Sequence record: NC_007021.1
Reading direction: 5' to 3' (one strand)
Source: Staphylococcus phage Twort
DNA: 64,000 nt
In this document: positions 1-64,000 of the stretch, one piece after another
How positions within the stretch are numbered: position 1 is the stretch's first letter
How the letters are laid out: every line of letters begins with the position of its first letter
The notes under the pieces: model-generated
Seen by the model: the letters and a program-made list of their open reading frames with translations, nothing else
The model's database searches: none
Told to the model about the DNA's origin: nothing
Program-made: the position numbers and the translations under genes

Positions 1-47
1 ATACACAGACAGTGGGAACCAACCGTGCTAAATATTTAATTTAATTA

Positions 48-75
48 TTGACAAAGTAACAAGATATGATATAAT
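48..75 (+). promoter_or_regulatory. Sigma-A-like promoter TTGACA-16-TGaTATAAT inside the intron, upstream of the endonuclease ORF
   Basis: ttgaca 48-53, tgatataat 67-75. Confidence 0.4.
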
Positions 76-199
76 TAAACTAAGTTAAAAGCCTAACGAC
101 TAAATTTCTAGGTAACTTACAAAAAGGTGTAAGTGAGAACTAGATAAAAATTACTTAACATGAAAACACTACCATAAAATAACAGATAAGGAGGGGAGT

Positions 200-1165
200 A
201 CAACGACTAAAAAGAAAACCCATGAAGAATTTAAAAGTGAGTTAGATTATAAATTTAATAATGAATTTATTCTTTTAAGTAATTATAATGGTATAAATTC
301 ACGTATTAAAGTAAGACATAAACACTGTGGATACGAATTTGAACCTATAGCTAAATATTTATTAAGGGACGGAAAATGTAAAAGATGTTCAGATAACAAG
401 AAAGGTAAAAAAAGAAGAAAAACACATGAACAATTTTTAAAAGAAGTACAAGAAATTCACGGTAATAATTATCAAGTTTTAACTAAATATAAAACTAGTC
501 ATGATAAAGTAAAAGTTAAGCATTTATCTTGTGGTTCGGAGTATAATATTAGACCAGATTCATTATTAAGAGGCAGTCAATGTAAGACTTGTCTTAATAT
601 TAAGTTATCTAAGGATAACTTAAAGACAACAAAAGAGTATAAAAAAGAAATAGAATATATAACTCAAGGGGAATATATTCTTATAGGAGAATACACAGGA
701 GTTAAAAATAAGGTAAAGGTTAGACATAATTTATGTGGTAACGAGTACTTAGTTTATCCTTTTATGTTTTATCGAGGAAGAAGATGTCCTAAATGCAATT
801 ATTCTAGAGGTGAGAGATTAGTAGAGGTTGTTTTGAAATCCCTAAATATTGATTTTGAACCTCAGAAAAAATTTGAAGGATTAAAAAATATAAACCTATT
901 ATCTTATGATTTTTACTTACCTGAATATAATGTCTTGATTGAGTATCAAGGACAACAACATTATGAACCTGTAGAGCTTTTTGGAGGAGAAGATTACTTT
1001 TTAAAACAACAAAAAAATGATAAAATTAAAAAGGAATTTTCTAAAAACAACAATATTTATTTATTAGAAATACCTTATACTAAGTATACTTTTGATAGTG
1101 TTAAAGAGGAAATAGAAGTAATGTTAAGTAATGTAAAGCAAGGGACTACTAACCAAAAGAAGTAG
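200..1165 (+). CDS. Intron-encoded endonuclease: three ~45-aa Cys-rich zinc-ribbon-like repeats plus a C-terminal Vsr/DUF559-like PD-(D/E)XK nuclease domain; start codon unclear
   Basis: Frame 2 is open from 164 to the stop at 1165. The repeats ..KV(R/K)H..CG.E(Y/F)..P......G.C..C occur three times. C-terminal D..(n)..IEYQGQQH matches the Vsr/DUF559 IEvDG..H signature. RBS AAGGAGGGG at 188-196. No in-frame ATG/GTG/TTG before 764. Confidence 0.6.
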   Translation, partial: TTTKKKTHEEFKSELDYKFNNEFILLSNYNGINSRIKVRHKHCGYEFEPIAKYLLRDGKCKRCSDNKKGKKRRKTHEQFLKEVQEIHGNNYQVLTKYKTSHDKVKVKHLSCGSEYNIRPDSLLRGSQCKTCLNIKLSKDNLKTTKEYKKEIEYITQGEYILIGEYTGVKNKVKVRHNLCGNEYLVYPFMFYRGRRCPKCNYSRGERLVEVVLKSLNIDFEPQKKFEGLKNINLLSYDFYLPEYNVLIEYQGQQHYEPVELFGGEDYFLKQQKNDKIKKEFSKNNNIYLLEIPYTKYTFDSVKEEIEVMLSNVKQGTTNQKK

Positions 1166-1286
1166 TCATGATATAGTCTAAACCCTTTAAAATACTAGGA
1201 AACTAGGGGTAGTAATTGGGAGATGTCATTTTCCAAATAGAACAAAAAATAATTCTGGTATACGAGGATACTATATTTCACAAATG

Positions 1287-2144
1287 AATGCTGTCTGGAT
1301 TTCAGCTGACCAACTTGTAGAAAAAGAACTTAATACCGATTCTAAACAAGCATTTTACAATTATGTACTGGGTATGCCTTATGAAGATTTAAAAATGCGT
1401 GTATTACCAGAAGACATATTTGAAAACAAATCTAAAATTGCAAAAGAACAATTATTTGATAGAGATAGATATAAGTATATATCCTGTAGTGTTGACTGGG
1501 GTAATTTCCACTGGTGCTGTGTACATGGTATGACAGAAGATGGTCATGTAGACTTAATACGACTATTTAATGTAAAGAAAAATAGCAGACCAGATTTAGT
1601 AGAGGCAGACTTAGAAAGAATTATATTAGAGTTTTCTAAATATGACCCCGATATTATTATAGCTGACAACGGAGATTCAGGAAATAACGTTCTTAAATTA
1701 ATCAATTTCTTTGGTAGGGAACGAGTATTTGGATGTACGTATAAATCTAGTCCACGTTCTTCAGGACAATTATATGCACAATTTAATGAAAACACAAACA
1801 CCGTAACCGTAGACAAATTAATGCACAATAAGAACTATATACAGGGACTAAAAACAGGTAGAATAAGTGTGTACCAAAAACAAGATGAAGAACTTAAAAC
1901 ATACTTAAAACATTGGCAAAATGTTTTAATCATGGATGAAGAAGATGAGAAAACAGGAGAAATGTATCAAGTAATTAAGCGTAAAGGAGACGACCATTAC
2001 GCTCAGAGTGCAACGATAGGATATATTGGACTCACTCGTATTAAAGAATTACTTGAAACTTCTAAAGGAACATCTTTTGACTCTACATTTGTTTCTACTG
2101 ATTATAATCAAGGTGATGGAAATACATATTACCTTAACGATTAA
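1287..2144 (+). CDS. terL: Terminase large subunit, 3' exon (nuclease domain)
   Basis: RNase-H-like nuclease motifs (..IIADNGDSG.., ..GDDHYAQS..) typical of TerL C-termini. Frame is open back to 1191, consistent with a spliced exon rather than an independent gene. Confidence 0.75.
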   Translation, partial: NAVWISADQLVEKELNTDSKQAFYNYVLGMPYEDLKMRVLPEDIFENKSKIAKEQLFDRDRYKYISCSVDWGNFHWCCVHGMTEDGHVDLIRLFNVKKNSRPDLVEADLERIILEFSKYDPDIIIADNGDSGNNVLKLINFFGRERVFGCTYKSSPRSSGQLYAQFNENTNTVTVDKLMHNKNYIQGLKTGRISVYQKQDEELKTYLKHWQNVLIMDEEDEKTGEMYQVIKRKGDDHYAQSATIGYIGLTRIKELLETSKGTSFDSTFVSTDYNQGDGNTYYLND

Positions 2145-2156
2145 GGATGATTAATT

Positions 2157-2948
2157 ATGTTACAAAATATTATAAAAAGTAAGGACACTGATATAAATAT
2201 CGGTGTCTTACACTTTTTAACAAATAGAACTTTTACGTATGAAGAAGTAGCAAAGAATAATAAACAATTAACAAAAGACTATAATTTTATTGTTAAGTCT
2301 TATGGATTCAATGACTTTTATGATATGTTTCTTTATATTAATAGAGACACTATTATTAAAGGAGGTAATAAGGACGAATCTAAGTTAAATAAAGTAAAAC
2401 GTAAAGTTATACGTAATGGTAAAGAAATAGAAATGACGGTTTATGAAGACCCTAACGCAGGTAACCAACAACAAGATAAAAAACCCAAAGATAATGAACA
2501 ACAACCTAAAACAACATCAGCTATAGGCTCTAAATCTACAGGAACGGAAGAAGGACAAAAGGTTAATCCTAAGAGACTATCAAATACAATTAGTAAGTTA
2601 GGTAGTAACATAGACCACATAGATACTTCTTTAGTTAATATCTCTAGGGAATTTACTTCTACAGATGGTGATTTAATAGGTAATGCCTTATTCGAGGAAA
2701 CGGAAGATACTATTAAACTACATGGATATATAACAAAAGAAGATGTTACTGGCGTAGGTGTACGTTCTATTATAGAATTACTTTTATTAGGTATAAAGAA
2801 AGAAAAGAATATAGAAGTATATGACATTCAATTACCTGAGGCTATACAATATTTGAAGATGTTAGGGTTTACTAAAAAGAAAGATTCTTTTTACATGAAG
2901 AAAAAAGATGTATTATCATTTATAGGGGATTTACATGAATTTCTTTAG
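2157..2948 (+). CDS. hypothetical protein
   Basis: 263-aa ORF with RBS; no recognisable motif. Confidence 0.5.
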   Translation: MLQNIIKSKDTDINIGVLHFLTNRTFTYEEVAKNNKQLTKDYNFIVKSYGFNDFYDMFLYINRDTIIKGGNKDESKLNKVKRKVIRNGKEIEMTVYEDPNAGNQQQDKKPKDNEQQPKTTSAIGSKSTGTEEGQKVNPKRLSNTISKLGSNIDHIDTSLVNISREFTSTDGDLIGNALFEETEDTIKLHGYITKEDVTGVGVRSIIELLLLGIKKEKNIEVYDIQLPEAIQYLKMLGFTKKKDSFYMKKKDVLSFIGDLHEFL

Positions 2949-3570
2949 TATCTTGATTATATTTACAATTTGTTATATACTATATGTGTTAACACTATTA
3001 GTAGTATATTATAGAAAAGAAATTAGATTTAAAAAACTTTTATTAAATATAGAAAATTTAAAATATGAGTTTTATATAGAAAAGGAAGATGTTGAAATGG
3101 AAAATAAATTAACTTTAGAAGAATCTATTACCCCTTTAACAAAGGAAGAAAAAGAAGATGCTATTAAAGAATTTAGTAATATTTTATGTGAAATGACTAA
3201 GAAGTTATATTCTACATACAATGTGTTACGACAAGACCCAGTAGATGAGACACAAAAATTAGATGGTCATTTAATGGTTTTTCAAAGTCGTTTAGGGGAC
3301 ACACTTACTGGTGATTTACATGATAAGTTATTCAGATTAGCGTTTGATAAACGATTAAATATTTTTGAAGTAAATAAACAATATAAGAAAGATGTACAAG
3401 ACAATAAAGCTATTGAATTAGGTGACGTTGTTGTTACAGATACAGCTATTAGTAATATTTTATCTAGTAATGAATTAGGATTTAGTATTTCATTTATGTT
3501 AAAAGAAGACTGGGAAGAAAAAGAACGTATTAGAAAAGAAGAAGAAGAAAAATTAAATAAAGAAAAGTAA
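2935..3570 (+). CDS. hypothetical membrane protein (N-terminal TM helix)
   Basis: ORF with hydrophobic N-terminus and charged C-terminus. Confidence 0.45.
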   Translation: MNFFSILIIFTICYILYVLTLLVVYYRKEIRFKKLLLNIENLKYEFYIEKEDVEMENKLTLEESITPLTKEEKEDAIKEFSNILCEMTKKLYSTYNVLRQDPVDETQKLDGHLMVFQSRLGDTLTGDLHDKLFRLAFDKRLNIFEVNKQYKKDVQDNKAIELGDVVVTDTAISNILSSNELGFSISFMLKEDWEEKERIRKEEEEKLNKEK

Positions 3571-3587
3571 TGATGTTATGAGATACA

Positions 3588-4577
3588 GTGAAAGGGAAAA
3601 GTTTAATGAATAAAAAGTTAGACGTAAAAGAAGTAGCAACTGTAATTATCATAATACTAATAGGTTTTTCTATACTATTTAATCTTTTCTTTTTATCTCA
3701 ATTAGATAAAGAAAAAGAAGAGAAAGATAAATACAAAAGATTAGTTAATATTTACCAAAAAGACAATAAGATAGATACTAAAGACAAAAAAGAATATGTT
3801 AAAAGGTTAAATGATGCAGAAGAGGAACTTGATAAAGTAAAACGGGAAACTAATTATAAAGGTTACAACGATAAGTCTGATAAAGGCAAAGAGGAAATAG
3901 ATAAAGAACTTAAAGAGGCTATTTTCGGTAAACTTAGAGACGATGAGATAATTGTTAAAACTAAGATTGAATACACAGATAAGGTTAAATCACCTACTAT
4001 AGAAGTAGATAATGAGGGTGTAGGGAAAGTATTATTGCCTATAGAAACAAAACCTAAGAATGATAATACTGAAGTAAAAATAGTTGATTCTACTAACACA
4101 CCAACTACTACACCACCAGTAACAAGTGCACCAGAGGTCAATAATACACCAGTCCCCCAACAACCTCCTAGTGTATCAGATAATAACGGTAATACAGTGC
4201 CTACTGTACCTAGTGATGGTGGAAATTTAACACCAAATGTTCCAAGTAACCCAACACCACCTGTTGAAGAACCACCTATTGTGTTGCCTCCACCAGTAGA
4301 AGACCCTATAAAACCTACGGAGCCAGACAGACCTACAGAACCTTCTCAACCAGAAGAACCAAATAGTCCTGTAGAACCAGAAGACCCTAACAACCCTGAT
4401 AACCCAAACAACCCTGAGGAGCCTTCTCAACCAGAAGAACCAAGTAATCCTGATAACCCCGATGTTCCTGAAGAAACAAGTAATCCTAGTGAACCTAATA
4501 GTATACCGTGGGCACCACTAGAACCACCTTTGAGTATGCCTTTAGTTCCTCTAGAACCCGCAACACCAATAACATAA
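3588..4577 (+). CDS. membrane-anchored protein with coiled-coil and Pro/Thr/Glu-rich repetitive C-terminus
   Basis: N-terminal TM segment, Lys/Glu-rich middle, PEEPSQPEEPN-type repeats. Confidence 0.5.
   Translation: MKGKSLMNKKLDVKEVATVIIIILIGFSILFNLFFLSQLDKEKEEKDKYKRLVNIYQKDNKIDTKDKKEYVKRLNDAEEELDKVKRETNYKGYNDKSDKGKEEIDKELKEAIFGKLRDDEIIVKTKIEYTDKVKSPTIEVDNEGVGKVLLPIETKPKNDNTEVKIVDSTNTPTTTPPVTSAPEVNNTPVPQQPPSVSDNNGNTVPTVPSDGGNLTPNVPSNPTPPVEEPPIVLPPPVEDPIKPTEPDRPTEPSQPEEPNSPVEPEDPNNPDNPNNPEEPSQPEEPSNPDNPDVPEETSNPSEPNSIPWAPLEPPLSMPLVPLEPATPIT
4338..4450 (+). repeat. Direct coding repeat (~33 nt, two copies 80 nt apart) encoding EPSQPEEP(N/S)..P
   Basis: gaaccttctcaaccagaagaaccaaatagtcct at 4338-4370 versus gagccttctcaaccagaagaaccaagtaatcct at 4418-4450. 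Confidence 0.7.
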
Positions 4578-4585
4578 TTATTACT

Positions 4586-4620
4586 AAAAAAGCATAGGTA
4601 TTAAACCTATGCTTTAATTA
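4586..4620 (+). terminator. Rho-independent terminator
   Basis: aaaaagcataggt..acctatgcttt hairpin followed by a T-rich tail. Confidence 0.55.
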
Positions 4621-4665
4621 TATTATATTAATAAGAGACGCTATTATAGAAAGGATATGTAACTG

Positions 4666-5019
4666 TTGAACTTTGATTTAAATATACTAACTTCTATTTT
4701 AGTTTTAATTATAGGTACTTGTTTACTTACATTAGTAATAACAGAATGTCTAGGTTATACAAAAGAATTTAAATTGTTACATTATGCAATTTATGGTATA
4801 GTAATTATAGGAACTTATTTTTTAACAGAAATGTTTAAAAAAATATCTAGTATAATTAAAGAAGATGTTATTTTATCTGTTCAAAATACAGAAAAATATA
4901 CCGGTTTTAATGACCCAACCTTTATATTCATTATTACAACGATTGGTGCTATTATTGGACTAGGTATTTATTATACTCATAAATATATAAAAGAAATTAA
5001 TTTAAATAAGAAACGGTGA
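4666..5019 (+). CDS. small integral membrane protein (3-4 TM helices)
   Basis: hydrophobic 117-aa ORF. Confidence 0.45.
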   Translation: MNFDLNILTSILVLIIGTCLLTLVITECLGYTKEFKLLHYAIYGIVIIGTYFLTEMFKKISSIIKEDVILSVQNTEKYTGFNDPTFIFIITTIGAIIGLGIYYTHKYIKEINLNKKR

Positions 5020-5027
5020 TGTAGACT

Positions 5028-5408
5028 TTGACCTATGCTAAAGATAAAAAATGGGAAGATGCAAAGACTTTTATAAAACAACAGGGTATGAAAGATAATT
5101 GGATAGAAATAGTAGATTATTATAGGCAAATAGGTGGTACGCACGTTGCTGTATTTATTGCTCTAGAAAAAGAAAAGTATATGATACTAGAAGCAACTAC
5201 TGATAATAGGGTAATATTAGTAGATAAAAATAATAATATTGTTTTAGAAGATTATAATGTGGTTATGGAATCTAAGAAGATGTTTTATTATATAGAACAA
5301 CCCTTTAAACATAAAATAGACTTAAATAGTTCTATAAGTAGTATTACCTACAATAACACAGATACATTAACAATGTACAACCATAAGGATGGTGACACGG
5401 TTGGCTGA
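5028..5408 (+). CDS. hypothetical protein
   Basis: 126-aa ORF immediately upstream of the portal gene. Confidence 0.45.
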   Translation: MTYAKDKKWEDAKTFIKQQGMKDNWIEIVDYYRQIGGTHVAVFIALEKEKYMILEATTDNRVILVDKNNNIVLEDYNVVMESKKMFYYIEQPFKHKIDLNSSISSITYNNTDTLTMYNHKDGDTVG

Positions 5409-7119
5409 TATTTTTAAACGTCTAAGGTTAGGTAGAGATTATGAGGACATAATTGATACTGTACCTATAGATGATGGATTACAGGCAAATATTAGAAACA
5501 TAGAAGAAAAAAGTAAGGAACTTAACAAATCATTATATGGTAAACAACAAGCATATGCAGAACCATTTCTTGAAGTAATGGATACAAACCCTGAATTTAG
5601 AACAAAGAGAAGTTATATGAAAAATTCAGATAATTTACATGATGTTCTAAAACAGTTTGGGAATAACCCAATTTTAAATGCTATCATTTTAACAAGGTCA
5701 AATCAAGTAGCTATGTACTGTCAGCCCTCAAGATATAACGAAAGAGGATTAGGTTTTGAAGTACGCATGCGTGATTTAGATGCTGAACCTGGAAAAAAAG
5801 AAAAAGAAGAAATTAAACGTATAGAAAACTTTATTTTAAATACAGGAAGAGATAAAGATATAGATAGAGATTCTTTCCAGTCTTTTTGTCGTAAAATTGT
5901 ACGTGATACTTATACATACGACCAAGTAAACTTTGAAAAGGTATTTAATAAGAAAAATGCTACAACAATGGATAAGTTTATTGCCGTAGACCCTAGTACT
6001 ATTTTTTATGCTACTGATAAAAATGGTAAGATAATTAAGGGTGGAAAGCGTTTTGTTCAGGTTATAAATAAAAAGGTTGTAGCTAGCTTCACTTCTAGGG
6101 AAATGGCTATGGGTATTCGTAACCCAAGAACAGAATTATCTAGTAGTGGTTATGGATTATCCGAAGTAGAAATTGCTATGAAACAATTTATTGCCTATAA
6201 TAATACGGAAACATTTAATGATAGATTCTTTTCACATGGTGGAACAACACGAGGTATACTTCAGATTAAATCAGAACAACAGCAATCACAACGTGCATTA
6301 GAGAATTTTAAAAGAGAATGGAAGTCTAGTTTTTCTGGTATAAACGGAAGCTGGCAGGTGCCAGTTGTAATGGCTGATGATATTAAATTTGTTAATATGA
6401 CACCAACCGCAAATGATATGCAGTTTGAAAAGTGGTTAACCTATTTAATAAACATTATTTCAGCATTATATGGTATTGACCCTGCAGAGATTGGTTTCCC
6501 TAATAGAGGTGGAGCTACAGGAGGTAAGGGTGGTAATACTTTAAATGAAGCCGACCCTGGTAAGAAGCAACAACAGTCACAAAACAAAGGTCTACAACCA
6601 CTACTAAGATTTATTGAAGATTTAATAAACACACATATTATATCAGAATACAGTGACAAATACGTTTTCCAATTTGTAGGTGGAGATACTAAGTCAGAAT
6701 TAGATAAAATTAAAATCCTACAAGAAGAAGTTAAGACGTATAAGACCGTTAATGAGGCACGTAAAGAAAAAGGTCTTAAACCTATTGAGGGCGGGGACGT
6801 GTTATTAGATGGTTCATTTATTCAAAGTATGTCATTAAATACACAAAAAGAACAGTATGAAGATACAAAACAAAAAGAGCGTTTTGATATGATTCAACAA
6901 TTCTTAAATTCACCTGATGATGAAGAACCACAACAAGAGTCTACTGAAGATAAAGTTGATGGTAGGGAATCTAATGACCCAACAAAAATAGATAGTCCAG
7001 TAGGTACAGATGGTCAACTAAAAGACCAAGACAATGTTAAGAGTCAAGAAGGTTCTAACAAAGGTCAAGGTACGAAAGGTAAAGGTAACGAAAAACCTTC
7101 TGATTTTAAAAATAATTAA
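5389..7119 (+). CDS. portal protein
   Basis: 576-aa ORF in the portal position (after terL, before protease and MCP); acidic/Gly-rich C-terminus is typical. Confidence 0.75.
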   Translation: MVTRLADIFKRLRLGRDYEDIIDTVPIDDGLQANIRNIEEKSKELNKSLYGKQQAYAEPFLEVMDTNPEFRTKRSYMKNSDNLHDVLKQFGNNPILNAIILTRSNQVAMYCQPSRYNERGLGFEVRMRDLDAEPGKKEKEEIKRIENFILNTGRDKDIDRDSFQSFCRKIVRDTYTYDQVNFEKVFNKKNATTMDKFIAVDPSTIFYATDKNGKIIKGGKRFVQVINKKVVASFTSREMAMGIRNPRTELSSSGYGLSEVEIAMKQFIAYNNTETFNDRFFSHGGTTRGILQIKSEQQQSQRALENFKREWKSSFSGINGSWQVPVVMADDIKFVNMTPTANDMQFEKWLTYLINIISALYGIDPAEIGFPNRGGATGGKGGNTLNEADPGKKQQQSQNKGLQPLLRFIEDLINTHIISEYSDKYVFQFVGGDTKSELDKIKILQEEVKTYKTVNEARKEKGLKPIEGGDVLLDGSFIQSMSLNTQKEQYEDTKQKERFDMIQQFLNSPDDEEPQQESTEDKVDGRESNDPTKIDSPVGTDGQLKDQDNVKSQEGSNKGQGTKGKGNEKPSDFKNN

Positions 7120-7130
7120 ATATAATATAT

Positions 7131-7165
7131 AAGGGAGAAAATTTATTTTTCTCCCTTATTTTCTT
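7131..7165 (+). terminator. Rho-independent terminator
   Basis: aagggagaaaa..ttttctccctt followed by a T-run. Confidence 0.6.
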
Positions 7166-7279
7166 GTATGAAAATTAATTATGTGTTATAGTTTATATAT
7201 AATATTAATAGTATACACTTGATTGTTATATTATAAACGTAAAGTAAATAAATTAACAATAAGTGAGGTGTACACACCT

Positions 7280-8053
7280 TTGGAAGAAATTAAGTTTAAT
7301 GCCTTTTTAGAAGCTGATTTACAAAAGTCAGTAGATGTTAAAACTGATGAGAAAAATTACTACTTTAAAGGATACGCAAGCACACCTAGTAGGGATAGAC
7401 AAGGTGAAGTTATTAACCCTAAAGGTATGTCATTAGATATATTCAAAGCAGATGGATATGTAAACTACGAACACCAAAAAGACAAACTAATTGGTATCCC
7501 TACAGATAATTGTTACATAGACCCAGATAAAGGGTTATATATAGAAGTGCAGTTATTTAAAGGTAATAAGTATGCTGAGGAAATGGTAGAACTTGCACAG
7601 AATTTAGAAAAGTCTGGTACTGGTAGAAAAATTGGGTTTTCTATTGAAGGTATGGTTAAAAAACGTAATACCCAAGACAACACTATTATTGATGAAATGG
7701 TAGTAACTGGAGTAGCATTGACCAAGTTACCTGCTAACGAGCAAAGTAGAGCAGAGTTTGTTTTAAAATCATTTTTGACTGGTACAGGAACAACTCCAGA
7801 TACACAAGTAGATGCAGGTGCATTAAGAAGAGAATCTTTAGCTTCTAGTATCACTAATCTTACATATGTAACTAAAATTAAAGACTTAAAAGAATTTAAT
7901 AATACATGGAATCAAGTTGTAGAGCACCTTGAAAAGAATAACCTTATGGGTTATGAAGAATCCGTTGTGACCTTACAACTAGCAAAAGGTCTTTCCCGTA
8001 AAGATGCAGAGTTAGCTGTAATGGAAATCAACAAAAAACAATTGGAGGACTAA
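7280..8053 (+). CDS. prohead protease (HK97/S78 family)
   Basis: Motif ..GYASTPSRDRQGEVI.. ; probable TTG start at 7280 with RBS GTGAGGTG 9 nt upstream. The ORF-track start at 7223 lacks an RBS. Confidence 0.75.
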   Translation: MEEIKFNAFLEADLQKSVDVKTDEKNYYFKGYASTPSRDRQGEVINPKGMSLDIFKADGYVNYEHQKDKLIGIPTDNCYIDPDKGLYIEVQLFKGNKYAEEMVELAQNLEKSGTGRKIGFSIEGMVKKRNTQDNTIIDEMVVTGVALTKLPANEQSRAEFVLKSFLTGTGTTPDTQVDAGALRRESLASSITNLTYVTKIKDLKEFNNTWNQVVEHLEKNNLMGYEESVVTLQLAKGLSRKDAELAVMEINKKQLED

Positions 8054-8058
8054 TCTTA

Positions 8059-9054
8059 ATGAGTAAATTTTCAAATATTCTAGAAGAATATAATAAATTA
8101 CAATCACAAGATGTTGAAAAATCATTAGAAGAAAATAAAGATGAAGAACCTAAAGAAGAGGCTACTGTAGAATCAGTTACGGAAGAACAAGTAGTTGAAA
8201 CAGATGCACCGCAAAAAGAAGAACCACAACAAGTATCTGAAGAAGACGCTAAAAAAGCACAAGAAGAATCTAAGAAATTAGAATCAGAAAAGCAAGAAGA
8301 AGATAAAGAAGTAGAGAAGTCTGTTAAAGATTCTAAAGACCCAGTAGACCATAAAGATACTAAAACTGAAGACAAAGACAATGAGAAACGTAAAAACAAA
8401 AAAGAAGATAAAGAAGACGAGTCTAAAGAAGAAGATGAAAAAGAATCTAAGAAAGATAAAGACAAAGAAGATAAAAAGTCTGAAAACAAAAAAGATTCTG
8501 AAAAAGTTAAAAAGTCAGCTTTATCTGATGAAGATATTGTAGAAGGATTTAGTACAGTATTAAAATCTTTACAAGACTTACCTAAACAATTTGCTACTAA
8601 AGATGATGTCAAGGAAATTAAAAAATCTTTAGAAGAATTACAAGATGCTTTTGCTGAAAAAGAAAAGAAACAAGAAGAAAAAGTAGAAACTATTAAAGAA
8701 GAAGTTAACAAAGAACAAGAAGATAAAGAAGAAGAAAATACTGATGAATCAGTAGAAAAATCAGTAACAACTTCTAACACTGCACAGCAAGATGATGTTA
8801 ATTATGTTTCTAAATCAGCAGTTGTAGAAGAAGAAGTACAAGAGGAACAACCTGAGGAAGATAAGCAAGAGGTTAATACAATTACACAAGAAGACCGTGA
8901 GGCTTTCATGAATAAATTCAAATCAGAATCTCAACGTCGTGACAAACCTACACGTCAATTAAATGATGCATATTTAGCATATATGGACGTTCGTAATAAT
9001 GGTGAAAATGCAAGTCCAAGTTCTTTAAAAACTGTTAAAGATTTTATTAAGTAA
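8059..9054 (+). CDS. highly acidic Lys/Glu/Asp-rich protein, possibly scaffolding
   Basis: Low-complexity KEDKE stretches; sits between the protease and MCP. Confidence 0.45.
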   Translation: MSKFSNILEEYNKLQSQDVEKSLEENKDEEPKEEATVESVTEEQVVETDAPQKEEPQQVSEEDAKKAQEESKKLESEKQEEDKEVEKSVKDSKDPVDHKDTKTEDKDNEKRKNKKEDKEDESKEEDEKESKKDKDKEDKKSENKKDSEKVKKSALSDEDIVEGFSTVLKSLQDLPKQFATKDDVKEIKKSLEELQDAFAEKEKKQEEKVETIKEEVNKEQEDKEEENTDESVEKSVTTSNTAQQDDVNYVSKSAVVEEEVQEEQPEEDKQEVNTITQEDREAFMNKFKSESQRRDKPTRQLNDAYLAYMDVRNNGENASPSSLKTVKDFIK

Positions 9055-9145
9055 TACAAAGTAGTTGTGTTATATTATACATGAAATTAAATTAATAAAA
9101 TAAAGATACATAATTAAATTTATAAACGAAAGGTGATTCTACTAT

Positions 9146-10534
9146 ATGCATAAAGATACTAACTTGACAGCGGAACAGAATAAGTACGCTGATAAGTTCC
9201 AAGAAGAAGTAATGAAATCCTACCAAACAGGATATGGCATTACACCTGATACACAAGTAGACGCAGGCGCATTACGCCGTGAAATTTTAGATGACCAAAT
9301 TACAATGTTAACATGGACGCAAGATGACTTGATTTTCTACCGTGAAATCTCACGTCGTCCCGCTCAATCTACAGTTCAAAAATATGATGTTTACTTACGT
9401 CATGGTAATGTAGGTCATTCACGTTTTGTTCGTGAGGTTGGTGTAGCACCAGTATCTGACCCTAACATTCGTCAAAAGACCGTTGAAATGAAATACGTTT
9501 CTGATACTAAAAACTTATCAATCGCATCAACTCTTGTTAACAACATTCAAGACCCAATGCAAATCTTAACAGAAGATGCTATTGCTGTTGTTGCAAAAAC
9601 AATTGAATGGGCTTCATTCTACGGTGATGCTTCATTAACTGCAGACCCAACAGGTCAAGGTTTAGAGTTTGATGGTTTAGCAAAATTAATTGATAAAGAT
9701 AACGTAATAGACGCTAAAGGTGAATCTTTAACAGAAACATTATTAAACCGCTCAGCAGTATTAATTGGTAAATCATTCGGTACAGCAACTGACGCTTACA
9801 TGCCTATCGGTGTTCACGCTGATTTCGTAAACTCAGTATTAGGTCGTCAAATGCAATTAATGCAAGACAACAGCGGTAACGTGAATGCAGGTTACAACGT
9901 ACAAGGTTTCTATTCATCTCGTGGATTCATTAAATTACATGGTTCTACAGTAATGGAAAATGAATTAATTTTAGATGAAAGTTTACAACCTTTACCAAAT
10001 GCACCACAACCTGCTACAGTAAAAGCTACAGTTGAAACTGGTAAAAAAGGTTTATTCACTGATGAACATGACCGTGCAGAATTAACTTATAAAGTAGTAG
10101 TTAACTCTGATGATGCACAATCAGCACCTTCAGAAGCAGTAACAGCTACAGTTAACAATGCTACAGATGGTGTTAAATTAGAGATTTCTGTTAACGCTAT
10201 GTACCAACAACAACCACAATTCGTTTCTATCTACCGTCAAGGACGTAAAACAGGTGACTTCTACTTAATCAAACGTTTAGGTATGAAAGAAGTAAACGAT
10301 GAAGGTAAATTAGTATTCTATGACCTTAACGAAACAATTCCTGAAACAACAGACGTATTCGTTGGTGAAATGTCTCCACAAGTATTACACTTGTTCGAGT
10401 TACTTCCAATGATGAAATTACCATTAGCTCAAATTAACGCATCTGTTACATTTGCAGTACTATGGTATGGTGCTTTAGCATTACGTGCGCCTAAGAAATG
10501 GGTACGCATTAAAAACGTTAAGTACATCGTTTAA
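9146..10534 (+). CDS. major capsid protein
   Basis: 462-aa ORF with strong RBS in the MCP position; translationally optimal codons, few AT-rich codons. Confidence 0.85.
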   Translation: MHKDTNLTAEQNKYADKFQEEVMKSYQTGYGITPDTQVDAGALRREILDDQITMLTWTQDDLIFYREISRRPAQSTVQKYDVYLRHGNVGHSRFVREVGVAPVSDPNIRQKTVEMKYVSDTKNLSIASTLVNNIQDPMQILTEDAIAVVAKTIEWASFYGDASLTADPTGQGLEFDGLAKLIDKDNVIDAKGESLTETLLNRSAVLIGKSFGTATDAYMPIGVHADFVNSVLGRQMQLMQDNSGNVNAGYNVQGFYSSRGFIKLHGSTVMENELILDESLQPLPNAPQPATVKATVETGKKGLFTDEHDRAELTYKVVVNSDDAQSAPSEAVTATVNNATDGVKLEISVNAMYQQQPQFVSIYRQGRKTGDFYLIKRLGMKEVNDEGKLVFYDLNETIPETTDVFVGEMSPQVLHLFELLPMMKLPLAQINASVTFAVLWYGALALRAPKKWVRIKNVKYIV

Positions 10535-10568
10535 TAGAATATATAAAAAATTAAATAGAAAATTTTAT

Positions 10569-10597
10569 AGCATGGGTCACATTCCCATGCTTTTTTT
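10569..10597 (+). terminator. Rho-independent terminator after the MCP gene
   Basis: agcatggg..cccatgc followed by TTTTTTT. Confidence 0.7.
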
Positions 10598-10620
10598 ATT
10601 AAATATAAAGGAGATATAAT

Positions 10621-10890
10621 ATGTTACATTATCATAAACCTAATTTGACTATTGCAACTATCCATGGAGAAATTACAGTAGATGAGAATGGAAAAGTTAG
10701 TGGACTAACAAAAACACAAGAGAAAGATTTTAAGGACGTTGTAGGTTATACATATGCAGAGGATAAAAAACCACAACCAAAGAAAGAAGAACCAAAAGAA
10801 GAAAATAAAGAAGAAGTAAAAACAGAACCGAAAAAGAAAACAACACGAAAAACTACACGAAAAACAACAACTAAAAAAGATGAAGAGTAA
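10621..10890 (+). CDS. small protein with basic TTRK repeats at the C-terminus
   Basis: 89-aa ORF with RBS. Confidence 0.5.
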   Translation: MLHYHKPNLTIATIHGEITVDENGKVSGLTKTQEKDFKDVVGYTYAEDKKPQPKKEEPKEENKEEVKTEPKKKTTRKTTRKTTTKKDEE

Positions 10891-10901
10891 GGTGGTATTT
10901 T

Positions 10902-11813
10902 ATGGTTAATTCCATGTTTGGAGGAAATTTAGACCCTTACGAAAAATCACTAAATTATGAGTACCCTTACCACCCATCAGGTAACCCTAAACAGATAGAT
11001 AAAAAAGATATAGAAAACTTAACTTTAGCAGACTATGGGTGGACTCCAGAGGCTATTAAAAACCACTACATGTTTGGTGTTACCGTGCAAAATCCAGATA
11101 CAGGTCAACCTATGGATGACTCTTTTTATAATCATGTTTTGGAGATAGCTATAGACAAAGCTGAAAAAGCATTGGATATTATTATTCTACCCGATATTAA
11201 AAAAGAGATGCGTGACTACTATGAAACAGAATTTAATAGTTATATGTTTGTTCATGCATTTAATAAACCTATTTTACAAGTAGAAAAGTTACAATTAGGT
11301 TTTAACGGTAGAACTATTTATGACTATCCTGCTAACTGGTGGAAAGTAAGTCATGTGGGCGGACACGTGCAATTATTTCCTACAGCATTAATGCAAACAG
11401 GGCAATCTTTAGCTTATGATGCAGTATTTAATGGGTATCCACAATTAGCAGGAGTGTACCCACCTAGTGGAGCAAACTTTGCACCACAGATGATTCAATT
11501 AGAGTATGTAGCAGGTATGTTACCACGTAAACGTGCAGGAGTAACTAAACCATGGGAAGTCCCACCTAGTTTAGAACAATTAGTTATAAAATATGCTCTA
11601 AAAGAAATTTATCAAGTATGGGGAAATTTAATCATAGGTGCAGGGATTGCCAACAAATCCCTAGAAGTAGACGGCATTTCCGAAACTATTGGCACTACAC
11701 AATCTGCTATGTATGGTGGAGCATCAGCACAGATTATTCAAATTGATGCTGATATTAAAGAGCTGTTATCTGGATTACGTTCATATTATGGTCAAAATAT
11801 GGTAGGAATTTAA
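10902..11813 (+). CDS. virion morphogenesis protein (head completion / neck candidate)
   Basis: Position between MCP and tail sheath. Confidence 0.4.
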   Translation: MVNSMFGGNLDPYEKSLNYEYPYHPSGNPKQIDKKDIENLTLADYGWTPEAIKNHYMFGVTVQNPDTGQPMDDSFYNHVLEIAIDKAEKALDIIILPDIKKEMRDYYETEFNSYMFVHAFNKPILQVEKLQLGFNGRTIYDYPANWWKVSHVGGHVQLFPTALMQTGQSLAYDAVFNGYPQLAGVYPPSGANFAPQMIQLEYVAGMLPRKRAGVTKPWEVPPSLEQLVIKYALKEIYQVWGNLIIGAGIANKSLEVDGISETIGTTQSAMYGGASAQIIQIDADIKELLSGLRSYYGQNMVGI

Positions 11814-11824
11814 GGACTGATTAA

Positions 11825-12712
11825 ATGGAAAAAAGGTATATTCTGGGTTCAACTAATAATGCAGAAGTATTTAATAAATCTACACAATACTCAACAAATA
11901 CAGGTAGTATGGAGCAAGATAAAACTAAATATACTACTAGATTAGAGTTTGATACCGTTGATATGATTAGATTTATTAATGACAGAGGAATTAAAGTTTT
12001 GTGGGAAAGTGCTTACTTTTGTCCTTGTTTAAATAAACAGACAGGGCAACCTAGGATGGACTGTCCACAGTGTCATGGGAAAGGTATTGCTTATTTACCA
12101 CCTAAAGAAACAATTATGATGATACAATCCCAAGAAAAAGGCACTAACTATATGGATATAGGATTACTTGATACAGGAACAGCTATTGGTACTACACTAC
12201 TTGAAACAAGAGTTTCCTACAGAGATAGGTTTACTGTACCAGAAGTATTAATGCCTCAAGCTTCTATACACTATGTGAGTGAGGAGCGTATAGAAAAAGG
12301 AATACCTATGTACTATGATGTAAAAGAGATAGAATACATAGCTACACAAGACGGTATTGTACCTAATGATGATTATAAATTAGAAAATAACAGATTATTT
12401 TTAGATAAAAAATACCAAGGTCAAAATATTACTATTAAAATATTAATGGTACTTCGATATATTGTTTCAGATATTTTAAAAGAGTCAAGATACCAATACA
12501 CTAAATTTAATCAAGCAAGACCTAAATTTGAGAATTTACCACAAAAATTATTACTAAAAAGAGAAGACGTTATTGTTACACCTGCACCTTATAAAGTAGA
12601 AAGTGGTATAGGTAACGATATAGAGGCAAAAGTAGAAGACCCTAAAGCTACACCTAATAAGCCTAATATTAGTAATATGGGTGGATTCTTTGGAGGAGCA
12701 TTTGAATCCTAA
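11825..12712 (+). CDS. structural protein with Cys4 zinc ribbon (CPC..x14..CPQCHGKG)
   Basis: 295-aa ORF; zinc-ribbon motif is visible. Confidence 0.45.
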   Translation: MEKRYILGSTNNAEVFNKSTQYSTNTGSMEQDKTKYTTRLEFDTVDMIRFINDRGIKVLWESAYFCPCLNKQTGQPRMDCPQCHGKGIAYLPPKETIMMIQSQEKGTNYMDIGLLDTGTAIGTTLLETRVSYRDRFTVPEVLMPQASIHYVSEERIEKGIPMYYDVKEIEYIATQDGIVPNDDYKLENNRLFLDKKYQGQNITIKILMVLRYIVSDILKESRYQYTKFNQARPKFENLPQKLLLKREDVIVTPAPYKVESGIGNDIEAKVEDPKATPNKPNISNMGGFFGGAFES

Positions 12713-13356
12713 TGGGAAAAAGAGTACAAGTAAAAGGTAATAGACCTAACCTATTCAAAGGTGACCAACCACGAAAAGTAGGTAGAAAAGCTATTAATGA
12801 GATGAAAGCAGAGATTTTAGATAACCTACAAGTAGTAGCTCAATCAGCATCAGATGATGATGTCTATATTAAACGTATGCCTAACTACTTAGAGGTTACG
12901 GAAAAAAAGTTAGAAAAGCACGGTGTTATTGACCTTAAAAAAGCTTTTGCCAAATCTAGTAAACGTAGACCTAAAAAAGATGGTGGTTGGTACCTTATTG
13001 TACCTATAAGAATCAAAGCAAAAAGCCTTAATAAAAAAGCATATCATGATTTAAGAAAAGCACAAATACCTAGTGGTGCAAAATCTGTTACTAAAGTAAC
13101 TGATTACTTAGATGGTAGAAGAAAATCTGTTACTCATCCCGCACTAAAACCACAACCTATGAGTAAAAATACAACACGATTTAAAACAAAAAATAAAAAG
13201 CAATCTGGTTATGCAATATTTAGAACAGTTTCTAACACTTCCCCTGCAAATTCATGGATTTTAAATAGAGATAAAGTAACGAATAAGAATTTTTCTAAAA
13301 CAACAATTAGAAATATAGAAAGACTTATGAAATGGAAACTAGAAAATATGAAATAA
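12712..13356 (+). CDS. basic virion / neck protein candidate
   Basis: 214-aa ORF, start overlaps the upstream stop. Confidence 0.4.
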   Translation: MGKRVQVKGNRPNLFKGDQPRKVGRKAINEMKAEILDNLQVVAQSASDDDVYIKRMPNYLEVTEKKLEKHGVIDLKKAFAKSSKRRPKKDGGWYLIVPIRIKAKSLNKKAYHDLRKAQIPSGAKSVTKVTDYLDGRRKSVTHPALKPQPMSKNTTRFKTKNKKQSGYAIFRTVSNTSPANSWILNRDKVTNKNFSKTTIRNIERLMKWKLENMK

Positions 13357-13386
13357 GGTAGGTGAGTTATTATAGCTATTATTTCT

Positions 13387-14214
13387 ATGGACTCTTATTT
13401 ACGAAAAGAATTAGAGCCAAGGCTACGTACAGTATTACATAATTGTTATATTATAGATGAAGTTTTAAAAGACTTTGATGAACAAGCTCGTGATTCTTTT
13501 AAAGAATCATTTTGTGGTAAGGATGCACCTAATGAGGTTACTATAGGATATGATTTTCCTAAGTTTAAAACCAATCATGGTGCGCATTATTTAATACAAC
13601 TAGATGAGGGTAGTGAAACACAAAACTCACTAGGTAATGTACAAGGTTCTTATACAGAGGCTAACGATGATACCAAAAGGGAATTAGTCACAGCAAAAAA
13701 AGTAAATAATAGGTTAGTATTTACAGTATCCAAACCTATACATGAGGTTTTATATGTAGAGGATATAGCATTTTCCTCATCAGATGAAGTGCAGATTGAG
13801 GATAATACATTTTCTTTTAATTATGAAGGAAACGAGGACTATGAGAATTACAATGCTATTATTACTTATGTAGAGAAGACTAATAACACTAAAGGTATTG
13901 TTAAAGGTTTTACAGCTGAAGAGCGTTGTATTATTGTAGGACTATCTTACAATGTAGATGTTGCAAGATGCTTAGATGCTATTCTAAAGATGTTATTAAT
14001 ATCTATGAGGGATGGTATAGAAGAGCAACAATCCCTACAATTACAGAATCTAAGTTTTGGTACTATGGCACCTATTATAGATGATGGTGAGAGTCCTATC
14101 TTTGGTAGACCTACTACTATTAAGTATACAGTATCCCATGACTTAGATTACACAATTACACAAGATATTAATAAACTTACTTTCAAGGAAAGGAAAGATA
14201 AGAATGGCAAGTAA
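13387..14214 (+). CDS. tail completion / sheath-proximal protein candidate
   Basis: 275-aa ORF immediately before the sheath gene. Confidence 0.4.
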   Translation: MDSYLRKELEPRLRTVLHNCYIIDEVLKDFDEQARDSFKESFCGKDAPNEVTIGYDFPKFKTNHGAHYLIQLDEGSETQNSLGNVQGSYTEANDDTKRELVTAKKVNNRLVFTVSKPIHEVLYVEDIAFSSSDEVQIEDNTFSFNYEGNEDYENYNAIITYVEKTNNTKGIVKGFTAEERCIIVGLSYNVDVARCLDAILKMLLISMRDGIEEQQSLQLQNLSFGTMAPIIDDGESPIFGRPTTIKYTVSHDLDYTITQDINKLTFKERKDKNGK

Positions 14215-14413
14215 AAGAACTACACCTAAATATAAACATAATGGGTATGTTCATATTGACACTTTCTTAGACACAGCAAAAACTGTGTTTCATTTATCAG
14301 AGGGTCAATGCGAAGGATTTAAAGCCCTTATGTCTGGAAAGCATTATCAATTTCAAGAAACAGACTTCTTACCTTACTTAGAAGACTACTTAGGTAAGAA
14401 ATTAGAAGTTTAA
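14204..14413 (+). CDS. small hypothetical protein
   Basis: 69-aa ORF overlapping the upstream gene. Confidence 0.4.
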   Translation: MASKRTTPKYKHNGYVHIDTFLDTAKTVFHLSEGQCEGFKALMSGKHYQFQETDFLPYLEDYLGKKLEV

Positions 14414-14433
14414 AATAAAGGAGACTATAATAC

Positions 14434-16197
14434 ATGGCAAAAGATATATTTCCACGTAGACCTATCCAACGTCCCCATGCTTCAATCGAAGTAGATTCAT
14501 CTGGTATTGGTGGTTCAGCTAGTAACAGTGAAAAAATTCTATGTTTGATTGGTAAAGCAGAGGGCGGGGAGCCTAATACAGTCTACCAAGTACGAAATTA
14601 TGCACAAGCTAAATCAGTATTTCGTTCTGGTGAATTACTAGATGCAATTGAGTTAGCTTGGGGTTCTAACCCACAATACACAGCAGGTAAAATCCTAGCT
14701 ATGCGTGTAGAAGATGCTAAAGCATCTCAGTTAGAAAAAGGTGGACTAAGAGTAACGTCTAAAATCTTTGGTTCCGTATCTAATGACATTCAAGTAGCAT
14801 TAGAAAAAAATACAATCACAGATTCTTTACGTTTACGAGTTGTTTTCCAAAAAGATAATTATCAAGAAGTATTTGACAACTTAGGTAACATCTTCTCTAT
14901 TAACTATAAAGGTGAAGGTGAAAAAGCTACGTTCTCAGTAGAGAAAGATAAAGAAACACAAGAGGCAAAACGTTTAGTATTAAAAGTAGATGAAAAAGAA
15001 GTTAAAGCCTATGAACTAAATGGTGGTGCTTACTCTTTCACTAATGAAATCATCACTGACATTAACGAATTACCTGACTTTGAGGCAAAATTATCACCAT
15101 TTGGAGATAAAAACCTTGAGTCACGTAAGTTAGATGAGGCTACAGATGTAGATATTAAAGGTAAAGCTGTTTATGTTAAAGCCGTATTTGGTGACATTGA
15201 GAACCAAACTCAATATAACCAATATGTTAAGTTCGAACAGTTACCTGAACAAGCATCAGAACCTAGTGATGTTGAGGTACATGCTGAAACTGAATCGGCT
15301 ACGGTGACAGCTACATCTAAACCTAAAGCAATTGAACCGTTCGAATTAACTAAACTTTCTGGAGGTACTAATGGTGAACCACCAACATCTTGGTCAGCTA
15401 AGCTAGAGAAGTTTAAAAATGAAGGTGGATACTATATCGTACCTTTAACTGACCGTCAATCAGTACATTCAGAGGTAGCAACATTTGTTAAGAATCGTTC
15501 TGATGCAGGAGAGCCTATGCGTGCTATTGTAGGTGGGGGTACTTCTGAAACTAAAGAAAAGTTATTTGGACGACAAGCTATTTTAAACAACCCTCGTGTT
15601 GCTTTAGTAGCTAACTCTGGTAAGTTTGTTATGGGTAATGGTCGCATCTTACAAGCACCTGCTTACATGGTAGCTAGTGCTGTCGCAGGTTTAGTTAGTG
15701 GATTAGATATTGGTGAGTCAATCACGTTTAAACCATTATTTGTTAACAGCTTAGACAAAGTTTACGAATCAGAGGAATTAGATGAACTTAATGAAAATGG
15801 TATTATTACTATTGAGTTTGTCCGTAACCGTATGACTACAATGTTCCGTATTGTAGATGATGTTACAACATTCCCTGATAAGAATGACCCTGTTAAGTCA
15901 GAAATGGCTTTAGGGGAAGCAAATGACTTCTTAGTAAGTGAGCTTAAAATCTTACTTGAAGAACAATATATTGGTACACGAACTATCAATACAAGTGCTT
16001 CACAAATTAAAGACTTTGTTCAATCTTATTTAGGACGTAAGAAACGTGATAATGAAATTCAAGATTTCCCACCTGAAGATGTTCAAGTAATTATTGAAGG
16101 TAATGAAGCTAGAATTAGTTTAACTATCTTCCCAATTAGAGCTCTTAAGAAAATTTCAGTATCACTTGTTTATAGACAACAAACATTACAAGCCTAA
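14434..16197 (+). CDS. tail sheath protein
   Basis: 587-aa ORF with strong RBS AAGGAGA, followed by the tail-tube gene; codon usage of a highly expressed gene. Confidence 0.85.
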   Translation: MAKDIFPRRPIQRPHASIEVDSSGIGGSASNSEKILCLIGKAEGGEPNTVYQVRNYAQAKSVFRSGELLDAIELAWGSNPQYTAGKILAMRVEDAKASQLEKGGLRVTSKIFGSVSNDIQVALEKNTITDSLRLRVVFQKDNYQEVFDNLGNIFSINYKGEGEKATFSVEKDKETQEAKRLVLKVDEKEVKAYELNGGAYSFTNEIITDINELPDFEAKLSPFGDKNLESRKLDEATDVDIKGKAVYVKAVFGDIENQTQYNQYVKFEQLPEQASEPSDVEVHAETESATVTATSKPKAIEPFELTKLSGGTNGEPPTSWSAKLEKFKNEGGYYIVPLTDRQSVHSEVATFVKNRSDAGEPMRAIVGGGTSETKEKLFGRQAILNNPRVALVANSGKFVMGNGRILQAPAYMVASAVAGLVSGLDIGESITFKPLFVNSLDKVYESEELDELNENGIITIEFVRNRMTTMFRIVDDVTTFPDKNDPVKSEMALGEANDFLVSELKILLEEQYIGTRTINTSASQIKDFVQSYLGRKKRDNEIQDFPPEDVQVIIEGNEARISLTIFPIRALKKISVSLVYRQQTLQA

Positions 16198-16208
16198 TGT
16201 TTTATCTC

Positions 16209-16250
16209 TTATAGAGGGTTTAGGCTTGTAATACCCTCTATAAATATAAA
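16209..16250 (+). terminator. Hairpin / partial terminator after the sheath gene
   Basis: tatagagggt..accctctata stem; weak T tail. Confidence 0.4.
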
Positions 16251-16271
16251 TTTATGGAGAGTGAATAATTA

Positions 16272-17563
16272 ATGGCATCTCAAGCTAAACAGACAGTCCA
16301 TACTGGTAATACCGTAATGCTTATGATTAAAGGTAAACCTGTAGGTAGAGCTCAATCAGCGTCTGGTACACGTTCTTACGGTACAGAAGGGGTATATGAG
16401 ATTGGTTCTATCATGCCACAAGAACACGTTTACCTTAAGTATGAAGGTGAATTAACAGTAGAACGTCTACGAATGAAAAAAGAGAACTTTGCAAAATTAG
16501 GATATGCTTCTCTTGGTGAAGAAATCCTTAAGAAAGATATTATTGACATTGTTGTTATTGACAACTTGACTAAAGAAGTGCTTGTGTCATATCACGGTTG
16601 TAGTGCTAATAACTATGAACTTCGTAGCTTCACATAGTAATATGTGTCGAAAAACTTTTCTAAACAGGGAAGCCTAAGTCTATTAGATATGGTAATCCTG
16701 TGCTAAATCAGATTAATAATCTGTAAATGCCAAACGACTAACTGAAACCTACTTGATAATTCAAGGGGAGTAAGTGTAGAGCCAAGCGGTAGAAGTTTTA
16801 AGTAATTATTATGTAAATCTTCTTTAAATCGAAAAGAAAAGAGTCCTTTTTTAGGATTGTGATATAGTCTGAACATATATGGAAACATATAGCAGTTCCT
16901 AGAGAACGGGCAGTGAGTAGCGACCACTGTTGAACATAATGGATGAAGCATGGAACACTAATGAAATAACTACTGAAAGCATAAATAATTGTGCCTTTAT
17001 ACAGTAATGTATATCGAAAAATCCTCTAATTCAGGGAACACCTAAACAAACTAAGATGTAGGCAATCCTGAGCTAAGCTCTTAGTAATAAGAGAAAGTGC
17101 AACGACTATTCCGATAGGAAGTAGGGTCAAGTGACTCGAAATGGGGATTACCCTTCTAGGGTAGTGATATAGTCTGAACATATATGGAAACATATAGAAG
17201 GATAGGAGTAACGAACCTATTCGTAACATAATTGAACTTTTAGTTATTTATCAGCATAAAATTATCTTGTGCCTTTACACAGTAATGTGTATTGAAAACT
17301 CCTTTAATTCATGGGAAATCTTAATTAAGACAATCATGAGCCAAGCCTAGCAATAGGAAGGTGCAACGACTAGAGAAAGGGTAGCTTACTATTATAGGTA
17401 GTAAGTGAGAACCGAGTATCGTACGCTCAAGTGAGTGGAAATGGGGAGTGTCCTAGAGTAACGACTAGGATAATGATATAGTCTGAACATATATGGAAAC
17501 ATATAGAAGGATAGGAGTAACGAACCTATTCGTAACATAATTGCAGATAAAGCTTCACGATAG
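16272..17563 (+). CDS. tail tube protein gene split by three group I introns; ~139 aa when spliced
   Basis: Inferred exons: 16272-16607, 16942-16982 (41 nt), 17235-17257 (23 nt), 17544-17563. Exon 1 ORF (112 aa) follows the sheath gene. Splice sites are inferred from alignment of the intron copies, the U-before-5'SS and G-before-3'SS rules, and frame continuity (84 nt = 28 codons to TAG at 17561-17563). Confidence 0.55.
16608..16941 (+). mobile_element. Group I intron 1 of the tail-tube gene (ORF-less)
   Basis: P/Q/R/S-like core elements; 3' end ..GUUGAACAUAAUG. Confidence 0.55.
16983..17234 (+). mobile_element. Group I intron 2 of the tail-tube gene (ORF-less)
   Basis: Starts aaataattgtgcc..; R ..gcaacgacta..; 3' 75 nt identical to intron 3, ending ..cgtaacataattg. 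Confidence 0.55.
17258..17543 (+). mobile_element. Group I intron 3 of the tail-tube gene (ORF-less)
   Basis: Starts aaaattatcttgtgcc..; same conserved 3' core; ends ..cgtaacataattg. Confidence 0.55.
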
Positions 17564-17572
17564 TATCTTATT

Positions 17573-17601
17573 AGACCTAGAATATTCTAGGTCTTTTTTT
17601 A
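17573..17601 (+). terminator. Rho-independent terminator after the tail-tube gene
   Basis: agacctagaatattctaggtct followed by TTTTTTT. Confidence 0.7.
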
Positions 17602-17653
17602 TTGACTTTATGTAAAATATAGTGTAACATAAAGTATACAGGAGGCTAATATA

Positions 17654-18967
17654 ATGGATAAGAAAATATTAAAAGAAGCTAGTAGATTAGGGATAAAAAT
17701 TATTAAAGAGGATAAAATAACAAGAAATAAAACACATGTAGGAGTAATTCTTAGAGGTAAGTTTAAAGGGTGTGAATGCCATGTATCTTACGAATATTTA
17801 AAAAACAAGAATAATAACACAGAATTTGTAATTACCATTTTAACTGATAGAGGTAAGAAACAGTATTTTAATAAAGTAGCAGAAGAAAGGGGATATAAAA
17901 TACTAGAATACCCCAAAGAGTTACTAACGGTAAATAGATGTAAACTTTTATCACCCAAAGGTAATACATGGGATGTACAATGGAACTCCTTTGAAAACAA
18001 TAGGAACAGTAACTGCCCTAAAGATAAATTAAAAAGCATAGGAGAGAGAATAGTAGCAACTATATTAAGAGAAAATAATATAGATTTCACCTCTGAAAAA
18101 GGTATATATACGGGTCTTAAAGTTAGACAGAGGTTAGATTTCTATTTCATAATAGGAGGACAAAAATACGCAATAGAATACATGGGTAGACAACACACAG
18201 AAGAAGTAAAAGGAGGATGGGGAGTATCACTAGACAGAATTATATTTTTAGATAAATTAAAAGAAGAGTATTGTCGAAGTAATGGAATTAAATTACTACA
18301 GGTGTGGTACCCTATGGAAGATAAGGAAAGTATATTCACAGAAATAAAAGAATTTTTAGACATACCTTTAAAATATACCCCCGAAGTAGATTATATATCT
18401 AGGCTAAATGACAACGAAGAAGAAATTTTAGAATACTACAAAAACCATTCTGCAGAGGAAACATCAAACAAATACGGGATTACTATTAACCAAGTTAAAG
18501 GAATATTAAATAGGACTAAATTTACGAAAAGATTTAAAAGTGTGGAAGGTATTAATATTAAGTCAGGTGAAAAGTTACAGTTTAATACTTTAAAAGAAGC
18601 ACAAGAATACTTTAAAGATAGTAAAGGTGTGGACACTATAAGGGCATGCGTAATAGGAAAAAGAAAAACAGCATGTGGGTATATATGGAGATACAAAGAC
18701 GAAGATTTTTCAGAATTATCTACAAAAATAACAGATAAGAGAATAAAAGTATTTAAGGCAATAAAAGGGAGTGAAGTAATAACACTTCCATTACAAATGT
18801 TATCTATAAAGACAGGGCTTGCTATACAAACAATTACTAAATTAGCAAGAAATAAAGGAAAAACAAGCAAAGGATATGAAATTATAGAAGTAACAGGAGA
18901 AGAGAAAGGAGAGATTTTGGATAGTATAAGTTTTGTAGACTATGTGCAAAGTTTAAATAAAAAGTAA
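17654..18967 (+). CDS. Free-standing homing-endonuclease-like protein: Vsr/DUF559-type PD-(D/E)XK nuclease domain plus C-terminal helix-turn-helix DNA-binding module
   Basis: Central segment ..RLDFYFIIGGQKYAIEYMGRQH..CRSNGIKLLQVWY.. is paralogous to the C-terminus of the 200-1165 intron ORF. C-terminal ..GKRKTACGYIWRY.. is an IENR/NUMOD-like DNA-binding motif found in phage homing endonucleases. Confidence 0.6.
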   Translation: MDKKILKEASRLGIKIIKEDKITRNKTHVGVILRGKFKGCECHVSYEYLKNKNNNTEFVITILTDRGKKQYFNKVAEERGYKILEYPKELLTVNRCKLLSPKGNTWDVQWNSFENNRNSNCPKDKLKSIGERIVATILRENNIDFTSEKGIYTGLKVRQRLDFYFIIGGQKYAIEYMGRQHTEEVKGGWGVSLDRIIFLDKLKEEYCRSNGIKLLQVWYPMEDKESIFTEIKEFLDIPLKYTPEVDYISRLNDNEEEILEYYKNHSAEETSNKYGITINQVKGILNRTKFTKRFKSVEGINIKSGEKLQFNTLKEAQEYFKDSKGVDTIRACVIGKRKTACGYIWRYKDEDFSELSTKITDKRIKVFKAIKGSEVITLPLQMLSIKTGLAIQTITKLARNKGKTSKGYEIIEVTGEEKGEILDSISFVDYVQSLNKK

Positions 18968-18972
18968 CCTCA

Positions 18973-19008
18973 ATAACCCTTGACAATACTCAAGGGTTAT
19001 TTTATATT
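18973..19008 (+). promoter_or_regulatory. Terminator-like hairpin with an embedded sigma-A-type promoter (TTGACA 18980-18985, 17-nt spacer, TATATT 19003-19008)
   Basis: aataaccctt..aagggttatt stem with the -35 hexamer in the loop; T-rich tail. Confidence 0.4.
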
Positions 19009-19025
19009 ATTAGTGAGGTGAAAAG

Positions 19026-19184
19026 ATGAACAATAGACAATCTAAATTAAAAGGTCAAAACCAATTCCATTACCATGACAAACCAACAGATAAAGGTTGT
19101 TATAAACGATTAAAGAAAAGGAAAACAAGAAATGAGCTTAAAAAATATTTACAAAAAGAAAGGAAGAAATACATTGACAAATAG
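19026..19184 (+). CDS. small highly basic protein (52 aa)
   Basis: RBS GGTGA; composition ~40% K/R; below the ORF-track size cutoff. Confidence 0.35.
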   Translation: MNNRQSKLKGQNQFHYHDKPTDKGCYKRLKKRKTRNELKKYLQKERKKYIDK

Positions 19185-19311
19185 AAAAACAATAGGTAAA
19201 CTAAGTAAAACTAGAGCTACTTGGAACATTAACCCAGTAACAAGAGTAAAGAAAGATAAAACTAAATACACAAGAAAAAAGAAACATAAAAATGTTGACA
19301 GTGATTATTAG
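19132..19311 (+). CDS. small highly basic protein (59 aa) overlapping the previous ORF in another frame
   Basis: ATG 19132 with AAAGGA upstream; K/R/T-rich. Confidence 0.3.
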   Translation: MSLKNIYKKKGRNTLTNRKTIGKLSKTRATWNINPVTRVKKDKTKYTRKKKHKNVDSDY

Positions 19312-19323
19312 CCATTGTATAAT
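19295..19323 (+). promoter_or_regulatory. Consensus sigma-A promoter TTGACA-17-TATAAT
   Basis: ttgaca 19295-19300, tataat 19318-19323, TG immediately upstream of the -10. Confidence 0.55.
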
Positions 19324-19346
19324 AAGGATAAAGGAGCTGATATACT

Positions 19347-19802
19347 ATGTTTTATTCAGAAAGAAGAACAACTTGTAAGGAAAGGCAACGTAAAAAACAT
19401 TATTCACAAATGACGTTACAAGAAAAGAAAGATTGTGTTTCACTTTTACAAAATGTTTTTGAACAATGTAAATTCTTTAAGATGACACCACATTTTAAAG
19501 AAAAATCACTTACTAGGATAGATTTTGACTTACTTAAAAACTTCATACTTCATAACAACTATGCATTCTTAAATATTATAGAATACAATGAAACAAAAAC
19601 ACGGTATAATACACAAAAACGTATTGTACTTAAATATCCTGAGATTGTGAAAGTAAAAGGTATTCCTTGTTTTCAATATTTAGTTATCACAAATAATGGT
19701 AAGTTAGTTACTACATATTATAATAAGATTAACGATGTACATAAAACATTAGACTTAACTTATTATGATAAAAATTTAAAAATAAGTGTTGACATTTACT
19801 AA
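19347..19802 (+). CDS. hypothetical protein
   Basis: 151-aa ORF with RBS AAAGGAG. Confidence 0.5.
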   Translation: MFYSERRTTCKERQRKKHYSQMTLQEKKDCVSLLQNVFEQCKFFKMTPHFKEKSLTRIDFDLLKNFILHNNYAFLNIIEYNETKTRYNTQKRIVLKYPEIVKVKGIPCFQYLVITNNGKLVTTYYNKINDVHKTLDLTYYDKNLKISVDIY

Positions 19803-19839
19803 CAAATAATTTACAATAAACGTATAAATATAAAGGAGA

Positions 19840-20154
19840 TTGATTTTAATGAACAAAAAACAAGAAGTATTAGAAAGTATGAAAAAAGAATTAGGATGCT
19901 TACCCCCAAGTGTAAGTATGACAAGTAAGTATGATGCATTACATATTCACGGAGCGTTAGAGAAGTTTAAAGAGTTATCAGATACAGGAAGTAAGTTAAC
20001 AAAAAAATACTTAAATGGGTCAGAGATACTAACTATTAATTACCAAGACTTTGATTCTATGCAAGACTACTACTTATATTTATTAAGAAACTATTCAAAA
20101 ATTAAACAATGTTTAGGTGAAATTACTGAACATTTTGAACAACGAATTGCATAG
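19840..20154 (+). CDS. hypothetical protein
   Basis: 104-aa ORF with RBS AAAGGAG. Confidence 0.5.
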   Translation: MILMNKKQEVLESMKKELGCLPPSVSMTSKYDALHIHGALEKFKELSDTGSKLTKKYLNGSEILTINYQDFDSMQDYYLYLLRNYSKIKQCLGEITEHFEQRIA

Positions 20155-20236
20155 AAAGTTATTATATAGTATAATAAAAAATATACTTTGATGTTATATT
20201 AATTATGAATAGGAAAAAGGAAAGGAAGTTACGGAA

Positions 20237-20689
20237 TTGACAGAAGAAAATAAAAACGTAGAAGAAGTAAAAAAGGAAACACCTAAGGAAGAATCTAAAA
20301 AGTTAACAAAAGAAGAAATTGATAAACTTAAATATAAACAACAAGAAGAACGTGAGGAAGTTATTAATAAAGTTATTCGTGGTGTAAACGATATTTATGA
20401 AAAAGAATTTAAGTTTGATAACTTAGATGAGCCTGTAACATTTAAAATTAGATACCCTAATGCTTTAGAACAAGGTCAAATTTTAAGTGTACGTTCTTCT
20501 TACTTTAATGGTACAGATATGTACCAATCACAAGAAATTATTTATGCGTTTCATATGTTAGCTACATTAAATGTAGTAGGTATTGATGTACCTAAGGAAT
20601 TTAGAAATGCAGAGGAGATTTACCGACTAGAGCCATTACTAGAGCTTTACTACGATTGGGTGGCTTGGTTAAATACCTTTCGTTACTAG
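20237..20689 (+). CDS. putative tail assembly chaperone (G-like)
   Basis: TTG start with RBS AAAGGAAAGGAAG; located two genes upstream of the tape-measure gene. Confidence 0.45.
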   Translation: MTEENKNVEEVKKETPKEESKKLTKEEIDKLKYKQQEEREEVINKVIRGVNDIYEKEFKFDNLDEPVTFKIRYPNALEQGQILSVRSSYFNGTDMYQSQEIIYAFHMLATLNVVGIDVPKEFRNAEEIYRLEPLLELYYDWVAWLNTFRY

Positions 20690-20762
20690 AGGTGACGTTG
20701 ATGAGGTAGGGGGAATAGAGCGCCTCGTAAAAGAAAATTACTCTAGGAACTTATGGACTATT

Positions 20763-21221
20763 ATGCGTGAGTTTAATGTACTCCCTACAGACGAAAGGTT
20801 TAGAAATCTAACTGACCTTCAAATAGAATTTATATTATATAATATGGTACAAGATAATAAAGAACAAGAACTTATTGCTAAAGGTAAGAGATTTGATAGT
20901 CATTTTGAAGATGATGACAGGTCTTGGATGGAAGCTGATGAGGAAGACTTTGAAGTTGTACCAGATTATATTGACTTAGAAGATATTAATAAACAAATTG
21001 AAAATAAATTATCTGAAGAAGAAAAACAACGCAGACAAGAACGTTTTGATTCAGATGACCCTGATGAAATGGATAGGGTAGATTTAGTTTTAGAAGAGCA
21101 ACGAAGACGTATAGAAGAACTAGACAGGGAATTAGGAATAACTAGTGATAAACCTGTTGAATATAGTAAGGATACAATTGGTCAAGCCTTAGATGAGCTA
21201 GATGAAGATGATTGGATTTAG
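20763..21221 (+). CDS. acidic protein; possible T-part of a frameshifted chaperone (frame open from 20673)
   Basis: Frame 3 is open 90 nt upstream of its ATG and overlaps the last 5 codons of the 20237 ORF in the +1 frame. Confidence 0.45.
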   Translation: MREFNVLPTDERFRNLTDLQIEFILYNMVQDNKEQELIAKGKRFDSHFEDDDRSWMEADEEDFEVVPDYIDLEDINKQIENKLSEEEKQRRQERFDSDDPDEMDRVDLVLEEQRRRIEELDRELGITSDKPVEYSKDTIGQALDELDEDDWI

Positions 21222-21251
21222 GGGTAGTAGTATTTCTACTACCCTATTTTT
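21222..21251 (+). terminator. Rho-independent terminator
   Basis: gggtagtagtatttctactaccc followed by TATTTTT. Confidence 0.6.
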
Positions 21252-21271
21252 AAGTAGTAGGTGGTAGACAA

Positions 21272-24200
21272 ATGCTCAATGATAACTATAGGTTAGTATT
21301 GTCCGCTGATAGTTCTGATTTAGAAAATGGGCTTAAGGCAATACAGGCATATATGGATGCACTAGAGAAGAGTAACATAGATGCACCCTTAGATAAATTT
21401 AATGAAAAGTTAAGACAAATTGCTAAAGAGATAAAAAATGTTCAAAAGATTCAAAAAAGTGTAGAAGGAACTTCTTTTGTTAAAGCTAAAGATATGAATG
21501 AGTTAGTAAACTCATCTAAAAAAGCACACAAAGAAATTAGTGATTTACAAGACGCTTTACAAGATGTTGCTGAAACTGATAAAATAAAAGGGTTCATTGA
21601 CCCCAAGGTTCTTAAGACATTCAGTAGTTTAAATAATGCCCTTAAAGAAACAGGTAACATTGTTGATGAAGTATCAGGAAAGTCTATAGGTGTAGATGCT
21701 GATATTAAACAACGTATGCGTGACATGAAAGAGTTTGGCACACAAACTAAGAAAGCAATGGAACTACAAAAGCAGTTTGATGATATTAGTGCGCATAAAA
21801 AGAACTTATCAGCTACACAAAGACGTGTGAGCGGTACTTTAGATAGAACAAGAAGTACTAATAGAATGACATACATACAAAGTGAGAAAATGAAATCGGA
21901 CTTGTCTGTGCTTGGTAGTAGTAAGCAACGTAAAACACAAGCTGAAAACACAATGAACTCACTTAGAGATGAACAACGTAAAGCTAGACAACAGTATCAA
22001 GACATACAAGGTAGAGCTTCTAGGAATGAAATATCTGAATCAGAACGCAGGAAGTTATCCGCTGAAATACAAAATGAGATTCAGATAAGAAGTAAAGTTA
22101 TTCAAAAATATGAAGAATTATCTAAAGAGTTAGACAAAAGTATAGGTTCATACAATAAAAATAGTTCAGAGTATAGTGGACGTACAGTAGAGGCACGTAG
22201 AGGTAGTTTTGGTAGTCTCGTAGCTGACCGTGCCCCTTCTATAGTTTCACATGCTGTTATGGGGGCATTAGCACCCCTTACAGCTATGTTCTTTAACGGT
22301 CGTTCTATATCACAACAAAATAGACCTAGAAAAATAGCCCTAGGACAACAATTAGGTACTAATATTGATAATGTCGGTAACTACATGAACGAAGGGATGA
22401 AAGAAAAAGGTTTAGGCTACGATAGAGGAGCCACACTAGAAATGGCGCAAGGGGTAGCTAGTGCTACTGGTGTAACAGACCAAAGTAAAGTCAAAGGTAT
22501 GGTAGATGTTTTAGCATCTAGCTCAAGAAGTATGGGACTTAATGATGAAGAAGGATTTAGAAGTACTGTATCCGACATTCAACACACAGGTGTATATAAA
22601 GACGCATCAAGTCTAGGTCAATTTACTGATGCTGTTTACGGAGGAATTAAACAAGCAGGACTAGAAGGTCGAGCAGACGAGCAGATTAAGGCTCTTGGAC
22701 AAATAAGTGAAAGTGTCGGTAGAGGTAAAACTTTAACTGATACAGATATGAACAATATCACCGCTTTTCAATCAACATTAGCAAGCTCTGGAAGTAAAGC
22801 GTTACAAGGGCAACAAGGTGCTGACGTAATGGTTGGTTTAAATGAAGGTATTAAAGGGGCAAATAATGACCCATATCTTCGTAACATGATGGGACTTACT
22901 GATAAGTATGGTGGCGGTGTTGTTGGAATGTATAAATCACAACAACAGCTAGGTAAAGGCCTATCAGACCCAGAAAACTTAACTAGTGGATTAGATAGAA
23001 TTAAAAATAGTGGAGCTTCTAGAGAAGAACAAGAAGCTCACGCATGGGCGTATATGAGAGAACTAAACCCAGAAATATCTACAGAAGCTACTAAAAAAAT
23101 ATATGATTTATATGATAAAGGCAAACTTACTAAAGAAGAATTAAATAAAGCATTATCAGAAGACCAGAAAAAAGGTAAAGAGTCTAAAGACAATAATGCA
23201 AAAGATTACAAAGAATCTCAAGCAGGAAAAGATAACAGAAATGAAGCAAACGCTAACAACACTTCTGAAGATGCTTATGATATGACTGCGGAAATAAGAA
23301 ACTTATCTGGAACGATTACAGGACTAGGTGTAGGTGTTACTGCACTTGCAGGTGCTGTAACTGGTTTAGCAGTAGCAGTTGCTAAATCCGCAGGTATGAT
23401 GGGAGCAGGTCAGTTATTTAAGTGGGGTACAAGTAAATTCCAAAAACCTGGAACTAAAGGAGCACCCACTCCACCAGGAAACCTAACAGGCGGTGGAAAT
23501 AAAGGTGGAGGTTTCTTTGGTAAAGCTAAAGATTTAGGTAAAAGAGCTGTAGGTTGGGATTCCGAAAGAGGTTGGCAAGGAGCTAAAGGTTCTTTTAACG
23601 ACCCATTTAAAGACCAAGTAGGACGAGCTAAAGGTAGTGTCACTGATACAACTAAAAAAGCTAAAAATACAGACTGGAAAGGTAAAGGAAAAGACCTTTG
23701 GGGAACTACTAAAAACTTTGGTCAACGACTTTTTGAATCTGGAAAAGACGTAGGTAAAGGTAGTGTATTTAGTGGTTTAGGTAAAAAAGCTAAAGGACTC
23801 TTTACAAATAAAGGAAATAATGGTATAGTTGCAGGGGGAGCTTCTGCAATGGGTGACGTAGGTAGATTATCTAGAATGGGCGGTCTACTAGGAAAAATAG
23901 CCATGCCATTAGGAGTAGCGGGCTCTTTATTTAATGTAGGCAGTCAGATGAAACAAGGTTCTAGTCTTAATGATGCATTAGTAGGTGAGGCTAGTAACTG
24001 GATTGACCCTCTAGGACTAGGTTATGGTAAGTCTATTACAGGACAGTTTACTGATAAAGCAATGAACGGTAAATCACTTATAGGATGGAATACACCTAAT
24101 GGTTCAGAAGATTTTGGTTTATTAGGAAAAGCATGGAACTCATTATTTGGTGGTAAAGATAGTGAAAATAAAGCAGGTGGCGGTGGAGGCTCTTCAGATA

Positions 24201-25081
24201 CTAATGTATTGAATGGAGCAAAAGTTGATAGAAATAAAAACAAAAAAATGACTGCTGAAATGCTTAGAGAAAAGAACAATAAAACCGAAACAGAAAACCT
24301 TAAAGTATATCGTTCATTGTTAGATAGAGCTGAAAAAGTACTACAAGATGCTAAAGGATTAGATAAAGGAGATTCTGAAGGAGGTTCCTCCGATGATGGT
24401 TCTAGTGCTTCTGATGTAGGAGGAGAAGGAAAACAAAAAATTTGGAATTTCCTTAAGAAGAAAGGATTATCTGACGAGCAAGTAGCAGGTATTATGGGGA
24501 ACTTTGAACAAGAGTCTGGAATGAACCCTACAGCTACTAATCCATCTTCAGGTGCTTATGGTATAGCTCAATGGTTAGGAGGACGTAAAGCAAACTTACA
24601 AGCCTTTGCAAAATCTAAAGGCAAAAAGGCTAGTGATTTAGATGCACAATTAGATTTTCTATGGCATGAGATGCAAGGCTCTGAAAAAGGTAGCTTAGGA
24701 CGATTTAATAAAGCTAAGACTGTAGAAGAAGCTACTAAGTATTGGGCTCAAGATTTTGAGCGTATGGGAGCAGGAGAAGCAATGATGGGCAAACGTGTTT
24801 CTAATGCTAACAAGTACAAGAAAGCATATGCAGGTGGAGGTGGAGGTAACTGGGGTAATCCATTACAACAGTCTTCATTAAGTAACACACCCGTATCATC
24901 ATTTATTCCTAACTCACAAAGTAATAGTTCTTCAGTAAATAACAATAATAGTATTAATATAAATATTAATATAGAGGGTTCAGATAACCCTAAAGATACT
25001 GCTATTGCGGTTGAAGAACGATTAAATAGAACTTTAAGCAGTAACATAGATATATTTACAAATAGACACAGAAGAGTATAA
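21272..25081 (+). CDS. tail tape-measure protein with C-terminal lysozyme / lytic-transglycosylase-like domain
   Basis: 1269 aa: coiled-coil N-terminal half, Gly-rich segments, and a C-terminal ..FEQESGMNPTATNPSSGAYGIAQW.. motif (phage tail lysozyme / SLT-like). Confidence 0.75.
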   Translation: MLNDNYRLVLSADSSDLENGLKAIQAYMDALEKSNIDAPLDKFNEKLRQIAKEIKNVQKIQKSVEGTSFVKAKDMNELVNSSKKAHKEISDLQDALQDVAETDKIKGFIDPKVLKTFSSLNNALKETGNIVDEVSGKSIGVDADIKQRMRDMKEFGTQTKKAMELQKQFDDISAHKKNLSATQRRVSGTLDRTRSTNRMTYIQSEKMKSDLSVLGSSKQRKTQAENTMNSLRDEQRKARQQYQDIQGRASRNEISESERRKLSAEIQNEIQIRSKVIQKYEELSKELDKSIGSYNKNSSEYSGRTVEARRGSFGSLVADRAPSIVSHAVMGALAPLTAMFFNGRSISQQNRPRKIALGQQLGTNIDNVGNYMNEGMKEKGLGYDRGATLEMAQGVASATGVTDQSKVKGMVDVLASSSRSMGLNDEEGFRSTVSDIQHTGVYKDASSLGQFTDAVYGGIKQAGLEGRADEQIKALGQISESVGRGKTLTDTDMNNITAFQSTLASSGSKALQGQQGADVMVGLNEGIKGANNDPYLRNMMGLTDKYGGGVVGMYKSQQQLGKGLSDPENLTSGLDRIKNSGASREEQEAHAWAYMRELNPEISTEATKKIYDLYDKGKLTKEELNKALSEDQKKGKESKDNNAKDYKESQAGKDNRNEANANNTSEDAYDMTAEIRNLSGTITGLGVGVTALAGAVTGLAVAVAKSAGMMGAGQLFKWGTSKFQKPGTKGAPTPPGNLTGGGNKGGGFFGKAKDLGKRAVGWDSERGWQGAKGSFNDPFKDQVGRAKGSVTDTTKKAKNTDWKGKGKDLWGTTKNFGQRLFESGKDVGKGSVFSGLGKKAKGLFTNKGNNGIVAGGASAMGDVGRLSRMGGLLGKIAMPLGVAGSLFNVGSQMKQGSSLNDALVGEASNWIDPLGLGYGKSITGQFTDKAMNGKSLIGWNTPNGSEDFGLLGKAWNSLFGGKDSENKAGGGGGSSDTNVLNGAKVDRNKNKKMTAEMLREKNNKTETENLKVYRSLLDRAEKVLQDAKGLDKGDSEGGSSDDGSSASDVGGEGKQKIWNFLKKKGLSDEQVAGIMGNFEQESGMNPTATNPSSGAYGIAQWLGGRKANLQAFAKSKGKKASDLDAQLDFLWHEMQGSEKGSLGRFNKAKTVEEATKYWAQDFERMGAGEAMMGKRVSNANKYKKAYAGGGGGNWGNPLQQSSLSNTPVSSFIPNSQSNSSSVNNNNSINININIEGSDNPKDTAIAVEERLNRTLSSNIDIFTNRHRRV

Positions 25082-25112
25082 GGGTAGGGTAATAATACCC
25101 TTCCCTTATTTT
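25081..25112 (+). terminator. Imperfect hairpin with T tail after the tape-measure gene
   Basis: agggtagggtaataatacccttccct followed by TATTTTT. Confidence 0.35.
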
Positions 25113-25128
25113 TAAAGGAAGTGAAATT

Positions 25129-27543
25129 TTGGCTCACAAAATGCATAGATTTAGAAGACCTAAAGTAAGATTTGAGTTTCATACAGATGAAAATATATTT
25201 ACTTTAAGGTATGAAAATACAAAAGAAGTATCAGGAGGCCAATTAGGAGATAAGATTATAAATTTTGAGACTAAAAATGCAATGGCTGATGATAGTGCAG
25301 TATTTGTCCTCACACTAGCAGGAGATACTCATTGGGATAAGTTGTTAATGATAAATGATATTGTTAAGATATTTGTTAACCCTAGCATGGAGGATGACAC
25401 AGAAGGGCAAGTACTTATAGGTATGATTTCATCTGTAAACAACGTAGGTAGTTATGGCAATAACCAAAAGGCATATAGAATTACTGGTCAATCATTTTCT
25501 AAACCATTTATGAAGTTTGGATTAGGTGTTATGCGTGAGGTCAATGCATTCCTACCTATGGCAGGTTGGTTAGAAGATGGTGAAGGTGAAGGTAAAATAA
25601 AATTTACAGGGAGCTCTTCTCATGAAGTTATGAAACAGATACTAGATAGATTTGTCCCTTACATGAGATACAAATACCCTAATAAACAAGGAAAGCCTAT
25701 CAGTAATTTAACAGAATACTTTATGTGGGATAATTTAGAAAGTTGGGACGAATATGAGAATATTCGTGATGTCACACCTTTTATAAATTTTGATGGTAGC
25801 CTGTCTGATTTAATGGATTTTACCACAGCAAAGCCCTTTAACGAGAAATTTTATAGAAATAATAAAGAGCAAGGAAAAACAGAATTAGTATTAAGACGGA
25901 CACCTTTTAATCCAACCCAATGGCGTGCATTAGAATATACAGTGGTAGAAACGGAAGATTTGATAGAAGAAGACGTTGGTAAAAACGATGTAGAAACGTA
26001 TTCTATATTTAACGTAACAAATAGTATGATGTATAAACAAATAGATGCTAAAGTATTTTCTAAACCCCAGTACCATAAAGAGCTTGTAGATAGATATGGG
26101 TATTCAAGATTAGAAGTAGAGAATCCTTTTATATTTGATGAGGACAAATCTACTACTGATGAAGAAAGTAATGATAATGATACTGGACAAGAATTAGGAA
26201 GTTATGATAAAGTAGTAAATGATTTAAACAATATGGGTAGAGATAATATCTCAAGAAATACTGAAAAAATGGTATCTAAGTTAGCTAGGACTTATAGAAA
26301 TATACGTAAAGATAAAGCTAAGAAAATCGTAGACTATTACGTAGGAAATGGTAAATTACCTAAATCAGAGTATGAAAAAATAGTAGGTAGAACTATAGAA
26401 TCAGAACAAGAGCAAGACAAGAGACCTGAGGCTACTAAAGAATCTGTCTCAAAAATATTAAACGATGTTTTTAAAAATAATGAAGACTACAAAAATAAAG
26501 AAAAGAAAAATGAAGCAATAGGTAAGTTAAGTAAAGACTTTAAATACGGTAATAAAGCAAAATCTAAAAAATTAGTAGACAAATTAGAGAAAACACAAGG
26601 AGCTACCAAGGATAAAGATATTGAATCCTTCATTAAAGACTTAGCTAACTTATCTAACGTTTCCGCTGATACAGGTTCTAACCCTAGTGATTCACCATTA
26701 CTTATATTTTCTAAAATGCTTTTTAACTGGTATCATAATAACCCTAACTTTTTTTCAGGTGAAATAACAGTACTAGGTCACCCAAAATACGATTTAGGTC
26801 AAAGACTATTTGTTAAAGATAACCAACGAAATGAAATGTGGGAATTTTATGTAGAATCTGTACAACATAAATTTTCATACAAAGAGGGTTATATTACTAT
26901 TTTAGGTGTAACTAGAGGATTAAAATCCGCTACTATACCCGAAGGAAGTAAGTATAGATTTGCAGAACCATGGGGAACATCTTCTAACTTTGAAGGTGGA
27001 TTACTTGGAGAGAAAAAATCTGAGGAACTCAAAGCTCAGGGTGTGGAAGAACGTAAAAGTTCTGGTGGTGATTCTGATTCTAGTGGTGCTCATCATTCGG
27101 GTGCTTCTTTAGCTAGTTTAGATAAAAAGTATAAAGGTAAAGAGTTACCTACACCTAGAAATAAAACTGATACTAGTTGGACTGCCCCAGGGAACCCTAA
27201 CACAGGTCAATGGGCTAGGGAATGTACGTGGTACTGCTACAATAGACGTTATGAATTAGGGCTAAAAGCAGTAGCGTATGGAGATGCCGCAGACTGGATT
27301 GCAGGTGCTAGAGGTGCAGGAATTTCCACAGGTAAAGAACCTAAACGTGGTGCTGTAGCTGTTTGGGCTAGAGGTGTTCCTGGTGGTTCCGCACAATATG
27401 GTCATGTAGCTTTTGTTGAGAAGGTTACAGATGATGGTATTTATGTATCAGACTATAACTACGCATCACCTAAAACGTATGGTGAAAGGTTATATAAAAA
27501 AGGAAGCCCTGAATATAGAAATGCACAATATATTTATGATTAA
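25129..27543 (+). CDS. tail-associated murein hydrolase with C-terminal CHAP domain
   Basis: C-terminus ..CTWYCYNRRY..GAVAVW..YGHVAFVEKV.. carries the CHAP Cys/His signature; 804 aa. Confidence 0.75.
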   Translation: MAHKMHRFRRPKVRFEFHTDENIFTLRYENTKEVSGGQLGDKIINFETKNAMADDSAVFVLTLAGDTHWDKLLMINDIVKIFVNPSMEDDTEGQVLIGMISSVNNVGSYGNNQKAYRITGQSFSKPFMKFGLGVMREVNAFLPMAGWLEDGEGEGKIKFTGSSSHEVMKQILDRFVPYMRYKYPNKQGKPISNLTEYFMWDNLESWDEYENIRDVTPFINFDGSLSDLMDFTTAKPFNEKFYRNNKEQGKTELVLRRTPFNPTQWRALEYTVVETEDLIEEDVGKNDVETYSIFNVTNSMMYKQIDAKVFSKPQYHKELVDRYGYSRLEVENPFIFDEDKSTTDEESNDNDTGQELGSYDKVVNDLNNMGRDNISRNTEKMVSKLARTYRNIRKDKAKKIVDYYVGNGKLPKSEYEKIVGRTIESEQEQDKRPEATKESVSKILNDVFKNNEDYKNKEKKNEAIGKLSKDFKYGNKAKSKKLVDKLEKTQGATKDKDIESFIKDLANLSNVSADTGSNPSDSPLLIFSKMLFNWYHNNPNFFSGEITVLGHPKYDLGQRLFVKDNQRNEMWEFYVESVQHKFSYKEGYITILGVTRGLKSATIPEGSKYRFAEPWGTSSNFEGGLLGEKKSEELKAQGVEERKSSGGDSDSSGAHHSGASLASLDKKYKGKELPTPRNKTDTSWTAPGNPNTGQWARECTWYCYNRRYELGLKAVAYGDAADWIAGARGAGISTGKEPKRGAVAVWARGVPGGSAQYGHVAFVEKVTDDGIYVSDYNYASPKTYGERLYKKGSPEYRNAQYIYD

Positions 27544-27546
27544 AGG

Positions 27547-28413
27547 ATGACTGTTATGAGAATAGAGCAATTAGTAGAAATGTATATAGATAATATATAT
27601 AACTACCCTTACCCATATGATGAGGCTATGTTTAATAAAAAGAATGAAGAAATAAGACCGTATGTAGATAACTCATTGTATAAAGCAATACAACGATTAC
27701 GACCATATTATGATGTTATAGAGTATATGAATATTTCAAAAAAAGATTACAATGTAAAAGAAGTAACAACAGGACAGTATGAAGTAGACTTTGAAGTTAC
27801 GTCTGTATCTAAAACAAATTTTAATCACTATGCTGAATCAACATTTAAAGAAACAATTAAGATTCAGTTAAACCCTATTAAGATTGAAAGTTTAGATGAT
27901 AGTGCAACACAGCACTATGCAACATATCAAGATTTAGAGGATGATTACAAGTACGATTTAACTTTACCACACAAAGCGTCAGAATTAGTACAAAAAAATA
28001 TTAATAATAAAAGTATTCAATACCAATTTAAAGGGGCTCCTAAAGATAATCCTTTTGAATCCGACACTACTTCTTTACTAGATTCTTATAATATGGTATA
28101 CTGGTTATATAATGACGAGGAGACAAATTTAAACTATCCATTAGATTATAACTCTATTTTAAATAGTGGTGTTTTTAAAGACATTAGTGTTAGACATAAA
28201 TATATATCAGATATAGATTTATTAGAAGATGGTGATTTATTATTCTTTGGTAAAAATAATAATGAAGTAGGTATTTATGTGGGAGATAAGGAATATGTAA
28301 CAATTAAAGGAAAGTTTCCTAAAGACAACACAACAATACAAAAGTATAATTTAGAAAAAGATTGGGAACTATTTAATGGTAAAATATATAGACTGAAGGA
28401 TGATTACTTATGA
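27547..28413 (+). CDS. tail / baseplate protein
   Basis: 288-aa ORF in the tail module. Confidence 0.4.
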   Translation: MTVMRIEQLVEMYIDNIYNYPYPYDEAMFNKKNEEIRPYVDNSLYKAIQRLRPYYDVIEYMNISKKDYNVKEVTTGQYEVDFEVTSVSKTNFNHYAESTFKETIKIQLNPIKIESLDDSATQHYATYQDLEDDYKYDLTLPHKASELVQKNINNKSIQYQFKGAPKDNPFESDTTSLLDSYNMVYWLYNDEETNLNYPLDYNSILNSGVFKDISVRHKYISDIDLLEDGDLLFFGKNNNEVGIYVGDKEYVTIKGKFPKDNTTIQKYNLEKDWELFNGKIYRLKDDYL

Positions 28414-30224
28414 TACAACTACAATCATCTCTAGGAAAGGGATTAAAGCAGGTTGATTCTGATGATTTTAAATTACAAGAATTATTAATAGGTAAAGTAG
28501 TTAAAGTTAATTATAGAACACATACTGTAGAGGTAAATGTTAACAATAATACTTTAGGTACAAATCCAGTAAAAAAAGGGGATACGTTTTCTGTACCTTA
28601 CCCACGAAGATTTATAGGTACAACACCTGAGGGGAATACTTTTGGTAGTAATGAGCTTATTACACCTGGTTCTGTTGTTCTTGTTGGGTTTTTAGATTCT
28701 TCCTATAACAACCCAATAATTGTAAGTACATATGGAACCTCCTTACAAAATAAACTTTTAAGTACCTCCCCTATGGAGACAGGGAATTTTAAAGATAATA
28801 ATTATTTTAAATACTTTAGTGTATTACATAATATCTACCCGTCTATGACTTATGACTTTCATGACGGTGACGGGTCAATGATTAAGACCTTTAACGGTAA
28901 GACATTTTTATCTATGACATCTAATGAAGAAGAACGACCTCAAGCAACAGACTATCATGTAGGTACGGATTATTATGATTTATACCCAACTTACTATAGT
29001 AATAAAAAAGCAAAAGAGCCTAGAAACCAAAAAGCACCAAATGTTTTATTTAAACATCAAGGAATGTTTAATAATACTAATGAACCAGATAAGCATATTA
29101 CTACATTTTATATAGACCAAAACGGAACTATAAGATTTTCCGTTATGGAAAAGGATTTACAAAAACGTACTTTCTTTGAAATTGATAATGAAGGAAATCA
29201 AAAGACTGTACATCAAGGTGATAGTTTACTGTTAGGTGAGGCGCAAGTATGGGTAGAATATGGTATTAATTCTGAATCTAATACTTTTTATGTAAAGAAC
29301 GATAAGCATAAACTAGAATTTACCGATAGAGGACTAGAAATAAATGATAGACCTATACTAGATAACTTAGATAATAGTGTAGAGGACGCTCTTAGTAATC
29401 TAGAAACAGTTAGAAAAGGGTTAGAAGAAATAAACTACCTATTAGACGGTGTAGGTAAAGAGAATATTAAGGAATTAATAGATGCTACAAAAATAGCTAT
29501 AGAAAAGTCTAATAAAGCAGAATTAACTACTAAAGGATTTCAGTCTAGTATAGATGATGTAACTAGTAAGTTAAATAGTGCAATAGAGAAGTATGATAAA
29601 TTTATTAATGAGACTATGAAAAACTACATGGATAGTACCAATTCCCAACTACAAGAACTTAATCAGAACTATATTACTTTAAAAAATATTGTAGACCCCC
29701 TAAAAGGTGTATCAGAAAAGGTAACAGCATTAGAAGATACAACAACCCCTTCTAATATTTCTAAACTTGTTAGAGATAATTATATAAGTAATAAAGATGC
29801 ATTAACAATAGAACAGGTTAATACTACTACACCTACTATTATTGTTATTCCTGAATCATTAAGAAGCGCTAGTAATTTTCAACAGGACTTAAGTAATTTT
29901 TCAGTAGAGCTATTAGAGCAGTATACAGAAGAGCAAAGAATTTCTTACATAGATTCTAAATTAAAAACATTAGAGGAAACTACTTTACATAGATTAGTAG
30001 GTAAAAATGAATATCCTTTAGTAGTCACATATAAAGATAATAATGATACTGTTAAATCTTTTATGACTACAAACTATGAATTACTATATAATAAGAAATT
30101 TATCCCTTTAGATAATGCTAAGGTTCAAATATCAAATAGTGGTATTATATCTAAATTTAAATTAAGTTATAGTATTCTTAATAACCCTGTAGAAGAAAAA
30201 AGTTTTACATCAAAAGATTGGTAA
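28410..30224 (+). CDS. tail / baseplate hub-region protein with central coiled coil
   Basis: 604-aa ORF. Confidence 0.4.
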   Translation: MIQLQSSLGKGLKQVDSDDFKLQELLIGKVVKVNYRTHTVEVNVNNNTLGTNPVKKGDTFSVPYPRRFIGTTPEGNTFGSNELITPGSVVLVGFLDSSYNNPIIVSTYGTSLQNKLLSTSPMETGNFKDNNYFKYFSVLHNIYPSMTYDFHDGDGSMIKTFNGKTFLSMTSNEEERPQATDYHVGTDYYDLYPTYYSNKKAKEPRNQKAPNVLFKHQGMFNNTNEPDKHITTFYIDQNGTIRFSVMEKDLQKRTFFEIDNEGNQKTVHQGDSLLLGEAQVWVEYGINSESNTFYVKNDKHKLEFTDRGLEINDRPILDNLDNSVEDALSNLETVRKGLEEINYLLDGVGKENIKELIDATKIAIEKSNKAELTTKGFQSSIDDVTSKLNSAIEKYDKFINETMKNYMDSTNSQLQELNQNYITLKNIVDPLKGVSEKVTALEDTTTPSNISKLVRDNYISNKDALTIEQVNTTTPTIIVIPESLRSASNFQQDLSNFSVELLEQYTEEQRISYIDSKLKTLEETTLHRLVGKNEYPLVVTYKDNNDTVKSFMTTNYELLYNKKFIPLDNAKVQISNSGIISKFKLSYSILNNPVEEKSFTSKDW

Positions 30225-30245
30225 GCTAAATGCTTACCTTTTTTG
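30220..30245 (+). terminator. Rho-independent terminator
   Basis: ggtaagc..gcttacc followed by TTTTTT. Confidence 0.5.
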
Positions 30246-30313
30246 ATGTTATATTAAAATTGAATTGATATATTAAATACAATATGCTATAATAGGCTTT
30301 GAGGTGATGAATA

Positions 30314-31093
30314 ATGCCACAGTCTGATGGAAGAAACACATTAATGAGAATGAGTTTAATAATCCCAGATAGTAATGGAAATAAACATACATATAGGTTT
30401 AAAGTAAATCCAGAAAGTTATACAATAGAACACCCACAACGTTCTAATATTATTAAAACAAAATCTGATATTATTTTTGAGGATTATGGGTCTGATGTAA
30501 AAATGATAACCTTTTCTGGAACTACTGGTTTTAAATCAGCAAGAAACGTAAACGGTGTCGTGCAAACTGGTAAAGAACGTATGGATGAATTAGAAGAAAG
30601 AATCATAGAATATTCTAATATATCTAATTCAGGTAGTGTTTCTTTATCAAAAATGGAATTATATAACTGGACAGATAATAAGTATTATAAAGTACATTTA
30701 TCACCACAAGGATTAAAAATAGAACGTTCAGCTGACAAACCATTACTTTTTAACTATGAATTATCTTTAATGGTATTAGGGGATGCAGGAGAACCTGATA
30801 GAAGTTCCCAAGTAGACCCTGAATTTGGTAATGTAATTAAACCTGGTGAAGAAGATGTAAGAAATAGACTTAATAATAGTAACAGTGAGGTAACTAGAAA
30901 TAGAGATAGGAATAACCAAAAATATTCAGTACATGATAATACTAGGGAAAATATTAGAATGAAAAATGGTAATAATTTATCATCTAATGGTAAAGTAATA
31001 TATAACCCTAGGTTGACAACTAACGGATTAAGTGGTACATTAGATTCTACAGCATTACTTATAGGTTATGGAGATGGAGGAGTACAAACGTGA
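30314..31093 (+). CDS. baseplate protein
   Basis: 259-aa ORF with RBS GAGGTGA. Confidence 0.4.
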   Translation: MPQSDGRNTLMRMSLIIPDSNGNKHTYRFKVNPESYTIEHPQRSNIIKTKSDIIFEDYGSDVKMITFSGTTGFKSARNVNGVVQTGKERMDELEERIIEYSNISNSGSVSLSKMELYNWTDNKYYKVHLSPQGLKIERSADKPLLFNYELSLMVLGDAGEPDRSSQVDPEFGNVIKPGEEDVRNRLNNSNSEVTRNRDRNNQKYSVHDNTRENIRMKNGNNLSSNGKVIYNPRLTTNGLSGTLDSTALLIGYGDGGVQT

Positions 31094-31623
31094 GGCATAT
31101 AATTGAACAGCCATCTGGTCTATTATCATATTTAAATTCTATTAATAATGACACTAGACATTTAAATTTTAACATTTTAGATGAAGAGCTTATGTTTGTT
31201 TCTAGATTTTATACACCTAGATTACAGCTAAGTGAGTTAGCGTTAAAAACGTTAAAAGAAATACAAGAAGACAAGATACCAAAAAAGGAAAGATATTTTA
31301 ACACAAATACAATACCAGAAAAAGTAAAAAATTCCTCATTACAGCTACAAAACCCTAGAGTATATTATATCCTTCAAATTATAATCTTAGAGGCTTATGC
31401 TATTGTAAATTGTTTCTTAGAAAACCCAGAAAACTTAGTGTATTTAACAGACAAAGATATGGATATAGTTGTGAGAAACATTGCGTATACTATAGATTAT
31501 TTAACTGATTTTGAAGAGTATAATAGTTTAGTTTTAGATTTAAGACAATTAGAAATGAACTTAAATAATGTTAAGCTACAATTACCACTCTTAAAGAAAG
31601 AGGTGGTCACTAATGAGGTTTAA
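31090..31623 (+). CDS. baseplate protein
   Basis: 177-aa ORF overlapping its neighbours. Confidence 0.4.
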   Translation: MRHIIEQPSGLLSYLNSINNDTRHLNFNILDEELMFVSRFYTPRLQLSELALKTLKEIQEDKIPKKERYFNTNTIPEKVKNSSLQLQNPRVYYILQIIILEAYAIVNCFLENPENLVYLTDKDMDIVVRNIAYTIDYLTDFEEYNSLVLDLRQLEMNLNNVKLQLPLLKKEVVTNEV

Positions 31624-32317
31624 GAAACATGAAGTTACTTATGGTGAAACCATGCAAGCAATATCTCAAAAGTATTTTAACACTCCTAGCTATTGGATAG
31701 ACCTTATAGAACACAATAACTTAAAATACCCTTATATTGTAGAAACTGATGAGGAGAAAAAAGAAAATCCAGAGCATTTAGTTACTTACGGGGATACGCT
31801 CATCATACCTTCTGAAGAAGAATTATCTAATGTATCTTTACAGGAATTAAATAAAAAAGATATAGATACATTAGTAGAATTGTCTTTAGGTAGAGACTTA
31901 AATATTACATCAGACGAATCATATTTTAATATGCATGGAACTAGTGATGAGATTTTATCTTTTAATGACAATGGAAATGGTGATTTAGATGTTGTTAAGG
32001 GTATAAGCAATATAAAACAGCAATTACAAACAAGGTTACTCACACCACAAGGTAGTTTACTTATGCACCCAGACTATGGTTCTAATATTCATAACTTATT
32101 TACATACAATACAGTAGAAACAGCTACACTAATAGAAATGGAAGTCACAAGAACTTTAAAAGTAGATACTAGAGTCGAAAATGTAAATCTTATAGATTGG
32201 ACGATTAAAGGTAATGAATATAAAGGTGAATTTGAAGTAACTATACGTTCAGTAGAAAACTCTATTAGGTTTGTTTTAGACATGGATGATTCTGGTATTG
32301 TAGCATTATTTGAATAG
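31613..32317 (+). CDS. baseplate wedge protein, gp25/GPW-like with N-terminal LysM-like motif
   Basis: LysM-like ..HEVTYGETMQAISQKY..TYGDTLIIP.. ; gp25-like ..LLTPQGSLLMHPDYGSNIHNLF.. Confidence 0.55.
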   Translation: MRFKKHEVTYGETMQAISQKYFNTPSYWIDLIEHNNLKYPYIVETDEEKKENPEHLVTYGDTLIIPSEEELSNVSLQELNKKDIDTLVELSLGRDLNITSDESYFNMHGTSDEILSFNDNGNGDLDVVKGISNIKQQLQTRLLTPQGSLLMHPDYGSNIHNLFTYNTVETATLIEMEVTRTLKVDTRVENVNLIDWTIKGNEYKGEFEVTIRSVENSIRFVLDMDDSGIVALFE

Positions 32318-32330
32318 AAAGGAAAATTAT

Positions 32331-33377
32331 ATGGAAACAAGGAAGTTTACAAACATATTATCTAAGCTTATAGACAAAACAATGATTGCTACACATAAGA
32401 TTACTGACTTTACTCCAGGGTCTGCTGTTCGTTCTTTGTATGAGGCTATAGCACTAGAAATAGAACAATTTTATATTTTAACAAAAGAGAATATTTACTG
32501 GGGCATTCAAGAAGGTGTTATTGAGTCTTTTGATTTTAAACGTAGACAAGCTAGAAAAGCACATGGAAACGTAACACTTAGATTTTATAATCCAATTGAA
32601 GACGATTATATTATTCCTAGAGGTACAACTTTTACTTCTACCAATCAAGAATATCCTTATCAATTTGAGACATTAGTGGAATATAGAATCCCTAAAGATT
32701 CTACTGAAGCTATACTAGAAGTATTCTCTAAACAAACAGGAGCATCAAGTAATATACCTGAGAATACATTAAATGTTATGACAAGTGCACCTCCTAGTTT
32801 ACGTTCAATAAATAATGATTCCTCTTTTAATACAGGTACTGATTTAGAGTCATTAGAAGACTTTAAAAAACGATTTCAGGACTTTGTAGAAACACGAGGA
32901 CGTGCTACAAATAAATCAGTTAGGTATGGTGCTATGCAGGTTCCTGATGTTGAAGGTGTTTATGTATATGAACAAGTAGGTTTAGTTACAGCTTTTGTTC
33001 ATGATAGAAATGGGAATTTACCAGATACTGTTAAAAAGAATGTGGAGCAAGAACTAGAAGACTATAGACCTAGTGGGATTATGTTAAAAGTAGAACCTGT
33101 AATCAAAACTTTAACAGATATAAGTGTACGTGTTACTTTATCTAATAAAGACAGAATTTCAGATACCTTACAGCACCACATTGAACAAGTTATTAGAACA
33201 TATTTAAATAATTTTAAAGTTTCAGATGACTTAATTTTGAATGATTTAATTCAAGTTATTATGAATATAGATGATAGACTTATTTATGATGTAGAATTTT
33301 CTACTATTCATGGGAATACAATAACTAAACCTGAGGAAATTATTCGAGCAGGTAAAATAGATGTGACTTTAATATAG
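32331..33377 (+). CDS. baseplate J-like protein
   Basis: ..GSAVRSLYEAIALEIEQFY.. typical of the Baseplate_J family; ATG 32331 with RBS AAAGGAAA preferred over the upstream TTG. Confidence 0.55.
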   Translation: METRKFTNILSKLIDKTMIATHKITDFTPGSAVRSLYEAIALEIEQFYILTKENIYWGIQEGVIESFDFKRRQARKAHGNVTLRFYNPIEDDYIIPRGTTFTSTNQEYPYQFETLVEYRIPKDSTEAILEVFSKQTGASSNIPENTLNVMTSAPPSLRSINNDSSFNTGTDLESLEDFKKRFQDFVETRGRATNKSVRYGAMQVPDVEGVYVYEQVGLVTAFVHDRNGNLPDTVKKNVEQELEDYRPSGIMLKVEPVIKTLTDISVRVTLSNKDRISDTLQHHIEQVIRTYLNNFKVSDDLILNDLIQVIMNIDDRLIYDVEFSTIHGNTITKPEEIIRAGKIDVTLI

Positions 33378-33387
33378 GAGGGGTCTT

Positions 33388-36300
33388 GTGAGTACATTTT
33401 TAAAAAATCTACACCCATTGTTAAAACGACAAAAAGATAAACGTGATAACCAAGACCCTAACTATGCTTTGATTAAAGTTCTTAATGAGGAAATGAACCA
33501 AATAGAACAAGATGCTATTAAAAGTAAATTACAATCGTCATTGAAAACAGCTACTGGGGCATACCTTAATAAGTTTGGTGATTGGTTTGGTGTATATAGA
33601 AAATCTAATGAATCTGATGATATATATCGTGACAGAATTATAGAGTATGTTCTACTAAAACGAGGAACGAATAATTCTATTGTAAAAGCTATTAAAGATT
33701 ACTTAGAAAAAGAAGATGCTTATGTATCCGTGTATGAACCGTATAAAAATATTTTTTATACTAATAAATCTCATTTAAATGGGGATGACCATTTAATGGG
33801 ATATTACTATAGGTTTGCTGTTATTAATATTAAGATAGGTAGTTATTTCCCTACAGAAATCTTAGACATAGTAAACAAGTTTAAACCCGCAGGGGTTAAA
33901 GTATATCTAACGTATGAAGGTTGGTACACTAACACAGGTGGGTATGTAACTAAAATGTTAGAAGGACTACCTAAGATAACTAACTATACACTGTTAGATA
34001 GACTAAGTGGTTTTGGTGATACTTTTTATGGTCACTTAAACTTATCTGAGAGAAAAGAGTCTTTTGATAATTCTACATCTTTATTTAACGTAAATAGAAG
34101 TAAGACTAATAGTAAAGATGTTTTGTCTGGCTCAAGTTCTTCAGGACGTACATTTTATAATTATGCCTATTATTCTACCCATGAGTATACTTTAGAAGAC
34201 AATAGTTCTGTAACTTCTAGGGATATGTATAGTGCTAAAGAGATGCCTTTAGAGTATTATGCATATTCTAAAGAACTCGATAACTACATTGTTAGCTACA
34301 CTTTACCTAAGACACAAAGTGTTAAGTTTATACACAATAACTTTAACTTAGAAGAATACTTCTTAAAGTATAACCCTGAAATAGTAACTGGAGATAAAAA
34401 GAAAAACTTTGTTGATTTTATAGGAGAAGCAAGGTATGATTATTACATAAGTGCCTTAGTACCTCCAGAAGAGAATATTATAGTAGACCTTCAAATTTTT
34501 GACTTTGTAACAAAAACATGGAACACTATAAAAACTACCAAAGTAGGTAGTAAAGAAGTTAATGTTGGAGGTTCTATTGGATATTTAACTGATTATATCA
34601 ACAGTAGAATGGTTATTTTTACAAGACTACGTATCAGAGAGTATAAAGAAGTGGATATAAAGGTTAACTATATAGATATATCTTTCAGCAACACACAAAA
34701 AGATAAATACACGAACAATAGATTTTTACCTAATATTTATAGAGTACTGTCCTCTTCATCTAGTTATGATTATGTAGACTTAACAAAAATATCATTGCCT
34801 ACTAATGGTGACATAATTAGTAAACGTGCATATTATCCTTCTCAATTTATTAGAATAGGTGATGAATACAGTAATTCTATTAATAGAAATTTACTCAATA
34901 ATACTATTATACCTAAAGGGACATATACTAGTGAGTCTAGCTCTATTATTACTAAGCAAGATAATGAGTTAAAGATAGAGACTGGTGAAAATCAAACAAA
35001 AACTGATGTAAAATTAAGTAGTAACTTCGTGCTAACATCAGGAAGTACATATACTTTATCTTTTATGTATAAGTCAGATGATAATACTAAACCTTTAGAT
35101 TACTCATTTTTACAAGATACTTCAGGTAAAAAAGTTCCTGTAGTATTTGACAGTATTAACCAGACATCATCGTATACAAAAGTCATAAAAACTTTTACTC
35201 TTGATGGCTCTTCTGATAACTATAGTCTTATTATAGGTAAAAACAGTACCGATACTTTTTATATAAAAGAGTTTAAACTAGAGAGAGGAAGTAACGCAAC
35301 ACCATTTCAACCTAACCCATCTGATTTATATAGTGTAGACCCTAATAATTCTGTTACTATAGATTTATTTAAGGAAGATAATACACCAATAGAAAGTGTA
35401 GTACATAGGGAAAAATCCAAAAACTTACTCCAAAGTTATAAAGGGTCAATAGATATACATAGTAGTATTACTAACACAGAAATGTTCACAACCTCAGGTT
35501 TTGCTCACACATTATATTCCGCAAAATATTTATCTAGTATTTTAGAAGAAGGAAAAAAATATACTATCCACTTTGAACTTGAAATTATAGATACTGTAGA
35601 TAGTTCTTTTAAAACTTTTTCCGATTCTCACGGTATATGGTTATATAGTGCAACTACCCCTAAGGATAATATTAATATGCAAGAGAATATAATTCGAACT
35701 TCACCTAGAAAATTAGTGAAAACTGTTACTTTTACCGCACCTAAGATTACAGACCATAGGCTGTTAGTTTATTCAGGAAGATACACTACTGATGGTACCG
35801 CATACACACAACCAGTTAAACACAATACTATAAAGATTACAAATTTTATTTTACAAGAAGAGAAAACGTATAGTGGATACTCTAAGTCTAGTTATGACGA
35901 GATAACTTTCCTAGATAAGACAGTTAAAGTTAATGGTGCTAGAACGGACATAGGAAAAATCAATGTCAATTCAATAGATAATTTACCTAAAGCACGCTTA
36001 TTATATAGTACATATGGTAGTAGTTATGATGTAATTAAGAATATTAGTTTAACCCAAGGAACTAATACTATACTTAATAAATACATTGACCTTTACGGAT
36101 TAAATACTATAGACTACTCTGATATAAATCCTATGTCCGATATTGTATTACAGTCTATATGGGACATACCTATAAATAAGATTACTTCTAAAACAGGTAA
36201 ATTAGACGGATTGTACAAAGGATTCTTTAATGCAGGTTGGCAACACCTTGTAAATAATAATGAAGAAGTATATACTTTTGATACACTAACGGTTCTTAAA

Positions 36301-36519
36301 GACACTGAAGGTGGAGTATTTGATAACTCTACAGGTGATATTGTTAAAATGACCACAACGCCTGTTACTAGATTAACATCTATAAGTACATACTCTTACA
36401 GTAATTATACTTACCAGGAGCCATTATTACTAGATTCTAGTATACCACTTTCTGATAGTACAAGAACTCTAAATACCGAATCATATGAAAAAGATGTATC
36501 ATTCCTAAAAATACTGTAA
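33388..36519 (+). CDS. large baseplate / tail fibre protein
   Basis: 1043-aa Ser/Thr/Asn/Tyr-rich ORF. Confidence 0.5.
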   Translation: MSTFLKNLHPLLKRQKDKRDNQDPNYALIKVLNEEMNQIEQDAIKSKLQSSLKTATGAYLNKFGDWFGVYRKSNESDDIYRDRIIEYVLLKRGTNNSIVKAIKDYLEKEDAYVSVYEPYKNIFYTNKSHLNGDDHLMGYYYRFAVINIKIGSYFPTEILDIVNKFKPAGVKVYLTYEGWYTNTGGYVTKMLEGLPKITNYTLLDRLSGFGDTFYGHLNLSERKESFDNSTSLFNVNRSKTNSKDVLSGSSSSGRTFYNYAYYSTHEYTLEDNSSVTSRDMYSAKEMPLEYYAYSKELDNYIVSYTLPKTQSVKFIHNNFNLEEYFLKYNPEIVTGDKKKNFVDFIGEARYDYYISALVPPEENIIVDLQIFDFVTKTWNTIKTTKVGSKEVNVGGSIGYLTDYINSRMVIFTRLRIREYKEVDIKVNYIDISFSNTQKDKYTNNRFLPNIYRVLSSSSSYDYVDLTKISLPTNGDIISKRAYYPSQFIRIGDEYSNSINRNLLNNTIIPKGTYTSESSSIITKQDNELKIETGENQTKTDVKLSSNFVLTSGSTYTLSFMYKSDDNTKPLDYSFLQDTSGKKVPVVFDSINQTSSYTKVIKTFTLDGSSDNYSLIIGKNSTDTFYIKEFKLERGSNATPFQPNPSDLYSVDPNNSVTIDLFKEDNTPIESVVHREKSKNLLQSYKGSIDIHSSITNTEMFTTSGFAHTLYSAKYLSSILEEGKKYTIHFELEIIDTVDSSFKTFSDSHGIWLYSATTPKDNINMQENIIRTSPRKLVKTVTFTAPKITDHRLLVYSGRYTTDGTAYTQPVKHNTIKITNFILQEEKTYSGYSKSSYDEITFLDKTVKVNGARTDIGKINVNSIDNLPKARLLYSTYGSSYDVIKNISLTQGTNTILNKYIDLYGLNTIDYSDINPMSDIVLQSIWDIPINKITSKTGKLDGLYKGFFNAGWQHLVNNNEEVYTFDTLTVLKDTEGGVFDNSTGDIVKMTTTPVTRLTSISTYSYSNYTYQEPLLLDSSIPLSDSTRTLNTESYEKDVSFLKIL

Positions 36520-36526
36520 CATAGTA

Positions 36527-36568
36527 TTGACACGGTTCTTGTTATATGATATAATAGGAACCGTGATA
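36527..36568 (+). promoter_or_regulatory. Sigma-A-like promoter TTGACA-17-TGaTATAAT enclosed in a 10-bp hairpin
   Basis: ttgaca 36527-36532; tataat 36550-36555; stem 36531-36540 pairs with 36558-36567. Confidence 0.45.
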
Positions 36569-36603
36569 TATTAATAAATGAAATCATTAAAGGAGACTCA
36601 TAA

Positions 36604-37113
36604 ATGGCTATTGCGACAATAAATTCACATGTAGAACTAGCTAAATTTTATGCTAGTAAAGACTTTCACTTAGTATTAGGTAAAACATCACCGTGGTCTA
36701 ACGAACAGAGCCCACCACAACCTAAAGATACTACAACAACATTAGATGAGGTTATTGGTTATAAGAAAGCTAAAAAAGTAGCTTTAGTTAGACCCGCACA
36801 ACCAACTACAGATGACAGTAAAACTAAAATTCAGTATGGTAATAGAGAATGGGTAGAAGTATCCCCAGAAAATGCTATTAAAGAAGGAGCTAAATATGTT
36901 TACCTTCAAGCAGAGGTAGTTGGAGAGGAATTACCATTAGGAACATACAGACAAGTAGGATTTACTATGGGATTAAAATCTTCTACTGATAAACTAAACT
37001 TACTACCAAGTGAAGTACAAGATGCAGGAACATTAATTTTTTATGATAATAAACAATTCCAGAACCGAGTAGCTCAAACAACAGTTACTGAGTCATTTAT
37101 TATGGAATTATAA
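36604..37113 (+). CDS. tail protein
   Basis: 169-aa ORF with RBS AAAGGAGA. Confidence 0.45.
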
Positions 37114-37129
37114 GAAAGGTGATAAGTAG

Positions 37130-40100
37130 ATGGCTTTAAATTTTAGTGGTTCACCCTATTTAGATAGATTCGACCCTACTAAGAATAGAACTAGAGTATT
37201 GTTTAATCCAGATAGGCCTTTACAACAATCGGAATTAAATGAATTACAATCTATCCAAACTTACTATTTAAAGAACTTTGGGGATGCTGTTTTTAAAGAT
37301 GGAGATAAGGTATCTGGTATGGGATTTACTTTAGATACTGGGAATATACTAAAAGTGAATCCAGGTTACGTGTATTTAAATGGTAAAGTACGTTACTACG
37401 AAAGTAATAGTTCAGTTAAACTTACAAAAGTAGGTAGAGAAGAAGTAGGTATTAAGCTAACAGAACGTATTGTTACAGCAGATGAAGATAATAACTTACT
37501 AGACCAAACAAGTGGTGTACCTAGTTATTTTTCTAAGGGTGCTGACCGTGTTCAAGAAGATATGGTTCTTACTGTTAACGACCCTTCTAGTGCTACTATT
37601 TATGTATTTCAAGATGGTGAGTTATACATACAAGCTAGTAATCCAGAGTATGATAGAATTAATAAGGTACTAGCGGAACGTACGTATGAAGAATCTGGTT
37701 CATATAAAGTAGAAGGTTTTGAGATTTTTAGTGATGCTGAAGGTAAAGGCGGAGATACTGTACCTGTTACTGTAGATTCAGGTATTGCTTATGTTTTAGG
37801 TTATCGTGTCAATAAACCAGTATCTACACGTCTTAATTTACAAAAGTCTTATGACTTAGGAACAGCAGAAAATGAATCTACTATATACAACAATTCTAGT
37901 AAAATTATTACACTAGCAAATAAACCTGTTAAACAAGTTAACCGTGTAACAGGACAAGTATTAGTAGAGAAAGAATCCGTATCACGAGATAGTGTAGGAG
38001 ATACTGTAGACTATTTAGCAAATAATACAGCTTTTGAAATCGTAAAAGTATGGACTGAAACAAGCCCAGGAGTTACAACTAAAGAGTATAAACAAGGTGT
38101 AGACTATAGGCTAACAAACGGGCAGTCAGTAGACTGGTCGCTAGGAGGGGAAGAGCCTAAAGGTGGTACTACTTACTATGTTTCGTATAAATATAATAGA
38201 CGTATGGAATCAGGAAAGGACTATGCTTTAAAAACATCAGGTGAGGGTGCAAATAAATACTGGTACTTAGATTTTAATACATCAGGAACTAAACCTATTG
38301 ACCAATCAGTTGTATTAGTAGATTATAATTACTATTTAGCAAGACAAGATTTAATTGTCCTAGATAAAGATGGTAATATTAAGGCATTAAAAGGTGAACC
38401 TAATATTTTAAGAAATGTAACACCACCTTTACAACATGACCCATTTACCTTACAATTAGGGTATGTGACAGTGTTTCCTGATTCAGATGCTACCGAATGT
38501 TATACACAATCTATTGAACGATTATCAATGGAATCTTTACAAAAAATGAAGACACGTATTGATAACTTAGAATACAACCAAGCACTTAATGCATTAGATG
38601 ATGGTGCCATGGAAGGACAAAACCCACTCACATTGCGTTCAGTGTTTAGTGAAGGTTTCGTAAGTTTAGAGAAGGCAGATGTAACTCACCCAGAGTATGG
38701 TGTTGCTATGAGCTTTGAAGATTCCGAGGCTACATTGCAATATACTACTAGTGTGAATGACCCTAACTTACTAACTGATTCTAGTAATATCCATAACTGG
38801 GGTAGAATTGTTTCAGCACCATTTACGGAAGAGCGTACAATATATCAACCATTAGCAAGTGAAACACTTAACGTCAACCCTTATAATATACCTAATAAAC
38901 AAGGTAAGCTAAAACTAACACCTAGTGAAGATAACTGGATTGATGAGGAAAATGTAACTATTAATCAGTTTGGAAAATCAAAAGTAGTTAATACACGTCG
39001 TTGGTGGGTTCACCCAGAGGCATCAGCTAAGCGTAATGCAAAAGCAAGAGCAGAGCAAGCAAAAATAGAATTAGATAATGGTTTAGAGTTTGGTAGTTCG
39101 TTTGAAAAATGGCGTGCCTCAGCTACTGGGACAATGACTGAAGTAGGGCATAAAACATTAGAAGAAATGATTGAGTTCATTAGACAACGTGATGTTAAAT
39201 TTGAGGTCACTGGATTACACCCTAATGACAATAACTTAGTATTATACTTTGACGGTGTTAGAGCCCCTATTACACCAGACGCAGGATACAGAAAAGGAAC
39301 TGAAGAAGGTTCTATTATTGCTAACGCCAAAGGTACAGCAAAGGGTAAATTTACTATCCCTGCAGGTATTCGATGCGGTAACCGTGAAGTATCATTAAAG
39401 AATGAGAACTCAGTTAGTTCAACTACATACTTAGCACATGGAAGAAAGAAAATTAACCAAGAAATTATCCTACGTACACGTGTTACAGTAAATTTAATTG
39501 ACCCTCTAGCTCAATCATTCCAATATGATGAGAACCGTATTATTAGTTCTGTAGGGCTATATTTTGCTTCTAAGGGAGACGCAAACTCCAATGTAACTAT
39601 CCAAGTACGTGAAGTAGGTAACCAAGGTTTCCCTACAAAAACTATCTATGGTGAGCAAGTAGTTAACTCAAGTGATATTAAAGTTTCTAATAACGCAAGT
39701 GCCGAAACACGGGTACACTTTGATGACCCTATTATGGTAGAGGCAGGAAAAGAATACGCATTAGTTATTCTTACAGAAAATGATGAATACACAATGTGGG
39801 TAGGAACTAGAACCAAACCACGTATCGATAAACCATCGGAAACAATTTCTGGTAACCCGTATGCTCGTGGAGTATTATATAGTTCTTCAAACGCTAGTGC
39901 TTGGACTATTCACCAAAATAGTGACTTAAAATTTGGTATTTACACAGCTAAGTTTAATGATACAGCACAAATTGAGTTTGAGGAAATGACTGATGTTAAA
40001 GGTGATAGACTTGTATTAATGTCTACGTACTTAACACCAGAAAATACAGGTTGTACATGGGAAATGAAAGTAATAACTGACGCAATGAATGATGGTACAA

Positions 40101-40585
40101 CGTTTGATTCACTTAAATGGGAGCCTGTAGGTAACTACCAAGATATTGAAATTGATTCAGTTATTAAGAAAGTTAAGTTACGTGCAACATTTAATTCTAA
40201 TAGATATATTTCACCATTATTAAGCGTATCTGACTTAACATTTACAACATTCTTAACTAACCTTAAAGGTAGTTATATTGCACGTGGGGTAGATATGAGT
40301 GAAGCACCGTTTAATACTATTAGACTTAGTTATGAAGCTTTCTTACCTCAAGGAGCAACGGTAACACCTAGATATTCAGTAGATGGTGGATTAACATGGA
40401 AAGAATTTAGTAAACCTGCTACAAAGACTAAAGCTAACAATGAATTTACTAGACACGTGATTGATGAAAAAACAAACTCATTGTCTAAAGATAAAAAACT
40501 TAAAGTTAGATTAGACCTTGCAACTAAGAACAGTTTCTTACGACCACGAGTACGACGACTAATGGTTACAACTAGAGATGAGTAA
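37130..40585 (+). CDS. large tail / adsorption-associated structural protein
   Basis: 1151-aa ORF. Confidence 0.5.
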   Translation: MALNFSGSPYLDRFDPTKNRTRVLFNPDRPLQQSELNELQSIQTYYLKNFGDAVFKDGDKVSGMGFTLDTGNILKVNPGYVYLNGKVRYYESNSSVKLTKVGREEVGIKLTERIVTADEDNNLLDQTSGVPSYFSKGADRVQEDMVLTVNDPSSATIYVFQDGELYIQASNPEYDRINKVLAERTYEESGSYKVEGFEIFSDAEGKGGDTVPVTVDSGIAYVLGYRVNKPVSTRLNLQKSYDLGTAENESTIYNNSSKIITLANKPVKQVNRVTGQVLVEKESVSRDSVGDTVDYLANNTAFEIVKVWTETSPGVTTKEYKQGVDYRLTNGQSVDWSLGGEEPKGGTTYYVSYKYNRRMESGKDYALKTSGEGANKYWYLDFNTSGTKPIDQSVVLVDYNYYLARQDLIVLDKDGNIKALKGEPNILRNVTPPLQHDPFTLQLGYVTVFPDSDATECYTQSIERLSMESLQKMKTRIDNLEYNQALNALDDGAMEGQNPLTLRSVFSEGFVSLEKADVTHPEYGVAMSFEDSEATLQYTTSVNDPNLLTDSSNIHNWGRIVSAPFTEERTIYQPLASETLNVNPYNIPNKQGKLKLTPSEDNWIDEENVTINQFGKSKVVNTRRWWVHPEASAKRNAKARAEQAKIELDNGLEFGSSFEKWRASATGTMTEVGHKTLEEMIEFIRQRDVKFEVTGLHPNDNNLVLYFDGVRAPITPDAGYRKGTEEGSIIANAKGTAKGKFTIPAGIRCGNREVSLKNENSVSSTTYLAHGRKKINQEIILRTRVTVNLIDPLAQSFQYDENRIISSVGLYFASKGDANSNVTIQVREVGNQGFPTKTIYGEQVVNSSDIKVSNNASAETRVHFDDPIMVEAGKEYALVILTENDEYTMWVGTRTKPRIDKPSETISGNPYARGVLYSSSNASAWTIHQNSDLKFGIYTAKFNDTAQIEFEEMTDVKGDRLVLMSTYLTPENTGCTWEMKVITDAMNDGTTFDSLKWEPVGNYQDIEIDSVIKKVKLRATFNSNRYISPLLSVSDLTFTTFLTNLKGSYIARGVDMSEAPFNTIRLSYEAFLPQGATVTPRYSVDGGLTWKEFSKPATKTKANNEFTRHVIDEKTNSLSKDKKLKVRLDLATKNSFLRPRVRRLMVTTRDE

Positions 40586-40591
40586 TTTTAA

Positions 40592-40618
40592 GGGAAGAAT
40601 TACTCTTCCCTTTTTTTA
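40592..40618 (+). terminator. Rho-independent terminator
   Basis: gggaagaattactcttccc followed by TTTTTTT. Confidence 0.7.
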
Positions 40619-40635
40619 TAAAGGAATGATTAATT

Positions 40636-40803
40636 ATGCCTAATGAATATAGAGACCCTTATTCACAAACAAAAATATTTATCCCAACGCCCCAAGAAAA
40701 AAGTGTTTTGGAAATGCATGATAGGTTAAATAAAAAAGAAAAATTATTAGATGAGAAGTTAAAACAAATAGATGAATTAATTAGTAGAGGTGGACTAAAA
40801 TAA
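40636..40803 (+). CDS. small hypothetical protein (55 aa)
   Basis: ATG preceded by AAGGAATGATTAATT, an RBS/start arrangement reused at 61828 and 61170; stop overlaps the next start. Confidence 0.3.
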   Translation: MPNEYRDPYSQTKIFIPTPQEKSVLEMHDRLNKKEKLLDEKLKQIDELISRGGLK

Positions 40804-41852
40804 TGGCTTTCACTTTTAAACAGCTAAAGGGTACAGATTATTTAAGAGATGCTTACCCTAAAATAAATGAATTAGGTATTAATAGTGCTTCTCTTTCCCA
40901 AGAAGTAGACAAAATTAAGGAAATGTTTTCTGACATACAATCCTTTAATATCACAGATAATACAGGAAAAACACCAGAGGGCTCTCAAATAAATCAGGAT
41001 TATCTTAATAATTACATTGATGTGTATGGCTCCTTAACTTACCCACCAAGCAATACAGCTAGCAATGGTTGGGTTAATGCAAGAATAACTAATTCTGGAG
41101 AGGGAATACTTATTTTCTTACCCGATAATTCAGAAAAGATATTTAAGAAAACTAAACATAGCGGTCAATGGTCTGATTGGACTAGTTTTAGTTCTGATGC
41201 GGAACTTAACAAATTTATTCCAGGAGACATAAATAATAACGGGGATTTTGACTATAAATGGGATTCAGGTTCTGGAACACTAGAGGAAGAAATATCTAAA
41301 GTAGCACCAGGACTATCCTTATTTTATGCAAACCAACATATGAGCAACTCTAAATTTACAGAGCCAGTTAGAGGTACCATTCAAAAAGACCTAGTAAGCA
41401 ATGGATATGTAGCAATTGTTAAAGCAATTGGATATTCTGGAAAAGAATATGTAATACCTGTTATTAATGGTACAGCTAAACCATTACAGCAAACAATAAT
41501 GACGACGGACTTATGGAAGGGTAGTCAAGACCTTGCTACTAAAAGTACATTACGATTAAATGATGCAGTAAGTAATTATGACTATTTAGAATTTTACGTA
41601 GAGTTTTACGTAGGTGGGGTTAATACATTTAAAGCACCTTCAAGACTAACTACAGTATATTTCAGGGACTTTAACCTAACAAATAATGATACCAACTCAG
41701 GTTTCGATTTATTTGAAGGAGCGGTGTCTATTGATAGTTCAGGCTTAACTTTTACACCGTACTTAAGTAAAAAGGTAACAGGTAGTAGTATATGGTTTAA
41801 TCAAACAGGTTATATTACAATAAAATCTATAACGGGAATTAAGCATGTATAG
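40803..41852 (+). CDS. tail fibre / receptor-binding-region protein
   Basis: 349-aa ORF. Confidence 0.4.
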   Translation: MAFTFKQLKGTDYLRDAYPKINELGINSASLSQEVDKIKEMFSDIQSFNITDNTGKTPEGSQINQDYLNNYIDVYGSLTYPPSNTASNGWVNARITNSGEGILIFLPDNSEKIFKKTKHSGQWSDWTSFSSDAELNKFIPGDINNNGDFDYKWDSGSGTLEEEISKVAPGLSLFYANQHMSNSKFTEPVRGTIQKDLVSNGYVAIVKAIGYSGKEYVIPVINGTAKPLQQTIMTTDLWKGSQDLATKSTLRLNDAVSNYDYLEFYVEFYVGGVNTFKAPSRLTTVYFRDFNLTNNDTNSGFDLFEGAVSIDSSGLTFTPYLSKKVTGSSIWFNQTGYITIKSITGIKHV

Positions 41853-41867
41853 AAAGGAAGATAAATA

Positions 41868-42233
41868 ATGGGAAGACAAATTAATTTTGCAGTAGATGGT
41901 TATGTGTTACTTTTACTAGATAAAAATCTTATTACAGGATACGTAACTTATGGGCAAGCTGAACCAGGTATGCCACAAGTTATTGTGCATGAAGATTTAC
42001 TACCTAAAGACTTCTTTAAAGAATTTAAAGTAAATAAATACAAATATTACAGTTCACCTGAAGAAATTATTATTAATCCAGACTATAAAGACCCACAACA
42101 AGAAGAGCTCGAACAGGAAGAGAAACCCCAACAATCTACAACAGGTTCTAAATCAGTTGAGCAGTTAATGGATGAACTACAGAGTATTAAGGATATGCAA
42201 AACAAGATTTTAGAGTTACTTATGAGAAAGTAG
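41868..42233 (+). CDS. hypothetical protein (fibre chaperone candidate)
   Basis: 121-aa ORF. Confidence 0.35.
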   Translation: MGRQINFAVDGYVLLLLDKNLITGYVTYGQAEPGMPQVIVHEDLLPKDFFKEFKVNKYKYYSSPEEIIINPDYKDPQQEELEQEEKPQQSTTGSKSVEQLMDELQSIKDMQNKILELLMRK

Positions 42234-42241
42234 GGCAATAC

Positions 42242-43570
42242 ATGGCATTAATAAATTTTAAAGAAATAACAGAATCTGACACACTCAAAGCACTAACGGA
42301 GGCTGTTAATAACATAGGTACAGAGTTATCTGAGGACGGTAATATTTTTGCTAAGGTTGAAAAGTTAGAAACACAATCTGCAAGTACCCCTAAGTATTAC
42401 CTAGTTCAAGATAGTGGTAAAGCTAAACAAGTATCAAGTAGAAGCTCATTAAGTAGTATTACACAAACAGGATTCTATTATGTATCATCTAACGTATCTT
42501 TCTATATATCAGAATTACCACAAGAGCTTAGAACAGATTTACTGTTAAGTGTATATCAAACAGAAGTAGGGGTAGTTCAGTTTATTAACACTATATCAAC
42601 TGTCGAGTCGAAAAAATACTTTGCCTACCGTGTGAATTATAATGGTATGGCTGGCTCTTGGAGATTTATAGACTCAAGAATTAATAATAGAAGTACACTG
42701 GTTGTTGGTGGTTCCTATAAAGATATTATTACACCAGGTAATTACATTGTAAATAGTTTAAAAGATTTACCAGATAGTAATTCCGACGGGTATTTATCTG
42801 TAATAACGAATCAATCTGATGAACGTTCTTATATTTACATTAGTCCAGATAATAAAATGTATCATTCAGTATCTAATCAATCTAAAGACTATGAGTGGGT
42901 TAAAGAGTTTGAGACAAAAGATATTGAAAAATATTTACTTACTAATTTAGATGGTTCTTTTAATTTACTTATTTATAGTAACGAGGGTAAATCTTTTGAA
43001 ACTAAAGTATTAGAATACTTAAACTCATTAGATAAACCACGAACTTTTACATTTTATATACAAGGTGGGGTTTCTGGAAACCCATCATCTGGTAGTTGTA
43101 GAGGTCTTTTTGTAATAGATTCTATAAACTATGGTAACTACTATATGATTGATAACTATGGTAATTTATTTACAGGTTCCTTAAACAACGGAGCGTTACT
43201 TAAAGCAAAACCTTCTACGTCCTCTGATGTATTATGGACAGGTGCAAAAAACTTCACTGATAAAGGCACTGTTGAGACTCTTAAGTTCCCTATTGCTGAT
43301 TATGAATATGTAAAAATATTTGTTACAGTACCATCACAAGGACCAAATACAAGTGACATTACAAACGATTTACAAAACGGCGCTCACGAGTTTTACATTA
43401 AAGGACAATCACGAGCATCAGTGTCAGGTCTAGTTGTATCTTCAGATACTAAATTTGATTTATATCGTGTAGGTATTGCCTTTGGACAAAAGTCATGGCG
43501 TATTACAGATATGGCAAAAACAAATACTAAGAATGCTTATATTACACGTATTGTAGGTATAAACTATTAA
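42242..43570 (+). CDS. tail fibre / receptor-binding protein candidate
   Basis: 442-aa ORF, last gene of the structural block. Confidence 0.4.
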   Translation: MALINFKEITESDTLKALTEAVNNIGTELSEDGNIFAKVEKLETQSASTPKYYLVQDSGKAKQVSSRSSLSSITQTGFYYVSSNVSFYISELPQELRTDLLLSVYQTEVGVVQFINTISTVESKKYFAYRVNYNGMAGSWRFIDSRINNRSTLVVGGSYKDIITPGNYIVNSLKDLPDSNSDGYLSVITNQSDERSYIYISPDNKMYHSVSNQSKDYEWVKEFETKDIEKYLLTNLDGSFNLLIYSNEGKSFETKVLEYLNSLDKPRTFTFYIQGGVSGNPSSGSCRGLFVIDSINYGNYYMIDNYGNLFTGSLNNGALLKAKPSTSSDVLWTGAKNFTDKGTVETLKFPIADYEYVKIFVTVPSQGPNTSDITNDLQNGAHEFYIKGQSRASVSGLVVSSDTKFDLYRVGIAFGQKSWRITDMAKTNTKNAYITRIVGINY

Positions 43571-43627
43571 AACTAGGATTAATTTCCTAGTTTTTTTATT
43601 GACTTAATACTAAAAGTATGATAAAAT
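43571..43627 (+). promoter_or_regulatory. Terminator (ctagga..tcctag followed by TTTTTTT) directly followed by promoter TTGACT-17-TGaTAAAAT
   Basis: hairpin 43573-43590; T-run 43591-43597; ttgact 43599-43604; taaaat 43622-43627. Confidence 0.55.
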
Positions 43628-43658
43628 AACCCTTGTGTATAGGGGGAAGGGAGCTTTT

Positions 43659-46600
43659 ATGAAGTTACGTATAAAAAACCTTTTCACTTATGTTGAATTT
43701 GAGGAGGATGATAAGTATTTAAAGGACATATTTTTAAAACGTGTACATAAAACAATTGGCGCAAGACAACAAGGATTTCAGTTTAGTCCTGCATATAAGA
43801 GAGGTAGTTGGGATGGATACATTGATTTCTATGTTTACGAGGAGGATAAATTCCCCACAGGGCTCCTACATAGAGTAGAGTTATTACTAGGAGAATTACA
43901 ATCAAGATATAACTTCCAATATTCTAAGATTGATGAACGTTCTGAAAGTTTCTTAGCTCCTGAAGATATTGACAAAGAAATTAAATTACTTGATAATAAG
44001 ATAGGTCAGATTACTTTAAGAGAATATCAATATCAAGCTGTGTACGAAAGTTTGGTTAATTTTAATGGCGTATTAAAGATTGCGACTAATGGTGGTAAAT
44101 GTATTTCTATGGATTCTATGATTTTAACTACAGAAGGGTACAAGTCTCTTCAAGAGATTTTTGAAACTCAAGGAGTTAAAGTAGATAATAAAGAAAAAGT
44201 CATAGAATTAAAATATCCATTAATAAATCGTTATGGTGACGTTGAGTACACTAGTCACTTTACTAAGAATGGAGAAAAGCCTACAAAGAGAATAAAAACT
44301 AATAAAGGTATTGAGTTAGTTAATACTTATAATCACCCATTATTAGTTAGAGAAGGTTTTAATCTTATATGGAAAAAAAGTGAAGATATTGAAGTAGGAG
44401 ATATTTTAGTATCTAGAGTAGGAGACCATCAATTTGGTAACAACAATACTGTAGAAAATGAAGAGGAAGCCTATGCATTAGGTTGTATGGTAGCTGACAG
44501 TTATTTAGGTTCTTACAGTCGTTTATCGTTTTCTAACGATAAAAAAGAGATACTAGATAAAGTTTCTAAATTTTGGAATACTTTCAGTAATAAAGAAGTT
44601 TATTATGATACGTATAAAGAATCTAAAGGTATAACTATACACTTACATGACACAAATAAAACTAAAGAATTTCATGATAAATATAAAATTGAATACGGAG
44701 TAGCAAAAGATAAGAAAATACCTAAGTGTATTATGGAATCTCCTGAAAATATTCAATTAGCATTTGTAAGTGGTTACTTAGAATGTGAGTCTAGTATATC
44801 AGAAAAGAACTTAGAAGTTACGAGTGCTTCTAAAGATTTACTAAAAGACTTACAACTTATTCTTTCTAATATAGGGATTGTATCAACTAATAAAGAAAAA
44901 GTAGTTAAAAAATACAAACACAATAAGTATTATAGACTTATAGTTAATAGAAAAGAATTGATTAAATTATTACCTTTATTAAGATTTGAAACACAACAAA
45001 GAAAAAATCAAAAAGAGAACTTCTTATCTAATAATACAAAAATTAAAAGTTCTTATGGAAACACTATAGAAGGGTCACGTTATTTATTAAAAAAATATAG
45101 AGATTCTTTAAATATAGACAAAAAAGAATTTAGTAAGTATCTTTCAAGAGATACTATTACTATTGATAGACTTAGAGAAGTAATTTCCTTATACCCTGAC
45201 GGGGATAAGGAAATTAGAGAACTTTTTGAAAATGTAGTAAATAATAATATTTACTACCAGAAAGTAGAACAAGTATTAGAAGGGGAGATTATACCTACAT
45301 TTGATGTATGTATGCCAAAAACACATAGTTTTATTGCCAACACTATTGTTAATCATAATACAGAATGTGCCAGTGGAATTATAGACCAATTACTACCACA
45401 ACTTGAAAAAGGGGAAACAATAGCTTTTTTCACAGGTTCTACAGAAATCTTTCATCAATCAGCAGATAGATTAAAAGAACGCTTAAATATTCCTATTGGT
45501 AAAATAGGTGCAGGTAAGTTTGATGTTAAACAGGTAAACGTTGTAATGATACCTACATTGAACTCAAATATGAAAGACCCTACAGAAGGATTAAAAGTTA
45601 CACCTAAGCAAAATATTAGTAAAAAGATAGCTAAGGAAGTATTGCCTAAATTTGAAGGTGGCAAGAATCAAAAAAGGTTTATGGGTATGTACTTAAAACA
45701 GTTTGAACCTAAAACTAAAGTAGACCAAAAGGTTAAAGATGAGTTAATTAATATTTACAATACTTCTAAGTCAGACCAAGAGTTACTACTTAACCTTAGA
45801 AAACATAATGTTATCTTCCAAAATATTGCGAAGAGTAAGAATGAAAAGAAATATAATAAGTATCACCAAATGCGTGAATTCTTAGACTCAGTTGCTGTAA
45901 TGATAGTAGATGAGGCGCACCATAGTAAATCTGATTCATGGTATAATAACCTAATGACTTGTGATAATGCACTGTACAGAATAGCTTTGACAGGTTCTAT
46001 TGATACACAAGATGATTTATTGAATATGAGATTAGAAGCATTATTCGGTGAAGTTATTTCTAGAGTATCAAATGAGTTTTTAATAAGTGAAGGGCACTCT
46101 GCTAAGCCTACTATTAATACAATACCTATAATGACACCTAAAGATATAGAAAACCAAAAAGAATATAGGGACGTTTATGATGAAGGGATAACAAATAATG
46201 AATTTAGAAATAAACTTATTGCAAAACTAACAGAAAAGTGGTATAATAAGGACAAAGGTGTTTTAATCATTGTTAACTTTATTACCCATGGGGAAAATAT
46301 ATCTAAATTACTAGAAGAGTTAGGCATAGAACATTTCTTCTTACACGGTGAAGTAGATTCAGAACTACGACAACAAAAATTAAATGATATGAGAAGTGGA
46401 AAGTTAAAAGTTATGATTGCTACAAGTCTCATTGATGAGGGAGTAGACATTAGTGGTATTCATGCACTTATCTTAGGTGCAGGAGGTAAGTCACTAAGAC
46501 AAGTTCTACAGCGTATTGGTAGAGCTTTACGTAAGAAGAAGGATGATAATACAACACAGATATTTGATTTTGAGGATAGAACACATAAATTTTTATATGA

Positions 46601-46673
46601 GCATTTTAAGCAAAGATTATCTATTTATGAAGAAGAAAAGTTTGAAGTAAAAGATGTTACAAGAAAGGGATAG
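43659..46673 (+). CDS. SF2 DNA helicase (DEAH box) containing a 420-aa intein; ATG 43659 preferred as start
   Basis: P-loop ..ATNGGK|..|TEC.. is split by the insert. DEAH motif at ..MIVDEAHHSKS.. . RBS GGGGGAAGGGAG precedes ATG 43659. Confidence 0.8.
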   Translation: MKLRIKNLFTYVEFEEDDKYLKDIFLKRVHKTIGARQQGFQFSPAYKRGSWDGYIDFYVYEEDKFPTGLLHRVELLLGELQSRYNFQYSKIDERSESFLAPEDIDKEIKLLDNKIGQITLREYQYQAVYESLVNFNGVLKIATNGGKCISMDSMILTTEGYKSLQEIFETQGVKVDNKEKVIELKYPLINRYGDVEYTSHFTKNGEKPTKRIKTNKGIELVNTYNHPLLVREGFNLIWKKSEDIEVGDILVSRVGDHQFGNNNTVENEEEAYALGCMVADSYLGSYSRLSFSNDKKEILDKVSKFWNTFSNKEVYYDTYKESKGITIHLHDTNKTKEFHDKYKIEYGVAKDKKIPKCIMESPENIQLAFVSGYLECESSISEKNLEVTSASKDLLKDLQLILSNIGIVSTNKEKVVKKYKHNKYYRLIVNRKELIKLLPLLRFETQQRKNQKENFLSNNTKIKSSYGNTIEGSRYLLKKYRDSLNIDKKEFSKYLSRDTITIDRLREVISLYPDGDKEIRELFENVVNNNIYYQKVEQVLEGEIIPTFDVCMPKTHSFIANTIVNHNTECASGIIDQLLPQLEKGETIAFFTGSTEIFHQSADRLKERLNIPIGKIGAGKFDVKQVNVVMIPTLNSNMKDPTEGLKVTPKQNISKKIAKEVLPKFEGGKNQKRFMGMYLKQFEPKTKVDQKVKDELINIYNTSKSDQELLLNLRKHNVIFQNIAKSKNEKKYNKYHQMREFLDSVAVMIVDEAHHSKSDSWYNNLMTCDNALYRIALTGSIDTQDDLLNMRLEALFGEVISRVSNEFLISEGHSAKPTINTIPIMTPKDIENQKEYRDVYDEGITNNEFRNKLIAKLTEKWYNKDKGVLIIVNFITHGENISKLLEELGIEHFFLHGEVDSELRQQKLNDMRSGKLKVMIATSLIDEGVDISGIHALILGAGGKSLRQVLQRIGRALRKKKDDNTTQIFDFEDRTHKFLYEHFKQRLSIYEEEKFEVKDVTRKG
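44100..45359 (+). mobile_element. Intein with LAGLIDADG homing-endonuclease domain inserted in the helicase Walker-A motif
   Basis: Starts with Cys (CISMDSMILT, block A) and ends ..IVNHN followed by Thr (+1). TxxH block B in ..TYNHPLLV.. . Two LAGLIDADG-like motifs (..LGCMVADSY.., ..FVSGYLECES..). Excision restores GGK-T. Confidence 0.8.
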
Positions 46674-46678
46674 ATTAG

Positions 46679-48166
46679 ATGAGTAAGATAAAGAGAAGAT
46701 TATATAGTTATTTAGAACAGTATTCATTAAAGCATGAATACATAGCAACAACAAAAAAAGAATTAGCTGAAAAACTTAATATCTCTTTGTCTGCTCTTAC
46801 ATCTAACCTTAAGACCTTAGAAAATGAAGGTAAGATTGTTACTTCTACTAAACGTGGAAACAATGGTGGGTTTATTGTTACCCTTAATTTACCTAATACT
46901 GTTAATGAGGTAGAAGGTAATATAATAGAGTCTAGTAAAGACTACGCTAACTATTTAAAAGAAAAAGTATTTCCTACTTACCAATACAACTATAAAGGTA
47001 AACGTAGAACTAAAGTTGAAATGGTAAAATATAATGCTATTAAGGATAAGCAAAGAAAAGTTATATATGATATGAACTACTACTTAGATGGATTGCTATA
47101 TCCTGATAAAGAATTATTTAACTTATCTTATGACCCAGAAGGTTTTTATAAGGCATTTATTTTATATAAGCTCTATAATCAATACTCAGCTATGTTTTGT
47201 AAGCATAAGTTTGAAGAAACTAAAAAGGATTTTTATACTGCTAAAATGCAGTATTATATGAATTATCCTACACCTAAAAACTTCTTTAGTACAAAAGAGT
47301 TTACTATATTCTATAAATTACAAAAGTTAACTAAAGAATATGATATTAATGTATTTAAGTACATTCAAAATGTATTTAAGAACGTAGATTATGAATATAG
47401 GAATGGATACAAGAAAACATATTTACCACAACCTAACTACCTTATAAGTGAGAAGTATATAGATAGGTATTTAAAATATGTAAAAGGAGTAACTAAGAAT
47501 GTAAATACTACACAAAGACATGTAGGGGATTTAGAACTACTTGTAGATAGTTCTATATTTACAGAAGATTTAGTTGTTCAACAGTTACACCAACTATATA
47601 TAGAAGGTATTAATATTAGTAAGGTAGATATTAACTCTATATTTAATAGTGCTTTAGATGTAGAAGATGTAATGCTAGGACTATCTAGTAATGAAAAACA
47701 ACTAGTACTATTAAACTTTAATTATGAAGTAGAACAAAAAGTTAGTCATCTACCTGATAAAAATAAATTACTAATTACGAATTATGTAAAGCAGTTAATT
47801 ATTAATGAATATGATAGCTCTATAATCTCTAATAAGGCTTTACTTTCTATGTTTACGTTAGAACGGGAGTATTTTGTTGGTAGTAAAGTATTTAATACAC
47901 AAGAATCTTTATTTAAGTATAAGGATTTTGTAGGTACTTTAAATAACCAAGGTAATACTTTAGTAGGGTATACGTATTTAGTTTATAGAAACTTTAATAA
48001 CCTTATGTATACTATTAGAATGTATGGTGACTTGAAAGGGTATCAAACAAATTTAAAAGATTTACATAATGTGTTAGAAAAAAATAATCTAAAAGGGTTG
48101 ATTCCTTTTACTAAGTATGGTACACTTGATTATGACAAATTGAAAGGAAGATATGATAATGAGTAA
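46679..48166 (+). CDS. DNA-binding replication protein (N-terminal winged-helix HTH)
   Basis: 495 aa; N-terminal HTH-like ..LAEKLNISLSALTSNLKTLENEGKI.. Confidence 0.45.
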   Translation: MSKIKRRLYSYLEQYSLKHEYIATTKKELAEKLNISLSALTSNLKTLENEGKIVTSTKRGNNGGFIVTLNLPNTVNEVEGNIIESSKDYANYLKEKVFPTYQYNYKGKRRTKVEMVKYNAIKDKQRKVIYDMNYYLDGLLYPDKELFNLSYDPEGFYKAFILYKLYNQYSAMFCKHKFEETKKDFYTAKMQYYMNYPTPKNFFSTKEFTIFYKLQKLTKEYDINVFKYIQNVFKNVDYEYRNGYKKTYLPQPNYLISEKYIDRYLKYVKGVTKNVNTTQRHVGDLELLVDSSIFTEDLVVQQLHQLYIEGINISKVDINSIFNSALDVEDVMLGLSSNEKQLVLLNFNYEVEQKVSHLPDKNKLLITNYVKQLIINEYDSSIISNKALLSMFTLEREYFVGSKVFNTQESLFKYKDFVGTLNNQGNTLVGYTYLVYRNFNNLMYTIRMYGDLKGYQTNLKDLHNVLEKNNLKGLIPFTKYGTLDYDKLKGRYDNE

Positions 48167-49595
48167 AAAGATTAAGGAGATTATTTTACATAATTCATTA
48201 AAAGACCCTAATTTTGCTAGAGATATTCTAACACAACTACCTAAGCATTTGTTTAGTTCCGAATCCGAAAAGATGGGGTATATTTATACCGCAATTAAAA
48301 GACTCACATACACCGTTGATAATTACTCAACAGATACGGTTGCTATTAAAGTAGAGGGCTTGATGAATACAAACCAAGAGTCAGAAGAAGATGTTACGAA
48401 TGCTCTAAAATATTTAGATACTTTATACACTGTTAAAGTAGACAACAAAGACGAGTCATTGAAAACAGAAATTAATAAATACATTAAGAAAGAGTTATCT
48501 AAAGAAGCATTGGTAAAGTTCATTTCAGAAAATAAACAAGAAGATTCTGATAACTTCACGGAACTTATAGAGCAACTTAAACAAATAGAAGTTAATAACC
48601 TCGGTGATGGTGATGGTGAGTTTTTAGACTTCTTTAATGATGTAGAGAAGAAAAAAGAATTACTATCTAAACTATCTGTAAATAAATATTCTACAGGGTA
48701 TACTTCATTAGATGCACAAATTGAGGGTGGTATTGCTCGTGGAGAAGTAGGTTTAGTTATTGCACCTTCTGGTAGGGGTAAATCTTTAATGGCATCAAAC
48801 TTAGCTAGAAATTATGTTGTTAATGGTTTAAACGTATTATATATCGGTTTAGAGGAAAAGTTAGACCGTATGGTACTCAGAACTGAACAACAAATTTTAG
48901 GTGTGGATAAATCAGCATTATTAAAAGATAAATTACAACTAAATGAGCAAGTATTTGATGCTATCCAATCAAAATATAAAGAGTACCCTACACTAGGTAA
49001 CTTATATATGTCTAAGCATATGCCTGGTGAAGTGAGTCCTACTAAGTTAGAGCAAATTATTATAAACACAATGATTCGTAAAGATATTCAAATTGATGTA
49101 GTAATTATTGACTACCCTAAGTTAATGCGTAACCCTTATGAGAAGTACGCATCTGAGAGTGAATCAGGTGGAAGACTATTTGAGGATATACGTAGACTAT
49201 CACAACAATATAATTTTGTATGTTGGACTTTAGCACAAACAAACAGAAACGCTTATGGTAGTGATGTAATCACAAGTGAACACGTAGAGGGAAGTCGTAA
49301 GATTATTAATGCTGTAGAAGTAGCATTAGTATTAAATCAAAAAGATATTGAGTTTAAAAACGGATTTTTGCGTTTATATTTAGATAAAGTACGGAATAGC
49401 TCTAATACAGGGGAAAGATTTGTACATATGAAAGTAAACCCTATGAAGATGAGAATTAAAGATGAAACAGAGGAAGAGTATAAAGAACACTTAGCTTTAT
49501 TATCAGATGATGGTAGAGAAGATACAAGTAAGTTCCAAAAGAAAGAAAATAAAGTAGACCAACTAAATAATTCTTTTGGTGGGTTAGAAATTTAA
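48153..49595 (+). CDS. DnaB-like / RecA-superfamily ATPase (second helicase)
   Basis: Walker A ..GLVIAPSGRGKS.. and Walker B ..VVIIDYP.. Confidence 0.6.
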   Translation: MIMSKKIKEIILHNSLKDPNFARDILTQLPKHLFSSESEKMGYIYTAIKRLTYTVDNYSTDTVAIKVEGLMNTNQESEEDVTNALKYLDTLYTVKVDNKDESLKTEINKYIKKELSKEALVKFISENKQEDSDNFTELIEQLKQIEVNNLGDGDGEFLDFFNDVEKKKELLSKLSVNKYSTGYTSLDAQIEGGIARGEVGLVIAPSGRGKSLMASNLARNYVVNGLNVLYIGLEEKLDRMVLRTEQQILGVDKSALLKDKLQLNEQVFDAIQSKYKEYPTLGNLYMSKHMPGEVSPTKLEQIIINTMIRKDIQIDVVIIDYPKLMRNPYEKYASESESGGRLFEDIRRLSQQYNFVCWTLAQTNRNAYGSDVITSEHVEGSRKIINAVEVALVLNQKDIEFKNGFLRLYLDKVRNSSNTGERFVHMKVNPMKMRIKDETEEEYKEHLALLSDDGREDTSKFQKKENKVDQLNNSFGGLEI

Positions 49596-49600
49596 TTAAA

Positions 49601-49633
49601 AGCCTTGACAAACTAAATGTCAGGGCTTATAAT
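49601..49633 (+). promoter_or_regulatory. Promoter TTGACA-17-TATAAT whose -35 and spacer form a 10-bp hairpin
   Basis: agccttgaca..tgtcagggct stem 49601-49627; tataat 49628-49633. Confidence 0.45.
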
Positions 49634-49655
49634 TTTAGTATAAAGGAGGGTATTT

Positions 49656-50675
49656 ATGAAATTTATATTTTTTACAGATAGTCATTTTCATTTATTTACA
49701 AATTACGCAAAACCCGATGAAGAGTACGTAAATGACAGATTTAAGGAACAGATAGAGGCATTACAAGAAGTATTTAATATTGCTAGGAAAAATAAAGCAA
49801 AGGTCATCTTCGGGGGTGACCTCTTCCACAAAAGAAATGCTGTAGATACACGTGTATACAATAGAGTATTTGAAACCTTTGCTAGTAATCAAGATATACA
49901 AGTGTACATGGTTCGAGGGAATCACGATGCAGTTTCTAACTCTTTATACACAAATTCAAGTATAGATATATTTGAAACACTACCTAACGTAGGGGTAACT
50001 AAATCCTTACGTAGTGAGTCCTTATCTAGTAAAGTACAACTTACTATGTGTGCTTACGGAGATGAAACACAGGAAATTAAAGATTATATTAAAAGTAGTT
50101 ATCAAGATGGTAAGGTAAATATTTTAGTAGGTCATTTAGGTGTAGAAGGTTCTTTGACAGGTAACGGTAGCCATAGGTTAGAAGGTGCTTTCGGTTACAA
50201 GGACTTATTACCAGAGCAGTACGATTTTATTCTATTAGGGCATTACCATCGTAGACAATACTTAAATAATAACCATAATCACATGTATGGTGGTTCCCTT
50301 ATGCAACAATCATTTTCAGATGAACAAGAGTCAAATGGTGTTCATTTAATAGATACAGATAAACTAACAACAGAATTTATTCCTATTAACACAAGAAGAT
50401 TTATTACTTTAAATGAGGATTCCGAGAATATAGAAGAACAACTAAATTCTAACAACTTTATTCGTTGGGTGGGAACACCTGAGCAAGCTAAAGCTTTAGA
50501 ATTAGATGATGGATTAGAAAATGTACAGTTCCAAATTAAAAAACAATACACAATGGAAAAACGAGTAGACTCTGAAGTAACAGATTCACCATTACAAATC
50601 ACAGAAAAGTATGCTAAAGAGTATTACCCAGACTCTATTATTGAAATTAAAGAATGTTTAAAAGAAGTATTATAG
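49656..50675 (+). CDS. SbcD/Mre11-like metallophosphoesterase nuclease
   Basis: Calcineurin-like motifs ..GGDLFHKRN.., ..GNHD.., ..GHYH.. Confidence 0.75.
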   Translation: MKFIFFTDSHFHLFTNYAKPDEEYVNDRFKEQIEALQEVFNIARKNKAKVIFGGDLFHKRNAVDTRVYNRVFETFASNQDIQVYMVRGNHDAVSNSLYTNSSIDIFETLPNVGVTKSLRSESLSSKVQLTMCAYGDETQEIKDYIKSSYQDGKVNILVGHLGVEGSLTGNGSHRLEGAFGYKDLLPEQYDFILLGHYHRRQYLNNNHNHMYGGSLMQQSFSDEQESNGVHLIDTDKLTTEFIPINTRRFITLNEDSENIEEQLNSNNFIRWVGTPEQAKALELDDGLENVQFQIKKQYTMEKRVDSEVTDSPLQITEKYAKEYYPDSIIEIKECLKEVL

Positions 50676-50731
50676 GCTATTGACAAAGCATACCTAAAAT
50701 GGTATGCTTTTAGTATAGGAGGAAGATAGTA

Positions 50732-51094
50732 ATGGTATCGTATAATAACGAAGATTTTAATACTGTAGAGCTTACAGACATTCTTGATAAAGACCAACTA
50801 ATAGAGTTTTTAGTAAAAAATCAGAAAGTTAATAATTTAGATATTAGTAAAGTAAAACAAGATAAATTCGATATGAATATGGCGGTATTGCAATTTCAAG
50901 ATGATGAGAATAATTTAACAAATATTTGTAATGTAGAAAATTTAGATGAAGGTTTAGATAAAATACGTCAAATATTTAAAGATTCCGAATTAGAACATAG
51001 ACTACATTACTTTAGAGTTGTTGAGCATGAAGATTATTATTGGATTGATTACGGTTCACATCACACATTCTTTAGAGTAACAAAGAGGGGGTAG
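50732..51094 (+). CDS. hypothetical protein
   Basis: 120-aa ORF between the sbcD-like and sbcC-like genes. Confidence 0.45.
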   Translation: MVSYNNEDFNTVELTDILDKDQLIEFLVKNQKVNNLDISKVKQDKFDMNMAVLQFQDDENNLTNICNVENLDEGLDKIRQIFKDSELEHRLHYFRVVEHEDYYWIDYGSHHTFFRVTKRG

Positions 51095-51097
51095 GTT

Positions 51098-53008
51098 ATG
51101 GTTAAATTTAAAAAAGTAGAGATTAAAAACTTTATGTCTATAAAAGATGCAACACTAGAGTTAGACAACCAAGGGCTTATACTTATAGAAGGTATAAATA
51201 AGACAAACGATTCTTTTGAAGCCAATGGCGTAGGGAAATCGACACTAGTATCGGCTATCACATATTCCCTATATGGAAAAACGGAAAAAGGTCTAAAAGC
51301 CGATGATGTCATCAATAAAAAAGAAAAGAAAAACACATCTGTTAAACTTTACTTTGATATAGGTGAAGATAATTATATTATTGAGCGTTATAGAAAAGAC
51401 GAAGAAAACAAAAATAAAGTAAAACTATTCTGTAATGGTAAAGAAATTACAGGCTCTACGAATGATGTTACAGATAAACAAATACTAGATTTATTCGGTA
51501 TAGACTTTAACACATACCTCAACGCTATTGTATATGGTCAAGGTGATATGCCTATGTTCAGCCAAGCAACTGACAAAGGTAAAAAAGAAATTTTAGAGTC
51601 TATTACTAAGGTAGAAGTATACAAAAAAGCACAAGAAGTAGCTAAAGAAAAAGTAAAAGAAGTAGAAGATAAGCAAAATAAATTACAAAATAGTATTCAA
51701 CAACTAGAATATCAAATAGATTCTGTTCAATATAAAATTGAGTATGAACAAAATAATTATAAAGAGCAACTACAACGACTAGAAGCTATTAAAGAAGAGA
51801 ATACTAAAAAAGAACAACAAAAAGTAGAAGAAGAAAAGAAATTAAAAGAACAACTATATAATTTACCAGACTACAGACAAGTTCAAGACACTTTTCAATA
51901 TTCGGAACAATATAATAAAATACAACTTGCTTTACAAAAACTAGAAGAAAAGAAAAAAGAACTTTTAGATAGTTACAATAATACAAAAGTAGAATTATCT
52001 GTAGAAACTACAAAACTTAATACAGAACAAAACAAGCTAAATAGTCTAGATACTTCTGATAAATGCCCCGTATGCGGTTCGCAAATTGATAATAATCATA
52101 AATTAAAAGAACAAGAGAACATTAAGAATACAATATTATCTATTAATGAAAGAACAGACTACTTAAAAACACAAGAAGATTTATATAAACAGGCTATTCA
52201 ACAATTAGATGCTAAAGCTACTCAATTACTAGAAGTAGCAAAAAGGGAAGAAGAGCAAGAAAAGCAACACGATAAGTTAGTATATTCAACTAAAGAGTAT
52301 AATAATAGTATTGATTATAACAAAAAGTCCTTAGAACAACAATTAAGTAATTTAGATTCTAAATACCAACAGCAAGACTTATCAAAGCTAACGCCTACAG
52401 AACCAAACATAAAACAATACGAAGATGAATTAAAAGAAGTAAATATTACTATTGACAAAACAAAGGATAGTATAATACAATTAGAGAATAAGAAACAACG
52501 TTATAAAGATGCTGTAGAAGCTTTTTCTAACAAAGGTTTACGTTCTGTAGTATTAGATTTTATCACACCTTTCTTAAATGAAAAAGCAAATGAATATTTG
52601 CAGATTCTTTCTGGTTCGGATATTGAAATAGAATTTCAAACACAGGTTAAAAACAACAAAGGTGAATTAAAAGATAAGTTTGATGTTGTTGTAAACAATA
52701 AAAGTGGTGGTTCTACTTATAAATCTAATTCCGCAGGAGAACAAAAGCGCATAGACCTAGCTATTAGTTTTGCTATTCAAGACCTTGTAATGAGCCAGAA
52801 TGACTTACAGACTAACATTGCACTTTACGATGAATGTTTCGATGGGTTAGACACAATTGGTTGTGAGAACGTAGTAAGATTACTTAAAGATAGATTAAAA
52901 ACAGTATCTACTATTTTTGTAATTACACATAACCAATCACTTAAACCACTATTTGAAAAAACGATTACTATGATTAAAGAAAATGGAGAGGCAAGAATGG
53001 AGATATAG
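51098..53008 (+). CDS. SbcC/Rad50-like ATPase
   Basis: Walker A GVGKST, long coiled coil, zinc hook CPVCGS, signature SAGEQKRIDLA, D-loop LYDECFDGLD. Confidence 0.8.
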   Translation: MVKFKKVEIKNFMSIKDATLELDNQGLILIEGINKTNDSFEANGVGKSTLVSAITYSLYGKTEKGLKADDVINKKEKKNTSVKLYFDIGEDNYIIERYRKDEENKNKVKLFCNGKEITGSTNDVTDKQILDLFGIDFNTYLNAIVYGQGDMPMFSQATDKGKKEILESITKVEVYKKAQEVAKEKVKEVEDKQNKLQNSIQQLEYQIDSVQYKIEYEQNNYKEQLQRLEAIKEENTKKEQQKVEEEKKLKEQLYNLPDYRQVQDTFQYSEQYNKIQLALQKLEEKKKELLDSYNNTKVELSVETTKLNTEQNKLNSLDTSDKCPVCGSQIDNNHKLKEQENIKNTILSINERTDYLKTQEDLYKQAIQQLDAKATQLLEVAKREEEQEKQHDKLVYSTKEYNNSIDYNKKSLEQQLSNLDSKYQQQDLSKLTPTEPNIKQYEDELKEVNITIDKTKDSIIQLENKKQRYKDAVEAFSNKGLRSVVLDFITPFLNEKANEYLQILSGSDIEIEFQTQVKNNKGELKDKFDVVVNNKSGGSTYKSNSAGEQKRIDLAISFAIQDLVMSQNDLQTNIALYDECFDGLDTIGCENVVRLLKDRLKTVSTIFVITHNQSLKPLFEKTITMIKENGEARMEI

Positions 53009-53010
53009 TT

Positions 53011-53598
53011 ATGAAGTTAAAAATTAAAAATAAATTTATGGGAGTGTTAGAGGTTACTAATTCTATGGGTGTAACTAAGTTAGACGTACCCTTAAGTAAC
53101 ATACATGAATGGTATCCTTTTTCTAACGCTTATTCTTACAAGTATAATGTAAAAACAAAAGATTTAGTATTAAAACGACTACGTTCATCACTACCAGTAT
53201 CTTATGGGATTGAACGAGCGTCTAAAGAGTATGACAAAGATAAAGTATGTAACACAGTAACATGGATAAACCATTCAGTAAAAGACAGTAATTTACACAT
53301 TATTAATAAAGCTAAATCATATGGGTTACCTGTTATTACAGAAAAGTATACATATGAAGATGTGGATTATGGGTTTGCACAGTTAAATGTTATCTTTTCT
53401 GAATTAAAATCTTTGATTATTAATCGTTATTTAGAGGATAAAGATGGTAGTTTTATTGTTAAGTTTAAAAGACACAACCCAGAAACCCAATATCATTTAG
53501 CGGTACAAGATGCTGATGAGGTTATTAATAATACCTATGATGAGCTAGGTCAAATGTATAAAATGTTATTACTAATGAAGAAATTAAGTAAGTATTAA
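53011..53598 (+). CDS. hypothetical protein
   Basis: 195-aa ORF. Confidence 0.45.
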   Translation: MKLKIKNKFMGVLEVTNSMGVTKLDVPLSNIHEWYPFSNAYSYKYNVKTKDLVLKRLRSSLPVSYGIERASKEYDKDKVCNTVTWINHSVKDSNLHIINKAKSYGLPVITEKYTYEDVDYGFAQLNVIFSELKSLIINRYLEDKDGSFIVKFKRHNPETQYHLAVQDADEVINNTYDELGQMYKMLLLMKKLSKY

Positions 53599-53610
53599 AG
53601 GATTGATTCT

Positions 53611-54672
53611 ATGAGATTCCAAGACTTTTTAACGCAAGAACTAGGAACACCTAAAATAAATAATGGGGAGTATCAGTACTGCTGTCCTTTCTGTGGTGAA
53701 CAAAAGTATAAGTTCTATGTAAAAGACTCTTTACAATCCGATAACGGATTGTATCACTGTAAGAAGTGTGATGCTACAGGAAACCCGATTACATTTATGA
53801 AAGGCTATTATTCTGTATCTGCAAAACAAGCTATAGACTTATTAGAAACTAAAAATATAACTTTTGAGATAAGCCCATTAGATAACTACAGTAATGAACT
53901 TTCAGAATCAGATAAACTTATACTACACCTAAGAAAAAAGAATCATAAACAGGAAACAAGACCAACAAAACCCCCTAGATTACCTATAGGATTTAAATAC
54001 TTAAAGGATAACTTACAAAATAAGGAATCATATCCATTCCTATACTACTTAAAAAACAGGGGAATTACACTTGACCAAATTATAGAACATAACATAGCTT
54101 ATGTAACAGATGGTTACTTTTATAAAACAAATGGGGAAAAAGCATCGTTAAGAAATAGTGTTATCTTTTTCACGTATGATAATAATGGTAAATATAAGTA
54201 TTGGAATACTCGTAGTATAGAACCTAATCCTTACTTAAAATCTATTAATGCACCTTCTAAAGAACAAGAATATGCAAGGAAAAATTGTATCTTTAATTTT
54301 AATGTTGCTAGAAATGAAAGGGTAATGATTATAACTGAAGGTGTTTTCGATGCTCTTACGTTTGGTAAATCAGGTGTTGCTACTTTTGGTAAACAAGTAA
54401 CACAATCACAATTAGACCAAATTATACAACATACAAATAAAGATACTATTATATATATTATGTTAGATAGTGATGCATTAACTAACAATATTAAGTTAGC
54501 TAGAAGATTACATGAGCATTTTACTACGTTTGTTGTTCCACATGGTGTAGAAGATGCAAATGATATGGGTAAAGAAAAAGCTGTTAAAGTACTTAAAGAA
54601 AATAGAATTTTAGCAACACCAGAAAACTTACAAAATTACTTATTACAACAAAAATTAACATTTAATGCTTGA
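53611..54672 (+). CDS. DNA primase (zinc finger + TOPRIM)
   Basis: CPFCGEQ..x17..CKKCD zinc finger; TOPRIM ..ITEGVFDAL.. and ..MLDSDA.. Confidence 0.7.
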   Translation: MRFQDFLTQELGTPKINNGEYQYCCPFCGEQKYKFYVKDSLQSDNGLYHCKKCDATGNPITFMKGYYSVSAKQAIDLLETKNITFEISPLDNYSNELSESDKLILHLRKKNHKQETRPTKPPRLPIGFKYLKDNLQNKESYPFLYYLKNRGITLDQIIEHNIAYVTDGYFYKTNGEKASLRNSVIFFTYDNNGKYKYWNTRSIEPNPYLKSINAPSKEQEYARKNCIFNFNVARNERVMIITEGVFDALTFGKSGVATFGKQVTQSQLDQIIQHTNKDTIIYIMLDSDALTNNIKLARRLHEHFTTFVVPHGVEDANDMGKEKAVKVLKENRILATPENLQNYLLQQKLTFNA

Positions 54673-54726
54673 TTTAACATAAAATTTATGGTACAATAAT
54701 GAAAGACAAGTGAAGGAGGTCTATCT

Positions 54727-55035
54727 TTGGAAAAGAAAAGTATTTATACATTTGTAGATGAATACTTAATTTTAGAATCTACAAAAAATAAAGAAAAGCT
54801 AGAACAGTTAGAAGAAGAAGGTAACAGATTAACTGCTACATACACAGATGTAGCAAAGGCAATTACTAACTTAACTTACGGTATTAATGAGCAATTAACT
54901 GATGTACATAGTATGGTAGCATCCTTATTATCCATTTTAGTAGAGGCTATGTACGAGGAAAAGGTTATTGACCAAAAAGTATTAGACAAAATTGAAGAAT
55001 ATCAAAATAAATTATATGAAAAGGAAGATGAATAA
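54727..55035 (+). CDS. hypothetical protein
   Basis: TTG start with RBS AAGGAGG. Confidence 0.45.
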   Translation: MEKKSIYTFVDEYLILESTKNKEKLEQLEEEGNRLTATYTDVAKAITNLTYGINEQLTDVHSMVASLLSILVEAMYEEKVIDQKVLDKIEEYQNKLYEKEDE

Positions 55036-55466
55036 TGGAAAAAACTGTATCAACTCATGCTAAGGATATTTCGACTAATGATTTAAATAAATGGTTAGAG
55101 GCTGTTACTACTAACCGTCTTAATGGTAAAGAGATTGGAGAAAAAGAAACTAAAGAGTTACAACGTTTAGGTAATCGTGCTGTATCTTTAGAAGTAGCTA
55201 CACGTATTGCTATGTCTTTAGCAGAACACGAAGTACAAAATGTAGCATCACGTTTATTACAATCCGTAGACCTTATTCAACAAATTATGGAAGATGAATT
55301 AGGTATTGATGAAGAAAAACTTAATAAAGCGGTAGCTAAATTAAATGATAAGTATGAGGCTTACATTAAAGAGCAACAAGAAAAAATTAAAGAAGCACAA
55401 AAAAAGGAAGTAGAAACAGACAGTAATGAGAAAGTCGTTTCTATGAAACCTAAAAATGAGCAGTAA
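55035..55466 (+). CDS. hypothetical protein
   Basis: 143-aa ORF. Confidence 0.45.
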   Translation: MEKTVSTHAKDISTNDLNKWLEAVTTNRLNGKEIGEKETKELQRLGNRAVSLEVATRIAMSLAEHEVQNVASRLLQSVDLIQQIMEDELGIDEEKLNKAVAKLNDKYEAYIKEQQEKIKEAQKKEVETDSNEKVVSMKPKNEQ

Positions 55467-56055
55467 AAGTAAAGGTGATACATTCGAAAGAAAAATAGCT
55501 AAAGCACTAGGTGAGTGGTGGGGTTATAAATTTAACCGTACACCACAATCTGGTGGAGCTAGTTGGGGAGCTCAAAATAATGCAGTAGGGGATATTGTAA
55601 CACCTCCTGACGCTGAGTTTCCTTTAGTTATAGAATGTAAGCATAGAGAAAATTGGAACATGGATAATGTATTACTTAATAACAAAGAGCCTCACACATG
55701 GTGGCAACAAGTTATTAGAGATTCAGAGCATGTAGGTAAAGTGCCCTGTCTTATTTTTACTAGAAATAGAGCAAGGGATTATGTTGCATTACCTTATATA
55801 GAATCTGTATATAATGACCTTAGAGATAAAGATTATCCCGTTATGAGAACAAGTTTTATTACTACTAATCTTAAAGAAGAAAAGTTTTATTATGATGTCG
55901 TTATAACTACTATTGAAGGGTTGACCCATTTCAAACCTTGCTATATTAAATCTTGCTACAACGAATTTAAGGTAGAACCTTACAAAACAACGTCTAAAAA
56001 AACTATAACTAAAGATGAAAACAGTTTAATAGATGATATTTTAGATAATATATAA
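55456..56055 (+). CDS. Holliday-junction-resolvase-like PD-(D/E)XK nuclease
   Basis: Motifs ..GDTFERKIAKAL.., ..GDIV.., ..LVIECKHRE.. resemble Hjc/RecU-type resolvases. Confidence 0.45.
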   Translation: MSSKSKGDTFERKIAKALGEWWGYKFNRTPQSGGASWGAQNNAVGDIVTPPDAEFPLVIECKHRENWNMDNVLLNNKEPHTWWQQVIRDSEHVGKVPCLIFTRNRARDYVALPYIESVYNDLRDKDYPVMRTSFITTNLKEEKFYYDVVITTIEGLTHFKPCYIKSCYNEFKVEPYKTTSKKTITKDENSLIDDILDNI

Positions 56056-56070
56056 CAAGGACTGATATGA

Positions 56071-56463
56071 ATGACAAAAGAGGAAAGACCCATAATTGTA
56101 TACTACAGTGGTACAGGACAAACTAAAAGATTAGTAGATAAAATTAATAATGATTCATTTGAGGTAATGAGAATGAAAACAGGCAATGAGATAGTAGAGC
56201 AACCTTACATTCTTATTACCCCTACTTATATGAAAGGTGAAATTCCTAAACAAGTACAAAAATTTATTAGTAATAATCATGCACCTAAAGAAGTTATTGG
56301 CACAGGAAATAAACAGTGGGGAGAACACTTTTGCGGTGCAAGTAAAAAAATAGCTGAAATGTTTAGTATACCTCTTGTTGCTAAGATTGAACAAGCAGGT
56401 CATTTTAATGAAGTAAATACTATTAAAGAGTATTTTACAACAGAATACAAAGTTAGTTATTAG
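56071..56463 (+). CDS. nrdI: NrdI flavodoxin-like protein
   Basis: ..IVYYSGTGQTKRLV.. flavodoxin motif; immediately upstream of nrdE. Confidence 0.8.
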   Translation: MTKEERPIIVYYSGTGQTKRLVDKINNDSFEVMRMKTGNEIVEQPYILITPTYMKGEIPKQVQKFISNNHAPKEVIGTGNKQWGEHFCGASKKIAEMFSIPLVAKIEQAGHFNEVNTIKEYFTTEYKVSY

Positions 56464-56473
56464 AGGTGAAAAG

Positions 56474-57193
56474 ATGGCAACTTATGGTAAGTGGATTGAC
56501 CTTAATAATGAGGTCACTCAACTAGACGAAAATGGAAAAAATAAACTCTATAAGGACAAAGAAGCCTTAGAAGAGTACTCAAAATATATTGAAAAGAATA
56601 CACGTAATTTTGATAATGAAGTAGAGCGTGTACGTACCTTAACTAAAGAGGGTACTTATGATAAGGTGTTTGATAGTATTCCTGATACTATTATTGAAGA
56701 AATGACAAAGTTAGCTTATAGTTTTAACTTTCAATTTCAGAGCTTTATGGCATGTCAAAAGTTCTATGAATCATATGCTGTGACACAGTATGATAAAGAT
56801 GATAATCCTATTTTTGTAGAAGATTATGAACAACATAATGTACGTGTTGCGCTTTATTTATTTCAAGACGATTATGTTAAAGCTAGAGAAATGTTAATTC
56901 AATTAATGGAACAGACATTACAGCCCGCTACACCAGTATATCTTAACTCAGGGTTAGGTAAACGTGGTGAATTGTCATCTTGTTATTTATTTATTGTAGA
57001 TGATACTATCGAATCTATTAACTTTATTACAGACTCCGTACGACAAGCATCTAAAAATGCAGGAGGTTGTGCAGTAGACTTAACAAGATTACGCCCTAGA
57101 GGAACAGAGGTTAATGGTGTTCCTAATGCTAGTAAGGGTGTAATACCATTTGCAAAAAATATCGAGCAGAGCGTATCATATTTCAACCAGGGT
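56474..57193 (+). CDS. nrdE: Ribonucleotide reductase class Ib alpha subunit, exon 1
   Basis: Ends ..SYFNQG at a U; splicing to 57623 gives ..FNQGGKREGSAVCYL.. Confidence 0.75.
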
Positions 57194-57622
57194 AAACAAT
57201 TCTGCCCCCTATATTAGTAATAGTGTAGGTTAAAAAACTTCCTTAATTCATGGGAAATCTCCTTGACTTTTATTATAAATTTTGGTATAGTAAAATGAGA
57301 AGGAGATAATCATGAGCAAGATAACCAATAGCAAAGAAACCCAAAAAAGTACCTAACGCTACTAAAAGTATTTACCACCATATAAAAAGTAAAAGAAGAT
57401 GGAAGTCATTAAATCACTTAATGAATTGGTAATTATCTTGTGCAACGACTAGAGAAAAGATAGTTTATTGTTACAGGCAGTAAATGAAGACTGAGTATCG
57501 TACACTCAAGTGAGTGGAAACAGGAAGTATCCTAGAGTAACGACTAGGATAATGATATAGTCTGAACATTGTAGGTGACTACAAGAAGGTAAGGAGTAAC
57601 GAACCTTATCGTAACATAATTG
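57194..57622 (+). mobile_element. Group I intron 1 of nrdE (ORF-less)
   Basis: P ..aattcatgggaaatc..; R ..gcaacgactag..; S tgatatagtc; ends ..cgtaacataattg; 5' region matches tail-tube intron 3. Confidence 0.65.
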
Positions 57623-58648
57623 GGAAAACGTGAAGGCTCTGCAGTATGTTATTTAAATATATTCCACCCAGATATTCATGAATTTTTAAGTTCTAAAAAA
57701 ATTAATGCTAGTGATAAAGTAAGATTAGACACATTATCTATTGGTGTAACAATACCAAATAAGTTTATGGAATTACTTAAAGAAGATAAATACTACTATA
57801 CATTTAATGTATATGATGTTAAACAAAAATATGGGTTTACATTAAATGAAATAAACATGTCCGAGTATTATGATATATTTGTGAATGATGATGATATTAG
57901 AAAAGAAAAATATTATACAAGAGATATAATGACTGACATTGCAAGAACACAACTAGAGTCAGGATACCCTTATGTTTTCTACATTGATAACGCAAATGAC
58001 AATCACCCTTTGAAGAAACTAGGTAAAGTTCAAATGTCTAATTTATGCTGTGAGGTGACACAGCTACAAGAAGTATCCGACATATTCCCATATTTACAAT
58101 CACATAATGATACTATTGGGAATGATGTTGTGTGTACGTTAGGTTCATTAAATTTAGTGAATGTTGTAGAAAAAGGATTGCTTAAAGAATCCGTAGATAG
58201 TGGTATTCGTTCGTTATCTAAAGTAACGGATTTAATGAACGTTCCATTTTTACCAAGTGTTCAGAAGGCAAACGATGAGCTACGAGCTATAGGTCTTGGA
58301 GCAATGAACTGGCATGGACTTCTAGCAAAGAATATGCTTAGTTATGGTTCTAGGGAATCTCTAGACATTGCTAATAGTTTATTTAGTGCTATTAGATACT
58401 ACTCTATTAAGTCTAGTATGGAACTAGCTAAAGAAACTGGTAAAGTTTTTAAAGGTTTTAAAGAATCAGAATACTATACTGGAGAAGTGTTTAGTTCATA
58501 TATTCAAAAGTCACATGAACCTAGAACTAAAAAAGCTAAAAAAGTACTAGAAAAGGTATATATCCCTACGGAAGAAGACTGGAACTCTTTAAGCAAAGAT
58601 GTAAAAGAGTATGGTATGTACAACGGATACTTAAATAATCTTGCACCT
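57623..58648 (+). CDS. nrdE: Ribonucleotide reductase alpha subunit, exon 2
   Basis: GKREGSAVCYLNIFHPDIHEFL (active-site loop) ... ends ..NNLAP. Confidence 0.75.
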
Positions 58649-59735
58649 TATATATTAGGGCGTGTATAAGAATACATGATAACTCTTTCGAATTGCTGGA
58701 ACACCCTTAGAGCCTAATAAACTACAACGTAACTAGAAATGGTAAGCGTGAATGTTTAAAAATTATTGGGATTGGGCAATCAGCATCTAAGATTCTAAAT
58801 AATTATAATTAAAATAAAGTGTAACAAAGGAAGATATATTATAGAGGAGTTATGGAAAGAAATACCTGGGTTTAATTCATACATGATTAGTAATAAAGGT
58901 CAGGTTTACTCAAGAAAAAGAAATAAGATACTAGCTTTACGAACAGATAAAAATGGGTATAAAAGAATATCTATTTTTAACAATGAAGGTAAAAGAATTC
59001 TATTAGGAGTTCATAAGTTAGTTCTCTTAGGTTTTAAAGGTATTAATACTGAAAAGCCTATACCTCACCATAAGAATAATATTAAAGATGATAACAGATT
59101 AGAAAATTTGGAATGGGTTACAGTTAGTGAAAATACCAAGCATGCATATGATATAGGGGCTTTAAAATCACCTAGGAGAGTTACATGTACTCTTTATTAT
59201 AAAGGAGAACCTTTATCATGCTATGACTCGTTGTTTGACTTAGCTAAGGCTTTAAAAGTAAGTAGAAGTGTAATAGAGAGTCCTAGAAATGGTTTGGTGT
59301 TATCTACTTTTGAAGTAAAAAGAGAACCTACAATACAAGGACTACCTTTAAATAAAGAGATATTTGAGCATAGTTTAATTAAGGGCTTGGGTAATCCTCC
59401 TTTAAAAGTGTATAATGAAGATGAAACCTACTACTTTTTAACTTTAATGGACATAAGTAAGTACTTTAATGAATCATACTCTAAAGTACAACGAGGATAT
59501 TATAAAGGTAAGTGGAAAAGTTATATTATAGAACATATTGATTTTTATGAGTATTACAAACAAACACATTAATTATAATTACAAGAATAAAGTTCAACGA
59601 CTATCCCGTTGCTGGGAGTACACTCAAGTGAGTGGAAGTGGAAGAGGTCTTACTTAAGTAAGATGTGATATAGTCTGGACGTATATGGAAACATATAGAA
59701 GGTAAGGAGTAACGAACCTTATCGTAACATAATCG
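58649..59735 (+). mobile_element. Group I intron 2 of nrdE, carrying an HNH endonuclease ORF
   Basis: R ..caacgactatc.. at 59594; S gtgatatagtc at 59660; ends ..cgtaacataatcg; exon junction restores LAP|TQSISY. Confidence 0.65.
58838..59572 (+). CDS. Intron-encoded HNH homing endonuclease (I-HmuI-like); start uncertain (ATT/ATA ~58838-58841, or ATG 58883)
   Basis: N-terminus ..LWKEIPGFNSYMISNKGQVYS.. matches the conserved EWKDIKGYEGHYQVSNTGEVYS start of I-HmuI-type enzymes. HNH motif ..PHHKNNIKDDNRLENLEWVTVSENTKH.. . RBS AAAGGAAG at 58827-58834. Confidence 0.65.
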   Translation: MIEELWKEIPGFNSYMISNKGQVYSRKRNKILALRTDKNGYKRISIFNNEGKRILLGVHKLVLLGFKGINTEKPIPHHKNNIKDDNRLENLEWVTVSENTKHAYDIGALKSPRRVTCTLYYKGEPLSCYDSLFDLAKALKVSRSVIESPRNGLVLSTFEVKREPTIQGLPLNKEIFEHSLIKGLGNPPLKVYNEDETYYFLTLMDISKYFNESYSKVQRGYYKGKWKSYIIEHIDFYEYYKQTH

Positions 59736-60104
59736 ACACAATCCATTTCGTATGTACAAAATGCAACTTCTAGTATTATGCCAGTACCTTCACCTATTGA
59801 AAATAGACGCTATGGTAACATGGACACATACTATCCTATGCCGTTTATGTCACCAATTACACAATTTTTCTACGAGAGTGAAACAGCATATAAATTAGAT
59901 AATAAACGTATTATTAATACAAGTGCGGTGATTCAAAAACACGTAGACCAAGCTATTTCTACTATTCTTTACGTAGAGTCTGAAATACCAACTAATAAAT
60001 TAGTAAGTTTATATTATTATGCTTGGGAAAAAGGTTTAAAATCTTTATACTATACCCGTTCACAAACATTAAAAGTTATTGAGTGTGAATCTTGTAGTGT
60101 ATAA
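59736..60104 (+). CDS. nrdE: Ribonucleotide reductase alpha subunit, exon 3
   Basis: TQSISYVQNATSSIMPV.. and ..SLYYTRS.. (radical-transfer Tyr pair); C-terminal CESC. Confidence 0.75.
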   Translation, partial: TQSISYVQNATSSIMPVPSPIENRRYGNMDTYYPMPFMSPITQFFYESETAYKLDNKRIINTSAVIQKHVDQAISTILYVESEIPTNKLVSLYYYAWEKGLKSLYYTRSQTLKVIECESCSV

Positions 60105-60119
60105 GAAAGGAAATCAGTA

Positions 60120-61169
60120 ATGGAACTTAAGAGACAAGTAGATAAATACTATAAAGATAAAATTAAAAACTTAGAAGCTGTTAACTGGAACGAGGAAGAT
60201 GAAATGGCTAATAACTTTTGGGAGTTAGCCACAACTTCCTTCTGGTTACCAGAAGACTTTGATATTTCACGAGATGTAAGCTCATGGAATAAATTAACAG
60301 ATATTGAAAAAGATACTTATAAAAAAGTTTTAGCAGGTTTAACAGGGTTAGATACTAAGCAAAGTGTTGAAGGAATGTCATTAATTGCACATCATGAACC
60401 TAGAACAAGATTTGCTCAAGTATACACAGCCTTTGATTTTTATGAATCAATCCATGCTAAGTCCTATAGTCATATTTTTACTACTTTATTATTAAATAAA
60501 GAAACAAATTACTTATTAAATGAGTGGGTAGAACAAGAACCACACCTAAAGAAAAAAGCACAGTATATTGGATATTTTTATGAAAAATTAGAACAGCCTA
60601 ATCCTAGTACATTTGATAGATATATGGCTAAAGTAGCCAGTGCTTTTTTAGAAAGCGCATTATTCTATTCAGGGTTCTATTATCCTCTACTACTATCAGG
60701 TCAAGGGGTTATGGTTCAATCAGGAACTACTATCTACAAGATTACACAAGATGAGGCATATCATGGTGTAGGAGTAGGTTATACCGCACAGTTAGATTAC
60801 CAAGAACTTACAGAAGAAGAGCAGTCTAAAGCTGATGCTCTTATGTACGAATTATTAGAAGTACTATATGAAAATGAAGTATCTTACTCACATATGTTAT
60901 ATGATAAGTTAGGATTAACGGAAGATGTTATTAGATATGTTCAATATAACTTCAATAGAGCTTTAGCTAACTTAGGGTTTGATGATTACTTTAATCCAGA
61001 ACCTTTTAATCCTATTGTAAATAACCAAACTAATGTAGATAAACTTAGTAATGCAGATTTCTTTAGTACAAAAAATGATTATAAACGCTCTATGAATACT
61101 AAAGACCTTAAAGATGAAGATTTTAAGTTTGATGATAAAGAATCTACTTTAGTAGATGAATTTTTATAA
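60120..61169 (+). CDS. nrdF: Ribonucleotide reductase beta subunit
   Basis: Ferritin-like di-iron motifs ..ESIHAKSYSHIF.., ..DEAYHGV.. Confidence 0.85.
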   Translation: MELKRQVDKYYKDKIKNLEAVNWNEEDEMANNFWELATTSFWLPEDFDISRDVSSWNKLTDIEKDTYKKVLAGLTGLDTKQSVEGMSLIAHHEPRTRFAQVYTAFDFYESIHAKSYSHIFTTLLLNKETNYLLNEWVEQEPHLKKKAQYIGYFYEKLEQPNPSTFDRYMAKVASAFLESALFYSGFYYPLLLSGQGVMVQSGTTIYKITQDEAYHGVGVGYTAQLDYQELTEEEQSKADALMYELLEVLYENEVSYSHMLYDKLGLTEDVIRYVQYNFNRALANLGFDDYFNPEPFNPIVNNQTNVDKLSNADFFSTKNDYKRSMNTKDLKDEDFKFDDKESTLVDEFL

Positions 61170-61181
61170 AGGAATGATGTT

Positions 61182-61451
61182 ATGGAAAGATTAGATAGAG
61201 ATAAAGCATTAGAGATTCTTAACAAAACAAGCATTGTTTTACAAAATCAAGAAGACTTTAATGTTTCCGAAGTACGAGATGTTTATGGTGCTAAATGTGT
61301 AACTATTGGTTATGATACAGAAGATTATTTTCTTATTTATGATAACAATAAGTTAACCTTAAATTCAAAGCCTAATGATTCAGGGTTTGACAATACAGTA
61401 ACTGTAAATTCATTTGAAGATATTTTAAATACGATTGGGGAAGAAGATTAA
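61182..61451 (+). CDS. hypothetical protein
   Basis: 89-aa ORF. Confidence 0.45.
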   Translation: MERLDRDKALEILNKTSIVLQNQEDFNVSEVRDVYGAKCVTIGYDTEDYFLIYDNNKLTLNSKPNDSGFDNTVTVNSFEDILNTIGEED

Positions 61452-61452
61452 T

Positions 61453-61761
61453 ATGGAAGAAGTAAAAAGTTTATTAGACTTAAATGTACAAGTAAGACAA
61501 AAGAAAGATGCTATTGCGTTATTGACACAAAATAATTGTGGTAAATGTGAAATCTTAAAACAGGTCATTCCACATTTAAACTTAGCTAAACCGTTATTTG
61601 TTTTAAACTTAGATGGTAAGGATGCTGACCGTGAACAAATTATTAACCACTTTGACCTTATGTCTACGCCAGTACTTGTAGGATATAAAGATGGGGAACT
61701 AGTTAAGAAGTTTGAAGATGATGTTACACCACAACAATTACAAGAACTAGAAGATTTATAA
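61453..61761 (+). CDS. thioredoxin/glutaredoxin-like protein (CGKC)
   Basis: Redox CxxC motif; ATG 61453 with RBS GGGAAGAAG preferred over the upstream TTG. Confidence 0.55.
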   Translation: MEEVKSLLDLNVQVRQKKDAIALLTQNNCGKCEILKQVIPHLNLAKPLFVLNLDGKDADREQIINHFDLMSTPVLVGYKDGELVKKFEDDVTPQQLQELEDL

Positions 61762-61840
61762 TTTTGGGTTACCGCTACTTTATGTTATACTAAGGTAGCG
61801 GGTTTGTTTAGGGGTCTACTAAACAAAGGAATGATTAATT

Positions 61841-62563
61841 TTGGCAAAGAATAAGACTTTAACTATTTATAATAGTGATAGGTACTTTAATATACATACT
61901 AAAAAGAAGTCAGAATTAGATGCTATTAAAGTACTTTCTTACAATGAAAAATCTTTAGAAAATATTATGGACGATTTAGAATCAAAATCCTCTAGATATG
62001 TTATGAGAGATGACAGACACTACTTATTATTTAATGAAAAATATAATAATGATAAGTTAATAGAAAAAATCATTAAACATGGTGGTAAAGTAACGTATTA
62101 CACAGATACTGTTGTACCTTACTATGTATTTAAAGATTTAGCTAAACACCAAGATTCTACAGTAGTATATCGTATGCGTAAAGATTTTACTGATAAAGAA
62201 ATAGATAATATAGCTTTATCTTTTATGGGTACTAAAGTTGTTGTAGATATTTCTGTTGTACTCCCTAATGTAAACCCCTATGAAATTATTAGACAGCTAC
62301 ATAGTGTTAAAACCAATGTTGATGAAGTACATTTAAGTTTCCCTAGACTTAAAGATGTATCAGATAAACAGAAAAAGTTTTATGACTTTGATGGTGAGGC
62401 ATATACTATGAAACCAGAATATAAAGTAGATTTTGCTGATAGATTACGAGTATCTTTATCAGTATGGAAGATGTACATTTATATATTAACAGATGCTAGA
62501 GACCATAAAGGCGTACAGAAGGTTATAGATAAGATAAAGAAACATAGGAAAGTTAAGATATAA
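61841..62563 (+). CDS. hypothetical protein
   Basis: TTG start with AAGGAATGATTAATT upstream. Confidence 0.45.
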   Translation: MAKNKTLTIYNSDRYFNIHTKKKSELDAIKVLSYNEKSLENIMDDLESKSSRYVMRDDRHYLLFNEKYNNDKLIEKIIKHGGKVTYYTDTVVPYYVFKDLAKHQDSTVVYRMRKDFTDKEIDNIALSFMGTKVVVDISVVLPNVNPYEIIRQLHSVKTNVDEVHLSFPRLKDVSDKQKKFYDFDGEAYTMKPEYKVDFADRLRVSLSVWKMYIYILTDARDHKGVQKVIDKIKKHRKVKI

Positions 62564-62859
62564 TGGCAAATAGAAAAGACATTGTAAGAAGAATATCAGA
62601 TAAAACTGGTTATTATATGCAAGATATTGAAGAAATACTTAATGCTGAAGCAGAGTCTATATATGAACTTCTAAAAGAAGGTAATGATAAAATAAAATAC
62701 CATAAGTTTTATCAGATAGAAGTAGAAACTAGGGAACCTAAAGAAGCATGGGATGGACTAAATAAAAGGTATTTTCAAATACCAGAAAAAAAATATATTA
62801 AGTTTAGGCCTATGTCGGAACTAGAGAAGGTAATAAAAGAAATTAACGAGGAAGAGTAA
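62563..62859 (+). CDS. HU/IHF-like DNA-binding protein
   Basis: 98 aa; ..MANRKDIVRRISDKTGY..ILNAEAESIYELL.. fits the bacterial HU/IHF fold. Confidence 0.55.
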   Translation: MANRKDIVRRISDKTGYYMQDIEEILNAEAESIYELLKEGNDKIKYHKFYQIEVETREPKEAWDGLNKRYFQIPEKKYIKFRPMSELEKVIKEINEEE

Positions 62860-62905
62860 ATTCTTCCTCTTTTTTATTGACATTCTTTTATTTATGATAT
62901 ATACT
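62848..62905 (+). promoter_or_regulatory. Terminator (gaggaag..cttcctc followed by TTTTTT) directly followed by promoter TTGACA-17-TATACT
   Basis: ttgaca 62877-62882; tatact 62900-62905. Confidence 0.5.
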
Positions 62906-62938
62906 AAGTATGTACTAATAAGGAGGAGGAGGTATAAT

Positions 62939-63250
62939 ATGGAAGATTTAATTAGTTACTTTTACTCTATGGAAAGTAAGATGTTAAATGGGTGTGAGTT
63001 AAAAACCACTATGATAGAAGACAATAAGGATATTACATTATATTTTAAGGTAAATAAAAATGTAGAGATTATTTATGTAAATCAATACACAGATTCTACT
63101 TTACTAGTACTTGATGTAGAGGCAGGAGCTGAATACGTTACAACTAAAGAAGGACTAGGGGTTTGGTTACATGAGATTACTAGAAACATGTATAATAGAA
63201 ACTACCTTAAAGTCATTGATAAATTATATAGATTAGATTGGAGAGGGTAA
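62939..63250 (+). CDS. hypothetical protein
   Basis: ATG 62939 with RBS AAGGAGGAGGAGG; the ORF-track start at 62894 falls inside the promoter. Confidence 0.5.
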   Translation: MEDLISYFYSMESKMLNGCELKTTMIEDNKDITLYFKVNKNVEIIYVNQYTDSTLLVLDVEAGAEYVTTKEGLGVWLHEITRNMYNRNYLKVIDKLYRLDWRG

Positions 63251-63252
63251 GT

Positions 63253-64000
63253 ATGAAAGCATTAATATTATTCGACCATATTAGGGAAGAACATTACTCA
63301 GTGGTTAACGGTAAACCACAATTTAAGTTACTACAAACACCTAATGGTAAAATATTAAAAAGTATCTTAAGCAAATTTGCAGGTTTAGAACGAACAAAAG
63401 AAGTTAAGAATTATGATATTAATTTCCTTTATAATGCTATCCCACAGCCTATCTATAATGACTATGGTAAAATTATTAAATACAATGATGTAAAACAAAG
63501 TGAAGTTAAACCATACTATGAAAGAATGAATAATATTATTACAGAAAATAAATATGATATTATCATTCCATTAGGTAAACTAGGTGTTAAGTATCTTCTT
63601 AATGTAAGCTCTATTGGTAAAGTAAGAGGTGTACCTACTAAGGTAGATATTGGTACCCATCAAACTTGGGTACTGCCTACGTATAGTATAGAATATACTA
63701 ATGTAAACAAAAATGCGGAGAGACATGTGGTTGCTGATTTAGAACTAGTAGGTAAGTTTGTTAAAAACGGGGAAGATGCGTTTACACCTAAAGAAGTAGA
63801 TTATGAATTAGTAACTAATATTGAACGAGTAAGGGAAATATTTAATAAAGAAGTAAAAAATGACAATAATGATGGTGTAGATATTACCGCATGGGACTTA
63901 GAAACCAACTCATTATCACCAGAGAAAAAGGGAAGTAAACCTTTAGTGTTATCAATGAGTTGGAAGAATGGACAAGGTGTTACAATACCTTTGTATAAAT
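63253..64000 (+). CDS. DNA polymerase I-type, N-terminal 3'-5' exonuclease region (partial; continues beyond the window)
   Basis: Open frame to the window end; ..DITAWDLETNSL.. is a proofreading Exo I (DxE) motif. Confidence 0.65.
   Translation, partial: MKALILFDHIREEHYSVVNGKPQFKLLQTPNGKILKSILSKFAGLERTKEVKNYDINFLYNAIPQPIYNDYGKIIKYNDVKQSEVKPYYERMNNIITENKYDIIIPLGKLGVKYLLNVSSIGKVRGVPTKVDIGTHQTWVLPTYSIEYTNVNKNAERHVVADLELVGKFVKNGEDAFTPKEVDYELVTNIERVREIFNKEVKNDNNDGVDITAWDLETNSLSPEKKGSKPLVLSMSWKNGQGVTIPLYK

Follow-up and report, generated by a model that had tools for sequence, protein, structure and literature searches.

The terminase large-subunit gene (terL) of Staphylococcus phage Twort is split by a group I intron, and within this intron lies an endonuclease-like open reading frame (ORF) of 320 codons plus a TAG stop (203–1165). 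The ORF has a strong Shine-Dalgarno (SD) sequence and no canonical start codon near it, which raises the question of where its translation begins, if it begins at all, and how this state arose. The question was addressed in a window of 64,000 nt of the Twort genome (NC_007021.1), by which we mean the whole stretch of DNA that was analyzed; all coordinates refer to this window, and all features lie on its plus strand.

Start region of the terminase-intron ORF

The frame of the ORF is open from position 164 to the TAG at 1163–1165, the preceding in-frame stop being the TGA at 161–163. The SD, AAGGAGGGG, was read directly from the sequence at 188–196, where a preliminary description of this DNA had placed it, and the codons that follow in frame are, as also described there, ACA ACG ACT AAA AAG (200–214). 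The first in-frame ATG indeed lies at 764–766, 186 further codons after the 203 region, and neither GTG nor TTG occurs in frame before it. However, this ATG is not inside the second repeat of the product, as had been claimed, but corresponds to residue 188, where the third Zn-ribbon repeat ends.

The missing canonical start exceeds chance expectation: here, 200 codons separate the stop upstream from the first canonical start, compared with a median of 6 among the window's 76 open frames that reach 100 codons or more. The next-longest heads on the plus strand of the window belong to terL exon 2 (31 codons), the tail-chaperone frameshift ORF (30), and I-TwoI (28). This test of open-frame head length replaced the counting of GGAGG motifs without a following start, which was uninformative because the majority of such motifs fall within genes.

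The ACG at 203–205 is a near-cognate codon, one mismatch away from AUG, and it is found at SD spacing exactly where the homologues start. The GGAGG core ends at 194, which gives a spacing of 8 nt to codon 203; in 19 genes of the window, the SD spacing is 6–12 nt, mostly 6–9 nt, and the value for the terminase-intron ORF is within this range. In addition, the GGGAGT at 194–199 matches GGGNGT, the search pattern for an “extended SD” in S. aureus (PMC13009471). Judging from the sequence, any translation most likely starts at ACG 203, the only sensibly placed codon, being 8 nt from the SD and at the position of the ATG or TTG of the relatives. The suggestion that a non-canonical codon may be used is supported to this extent.

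Several other ways of starting, or of hiding the start, were rejected. No RNA structure sequestering the SD or the start of the terminase-intron ORF was detected (z = 0.82), which rules out concealment of the I-TevI type. The out-of-frame ATG at 222 and a small upstream ORF at 160 are either too far from the SD or without one, and the ATG at 160 is missing in all relatives but DH2. Read-through from terL exon 1 is blocked by the TGA at 161–163, and the exon-1 frames of the relatives end earlier. A phage tRNA reading ACG as a start is excluded as far as the window is concerned, which contains no tRNA genes.

Encoded protein

The product is predicted to consist of three treble-clef Zn-ribbon repeats followed by a C-terminal Vsr-like PD-(D/E)XK nuclease domain. 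A total of 1159 homologues were found, and the closest of them share 92%, 87%, and 74% identity with the Twort protein, each being 319–320 aa long with 99–100% query coverage. PHROG 559 (E = 2e-79) and PHROG 9084 name the protein endonuclease or homing endonuclease, and identity with I-MsaI is 34% over 309 residues (E = 4e-43). Cysteines 42/59/62, 127/130, and 178/195/198 are invariant, as are D236, E247, G250, and H253. Taken together, the repeats, the domain with the D...IEYQGxQH motif, and the similarity to I-MsaI place the protein in the I-MsaI-like family.

The best PDB matches of the AF2 model (pLDDT 89.5) were Vsr (1cw0/1vsr), PvuRts1I, and AbaSI, with TnsA also matched; the probability of these structure matches reached 1.0, with E values of only ~0.01. 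Searches with the sequence of the Twort protein yielded no significant Pfam match and no match to any PDB structure; its relatives match the Pfam entries CapR and DUF4379. The dN/dS values against the relatives were 0.10–0.17. No biochemical data on the Twort protein or on I-MsaI were found in the literature, and the function of I-MsaI is listed as unknown.

Intron, promoter, and ribozyme core

The window contains the 3' 1218 nt of the intron (1–1218), and the remaining ~93 nt of its 5' end, P1 included, are located upstream. The 3' splice site follows G1218 (AATTG/GG), where exon 2 of terL begins (1219–2144). In DH2, the 5' splice site follows ...AATGGTGTGT, and P1 pairs GGUGUGU with GCAUACC, including a U.G pair. 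The predicted spliced junction, ...DRWYNGV-W-RCHFPNRTKNNSGIRGYY, is identical to the uninterrupted TerL of SEP1, and the intron-less terL site is represented by the SEP1 sequence around ...TGGTATAATGGTGTGTGGGAATG....

At the gathering threshold, Rfam detected neither the Twort intron nor its ORF-less relative; below the gathering score, the homologous ORF-less intron of SEP1 matched RF00028 with 27 bits (E = 5e-5). The J8/7 segment GATATAGTC and the terminal G1218 are present, and the P8 hairpin shows compensatory changes. Alignment with the ORF-less SEP1 intron and the I-MsaI intron places the ribozyme core under the 3' end of the ORF (1133–1218), with GTAAAGCAAGG at 1133–1143, P8 (GACTACT/AGTAGTC) at 1144–1167, J8/7-P7' (ATGATATAGTCTAAACCC) at 1168–1185, then P9 and G1218, and this layout agrees with the RF00028 alignment of SEP1. 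The stop codon of the ORF falls within the 3' strand of P8. These features indicate that the group I intron housing the ORF is probably self-splicing and that it interrupts a conserved gene.

The introns of Twort and DH2, the promoter loop aside, are 98–100% identical; identity is 85.5% in the exon next to the intron and 82.7% in the backbone, and the identity of the intron to copies in other genera is 87–91%. Such a pattern suggests horizontal mobility of the intron. A predicted sigma-70-type promoter (TTGACA, 16 nt, TG-n-TATAAT) is located inside the intron at 48–75; it agrees with the consensus at 12/12 positions, has the extended -10 TG, and is kept at the equivalent place in BE24/BE06/SEP1, SPJ2, and DH2. 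In kayvirus 515A1, the homologous early promoter p87, which lies upstream of I-MsaI and has a 16-bp spacer, was confirmed by RNA-seq (PMC7698491).

Origin of the ACG codon

Comparison with nine relatives showed that ACG 203 aligns with ATG in DH2, SPJ2, L005, and L008/L009 and with TTG in BE06, BE24, L006, and L007. It is at these codons that proteins of 315–320 aa are annotated or called to begin, and every aligned relative keeps an SD equally far upstream of them. The ACG is therefore not conserved among the orthologues and is found in Twort alone. All seven comparison sequences, DH2 and six outgroups, have T at position 204, and on this alignment the T-to-C change at 204 (T204C) is derived and specific to Twort. 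It is the sole difference between Twort and DH2 over 201 nt (window positions 130–330), and the ORF as a whole is 98.5% identical between the two phages. Exact-pattern scans of IMG/VR and of metagenome contigs for the ACG or the ATG variant gave no match; therefore, no independent ACG-bearing sequence is known. Twort is represented by two genome records, of 130,706 and 139,739 bp; neither has ATG at 203, and the protein QIW89087.1 (P0122) of the second record, which reads MTDKEGSTTTKKK... and corresponds to the ORF from 179, has Thr at codon 203 (...STTTKKK...).

Three nonsynonymous and four synonymous changes were assigned to the Twort branch. This is fewer nonsynonymous changes than the neutral prediction (P = 0.025), and selection would therefore have acted on the gene along the whole branch or the greater part of it, although little power is left in the test for the time that followed T204C. 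Neither relaxed selection nor further lesions were found in the ORF, all 320 codons of which are intact. The gene has lost its canonical start, though ACG can support trace initiation in E. coli.

Probable down-mutation of the start codon

The explanation that we favor, with a probability of roughly 0.6, is a recent, lineage-specific ATG-to-ACG down-mutation rather than a conserved design, which would make the Twort allele a strongly down-tuned and possibly silent gene. The starting point would be an I-MsaI-like homing-endonuclease gene in the loop of the terL group I intron, transcribed from its own consensus promoter within the intron and provided with a strong, unstructured SD. Its ancestral ATG, 8 nt past the SD, was turned into ACG by a single recent T-to-C transition at 204, the promoter, SD, 320-codon ORF, and ribozyme core otherwise staying intact. 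With the ATG lost and the rest in place, ribosomes recruited by the SD could initiate only on ACG, which mismatches the anticodon of the initiator tRNA at the middle position. By analogy with measurements in E. coli, where an ACG start gives a full-length product with N-terminal Met at a level in the 0.1–1% of AUG class (10.1101/063800), the expected yield would be roughly 1% of AUG or less. Thus, the allele would be strongly down-tuned, possibly silent, and the enzyme can be made in traces only, if at all. The layout of the locus, the derived change, and the lack of another usable start are shown by the sequences; that ACG still initiates, how well, and with what effect on fitness is inferred.

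In the simplest reading, the mutation would be an early step in the loss of endonuclease expression once the intron was fixed. Translation of the ORF would compete with splicing of the essential terminase mRNA, and the loss may have been tolerated or even mildly favored because the last ~13 codons of the ORF form the P7/P3'/P8 core of the ribozyme. A start-codon mutation is an ordinary kind of event, and weak or odd starts recur in the gene family. Further support comes from other stages of endonuclease loss in the intron family: the DH2 copy is frameshifted, an SPJ2 paralogue carries a nonsense mutation, and the intron of SEP1 has no ORF but retains the promoter.

Four observations count against down-mutation as decay. 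The Twort ORF is without a second lesion; the changes on the Twort branch point to selection on the gene (P = 0.025); start lesions in intact family ORFs are far commoner than neutral decay predicts; and two lineages conserve a non-canonical start under purifying selection, a sign that a weak start can work and be selected. The data fit both selected attenuation and a first step of endonuclease-gene decay and cannot separate them.

Start codons in the family and possible attenuation

The second explanation, which we regard as possible but distinctly less probable, is that the ACG is a selected, working attenuator, providing few endonuclease molecules for homing with less toxicity and less interference with splicing. 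An intact ORF and the purifying-selection pattern of the Twort branch are in line with it. The strong “extended” SD is also of the type that accompanies AUA and AUU starts in S. aureus, which work at ~10% of AUG (PMC13009471).

Start codons in the family point in the same direction. Eight of the 151 intact copies, from at least five lineages, lack a canonical start in a census that kept the best tblastn hits out of 518 + 574 tblastn-positive loci and so favored intact ORFs. Internally disrupted copies numbered 6–7, whereas the ratio of first-hit mutational targets, start to internal, is 7:219. An ATT start is conserved between L041 and L198 (47% amino acid identity, dS 1.19, dN/dS 0.39), and L077, L104, and L183 share a conserved arrangement (dS 1.04, dN/dS 0.087) whose AUG at SD spacing is not in the frame of the ORF. 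In L192, AUU or AUA is the candidate start, and several other members of the family start with the weaker TTG.

The same phage encodes a further case. I-TwoI, encoded in intron 2 of the Twort nrdE gene, is reportedly a nicking endonuclease of the HNH type, as described by Landthaler and co-workers in 2002. The preliminary description had rightly attributed the lack of a canonical start to the HNH ORF of the nrdE intron, which is I-TwoI (58841–59572); it is annotated with an ATA start. GenBank AF485080, 100% identical to the window here, gives the CDS from this ATA (58841) with AGGA as the ribosome-binding site. Pfam recognizes NUMOD4 and HNH_3 in the protein, and initiation at the first ATG (58883) would truncate the NUMOD4 motif. 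Relatives of I-TwoI in the phage collection all fall below 40% identity, too distant to polarise its ATA. It resembles the terminase-intron ORF in being encoded in an intron of the same phage and in being without a canonical start at the conserved N-terminus. However, it belongs to another protein family (NUMOD4 + HNH), and its ATA codon initiates much better than ACG does.

Against an attenuator stands the restriction of the ACG to Twort: all close relatives have ATG or TTG, including DH2 with its nearly identical ORF. T204C is too recent for later selection to be visible, ACG is about 10 times weaker than AUA or AUU in E. coli, and the sample of best tblastn hits favors intact ORFs. In addition, we know of no native bacterial or phage gene that is established as starting with ACG. 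The more general proposal, that non-canonical initiation is a recurrent selected throttle in the I-MsaI-like family and in I-TwoI, with the Twort ACG as a working start, is offered tentatively.

The earlier idea that a missing start is a built-in way of keeping endonuclease expression very low thus stands in part. It agrees with the recurrence of non-canonical starts in the family, two of them conserved within lineages, and with the ATA of I-TwoI. For the Twort gene itself, it is not supported, because T204C is specific to Twort and the relatives have ATG or TTG; moreover, the derived codon is a poorer initiator than AUA or AUU.

Other candidate starts

Translation from the in-frame ATA at 179–181, the start chosen for QIW89087.1 (328 aa) by those who deposited the Twort genome of 139,739 bp, is very unlikely. 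ATA is a near-cognate codon usable as a start in S. aureus, and the frame is open from 164; however, this ATA is located 7 nt upstream of the SD, with nothing SD-like before it, and it is not conserved, the proteins of the relatives beginning at the codon equivalent to 203. The eight extra residues (MTDKEGST) would be the translated SD. We give equally little credence to the exclusive use of ATG 764, the first canonical start, which was chosen in GenBank YP_238535.1/AAX92391.1. The resulting nuclease-domain protein of 133 aa would hold the whole Vsr-like domain, but no SD precedes this ATG, all three DNA-binding Zn-ribbon repeats, conserved and under purifying selection, would be missing, and the gene calls of the relatives are full length.

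A sequencing or assembly error at 204 masking a real ATG, which the preliminary description had named as a possible refutation, is the least probable reading: only a single base is involved and DH2, the nearest relative, has T, but two separately deposited Twort genomes fit a non-ATG codon (the call in the 2005 record starts at 764), a collection of 15 billion proteins contains no Met-starting version of the protein, and an error is unlikely because this is the one difference from DH2 in 201 nt and the second record has Thr.

Comparison with known systems

The closest counterpart is I-MsaI of the kayviruses MSA6, fRuSau02, and 515A1, which shares with the Twort ORF its architecture, 34% sequence identity, and a location in a terL intron. 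The two introns have a homologous 5' core and the same early promoter, which lies inside the intron and has a spacer of 16 bp; the I-MsaI ORF likewise runs into the ribozyme core. Unlike the Twort ORF, I-MsaI has a canonical TTG start, and its intron occupies another site in terL.

Near-cognate attenuators are represented by infC and pcnB of E. coli (AUU), by infC, ccpN, and citZ of S. aureus (AUA), and by cvfC1 (AUU). As in Twort, a strong or extended SD at normal spacing is combined in the infC/pcnB/ccpN type with a codon one mismatch from AUG, which lowers the yield. However, the codons of this type are conserved in orthologues and reach ~10% (S. aureus) or 1–3% (E. coli) of AUG, whereas the orthologues do not share the ACG of Twort, which is a codon of a weaker class.

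The intron endonuclease I-TevI has its own promoter, and its translation, which conflicts with ribozyme folding and splicing, is limited. Its start codon is canonical, and the ribosome-binding site is held in a hairpin on early transcripts. The Twort ORF differs in that its SD is unstructured and the codon itself is defective. In PMC3984707, T4 I-TevI is presented as an intron endonuclease under translational control (citing Gibb and Edgell, 2010).

The related introns, with intact, start-mutated (Twort), frameshifted (DH2), nonsense-mutated (SPJ2 paralogue), and ORF-less (SEP1) states, resemble a homing cycle, as does the much greater likeness of the intron than of the backbones between phages. 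Goddard and Burt are said to have described such a cycle of homing-endonuclease gain, decay, and loss in 1999. The difference is that the branch test (P = 0.025) did not reveal relaxed selection in the Twort copy.

I-Bth0305I and other EDxHD-type enzymes are phage intron-encoded homing endonucleases of the Vsr-like kind. The Twort protein is similar in being intron-encoded and, according to the Vsr matches of its model (1cw0/1vsr), probably in its fold. However, its D...IEYQGxQH motif is not EDxHD, and its N-terminal Zn-ribbon repeats differ.

Significance of the locus

For annotation, the results mean that both public Twort records mis-start the gene, at ATG 764 (133 aa) in one case and at ATA 179 (328 aa) in the other, and that the start supported by homology is codon 203. 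If the ACG were indeed a working start, it would be the first native ACG initiation codon documented in a bacterial or phage gene. The more interesting point is the excess of start changes over internal lesions in the family, which, if robust to unbiased sampling, would indicate that weak or odd starts in these selfish genes reflect selection and not decay. The locus itself is a clean natural experiment, as the promoter, SD, ORF, and ribozyme are intact and the start codon alone differs from the version of a relative. It is therefore suited to gauging how much endonuclease is needed for homing and what translation costs the splicing of the terminase gene.

Start region of the terminase-intron ORF

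The preliminary description had reported a perfect Shine-Dalgarno (SD) sequence without a canonical start codon near it, and both observations were borne out. The SD sequence AAGGAGGGG occupies positions 188–196, the in-frame codons past it are ACA ACG ACT AAA AAG, as claimed, and the earliest in-frame ATG, GTG, or TTG is ATG 764. The open frame extends from position 164, directly after TGA 161–163, to TAG 1163–1165. The window holds 76 open frames of 100 codons or more; against a median of 6, this ORF has 200 codons ahead of its first canonical start, making it the extreme outlier of the set. The runners-up on the plus strand were exon 2 of the terminase large-subunit gene (terL), the tail-chaperone frameshift ORF, and I-TwoI, the HNH endonuclease of the nrdE intron. 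I-TwoI indeed shares the property, since GenBank record AF485080, which covers the Twort nrdE/I-TwoI region and is 100% identical to the window over 58640–59760, annotates an ATA start 9 nt past an AGGA ribosome-binding site; the first ATG would cost part of the NUMOD4 motif, and the lack of a canonical start was already recognised by the depositors. In the tail region, ORF 20237–20689 is overlapped by a +1-frame open frame (20673–21221) whose first ATG comes after 30 codons; the pair lies directly upstream of a 1269-aa tape-measure-like gene (21272–25081). Tail assembly chaperones produced by programmed frameshifting are usually arranged in this way.

A gap of 8 nt separates the GGAGG core from codon 203, inside the range of 6–12 nt (mostly 6–9 nt) for 19 window genes. 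The SD/start region is unstructured (RNA structure z = 0.82), and the leader matches the GGGNGT extended-SD search pattern (PMC13009471). Over the 186 codons past codon 203 (206–763), no in-frame ATG, GTG, or TTG occurs, for which window codon usage gives a probability of ~0.008. An internal Met in that stretch (KTMNDKV) is present in phages SPJ2 and BE24; the Met-free stretch is specific to the Twort/DH2 lineage.

Neither public annotation starts the gene at the right codon. In the 130,706-bp Twort record, the sole call is a 133-aa product from ATG 764 (YP_238535.1), an unconvincing start that has no SD and would deprive the product of all three DNA-binding repeats. Equally unconvincing is ATA 179, which precedes the SD and is itself preceded by nothing SD-like; from it the 139,739-bp record, a separate deposit, starts a 328-aa protein MTDKEGSTTTKKK... 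(QIW89087.1). A sequencing error, a possibility raised in the preliminary description, is unlikely, as this protein reads Thr at codon 203 and the other record calls only ATG 764.

Origin of the ACG codon

The codon aligned with ACG 203–205 is ATG or TTG in all close relatives fetched, namely DH2 (vB_SpsM-DH2, the nearest complete genome in the phage collection searched), SPJ2, BE06, BE24, and five metagenomic or SRA contigs, and it is also their annotated or called start. Polarised against DH2 and six outgroups, T204C is unambiguously a derived change of the Twort branch, and it is the sole difference between Twort and DH2 over 130–330. Outside the hypervariable promoter loop, the intron is 98–100% identical in these two phages, compared with 85.5% for the adjoining exon and 82.7% for the backbone; it follows that a transfer or exchange of the element took place recently and that the start mutation came later still. 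Judging from these comparisons, the missing start in Twort is a recent one-base down-mutation of an ordinary ATG.

In the DH2 gene copy, a homopolymer run reads A8 in place of A7 (L003 ~2900, corresponding to window 407–413) and throws the gene out of frame; with the record flagged UNVERIFIED, this could reflect either an error of sequencing or a genuine second inactivation route. A paralog belonging to the same endonuclease family sits in a further terL intron of SPJ2 (L001 4379–5323); an in-frame stop at 5147–5149 breaks it, and its annotation consists of two “group I intron protein” CDSs.

Against simple decay, the ORF carries no further lesion, and the Twort branch taken as a whole departs from neutrality (3 nonsynonymous and 4 synonymous substitutions, P = 0.025). 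Against design in Twort, as in the earlier idea of built-in low expression, stand a codon that is unconserved and a change that is very recent. The related idea of non-canonical initiation was supported in part: ACG is the sole plausible initiation codon left, although it arose by recent mutation of a normal ATG.

Intron organization and the encoded protein

The 3′ part of the terL group I intron covers positions 1–1218, with the 3′ splice site after G1218. In DH2, the 5′ splice site is ~93 nt ahead of the first window position, and P1 there (GGUGUGU/GCAUACC) contains the usual U.G pair. Exon joining yields ...DRWYNGV-W-RCHFPNRTKNNSGIRGYYISQMNAVWISADQLVEK, the same as the uninterrupted TerL of phage phiIBB-SEP1. 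An ORF-less SEP1 intron has the same core at a different terL site (RF00028 match below threshold, 27 bits, E = 5e-5), and alignment against it showed that the Twort ORF and leader stand, after ...GAGAACTAGATAA, in place of a small hairpin loop. The final ~13 codons of the ORF double as ribozyme core, including GTAAAGCAAGG and the P8 hairpin GACTACT/AGTAGTC; the TAG stop is within the 3′ strand of P8, and ATGATATAGTCTAAACCC comes next. Compensatory changes in P8 were found in contig L007 and in the intron of I-MsaI, the kayvirus terminase-intron protein.

A perfect sigma-70 promoter is located at 48–75 (TTGACA, 16 nt, TATAAT, extended −10 TG). For its homolog upstream of I-MsaI in kayvirus 515A1, p87, RNA-seq confirmed early promoter activity (PMC7698491). 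The promoter-bearing loop (32–90) shows only 62% identity, with indels, between Twort and DH2, whereas the flanks (1–31 and 91–202) are identical; a decent −35/−10 pair is retained in both loops. Near-identical 5′ cores (86–91% to window 1–171) occur at differing terL sites in different genera, in phiIBB-SEP1 (L011, 1405–1788) and fRuSau02 (L012, 1700–3115). The SEP1 intron retains an internal promoter, and the Twort insertion site in SEP1 (L011 2301) is uninterrupted. Elsewhere in the window, three consecutive ORF-less group I introns at 16606–17506 (Rfam, 64–101 bits) correspond to the three-intron gene already known from Twort.

There are 1159 homologues of the 320-aa product, the closest with 92%, 87%, and 74% identity, all of 319–320 aa at 99–100% query coverage; identity with I-MsaI is 34%. 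Its three treble-clef Zn-ribbon repeats contain invariant Cys pairs, and residues D236, E247, G250, and H253 are invariant in the C-terminal domain. The PHROGs label for the family is endonuclease or homing endonuclease. The best matches of the AlphaFold model (pLDDT 89.5), all with weak E-values, were to Vsr endonuclease and to the Vsr-like domains in PvuRts1I and AbaSI; demonstrated nuclease activity was not found in the literature for any member of the family.

Expected translation of the Twort allele

An SD-bound ribosome would put codon 203 into the P site, where ACG would face the initiator tRNA anticodon with a middle-position mismatch. In Escherichia coli, ACG initiates with N-terminal Met, yet falls in the class at 0.1–1% of AUG (10.1101/063800); in Staphylococcus aureus, AUA and AUU behind extended SDs reach ~10% of AUG, ACG not being among the codons tested (PMC13009471). 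Taken with the extended-SD fit, these levels suggest that the Twort allele would yield full-length endonuclease in trace amounts at most. Because the ORF extends into P7/P3′/P8, translation on the pre-mRNA should compete with ribozyme folding, so that reduced translation could be neutral or even beneficial for the phage.

Non-canonical starts across the family

Loci were anchored by tblastn in IMG/VR, GTDB genomes, and metagenomes, independently of gene calls, and the family HMM was run against every stop-to-stop fragment. The census covered 151 intact full-length copies, which form 132 clusters at 95% identity; 8 of these copies, including Twort with its ACG, lacked any canonical start at the homologous N-terminus, and several other members have a weaker TTG start. 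Internal nonsense or frameshift lesions were present in only 6–7 copies from the same samples, and the neutral first-hit target of this ORF is 7 start-loss versus 219 nonsense paths, indels not yet counted. Only the best tblastn hits entered the samples, a selection that favors intact ORFs; the ratio of start losses to internal lesions is therefore an upper-bound signal. Two conserved cases are independent of this bias.

The first comprises L041 (376–400) and L198 (476–500), in which the SD is followed by seven T and ATT. These loci are 47% identical (dS 1.19, dN/dS 0.39) and share the T7-ATT start despite unrelated leaders, so the ATT looks like a conserved AUU start. Both ORFs are intact, with the N-terminus I-K/R-K-K-T-H....

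In the second case, L077 (380–410), L104 (580–610), and L183 (480–510) have an ATG at ideal SD spacing, one base out of frame, and their long ORFs are under purifying selection. Judged by the low dN/dS between L183 and L104 (0.087, dS 1.04), the ORF is clearly expressed though it has no in-frame canonical start; for L077 versus L104, dN/dS was 0.38. The ORFs, of 303–431 codons, follow an identical 70-nt intron-core leader with the arrangement AAGGAG-TTATAGA-ATG-C-GG...; reading from the ATG meets a stop after 6 codons, and the long ORF uses the ATG+1 frame. In-frame ATG, GTG, or TTG is missing across 11–62 residues of homologous sequence. An A-run occurs in two of these loci and is absent from L183.

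The remaining two ORFs are also intact. In L192 (480–510), AGGTGAT-ATAA-ATT-ATA immediately follows a TAA, with ATT or ATA as the candidate start; L033 (365–400) offers GTA 8 nt past GGAG or ATC 10 nt past AAAGGAG, and its first ATG is 44 residues inside the homologous region.

In conclusion, the Twort case is a fresh example of known phenomena, namely translational limitation or decay of homing endonuclease genes and near-cognate start codons. The more interesting lead is the recurrence of non-canonical initiation across the family, with two lineages conserving such starts.

Follow-up and report, generated by a model that had tools for sequence, protein, structure and literature searches.

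The group I introns of phage T4 (td, nrdB and nrdD/sunY) and those of the DNA polymerase genes of SPO1 and Bastille belong to the same ribozyme class as the introns of orf142 in Staphylococcus phage Twort and follow the same mechanism. The T4 and Bastille introns usually contain a homing endonuclease ORF and occur one per gene in genes of nucleotide metabolism or replication, whereas the orf142 introns are three in number, contain no ORF and are clustered in a late structural gene. The orf142 introns I1-I3 were reportedly described by Landthaler and Shub in 1999, with GenBank AF132670.1 as the sequence record. The introns in the nrdE gene of Twort are likewise said to have been described by Landthaler et al. 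in 2002.

Several properties of the orf142 introns are given in later papers. In PMC10136302 the introns are placed in subgroup IA2, and in both PMC10136302 and PMC11878797 their guanosine-dependent self-splicing is credited to Landthaler and Shub (1999). Recognition of orf142 as the gene of the tail tube protein came later, according to PMC11878797. The second intron, orf142-I2, is presented in the literature as the Twort ribozyme with published crystal structures (PDB 2RKJ is listed); the construct, co-crystallised with CYT-18, is described there as nucleotides 9-250 of orf142-I2, which the 252-nt length of intron 2 reported below fits. The three introns, the 23-nt exon, exon skipping, the IA2 assignment, the tail tube role and the ribozyme crystal structure are all published, and the finding presented here is therefore already known.

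Identity of the locus and its protein product

The locus was located in a 64,000-nucleotide stretch of Twort DNA (NC_007021.1), referred to as the window. Positions 16272-17563 of the window are the tail tube gene orf142 of Staphylococcus phage Twort, the published locus itself. The segment from 16200 to 17650 is 100% identical to AF132670.1, a 2.4-kb record entitled "Staphylococcus phage Twort unknown genes". This record contains a four-piece joined CDS at 359..1650 with the note "orf142; contains group 1 introns", and an offset of 15913 places the CDS at 16272..17563 of the window, exactly the outer limits given in the initial annotation, which had proposed orf142 of Twort as the identity. 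Compared with the orf142 introns I1-I3 of Landthaler and Shub (1999), the window has the same DNA, the same CDS limits, the same 142-aa protein and the same 23-nt exon, with no difference. The name orf142 in PMC7497331 was set aside, as it is merely a gene number in a different phage.

The gene directly upstream of orf142 (14434..16197, plus strand) encodes a tail sheath protein of 587 aa that matches Pfam PF04984 (Phage_sheath_1, E = 2.3e-10) and whose likeness to the A511 major tail sheath protein is noted in AF132670.1. The order of sheath gene and tube gene is kept in the four other phages compared, which span four genera. The ribosome-binding site of orf142 is GGAG at 16256..16259 on the plus strand (positions 343-346 in the annotation of AF132670.1). 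On the 3' side, an intrinsic terminator composed of a 9-bp stem, a 4-nt loop and a T-run occupies 17573..17601 on the plus strand (hairpin and T-run at 17573-17594) and is also kept in phage vB_SpsM-DH2. The clean TAG followed by a terminator that had been read from the sequence alone is thus present.

The spliced product of 142 aa is an exact match to two deposited proteins, AAD31276.1 of the 1999 record and QIW89104.1, "tail tube protein [Staphylococcus phage Twort]". Residues 1-140 of the product align with a solved chain of 142 residues named "Tail tube protein" (PDB 8q01 and ten further entries, E = 2e-78), and the product also matches phrog_985 (E = 6.6e-73); no match to the Pfam models was obtained. 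Homologues were detected by tblastn in 755 phage records, and in 677 of these a single place accounts for 80% or more of the query. The product shows 61-85% identity, with no internal gaps, to the intron-less tail tube proteins of Staphylococcus phage Clo6, Listeria phage P100, Enterococcus phage A2 and Bacillus phage Z3. Full-length homology to a solved structure and a place right after the sheath gene, the features by which a Herelleviridae tail tube gene is recognised, are both found at this locus, and the earlier reading of a tail tube gene is borne out by the deposited protein and by the solved structure.

Exon-intron structure and ribozyme cores

The gene consists of four exons and three introns, all on the plus strand. 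Exon 1 (16272..16616, 345 nt) comprises codons 1-115 and ends in the residues ...CSANNY; its limits are given by the exact 142-aa match, the homologues, the P1 pairing and the alignment with vB_SpsM-DH2. It is followed by intron 1 (16617..16941, 325 nt), which ends in G16941. Exon 2 (16942..16982) is a micro-exon of 41 nt defined by the spliced product and by the homologue and DH2 alignments, and is followed by intron 2, orf142-I2 (16983..17234, 252 nt), which ends in G17234. Exon 3 (17235..17257) is a second micro-exon, of 23 nt, placed by the spliced product and the DH2 alignment; the same length is given in PMC10136302. Intron 3 (17258..17543, 286 nt) ends in G17543 and precedes exon 4 (17544..17563), which contains 20 nt including the TAG stop codon at 17561-17563, agrees with the homologue and DH2 alignments and ends at position 1650 of AF132670.1. 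The four exons of 345, 41, 23 and 20 nt add up to 429 nt, equal to 142 aa and a stop codon. Both micro-exons had been placed correctly in the initial annotation.

The junctions agree with the rules for group I introns. A U stands at position -1 before every orf142 intron and a G is the last nucleotide of each, and the predicted P1 hairpins of introns 1, 2 and 3 contain the splice-site U-G wobbles U16616-G16624, U16982-G16991 and U17257-G17269, respectively. In vB_SpsM-DH2, the nearest relative within the phage collection, none of the three Twort sites is interrupted, and the spliced Twort sequence aligns with DH2 DNA without gaps over all three junctions. By DNA comparison alone the junctions of intron 1 have a 1-nt ambiguity, because a G stands on both sides; the ambiguity is resolved by the rules of U at -1 and terminal G together with the P1 pairing. 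Precise excision of the three introns restores the conserved reading frame, as judged from the deposited protein, the homologues, PDB 8q01 and the DH2 DNA.

A different 5' splice site for intron 1 had been proposed in the initial annotation. There exon 1 ended at U16607, 9 nt before the true end at 16616, which gave an intron 1 of 334 nt, exons of 336, 41, 23 and 20 nt and a product of 139 aa. This model is in frame, as is the 142-aa model, a U precedes its splice site, and the Rfam match for intron 1 begins at 16606. It is nevertheless refuted by database lookup, homologues, P1 and the DH2 DNA, and its probability is negligible. A collection of about 15 billion proteins has no entry for the 139-aa sequence; the one of 142 aa has been deposited twice for Twort, and the gene name orf142 itself implies 142 aa. 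The partner of G in the P1 hairpin is U16616 and not U16607, and the alleles of DH2, the Silviavirus and the Sepunavirus read AATAACTAT right up to the junction. Setting the 5' splice site 9 nt early removes three conserved residues, so that the 139-aa product shows a gap where all four intron-less homologues carry NNY, ETY, VSY or DTY. The end-to-end alignment with tail tube homologues, which had been named as a test of the spliced product, consequently fails for the 139-aa model and succeeds for the corrected product of 142 aa. The position of this splice site was the sole interpretive error of the annotation, the interpretation of which is otherwise supported.

Three group I ribozyme cores are located within the locus. 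An Rfam scan of the whole window, of the kind suggested beforehand as a check, gave exactly three matches above the gathering score, all to Intron_gpI (RF00028, gathering score 50), all on the plus strand and all full length (model positions 1-253 of 253). The matches for introns 1, 2 and 3 lie at 16606-16892 (63.6 bits, E = 8.7e-14), 16973-17197 (97.4 bits, E = 6.5e-24) and 17248-17506 (100.9 bits, E = 5.8e-25), respectively. The arrangement first described by eye, a truncated structural ORF followed by three group I cores, is real and far beyond chance. Intron 1 is the most divergent copy, with 58-61% identity to introns 2 and 3 and the lowest Rfam score, while introns 2 and 3 share 71% identity overall and are identical at 73 of their last 75 nt. 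The core motifs had been said to occur in every copy. For the S element and the terminal motif this holds in all three introns; the exact strings quoted for P, Q and R are confined to introns 2 and 3, and intron 1 carries the variants aaacagggaa, aatcctgtgc and ccaaacgacta. By blastn, the core of intron 2 also matches T4-type intron regions and the Bastille intron directly, a likeness consistent with the IA2 assignment.

The fold was further examined by covariation in six related tail tube introns, aligned together with the 9 nt of exon that precede each of them: I2 and I3 of Twort, three introns of a Silviavirus phage and one of a Sepunavirus phage. The consensus fold recovered the helices P1, P2, P3, P4, P5, P6, P8 and the P9 region, and P7 was put in by hand as a pseudoknot. 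Standard pairs filled 98.3% of the paired cells, compared with 35-42% when the partners were slid by 1-3 columns, and compensatory double changes were found at 31 of 68 pairs, compared with 3-7 after sliding. Neither the pairing value nor the compensatory value was matched by any shuffle (0 of 500 each). P7 (GACUA/UAGUC) is invariant and for this reason uninformative for covariation. The splice-site U-G is invariant in all six introns and three adjacent P1 pairs covary, as would be expected if related ribozymes had fitted their guide sequences to different exon contexts. The covariation strongly backs the group I fold predicted for the lineage of introns 2 and 3.

The introns are free of coding sequence of their own, as had been proposed. 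No plus-strand ORF of 30 aa or more is present inside the three introns, and the minus-strand ORFs of 82, 67 and 48 aa, which share sequence only because the introns repeat, have no match among the PHROG families. The endonuclease ORF of mobile group I introns is absent from the orf142 introns.

Without splicing, the ATG ORF that begins at 16272 would extend over 121 codons to a TAG at 16635-16637, which lies inside intron 1, in agreement with the placement of that stop codon in the initial annotation; the 112 codons counted there for this ORF correspond neither to the 121 codons of the unspliced ORF nor to the 115 codons of exon 1. The older Twort genome annotation gives exactly this 121-aa ORF (16272-16637; RefSeq ORF106, YP_238555.1) as a "virion structural protein", and many related GenBank records annotate exon 1 only. 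That the gene is left unspliced and makes this 121-aa protein, with the cores behind it as inactive remnants, is nonetheless extremely unlikely. The conserved C-terminal 27 residues would be swapped for ELRSFT, although the solved tail tube protein has 142 residues; all three cores are intact, exceed the gathering score and have kept compensatory changes; and splicing has been published, as stated in PMC10136302 and PMC11878797.

Almost certainly, then, orf142 is a tail tube gene expressed as one pre-mRNA, with three ORF-less group I introns of the phage IA2 type in its last 84 coding nucleotides. Judged from the sequence, each intron adopts the group I core fold, and the last exon bases and the internal guide sequence form P1, which sets the U-G wobble at the 5' splice site. 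By the established group I mechanism, as suggested for orf142 by its anatomy, exogenous guanosine would attack after the U of P1, and the freed 3'-OH of the exon would then attack after the terminal G to join the exons. Three such excisions, as the sequence shows, unite the exons of 345, 41, 23 and 20 nt into the 429-nt frame of the 142-aa tail tube protein. Splicing itself rests on published experiments, as related in citing papers.

Exon skipping between introns 2 and 3, with a skipped exon of 23 nt, is reported in PMC10136302 and PMC11878797. The 3' ends of introns 2 and 3 are nearly identical and the introns lie 23 nt apart, so that the 5' site of intron 2 can join the 3' site of intron 3. 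Computed skipping of exon 3 causes a frameshift and an early stop (...TTESIR*), giving a truncated product of 130 aa. In addition to the main explanation, skipping could be regulated alternative splicing that yields a second tail tube isoform, a reading to which the published skipping and the 73 of 75 identical terminal nucleotides lend themselves. It is quite improbable, given that the skipped product loses the conserved FSYL...DK tail, that relatives without introns or with introns elsewhere make the full-length form only, and that the skipping resembles a by-product of two near-identical ribozymes 23 nt apart.

Related introns and the downstream nuclease-like gene

A second split gene is present in the window. 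The nrdE gene is divided into segments at 56474-57217, 57620-58669 and 59778-60104, with introns at about 57.2-57.6 and 58.7-59.8 kb. Group I core motifs recur at 57245-57622, in the first gap, and the second gap holds an ORF of 229 aa. The Twort nrdE introns have been published; in the literature nrdE-I2 is given an endonuclease ORF, and a common origin with the orf142 introns is noted. The R, S and terminal motifs are common to orf142-I3 and the first nrdE gap, and the 3' half of this gap closely resembles that intron, with changes on both arms of one hairpin. The nrdE introns thus belong to the same phage and the same intron lineage as the orf142 introns but lie in a different host gene. 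Rfam scans at a relaxed threshold, both of the window in full and of the 4-kb sub-window 56500-60500 (E up to 1 in the latter), added no group I element to the three in orf142; the core motifs and the split nrdE gene point to two group I introns that are present although missed by Rfam.

Tail tube genes with introns are also found in other Twortvirinae phages. The tail tube gene of the Silviavirus phage CIFT_MFB_MRSA16 contains four group I introns, each scoring 70.7-98.2 bits, and its predicted exons of 345, 29, 17, 18 and 20 nt give a clean 142-aa product with intron sites at 345, 374, 391 and 409. No description of this spliced model was found in the searchable papers; a paper on three related CIFT phages tabulates Rfam matches only and never mentions the tail tube gene. 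The introns of the Sepunavirus phage 110 are located at spliced positions 345 and 391 and those of the Kayvirus 812 at 355 and 391; in phage 812 the 3' end of the first intron could not be reconciled with a terminal G. In vB_SpsM-DH2 a single group I-like element below threshold (44.4 bits) is found at spliced position 328. The gene is homologous, the introns are related and the same 3' stretch is interrupted, whereas the number and positions of the introns vary. Positions 345 and 409 are common to Twort and other Twortvirinae, while site 386 was seen in Twort only, within a small sample (CIFT_MFB_MRSA16, phage 110, phage 812 and DH2). Across the related phages, Twort included, at least seven distinct insertion sites occur within 81 nt of the tail tube gene.

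A free-standing nuclease-like gene, orfc (17654..18967, plus strand), follows orf142 and begins after the tail tube stop codon and the terminator. Its product of 437 aa matches phrog_7140, "intron encoded nuclease", over the full length (E = 4e-168), with weaker matches to HNH and homing-endonuclease PHROGs; no match was obtained in Pfam, NCBIfam or the PDB sequences. The gene at the corresponding position in the Silviavirus is a homologue of orfc, and phage 812 also has a homologue there. The latter is annotated as intron-encoded, an assignment that was rejected because the gene starts after the tail tube stop codon and the terminator. A Kayvirus without introns also has a gene here, annotated "intron-encoded nuclease", and no counterpart was seen in the part of the DH2 sequence inspected.

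Homing in trans, or collaborative homing, of ORF-less or defunct introns by a free-standing endonuclease has been described for mobE/I-TevIII of T4 (PMC2790892; reviewed in PMC3984707). As in that system, the ORF-less introns of Twort have a free-standing nuclease-like gene nearby, within about 100-350 nt, whose family is annotated as homing or intron-encoded nuclease; the likeness is one of arrangement alone, and the intron-less Kayvirus has such a gene as well. It is conceivable, if on balance rather unlikely, that the product of orfc mobilises the introns of orf142 and of its Twortvirinae relatives in trans. The enzyme would then cut tail tube alleles that lack introns, close to their 3' end; repair on the template of an intron-bearing genome would transfer the introns, and introns that break the target site would shield their carrier from cleavage. 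Such homing could explain the occurrence of at least seven sites within 81 nt, the four-intron allele of the Silviavirus and the presence of related introns at different sites.

Significance of the orf142 locus

The locus bears on annotation in several ways. Splice sites set by eye from aligned repeats can miss by whole codons and yet stay in frame, and alignment with homologues is therefore needed. Public annotation of the gene is inconsistent, as YP_238555.1 and many related records give only the truncated exon-1 ORF, and neither nrdE intron of the window is detected by the Rfam group I model. The finding itself has been public since 1999, and among phage genes interrupted by several group I introns orf142 of Twort is the classic case.

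Annotation and neighbours of the Twort tail-tube gene

The public annotation of positions 16272-16637 in the window is inconsistent between Twort records. One deposited Twort genome annotation gives an unspliced 121-aa open reading frame (ORF106, YP_238555.1) described as a "virion structural protein", and the spliced 142-aa protein is given by the 1999 GenBank record of the locus (AF132670.1) and by another, longer contig of Twort. A 275-aa open reading frame on the plus strand (13387-14214), which lies upstream of the sheath gene, matches the Pfam family PF23932 "Phage termination protein" (SP10_terminator) with E = 1.1e-106, a match that fits a standard block of contractile-tail genes.

A free-standing nuclease-like gene of 437 aa (17654-18967, plus strand) lies directly 3' of the tail-tube terminator, beside the three ORF-less introns. 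Its product matches phrog_7140 "intron encoded nuclease" (E = 4e-168), and no match was found in Pfam, NCBIfam or PDB. Homologues were detected in 232 phage records. Those of Silviavirus and phage 812 occupy the same position as in Twort, and a gene annotated as "intron-encoded nuclease" is also present at the post-tail-tube position in an intron-less Kayvirus. vB_SpsM-DH2 appears to lack the nuclease-like gene.

Three minus-strand open reading frames of 82, 67 and 48 aa (16703-16951, 17026-17229 and 17392-17538, respectively) overlap the three introns of the tail-tube gene, orf142. They have the motif FYMFPYMFRLYH in common because they read through the repeated 3' segment of the introns. None of the three matched any PHROG family, and they are therefore most likely not genes.

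Group I introns in nrdE

Two more group I introns (approximately 57200-57622 and 58670-59777) divide the nrdE gene in the window into three pieces, located at 56474-57217, 57620-58669 and 59778-60104. The second intron contains a 229-aa open reading frame (58883-59572). Both nrdE introns of Twort have already been published. Neither was reported by the Rfam group I intron model RF00028, even when a 4-kb sub-window and E values up to 1 were used. The P, Q, R, S and terminal motifs are common to the first nrdE intron and the third tail-tube intron (orf142-I3, 17258-17543), and the 3' halves of these two introns are closely similar.

Tail-tube introns and insertion sites across Twortvirinae

Among the phages in the collection, vB_SpsM-DH2 (OM373548.1) is the closest relative, and it contains no intron at any of the Twort sites. 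Its tail-tube locus (L002) carries a single group I-like element of 301 nt (2901-3201) inserted after spliced nt 328, 17 nt upstream of the Twort intron 1 site. The Rfam score of this element (44.4 bits, E = 4.6e-10) is below the gathering score of 50.

Four group I introns of 333, 274, 257 and 253 nt, separated by micro-exons of 29, 17 and 18 nt, were identified in the tail-tube gene of Silviavirus CIFT_MFB_MRSA16 (PV360683.1; 627-2172 of locus L007). Splicing of this gene is predicted to yield a clean 142-aa protein. Only the exon-1 open reading frame is annotated in PV360683.1, as "virion protein 5", and in a paper on three related CIFT phages the Rfam intron matches were merely tabulated.

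In phage 812 (NC_029080.1), the first tail-tube intron (967-1273 of locus L010) comes after GAG ACA T. Restoration of T|GG CAG would require the intron to end at A (L010 1272) rather than at the next G, and the 3' junction could not be reconciled with a terminal G. The exon-1 open reading frame is labelled a "truncated protein" in NC_029080.1.

In the tail-tube genes of the Twort window, L002, L007, L010 and a further relative (L008), introns occupy at least seven distinct sites (spliced nt 328, 345, 355, 374, 386, 391 and 409). Across Twortvirinae, these sites all lie in an 81-nt stretch at the 3' end of the 429-nt gene, and different sites hold related introns: Twort intron 2, for instance, is inserted at 386 and introns related to it at 391.

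Follow-up and report, generated by a model that had tools for sequence, protein, structure and literature searches.

Introns with near-identical 3' ends interrupt both the tail-tube gene orf142 and the nrdE gene of Staphylococcus phage Twort, which raises the question of how this likeness arose. The first-pass annotation of the 64,000-nt stretch of NC_007021.1 analysed here (the window) had proposed a single intron family copied across three unrelated genes, orf142, nrdE and terL, by recent spread within the genome. A group I intron is a ribozyme that recognises the last bases of the upstream exon, always with a terminal U, by base-pairing to its internal guide; the 5' splice site is attacked by a guanosine in the P7 pocket, which the terminal G of the intron then occupies in turn before the exons are joined. 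Three group I introns are present in orf142 (I1 to I3) and two in nrdE (nrdE-I1 and nrdE-I2), and a sixth, in terL, is clipped by the start of the window; the Twort introns are presumably spliced as group I introns are generally. A crystal structure of a Twort ribozyme was reportedly published by Golden et al. in 2005.

The exons of orf142, on the plus strand like the other genes and introns described here, lie at 16272-16616 (exon 1), 16942-16982 (exon 2, 41 nt), 17235-17257 (exon 3, 23 nt) and 17544-17563 (exon 4, which ends in the stop codon), as placed by reconstruction of four-exon splicing and, for exon 1, also by the AF132670 coding sequence. A terminator-like hairpin, also kept in the closest Twort relative, vB_SpsM-DH2 (DH2), follows at 17573-17594. 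Excision of I1 (16617-16941, 325 nt, with a 'type B' 3' tail), I2 (16983-17234, 252 nt) and I3 (17258-17543, 286 nt), none of which has an ORF, yields a 142-aa tail-tube protein. All three introns score above the gathering threshold of Rfam RF00028 (63.6, 97.4 and 100.9 bits, respectively), and in I1, as in all of the orf142 and nrdE introns, a U precedes the 5' splice site and the last base is G. I1 to I3 share these two features and the conserved R and S elements with RF00028 and subgroup IA2, as well as an insertion at P7-P3', where P7.1 and P7.2 lie, two elements described for the Twort structure (PMC1995217). I2 is the RNA of PDB entry 2RKJ (PMC4853749), and a Twort ribozyme-product crystal structure is cited in PMC3984707. 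I2 and I3, which are separated by the 23-nt exon 3, have been described as highly similar IA2 introns, and this exon has been reported as skipped (PMC10136302).

In nrdE, removal of nrdE-I1 (57194-57622, 429 nt) and nrdE-I2 (58649-59735, 1087 nt) gives a 704-aa NrdE, and the three exons tile PF02867 with zero gap and zero overlap: exon 1 (56474-57193), which also matches Pfam RNR_N and Ribonuc_red_lgN, covers positions 1-73, exon 2 (57623-58648) positions 74-388, and exon 3 (59736-60104) positions 389-523. The gene for the HNH homing endonuclease I-TwoI lies within nrdE-I2 (58841-59572; AF485080 annotation; Pfam NUMOD4, 4.2e-13, and HNH_3, 7.9e-9), and both the intron length and I-TwoI are listed in PMC1995217. 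In nrdE-I1, remnants of an HNH gene are found, its start at 57312-57356 and its end at about 57400-57432. Unlike I1 to I3, the nrdE introns were not detected with RF00028 at any threshold used, because of their long insertions, and their ribozyme status rests on the splice junctions, the shared modules and the published record. The boundaries of the orf142 and nrdE introns are proven by the restored protein products. At every intron, joining the flanking exons gives back a whole conserved protein, and the window agrees with two independent GenBank records, AF132670 (annotated as a four-piece CDS that 'contains group 1 introns') at 100% and AF485080 at 99.6% identity, with the same coding layout of a four-piece and a three-piece CDS; an artefact of assembly or duplication as the source of the repeats, which was given a negligible probability, is refuted by these records and junctions.

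The terL intron (1 to about 1250) has an R-like ACGACTA at about 105, an S element (GATATAGTC) at 1170 and a 3' splice site placed at about 1240-1258; 3' of the intron, 1248-2144 matches positions 284-570 of the terminase large subunit phrog_675. It contains a nuclease ORF (212-1165) that matches phrog_559 'HNH endonuclease' (1.2e-78) and phrog_9084 'homing endonuclease' (1.8e-45), has no Pfam match, and is 36% identical over 121 aa to an ORF beside orf142 (17654-18967). This truncated intron, too, goes undetected by RF00028, it has no blastn similarity to the other Twort introns at E 1e-3, and a covariance model of the shared 3' module scores it at 17.7 bits (E 0.1), compared with 82-97 bits for I2, I3 (97.3), nrdE-I1 (82.4) and nrdE-I2 (94), and 42 bits for I1. 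The S element that it had been said to share is indeed present, over 9 nt only (1170-1178), but the intron sits outside the range that had been given for the family and is not demonstrably a member; a single family holds for the five orf142 and nrdE introns.

Comparison of these five introns supports a relationship beyond the universal group I core, as had been judged by eye. The most similar stretch, 70 nt identical between I2 (17165-17234) and I3 (17474-17543), corresponds to the 3' portion of the ribozyme, namely the 3' strand of P7 (S element), a P9 hairpin with a GNRA loop (GAAA), a P9.1 hairpin and a terminal tail (GTAACATAATTG). The identity of about 75 nt seen in the first pass agrees with these 70 exact nt, or 79 nt with 2 mismatches; the 69-nt string quoted there occurs in two exact copies (17166-17234 and 17475-17543), with 0 expected by chance. 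That both nrdE introns differ from this string by only a few substitutions is accurate for nrdE-I2 (7/69) but understates the case of nrdE-I1 (14/69), whose P9 is formed by another helix, capped by a GUGA loop. I1 had been described as diverged in P9 and the 3' end; however, its S element and P9 hairpin (16859/16860-16892) equal those of I2 and I3 over 33-34 nt, and only the part after P9 differs. The match between the 5' regions of I3 and nrdE-I1 was found over 27 nt at 92.6% (17295-17321 versus 57234-57260), and the minus-strand ORFs at 16703-16951 and 17026-17229 are, as proposed, the repeat read backwards, both with YMFPYMFRLYH, which is also encoded by a third minus-strand ORF at 17392-17538.

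It is extremely improbable that this likeness reflects only what the group I core requires, whether through functional constraint or convergence. The S and R elements are widely conserved, and I2 matches T4-like and many other phages at the level of the core; however, the identity runs through the peripheral P9, P9.1, P8 and P7.1/P7.2, and other, compensated helices are found in related introns that are functional. In the predicted P9 and P9.1 hairpins, 91% of cells pair across related introns and both partners differ in 6 of the 13 pairs, a level of covariation attained by 0 of 500 shuffles. The free variation of P9 and P9.1 among related introns, in which base changes are compensated, leaves constraint unable to account for the identity, and core constraint or convergence alone is ruled out by the chance expectation of 0, the peripheral identity and the compensated helices.

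The identity of I2 and I3 is local rather than whole-intron: 141 of 232 alignment columns match in the core versus 70 of 70 in the tail (Fisher p = 3e-13). Similarly, nrdE-I1 and nrdE-I2 are identical over 37 nt. Judged by its nearest relatives, nrdE-I1 appears to be a three-way mosaic, with a 5' part nearest to phage pSco-10 (81%, versus 74% to I3), a centre nearest to Twort I3 (86%, versus 72% to the positional orthologue in pSco-10) and a tail nearest to nrdE-I2 (97%, versus 79% to pSco-10). The centres of I3 and nrdE-I1 (87.7% over 130 nt; about 79-83% for the best other-phage matches covering the I3 centre) are each other's closest known relatives, although this could be a sampling effect, DH2 being the sole close Twort relative in the genome collection. 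Because of the 70 nt common to I2 and I3, the 37 nt common to the nrdE introns, and an nrdE-I1 centre nearer to I3 than to its own orthologue, the segment identities point clearly to sequence exchange between introns within the Twort genome. Domain shuffling between the td, nrdB and sunY introns of phage T4 was reportedly described by Bryk and Belfort (1990, Nature 346:394); in both phages, introns residing together in separate genes have core segments in common, through which mosaics would form by recombination, but this was seen experimentally in T4, whereas in Twort we infer it from segment identities.

Whether whole introns were also recently copied from gene to gene in Twort, by reverse splicing with reverse transcription or by ectopic homing, is a separate matter, and such copying appears unlikely. 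The mutual closeness of the I3 and nrdE-I1 centres would fit it, as would the guide (GUGC) common to I2 and I3, whose sites both end in GCAU. Furthermore, the intron occupying the I3 site in phage MRSA16 has a core 92% identical to that of I2, so that this intron type has shifted by 23 nt within the gene on one occasion or more; in two phages an I2-like intron follows GCAU at sites that differ between them, and whole-intron relocation therefore does occur in this family. However, the likeness within Twort is segmental, and for four of the five introns (I1, I2, I3 and nrdE-I1) another Staphylococcus phage has a relative at least as close, over the whole length, as any Twort paralogue. These relatives occupy the same site for I1 (in Sepunavirus and Silviavirus phages: phage 110, at 83% over 318 nt, V1SA20 and MRSA16), for I3 (in the Silviavirus phages V1SA20 and MRSA16) and for nrdE-I1 (in pSco-10 among other phages, with the HNH gene intact), and the HNH remnants of nrdE-I1 are typical of its own site lineage. 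For I2, full-length relatives at 86-92% exist in many other phages (86-88% in many Twortvirinae), whereas its aligned core columns are only 84% identical to those of I3 and the alignment has many gaps. Nor was a reverse transcriptase noticed; phage group I introns are not known to require one for their mobility. Modules are also swapped across phages, as intron 2 of Silviavirus combines an I2-like core with an I1-type tail, and P9 variants are partly genome-specific (I1, I2 and I3 alike in Twort, introns 1 and 2 in phage 110, introns 3 and 4 in MRSA16). Of the proposed recent spread within the genome, local exchange between introns stands and whole-intron copying between genes does not, given the other-phage orthologues, and nothing in the data points specifically to reverse splicing.

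Intron presence and absence across related phages, suggested in the first pass as a check, is uneven: same-site orthologues of I1, I3 and nrdE-I1 exist elsewhere, as listed above, but DH2 lacks all five Twort introns and carries three others. Identity between DH2 and Twort is 96% over tail-tube nt 1-327 and 97% for the flanking protein; exon identity falls to 72-80% exactly in the intron-bearing part, where nearly all changes are synonymous and synonymous divergence rises from 4% to 20-28%. Directly 3' of the intron cluster, a clean Twort-specific insertion relative to DH2 (17607-19008) holds orfc (17654-18967), a free-standing gene that DH2 lacks; its 437-aa product matches phrog_7140 'intron encoded nuclease' (4e-168) and has no Pfam match, and a promoter-like site and a ribosome-binding site lie between the terminator and the gene. 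In sampled genome lists, orfc homologues adjoin intron-bearing tail-tube genes, directly 3' of them, in many phages (among them phage 110, MRSA16, the PG-2021 series, UHP46, vB_SscM-1, 812, Fi200W, phiIPLA-C1C, Koomba-kaat_1 and Golestan101-M).

These observations make orfc a candidate helper for the mobility of the orf142 introns. In such collaborative, or trans, homing, the nuclease would cut the tail-tube gene of a co-infecting phage whose allele has no introns, and its repair would copy the introns, the flanking exon and the nuclease gene. We regard this as a real possibility, albeit at somewhat less than even chance, and as complementary to gene conversion within an old intron pool, not exclusive of it. 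Collaborative homing of the cyanophage psbA intron was reportedly described by Zeng et al. in 2009. The concept, mobilisation of an ORF-less or defunct intron by a free-standing nuclease, is set out in PMC2790892 for T4 mobE and the nrdB intron. As in these systems, ORF-less introns in Twort lie beside a free-standing nuclease, here with its own terminator, the two are jointly present or absent between close relatives (DH2 and phage K lack both the nuclease and introns at the I1 to I3 sites), and the exon tract around the introns is diverged; the Twort case, however, would involve several introns at several sites instead of one, and has a nuclease of a different, VSR-like family, judged from annotations in other records. 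Kayvirus 812 has the same gene and layout, with a nuclease from the orfc family (34% identity; also in Fi200W, A3R and P4W), but two non-coding tail-tube introns instead of three, with sequences only about 77% alike; introns and nuclease are both missing in K and in 812a-derived mutants (PMC6445280). On the other hand, EW9-type Kayviruses have the nuclease beside an intron-less tail-tube gene, and DH2 has an ORF-less tail-tube intron with no adjacent nuclease.

The intron repeat of Twort is real but published biology, and not new. The introns were reportedly described by Landthaler and Shub (1999, PNAS 96:7005) and by Landthaler et al. (2002, NAR 30:1935), and their resemblance is said to have been in print from 1999-2002. 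The published orf142 and nrdE introns are the same object as those analysed here, with no sequence difference in kind. As quoted in PMC4853749, the 2002 study traced the similarities to common origins, in the words 'common origin or shuffling of structural elements'. What the present analysis contributes is a comparison with later-sequenced genomes, which gives the positional orthologues, a mosaic map of nrdE-I1 and the empty sites in DH2. The five orf142 and nrdE introns are the known self-splicing group I introns (IA2 type) of Twort, and these data make it probable that they were drawn from an old phage-wide pool and altered by local gene conversion. They would be members of a large, old mobile pool circulating among Twortvirinae and related phages, in which most copies would represent their own lineage at their own site, because orthologues exist in other phages. 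The unusually alike stretches within Twort would then stem from homologous recombination (gene conversion) between co-resident introns, with putative tracts of 70 nt (I2 and I3), 33 nt (I1, I2 and I3) and 37 nt (nrdE-I1 and nrdE-I2) and in the centre of nrdE-I1 with I3. Intron arrival was probably nuclease-driven, by I-TwoI for nrdE-I2 and by the free-standing nuclease beside orf142 for the ORF-less introns, and introns may be both gained and lost through recombination with other phages.

Window positions 16200-17700 were 100% identical to GenBank AF132670.1 ('Staphylococcus phage Twort unknown genes'), in which the tail-tube gene orf142 is annotated as a four-piece coding sequence that 'contains group 1 introns', and positions 56340-60165 were 99.6% identical to AF485080.1, which annotates Twort nrdE as a three-piece coding sequence together with the HNH endonuclease I-TwoI. 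Assembly artefact was rejected as a source of the repeats on the strength of these same matches. The introns are therefore the classic Twort set of Landthaler & Shub (1999) and Landthaler et al. (2002); to judge from titles and secondary descriptions, these two papers report self-splicing of these very introns. Reading frames were used to draw an exon/intron map, which placed the orf142 introns at 16617-16941 (I1), 16983-17234 (I2) and 17258-17543 (I3), and the nrdE introns at 57194-57622 (nrdE-I1) and 58649-59735 (nrdE-I2). The sixth intron, in terL, occupies about 1-1250, with its 5' end cut by the start of the window and exon 1 lying beyond it. The literature agrees with this map on the length of the exon that separates I2 from I3 (23 nt) and on that of nrdE-I2 (1087 nt). 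Splicing of orf142 in silico yielded a tail-tube protein of 142 aa that is collinear with homologues from genes without introns, as in phage K, and splicing of nrdE yielded a 704-aa NrdE; the nrdE junctions are proven because the three exons match Pfam PF02867 contiguously (1-73, 74-388 and 389-523).

Group I splicing is initiated by guanosine and proceeds in two steps that involve P1, P7 and the terminal G of the intron. All five complete Twort introns have a U before the 5' splice site and G as final base, with the U-G pair in P1 expected of the family, and their 5' junctions read ...tat/G..., ...cat/A..., ...cat/A..., ...ggt/A... and ...cct/T... (slash, splice site). The Rfam model RF00028 scored I1, I2 and I3 at 63.6, 97.4 and 100.9 bits (gathering score, 50), and a search of the entire window at E values up to 1 returned these three introns only. 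Long insertions or truncation made the model miss those of nrdE and terL, which contain CAACGACTA and GATATAGTC in the correct order. In the Rfam alignment of I1-I3, stretches of about 31 to 68 nt are left unaligned as insertions between the 5' strand of P7 and the 3' strand of P3, exactly where the P7.1/P7.2 helices of IA2-type introns fall; I2 and I3 have been classed as IA2 (PMC10136302), and P7.1/P7.2 are visible in the Twort crystal structure (PMC1995217).

The first-pass annotation had described the 3' ends of I2 and I3 as identical over about 75 nt, and this was confirmed, the exact common run being 70 nt and extending to 79 nt if two mismatches are allowed. The quoted 69-nt string has exactly two occurrences with 0 expected, and chance was thus rejected as its source. 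The 70-nt module consists of the 3' strand of P7 (the old 'S' element), P9 with a GAAA loop, P9.1 with a 9-nt loop, and a terminal GTAACATAATTG that finishes in the splice-site G. The nrdE introns had been said to differ from this string by a few substitutions, a description that suits nrdE-I2 (7/69 positions) better than nrdE-I1 (14/69), in which the higher count arises because the P9 hairpin is another helix with a GUGA loop; the 3' tails of the two nrdE introns have an exact 37-nt stretch in common. P9 of I1, previously taken to be diverged, is not, because I1 is identical to I2 and I3 over 33-34 nt spanning the S element and the P9 hairpin, with divergence beyond. For the terL intron, the sharing of the S element stood, at 9 nt and nothing more, and its location did not, since it lies outside the interval to which the family had been assigned. 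An unfiltered search of the whole window with a covariance model of the 3' module found exactly six places and nothing else: I2 and I3 (97.3 bits each), the nrdE pair (94.0 and 82.4), I1 (42.4) and terL (17.7, E 0.1). With this score and no blastn similarity for the terL intron at E 1e-3, a family of six that includes terL could not be upheld.

It could be argued that the similarity is limited to the universally conserved group I core. This explanation was rejected, since blastn detects homology among the five orf142 and nrdE introns beyond the core, as had been proposed, and since the helices vary with compensated base pairs. Over eight distinct module versions (four from Twort, one from nrdF of phage vB_SpsM-DH2 (DH2), three from Silviaviruses and one from a Sepunavirus), 91% of cells in the P9/P9.1 helices were paired, and both sides had changed in 6 of 13 pairs. 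The 91% is a lower bound, since column-based counting puts P9 of nrdE-I1 and the 8-bp P9.1 stems out of register. None of 500 shuffles reached the observed pairing and covariation, and slid registers fell to 27-58% paired. These data indicate that the 3' module is a genuine RNA structure under selection, with freedom to vary in sequence, and constraint therefore does not explain the exact identity between the Twort copies. In several introns, the loops of both P8 and P9.1/P9.2 contain the motif AGUAACGA(A/C), or AGUAGCGAC in I1 (17452-17461, 17208-17217, 57531-57540, 57596-57605 and 16925-16933). The motif, which may serve a tertiary contact, is present too in relatives of these introns from other phages.

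The relatives of each intron bear on whether whole introns were recently copied within the genome, as had been suggested. Identities were taken from segment-wise local alignments, as full-length MAFFT alignments with large insertions aligned the 5' halves badly, and gap-tolerant global identities for nrdE-I2 were set aside as inflated. Orthologues of I1 at the same codon occur in the Sepunavirus phage 110, whose intron i1 is the closest relative (83% over 318 nt), and in the Silviaviruses V1SA20 and MRSA16 (79-80%); the match of I1 to I2 and I3 is limited to 44-47 nt. I2 has full-length relatives in many Twortvirinae (86-88%), and its core is 92% identical to that of the MRSA16 intron at the I3 site, compared with 84% in aligned columns, or 61% counting gaps, for the cores of Twort I2 and I3. 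The identity of I2 and I3 is concentrated in the tail (70/70 columns vs 141/232 in the core; Fisher p = 3e-13). The I3 site is occupied in Silviaviruses, and the first ~40 nt of those introns are almost identical to Twort I3.

Same-site orthologues of nrdE-I1, of ~980 nt and with an intact HNH gene, were found in pSco-10, PG-2021_35, 184DA and the EW series; in pSco-10 the gene lies at 525-1193 of locus L009. Twort nrdE-I1 is a nuclease-deleted derivative, because only the start and end of this gene are kept, namely the first 14 codons (57312-57356) and the last ~10 (about 57400-57432). By segment, its 5' part (P1-P5) is closest to pSco-10 (81%; next I3, 74%), its centre (P7, P7.1/7.2, P3' and P8) to Twort I3 (86%; next pSco-10, 72%), and its P9.1 and tail to Twort nrdE-I2 (97%; next I2/I3, 89%; pSco-10, 79%). 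pSco-10 is thus nearest for the 5' part, and also for the HNH-gene remnants and P9, and the nearest sequence lies within Twort for segments only; nrdE-I1 is a three-way mosaic. Tails fall into two types, with type A in I2, I3, the nrdE introns and DH2 nrdF, and type B in I1 and DH2 nrdE, and in Silviavirus intron 2 an I2-like core is joined to a type B tail. P9 variants are partly genome-specific, being the same in I1, I2 and I3 of Twort, in i1 and i2 of phage 110, and in i3 and i4 of MRSA16. Taken together, the copies are not one another's closest relatives over their full length (I1, I2 and nrdE-I1), which argues against recent whole-intron copying; of the proposed spread within the genome, the family relationship and intragenomic exchange remain. 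Taken as a whole, the pattern points to an old pool of introns in which each site has its own lineage and in which gene conversion between co-resident introns would have produced the identical stretches. Introns would arrive horizontally, driven by nucleases. The abstract of Landthaler et al. (2002) is said to offer 'shuffling of intron structural elements' as an alternative, which agrees with the Twort pattern, and domain shuffling between T4 introns was reportedly shown by Bryk and Belfort in 1990, a parallel to the Twort mosaics.

None of the five Twort introns is present in DH2, whose genome is the closest in the collection, and the empty sites are readable. DH2 has three other introns, absent from Twort: one in the tail-tube gene (L003 2901-3201), 17 nt upstream of the I1 site, whose 5' half matches that of Twort nrdE-I2 at 86% over 73 nt, an I1-type intron in nrdE at the SNLC codons (L004 1820-2177), and a type A-tailed intron in nrdF (L004 3491-3875). 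None of the three was found by Rfam at E values up to 0.01, though splicing restores the genes; the DH2 record is unannotated. Once spliced, the tail-tube genes of Twort and DH2 share 96.0% identity in nt 1-327 but only 72% in nt 328-345 and 80% in nt 346-429; the differences in nt 328-429 are nearly all synonymous. Past orf142, identity is 95% through the terminator, is interrupted by a 1.4-kb Twort-specific insertion (17607-19008) and then resumes at 93%, the protein after the insertion being 97% identical in the two phages. The diverged exon and the insertion look like a co-conversion tract that may have been imported from a diverged phage.

The insertion, clean relative to DH2, contains a free-standing nuclease gene of 437 aa ('orfc', 17654-18967), with a match to phrog_7140 ('intron encoded nuclease', 4e-168). 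The gene starts 90 nt past the orf142 stop, behind a terminator-like hairpin (17573-17594), and is preceded by a promoter-like site and a ribosome-binding site. Pfam gave no match for orfc, the terL-intron ORF or the terL exon, all three of which were resolved by PHROGs. The terL-intron ORF (212-1165) belongs to the same nuclease family as orfc (36% over 121 aa), and its Kayvirus counterpart, I-MsaI, has been labelled a 'protein of unknown function' (PMC5618024). In many Twortvirinae, a homologue of orfc comes immediately after a tail-tube gene that bears introns; phage K has neither tail-tube introns nor the nuclease, and EW9-type phages have the nuclease and no introns. Phage 812 carries a pair of non-coding tail-tube introns next to the nuclease gene, and K and 812a-derived mutants are without either (PMC6445280). 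A free-standing nuclease gene thus adjoins a gene with ORF-less introns, an arrangement that would fit the concept of collaborative or trans homing set out in PMC2790892.

At least six distinct intron sites fall within 81 nt of the tail-tube gene in the five phages compared, at -17, 0, +29, +41, +46 and +64 relative to the I1 site (Twort 16599-16990 and 17235-17260; loci L003, L005, L006 and L007), and MRSA16 carries four introns in this gene. One tentative reading, which we hold to be possible and somewhat doubtful as a whole, is that the Twortvirinae tail-tube gene ends in an intron landing pad of 100 nt serviced by the adjacent free-standing VSR-like nuclease. The ORF-less introns and the nuclease gene would move as one cassette by collaborative homing, and gene conversion between introns brought side by side would homogenise their P9-P9.1 tails into genome-specific variants. 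Such homogenised tails would in turn permit exon skipping, which the Twort literature describes between I2 and I3 (PMC10136302) and for which the identical tails and similar guides of these introns are a plausible basis. If this reading is true, the novelty would lie in the mechanism and in concerted evolution, as joint presence and absence has already been noted for phage 812 (PMC6445280).

The I-TwoI ORF (58841-59572, inside nrdE-I2) matched Pfam NUMOD4 (4.2e-13) and HNH_3 (7.9e-9), and its HNH motif, NUMOD-type module and location in an intron are those expected of an HNH homing endonuclease. AF485080 starts it at an ATA codon (58841). In its frame, ATG first occurs at 58883; an ATG at 58852 is out of frame and meets a stop after 7 codons. 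Two minus-strand ORFs had been explained as the repeat read backwards, correctly so; they contain YMFPYMFRLYH, and a third such ORF was found. These antisense intron ORFs (16703-16951, 17026-17229 and 17392-17538) are artefacts of the repeat. Other records label antisense intron ORFs and a truncated tail-tube exon 1 as 'hypothetical protein' (e.g. V1SA20, L007 1785-1994).

The Twort introns are a textbook case, with three introns in one phage gene, exon skipping, the nicking endonuclease I-TwoI and a crystallised ribozyme, and both they and the idea of their mutual similarity were published and discussed more than 20 years ago. As a discovery, that similarity matters little. Two points are sharpened here: the similarity of co-resident phage introns is segmental and would reflect recombination over old site-specific lineages, not recent copying of whole introns, and ORF-less tail-tube introns go together with an adjacent nuclease gene. 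Both points help to annotate Herelleviridae, whose records often give a truncated ORF for the split tail-tube gene and also contain antisense ORF calls within introns.

Follow-up and report, generated by a model that had tools for sequence, protein, structure and literature searches.

A predicted class-1 intein with a nested LAGLIDADG homing endonuclease in the P-loop of the UvsW-like helicase of Staphylococcus phage Twort

Results

Nucleotides 44100-45359 of the window, by which we mean the whole 64,000-nucleotide stretch of the Staphylococcus phage Twort genome (NC_007021.1) that was analysed, very probably encode a canonical class-1 intein carrying a nested double-motif LAGLIDADG homing endonuclease, lodged at the ATNGGK/T site of the phage's UvsW-like helicase (the slash marks the insertion point). 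No sequence evidence contrary to an intein was found. The features on which this reading rests are collected in Table 1.

Table 1. Features of the intein-containing helicase locus of phage Twort (positions refer to the window).
Feature	Position	Strand	Remarks
Terminator-like hairpin	43569-43594		Precedes the promoter-like site
Promoter-like site	43599-43627	+	TTGACT-17-TAAAAT with TG extension, 5' of the helicase gene; consensus match only
Mechanical ORF	43635 (GTG)-46673	+	1012 aa
UvsW-like SF2 DNA helicase precursor gene, intein-containing	43659-46673	+	1004 aa plus stop; 116.5 kDa
N-extein	43659-44099	+	147 aa; 17.4 kDa; UvsW_N-like domain
Predicted class-1 intein with nested LAGLIDADG endonuclease	44100-45359	+	420 aa; 48.9 kDa
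Splicing block A	44100-44150	+	CISMDSMILTTEGYKSL; Cys1 (44100-44102), predicted N-terminal nucleophile
Splicing block B	44307-44348	+	GIELVNTYNHPLLV; carries T76-x-x-H79
LAGLIDADG motif 1 (block C)	44463-44513	+	EEAYALGCMVADSYLGS; intein residues 122-138; putative catalytic Asp133
LAGLIDADG motif 2 (block E)	44754-44795	+	QLAFVSGYLECESS; intein residues 219-232; putative catalytic Glu230
Helical accessory/linker, endonuclease core to C-terminal Hint half	45000-45212	+	Approximate boundaries, about intein residues 301-371
Splicing blocks F and G	45294-45359	+	PTFDVCMPKTHSFIA and NTIVNHN; D402, H409, penultimate H419, terminal N420
C-extein	45360-46670	+	437 aa; 50.2 kDa; contains motif II DEAH and the Helicase_C domain

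The original prediction assigned the insert to a 1012-aa helicase ORF, a length that holds for the mechanical ORF opened by the GTG codon but not for the precursor, whose true start is almost certainly the ATG at 43659. This start is favoured because a GGAG Shine-Dalgarno sequence (43650-43653) lies 5 nt in front of it and because it yields exactly the database protein, the 1004-aa product being identical to AAX92302.1/YP_238583.1, 'DNA helicase [Staphylococcus phage Twort]'. The corresponding CDS of phage Quidividi begins at the homologous ATG, and the annotation of that phage places a terminator at the position homologous to the Twort hairpin. Of the two splicing products that had been foreseen, at about 68 and about 47 kDa, the first agrees with the calculated mass of the spliced helicase (67.6 kDa), whereas the second is to be replaced by the value calculated for the intein in Table 1.

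The spliced protein would have everything that characterises a UvsW-like SF2 helicase, namely motif I, a motif II of the DExH type (DEAH, within 45900-45926), a C-terminal RecA-like domain (Helicase_C, PF00271, 61.4 bits) and similarity to T4 UvsW, the structure of which (2OCA) it matches with E=1.9e-30; its ATNGGKT aligns with the UvsW motif I PTSAGRS. The match to UvsW_N is weak (22.8 bits, below the cut-off of 25.3). The N-extein ends in ATNGGK (44082-44099), the first six residues of motif I, and the C-extein opens with a threonine, Thr+1 (45360-45362), that is predicted to serve as Walker A threonine and splice nucleophile at once.

The insert itself is in frame and free of stop codons, begins with CISMDSMILT and finishes with IVNHN immediately before the Thr+1 codon, so that the limits originally proposed for it, 420 aa with a cysteine at the start and HN followed by threonine at the end, are confirmed to the base. 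It separates the lysine from the threonine of Walker A, and its deletion in silico gives ...KIATNGGK-TECASG..., that is, a continuous motif I and a host protein collinear with the intein-less homologue of phage vB_SpsM-DH2. In the latter, whose exteins are 97.4% identical to those of Twort, the intein is naturally absent, and the helicase reads ...ATNGGKTECASG..., a sequence identical to the spliced junction predicted for Twort. The uninterrupted junction sequence of DH2 is KIATNGGKTECASG, its empty-site DNA is GTATTAAAGATTGCGACTAATGGTGGTAAA/ACAGAATGCGCCAGTGGAATTATAGACCAA, and the nucleotides flanking the site are the same in Twort and DH2 at 30 of 30 positions upstream and at 29 of 30 downstream. 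Together with the alignment of motif I to T4 UvsW, this natural empty site bears out the claim that removal of the insert restores Walker A.

Every catalytic residue of a class-1 intein is present, namely C1, T76, H79, D402, H409, H419, N420 and Thr+1. In an alignment with nine homologues, which are only 39-94% identical, the invariant positions are C1, T10 and G13 in block A, G70, T76, N78, H79, P80 and L82 in block B, and T400, F401, D402, H409, H419 and N420 in blocks F and G. The TxxH block of the original prediction was located as T76-Y-N-H79 (44325-44336), and block B as a whole aligns with 'GTANHPLL' of the Mxe GyrA intein; for blocks F and G the aligned counterparts are the C-terminal halves of two mini-inteins, Mxe GyrA and DnaB. 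All alleles at the GGK/T site have Thr+1, whereas the shifted PSU6 allele has Ser+1.

Both predicted LAGLIDADG-like motifs were likewise recovered. [quoted passage not shown] Motif 1, aligned with 'FLGYLIADGTL' of TliVMA, ends in ...ADS instead of ...ADG; across the nine homologues its A132 and G137 are invariant and position 133 is always Asp or Glu. Glu230 of motif 2, invariant in the same set, aligns with the Asp of the TliVMA sequence 'IVCDGY', and it is at this motif that the Pfam LAGLIDADG_3 match begins, extending over intein residues 219-291. The region linking the endonuclease core to the C-terminal Hint half is the least constrained part of the intein (dN/dS 0.35 over residues 301-385). 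It gave no Pfam or PDB match in profile searches, aligns collinearly with full-length inteins of the GyrA type (NF038098) and is helical in a low-confidence model (pLDDT 46.3).

The check on Hint and LAGLIDADG domains that had been proposed came out positive. On the insert alone, Pfam PF14890 Intein_splicing scored 58.3 bits (E=1.1e-15; cut-off 35.8) and PF14528 LAGLIDADG_3 scored 67.4 bits (E=1.3e-18; cut-off 22.5), and TIGR01445 intein_Nterm matched precursor residues 148-230 with 29.1 bits (cut-off 24.5). The entire 420 aa are collinear with the intein portion of NF038098 GyrA_w_intein (positions 117-541), and solved structures matched include Mxe GyrA (both halves), TliVMA 7QSS, PI-PfuI 1DQ3, PI-PkoII and the DnaB and RadA mini-inteins. 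Given these Pfam E-values and the existence of an intein-less allele with the same junction, the resemblance to an intein is, at the level of sequence, not a matter of chance. The Hint and LAGLIDADG folds are predicted from sequence profiles, because AlphaFold2 models were of low confidence, with a mean pLDDT of 37.7 for the single sequence and 46.3 with a 7-row alignment of fragmentary metagenome sequences.

Among relatives, the inteins of Quidividi and vB_SepM_phiIPLA-C1C share with that of Twort the gene, the GGK/T site and the length of 420 aa, and are effectively the same allele. The annotation of the Quidividi record (MH321490) states that the 'intein begins with sequence CISMD... ends at residue before TEIAS', and its boundaries match ours. 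Quidividi belongs to another genus, Sepunavirus, and its C-extein starts with TEI, that of Twort with TEC. The two inteins are 93.8% identical in amino acids and about 96% in nucleotides, whereas the exteins are only 74.3% identical; nucleotide identity, which is 69-76% ahead of position 44100, jumps precisely there to 97-98%, and dS is 0.176 for the intein against 1.88 for the N-extein. Over the same comparison dN/dS is 0.12 for the endonuclease domain and 0.10 for the N-extein. On the 3' side identity falls gradually, with 80-86% over 45360-45500 and about 72% thereafter; this is only suggestive of a co-conversion tract downstream of the Twort intein, because the 45360-45500 stretch is also conserved with respect to DH2. 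Co-conversion is clearer between S25-3 and Terranova, phages of different genera whose inteins, a sister allele, show a single difference in 1254 nt against flanks that are 70-80% identical, and in which the first 60 nt 3' of the intein are 95% identical.

The inteins of S25-3/Terranova, 184DA/MSShimriz1, JDF86, Enterococcus phage EFP01, Listeria phage LMTA-148 and Bacillus phage BSP10 occupy the same ATNGGK/T site, are 418-432 aa long and have the architecture and all the catalytic residues of the Twort intein in common with it, but are only 39-68% identical to it; at least five divergent alleles with this range of identity are found at the Herelleviridae helicase P-loop site. Quidividi and Terranova have helicases that are otherwise 99.7% identical and yet harbour different intein alleles, so that one resident allele appears, from this comparison, to have been replaced by another. 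Across the Herelleviridae the distribution is sporadic, as would befit a mobile element: of the 748 phage records with the helicase, no more than 134, a minority, contain a homologue. The PSU6-type intein sits three codons upstream of the Twort site. A homologue search with the intein returned six matches, mostly fragments, and two more examples of the shifted ATN/C site.

Comparable P-loop inteins are known from mycobacteriophage TerL1-a and from DnaB-b, MCM-a and RFC-a (PMC5050341, PMC4760082). These share with Twort the Walker A position, the choice of an essential and conserved site, and a Thr+1 that is both nucleophile and Mg-ATP ligand (PMC5050341, PMC4760082), but their hosts are terminase, SF4 or AAA+ ATPases unrelated to the SF2 UvsW-like helicase, and the likeness in sequence considered here is the general one of Hint domains. 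Of the solved structures the best matches are TliVMA (7QSS) and PI-PfuI (1DQ3) for the endonuclease core and, for both Hint halves, Mxe GyrA (1AM2), which unlike the Twort intein has no endonuclease domain; all three are nevertheless remote (E about 1e-9 to 1e-15), with archaeal or mycobacterial hosts and other exteins.

Discussion

By established intein chemistry, the 116.5-kDa precursor would be made as a single chain, in which an N-S acyl shift at Cys1 would generate a thioester and attack on it by Thr+1 would produce a branched intermediate. Cyclisation of Asn420, assisted by His419, would then free the intein, and an O-N shift would establish a native peptide bond, leaving a helicase of 67.6 kDa whose ATNGGKT P-loop is intact. 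Upon co-infection, the free intein would cut helicase alleles that lack an intein, at the site where the extein sequences are joined, and repair off the intein-containing copy would duplicate the element, which is what is meant by homing. The discordance between intein and extein identities, the sporadic spread and the near-identical sister allele point to such homing being an ongoing process, and the sequences compared here display the evolutionary footprint of horizontal intein transfer.

It is conceivable that the intein still splices while its endonuclease is dead, in which case it would be a fixed passenger spreading vertically or by ordinary recombination, without homing. Decay after fixation is predicted by the homing-cycle model (PMC8966425), a serine replaces the final glycine of motif 1, residues 301-385 are relaxed and no experiment on the activity of the Twort endonuclease was found in the literature searched; moreover, the nearest copy of the Twort-type allele has diverged by about 4% in nucleotides, and the Twort endonuclease could therefore have lost its activity since the transfer. 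We nonetheless regard this as unlikely, since both catalytic acids are conserved, the endonuclease domain has stayed under constraint since the split of Twort and Quidividi, and the strong discordance of identities is sharply delimited at the point of insertion; the sister allele hardly differs between genera, and the sporadic element is not fixed, the closest relative DH2 still being empty.

Far less probable is a degenerate, non-splicing Hint-like insertion that leaves the helicase inactive or working with a 420-aa domain in its P-loop. In its favour one can say that no splicing experiment on the Twort protein was found in the literature searched. However, the residues for all four splicing steps are present and are invariant in distant homologues, 49 kDa between the Walker A lysine and threonine would break the ATP site, and in lineages that carry the intein purifying selection on the exteins is strong, as the dN/dS of the N-extein attests, which is sensible only if a functional helicase is regenerated. 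Assignment to the bacterial intein-like (BIL) or non-splicing Hint domains was also considered and is ruled out by Thr+1, the HN C-terminus and the insertion into the most conserved helicase motif. There is, finally, next to no chance that the element acts at a level other than protein, either as an intron or as a free-standing homing-endonuclease gene, in frame by accident. Twort is indeed rich in group I introns, three of them at 16606-17506, and the original prediction counted the intein as a third class of selfish element in the window, a count borne out in part, by these introns as the class checked. Yet Rfam has no intron match at 44100-45359, the frame is continuous with neither stop nor restart, and the ends of the insert are Hint blocks A and G and not RNA structure.

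Going beyond the canonical intein argued for above, one may picture the Lys/Thr P-loop site of the Herelleviridae as a contested homing site, at which the divergent alleles are being exchanged now across phage and host genera, with the Quidividi/Terranova replacement and the PSU6 shift as its traces, and with the Twort copy active and recently moved between the Twort and Sepunavirus lineages. For this wider picture we consider the case to be evenly balanced. Still more speculative is the idea that splicing is conditional and times the activation of the helicase, possibly through pairing of Cys1 with Cys+3 of TEC.

P-loop inteins with LAGLIDADG endonucleases are a textbook case and that of the Twort helicase has already been recorded, so that the element carries little weight as a discovery. 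The primary report of the Hint domain in the Twort helicase is apparently that of Kwan et al. 2005, and an InBase entry for the Twort intein presumably exists; InBase-style and ORF names for it gave no match in the literature searched. That the intein might already be catalogued, as had been suspected, proved correct: it is already known, because the helicase gene of Twort (AAX92302.1) has been reported to contain a Hint domain (PMC5526547) and the same boundaries are annotated in Quidividi. What the present comparison adds is that the intein is far more conserved between phages than its host gene, that its spread in the Herelleviridae is sporadic and that a near-identical sister allele crosses genera. 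Twort with its intein and vB_SpsM-DH2 with its empty site, their exteins 97% identical, form a natural pair for gauging homing in staphylococcal phages. As for annotation, the 1004-aa 'DNA helicase' should bear mat_peptide features; core-gene trees of the Herelleviridae have been confounded by inteins (PMC7409376), and it is because of the intein that relatives are mis-named 'gyrA'.

An intein in the P-loop of the helicase gene

Translation and motif location delimit an insert of 420 codons whose first codon is TGT (Cys; CISMDSMILT), whose last codons are AAT CAT AAT (...N-H-N) and which is followed by ACA (Thr); its ends are those of the original prediction, and its removal joins ...KIATNGGK to TECASGIIDQ.... 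The closest genome in the phage collection, that of the S. pseudintermedius phage vB_SpsM-DH2 (~84% nt identity over 24 kb), has an uninterrupted copy of this helicase, a protein of 584 aa that shares 97.4% identity with the Twort exteins (the helicase parts flanking the insert) and reads ...VLKIATNGGKTECASGIIDQ... at the junction, where the upstream 30 nt are identical to Twort and the downstream flank agrees at 29/30 nt. Of all the evidence for 44100 and 45359 as the true boundaries of the element, this natural empty site is the strongest single item. This occupied/empty pair is part of the modestly new material presented here.

Features of the Twort window and of related helicase loci (the latter in their own numbering)
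Feature	Sequence	Position	Strand	Remarks
Three tandem group I introns	Twort	16606-17506	+	Rfam RF00028: 63.6, 97.4, 100.9 bits; ~900 nt
Terminator-like hairpin	Twort	43569-43594		5' of helicase gene
Promoter-like site	Twort	43599-43627		5' of helicase gene
Long ORF	Twort	43635 (GTG)-46673	+	1012 aa; ORF scan
N-extein	Twort	43659-44099	+	from ATG
Intein	Twort	44100-45359	+	420 codons
Low-G+C segment	Twort	44650-45250		endonuclease and accessory part
C-extein	Twort	45360-46670	+	
Cys at +3	Twort	45366-45368	+	TEC
Intein	Quidividi (L001)	3443-4702		Sepunavirus
Intein	S25-3 (L003)	1915-3168		Kayvirus, Japan
Intein	Terranova (L005)	2501-3754		Sepunavirus, USA
PSU6-type intein	vB_SurM-PSU6 (L008)	2501-3766		three codons upstream
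Second intein	BSP10 (L011)	4370-5476		369 aa, motif II

A single long ORF runs over the insert, and no competing ORF of at least 60 aa overlaps it on either strand. The predicted length of 1012 aa holds for this mechanical ORF but not for the precursor, which has 1004 aa, since the true start is almost certainly ATG 43659 rather than the upstream GTG: GGAG sits 5 nt ahead of it, the Quidividi CDS begins at the homologous position, and only the product from this ATG has a verbatim match in the protein collection (the identical AAX92302.1, YP_238583.1 and QIW89127.1, 'DNA helicase [Staphylococcus phage Twort]'). For a precursor of 116.5 kDa, one calculated splicing product (67.6 kDa) agrees with the ~68 kDa proposed, and the other (48.9 kDa) departs from the ~47 kDa proposed.

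Joined in silico, the exteins form a 584-aa protein that matches T4 UvsW (2OCA; E=1.9e-30); motif II (DEAH) and Helicase_C lie in its C-extein part. Because HMMER aligns the restored ATNGGKT with PTSAGRS of UvsW, that is, helicase motif I or Walker A, the split can be placed between the invariant Lys and Thr of the P-loop, in keeping with the precise insertion originally proposed. This is the "classic" position of P-loop inteins (Kelley et al., PMC5050341), shared with the inteins of DnaB, MCM and RFC (Novikova et al., PMC4760082).

The insert itself resembles inteins throughout its length. On its own it scores 58.3 bits (E=1.1e-15, residues 8-420; gathering score 35.8) with Pfam PF14890 Intein_splicing, 67.4 bits (E=1.3e-18; cut-off 22.5) with PF14528 LAGLIDADG_3, and 29.1 (cut-off 24.5) with the NCBIfam model of the N-terminal splicing region, TIGR01445, so that the database check suggested for the Hint and LAGLIDADG domains came out in favor of both. 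Its full length is collinear with positions 117-541 of the GyrA_w_intein model, the intein part, and likewise with the inteins that the RFC and DnaB models include. Among solved structures it matches the T. litoralis VMA intein (TliVMA; 7QSS/7QSU), the Mxe GyrA intein and PI-PkoII; a profile of nine inteins (homologues 39-94% identical to Twort) additionally matches PI-PfuI (1DQ3, positions 64-315), the C-terminal halves of the DnaB, RadA, CDC21 and TFIIB mini-inteins, and Mxe GyrA, here in two separate stretches, one for each Hint half (N- and C-terminal).

In the nine-sequence alignment, C1, T76, N78, H79 and P80 (the latter four in block B), T400, F401, D402 and H409 (block F), H419 and N420 (block G) are invariant, as are E228 and E230 of the second LAGLIDADG motif; position 133 of the first (D133 in Twort) is Asp or Glu in all homologues. 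D133 and E230 align to both catalytic aspartates of TliVMA, an active endonuclease, PhoVMA being degenerate (PMC8966425). The TxxH block and the two LAGLIDADG-like motifs of the original prediction are thus all present. Together with the DH2 empty site, these profiles, residues and structural matches support reading the element as a canonical class-1 intein that sits at the classic Lys|Thr position and contains a predicted LAGLIDADG homing endonuclease.

Residues ~301-371 match no Pfam or PDB entry; a low-confidence model makes them helical, and no other part of the intein is under weaker constraint. They most likely represent one of the variable "accessory domains" that adjoin intein endonucleases (PMC8966425). 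G+C drops to 0.22-0.25 where the endonuclease and the accessory region are encoded; the exteins and the N-terminal Hint part have 0.29-0.34. The lower value would fit a segment that is foreign or under different constraints.

Cys occupies C-extein position +3 in Twort and DH2; in the remaining alleles this residue is Ile, Val or Met. Since DH2 lacks the intein, this is a trait of the extein. In the precursor it would lie near Cys1, and it is conceivable, as pure speculation, that the two form a redox-sensitive disulfide of the kind known from other inteins (PMC6195587).

The intein is already known, as the original prediction had guessed: PMC5526547 refers to a Hint domain reported for the Twort helicase gene, intein domains in Twort have been mentioned (PMC5618024), and in the GenBank entry of Quidividi mat_peptide features mark identical boundaries ('begins with CISMD... 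ends before TEIAS'). The annotation 'helicase with intein' is also found in S25-3, PSU6 and several Bacillus phages. No splicing experiment on the Twort protein was found in the literature searched. The name 'gyrA: DNA gyrase subunit A' given to the intein-containing helicase in MT596504-MT596506 (vB_SepM_BE07/08/09) is most likely an annotation artefact; the intein scores 119.7 bits with NCBIfam NF038098 GyrA_w_intein, far under its cut-off of 1850.

The group I introns, those of Twort's classic three-intron gene, were the only gathering-level Rfam matches in the window. The description of the intein as a third class of selfish element is partly borne out, in that the window also contains these introns.

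Exchange of intein alleles across genera

The helicase locus was gathered from eleven further Herelleviridae phages, and exteins and inteins were compared separately.

Amino acid identity of exteins and inteins
Pair	Exteins	Inteins
Twort vs Quidividi	74.3%	93.8%
Quidividi vs Terranova	99.7%	63.9%
S25-3 vs Terranova	79.5%	99.8%
184DA vs MSShimriz1	79.2%	99.5%
EFP01 (Enterococcus) vs LMTA-148 (Listeria)	65.3%	80.0%

Between Twort and Quidividi, nucleotide identity rises from 69-76% to 97-98% exactly at 44100 and falls more slowly at the 3' end; the intein has a synonymous divergence of 0.176, the N-extein one of 1.88 (saturated). With dN/dS at 0.08-0.12, both the Hint and the endonuclease parts have therefore been under purifying selection since transfer. 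The S25-3 and Terranova inteins differ at 1/1254 nt, while the helicase sequence flanking them is 70-80% identical apart from the first 60 nt downstream (95%), which resemble a short co-conversion tract on the 3' side. The pattern looks like that of a transfer between genera that took place very recently.

Quidividi and Terranova carry their inteins at one site, and the near-identity of their exteins beside such divergent inteins points to the replacement of a resident allele. Differences between the flanks form a cluster 213-584 nt upstream of the junction, plus one each at -34 and +3, a pattern suggestive of a recombination tract and not of classic homing into an unoccupied site.

C-extein homologues occur in 748 records of the phage collection (Staphylococcus 339, Bacillus 244, Enterococcus 69, Listeria 54) and any intein match in only 134 (47, 42, 20 and 8, respectively); the distribution of the intein is therefore sporadic. 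Divergence and distribution together fit homing, short of proving current activity of the Twort copy, and are evidence that the element may be mobile now, or was recently. The measured cross-genus exchange of alleles at this P-loop site is likewise modestly new.

Other inteins occupy related helicases. The PSU6-type intein (~45% identity; also in metagenome fragments P0013 and P0014) lies in the same P-loop at ATN|C...QHN|SGKTE, with Ser+1 in place of the first Gly of GGK, whereas the Twort insertion is at Lys|Thr with Thr+1; the exteins of PSU6 and S25-3, the latter with its insertion at Lys|Thr, share 97.2% identity. The 1391-aa helicase of Bacillus phage BSP10 bears, beside a P-loop intein, a second one in motif II (MIADE|C...THN|CHHSK), which turns DEAH into DE-[intein]-CH with Cys+1.
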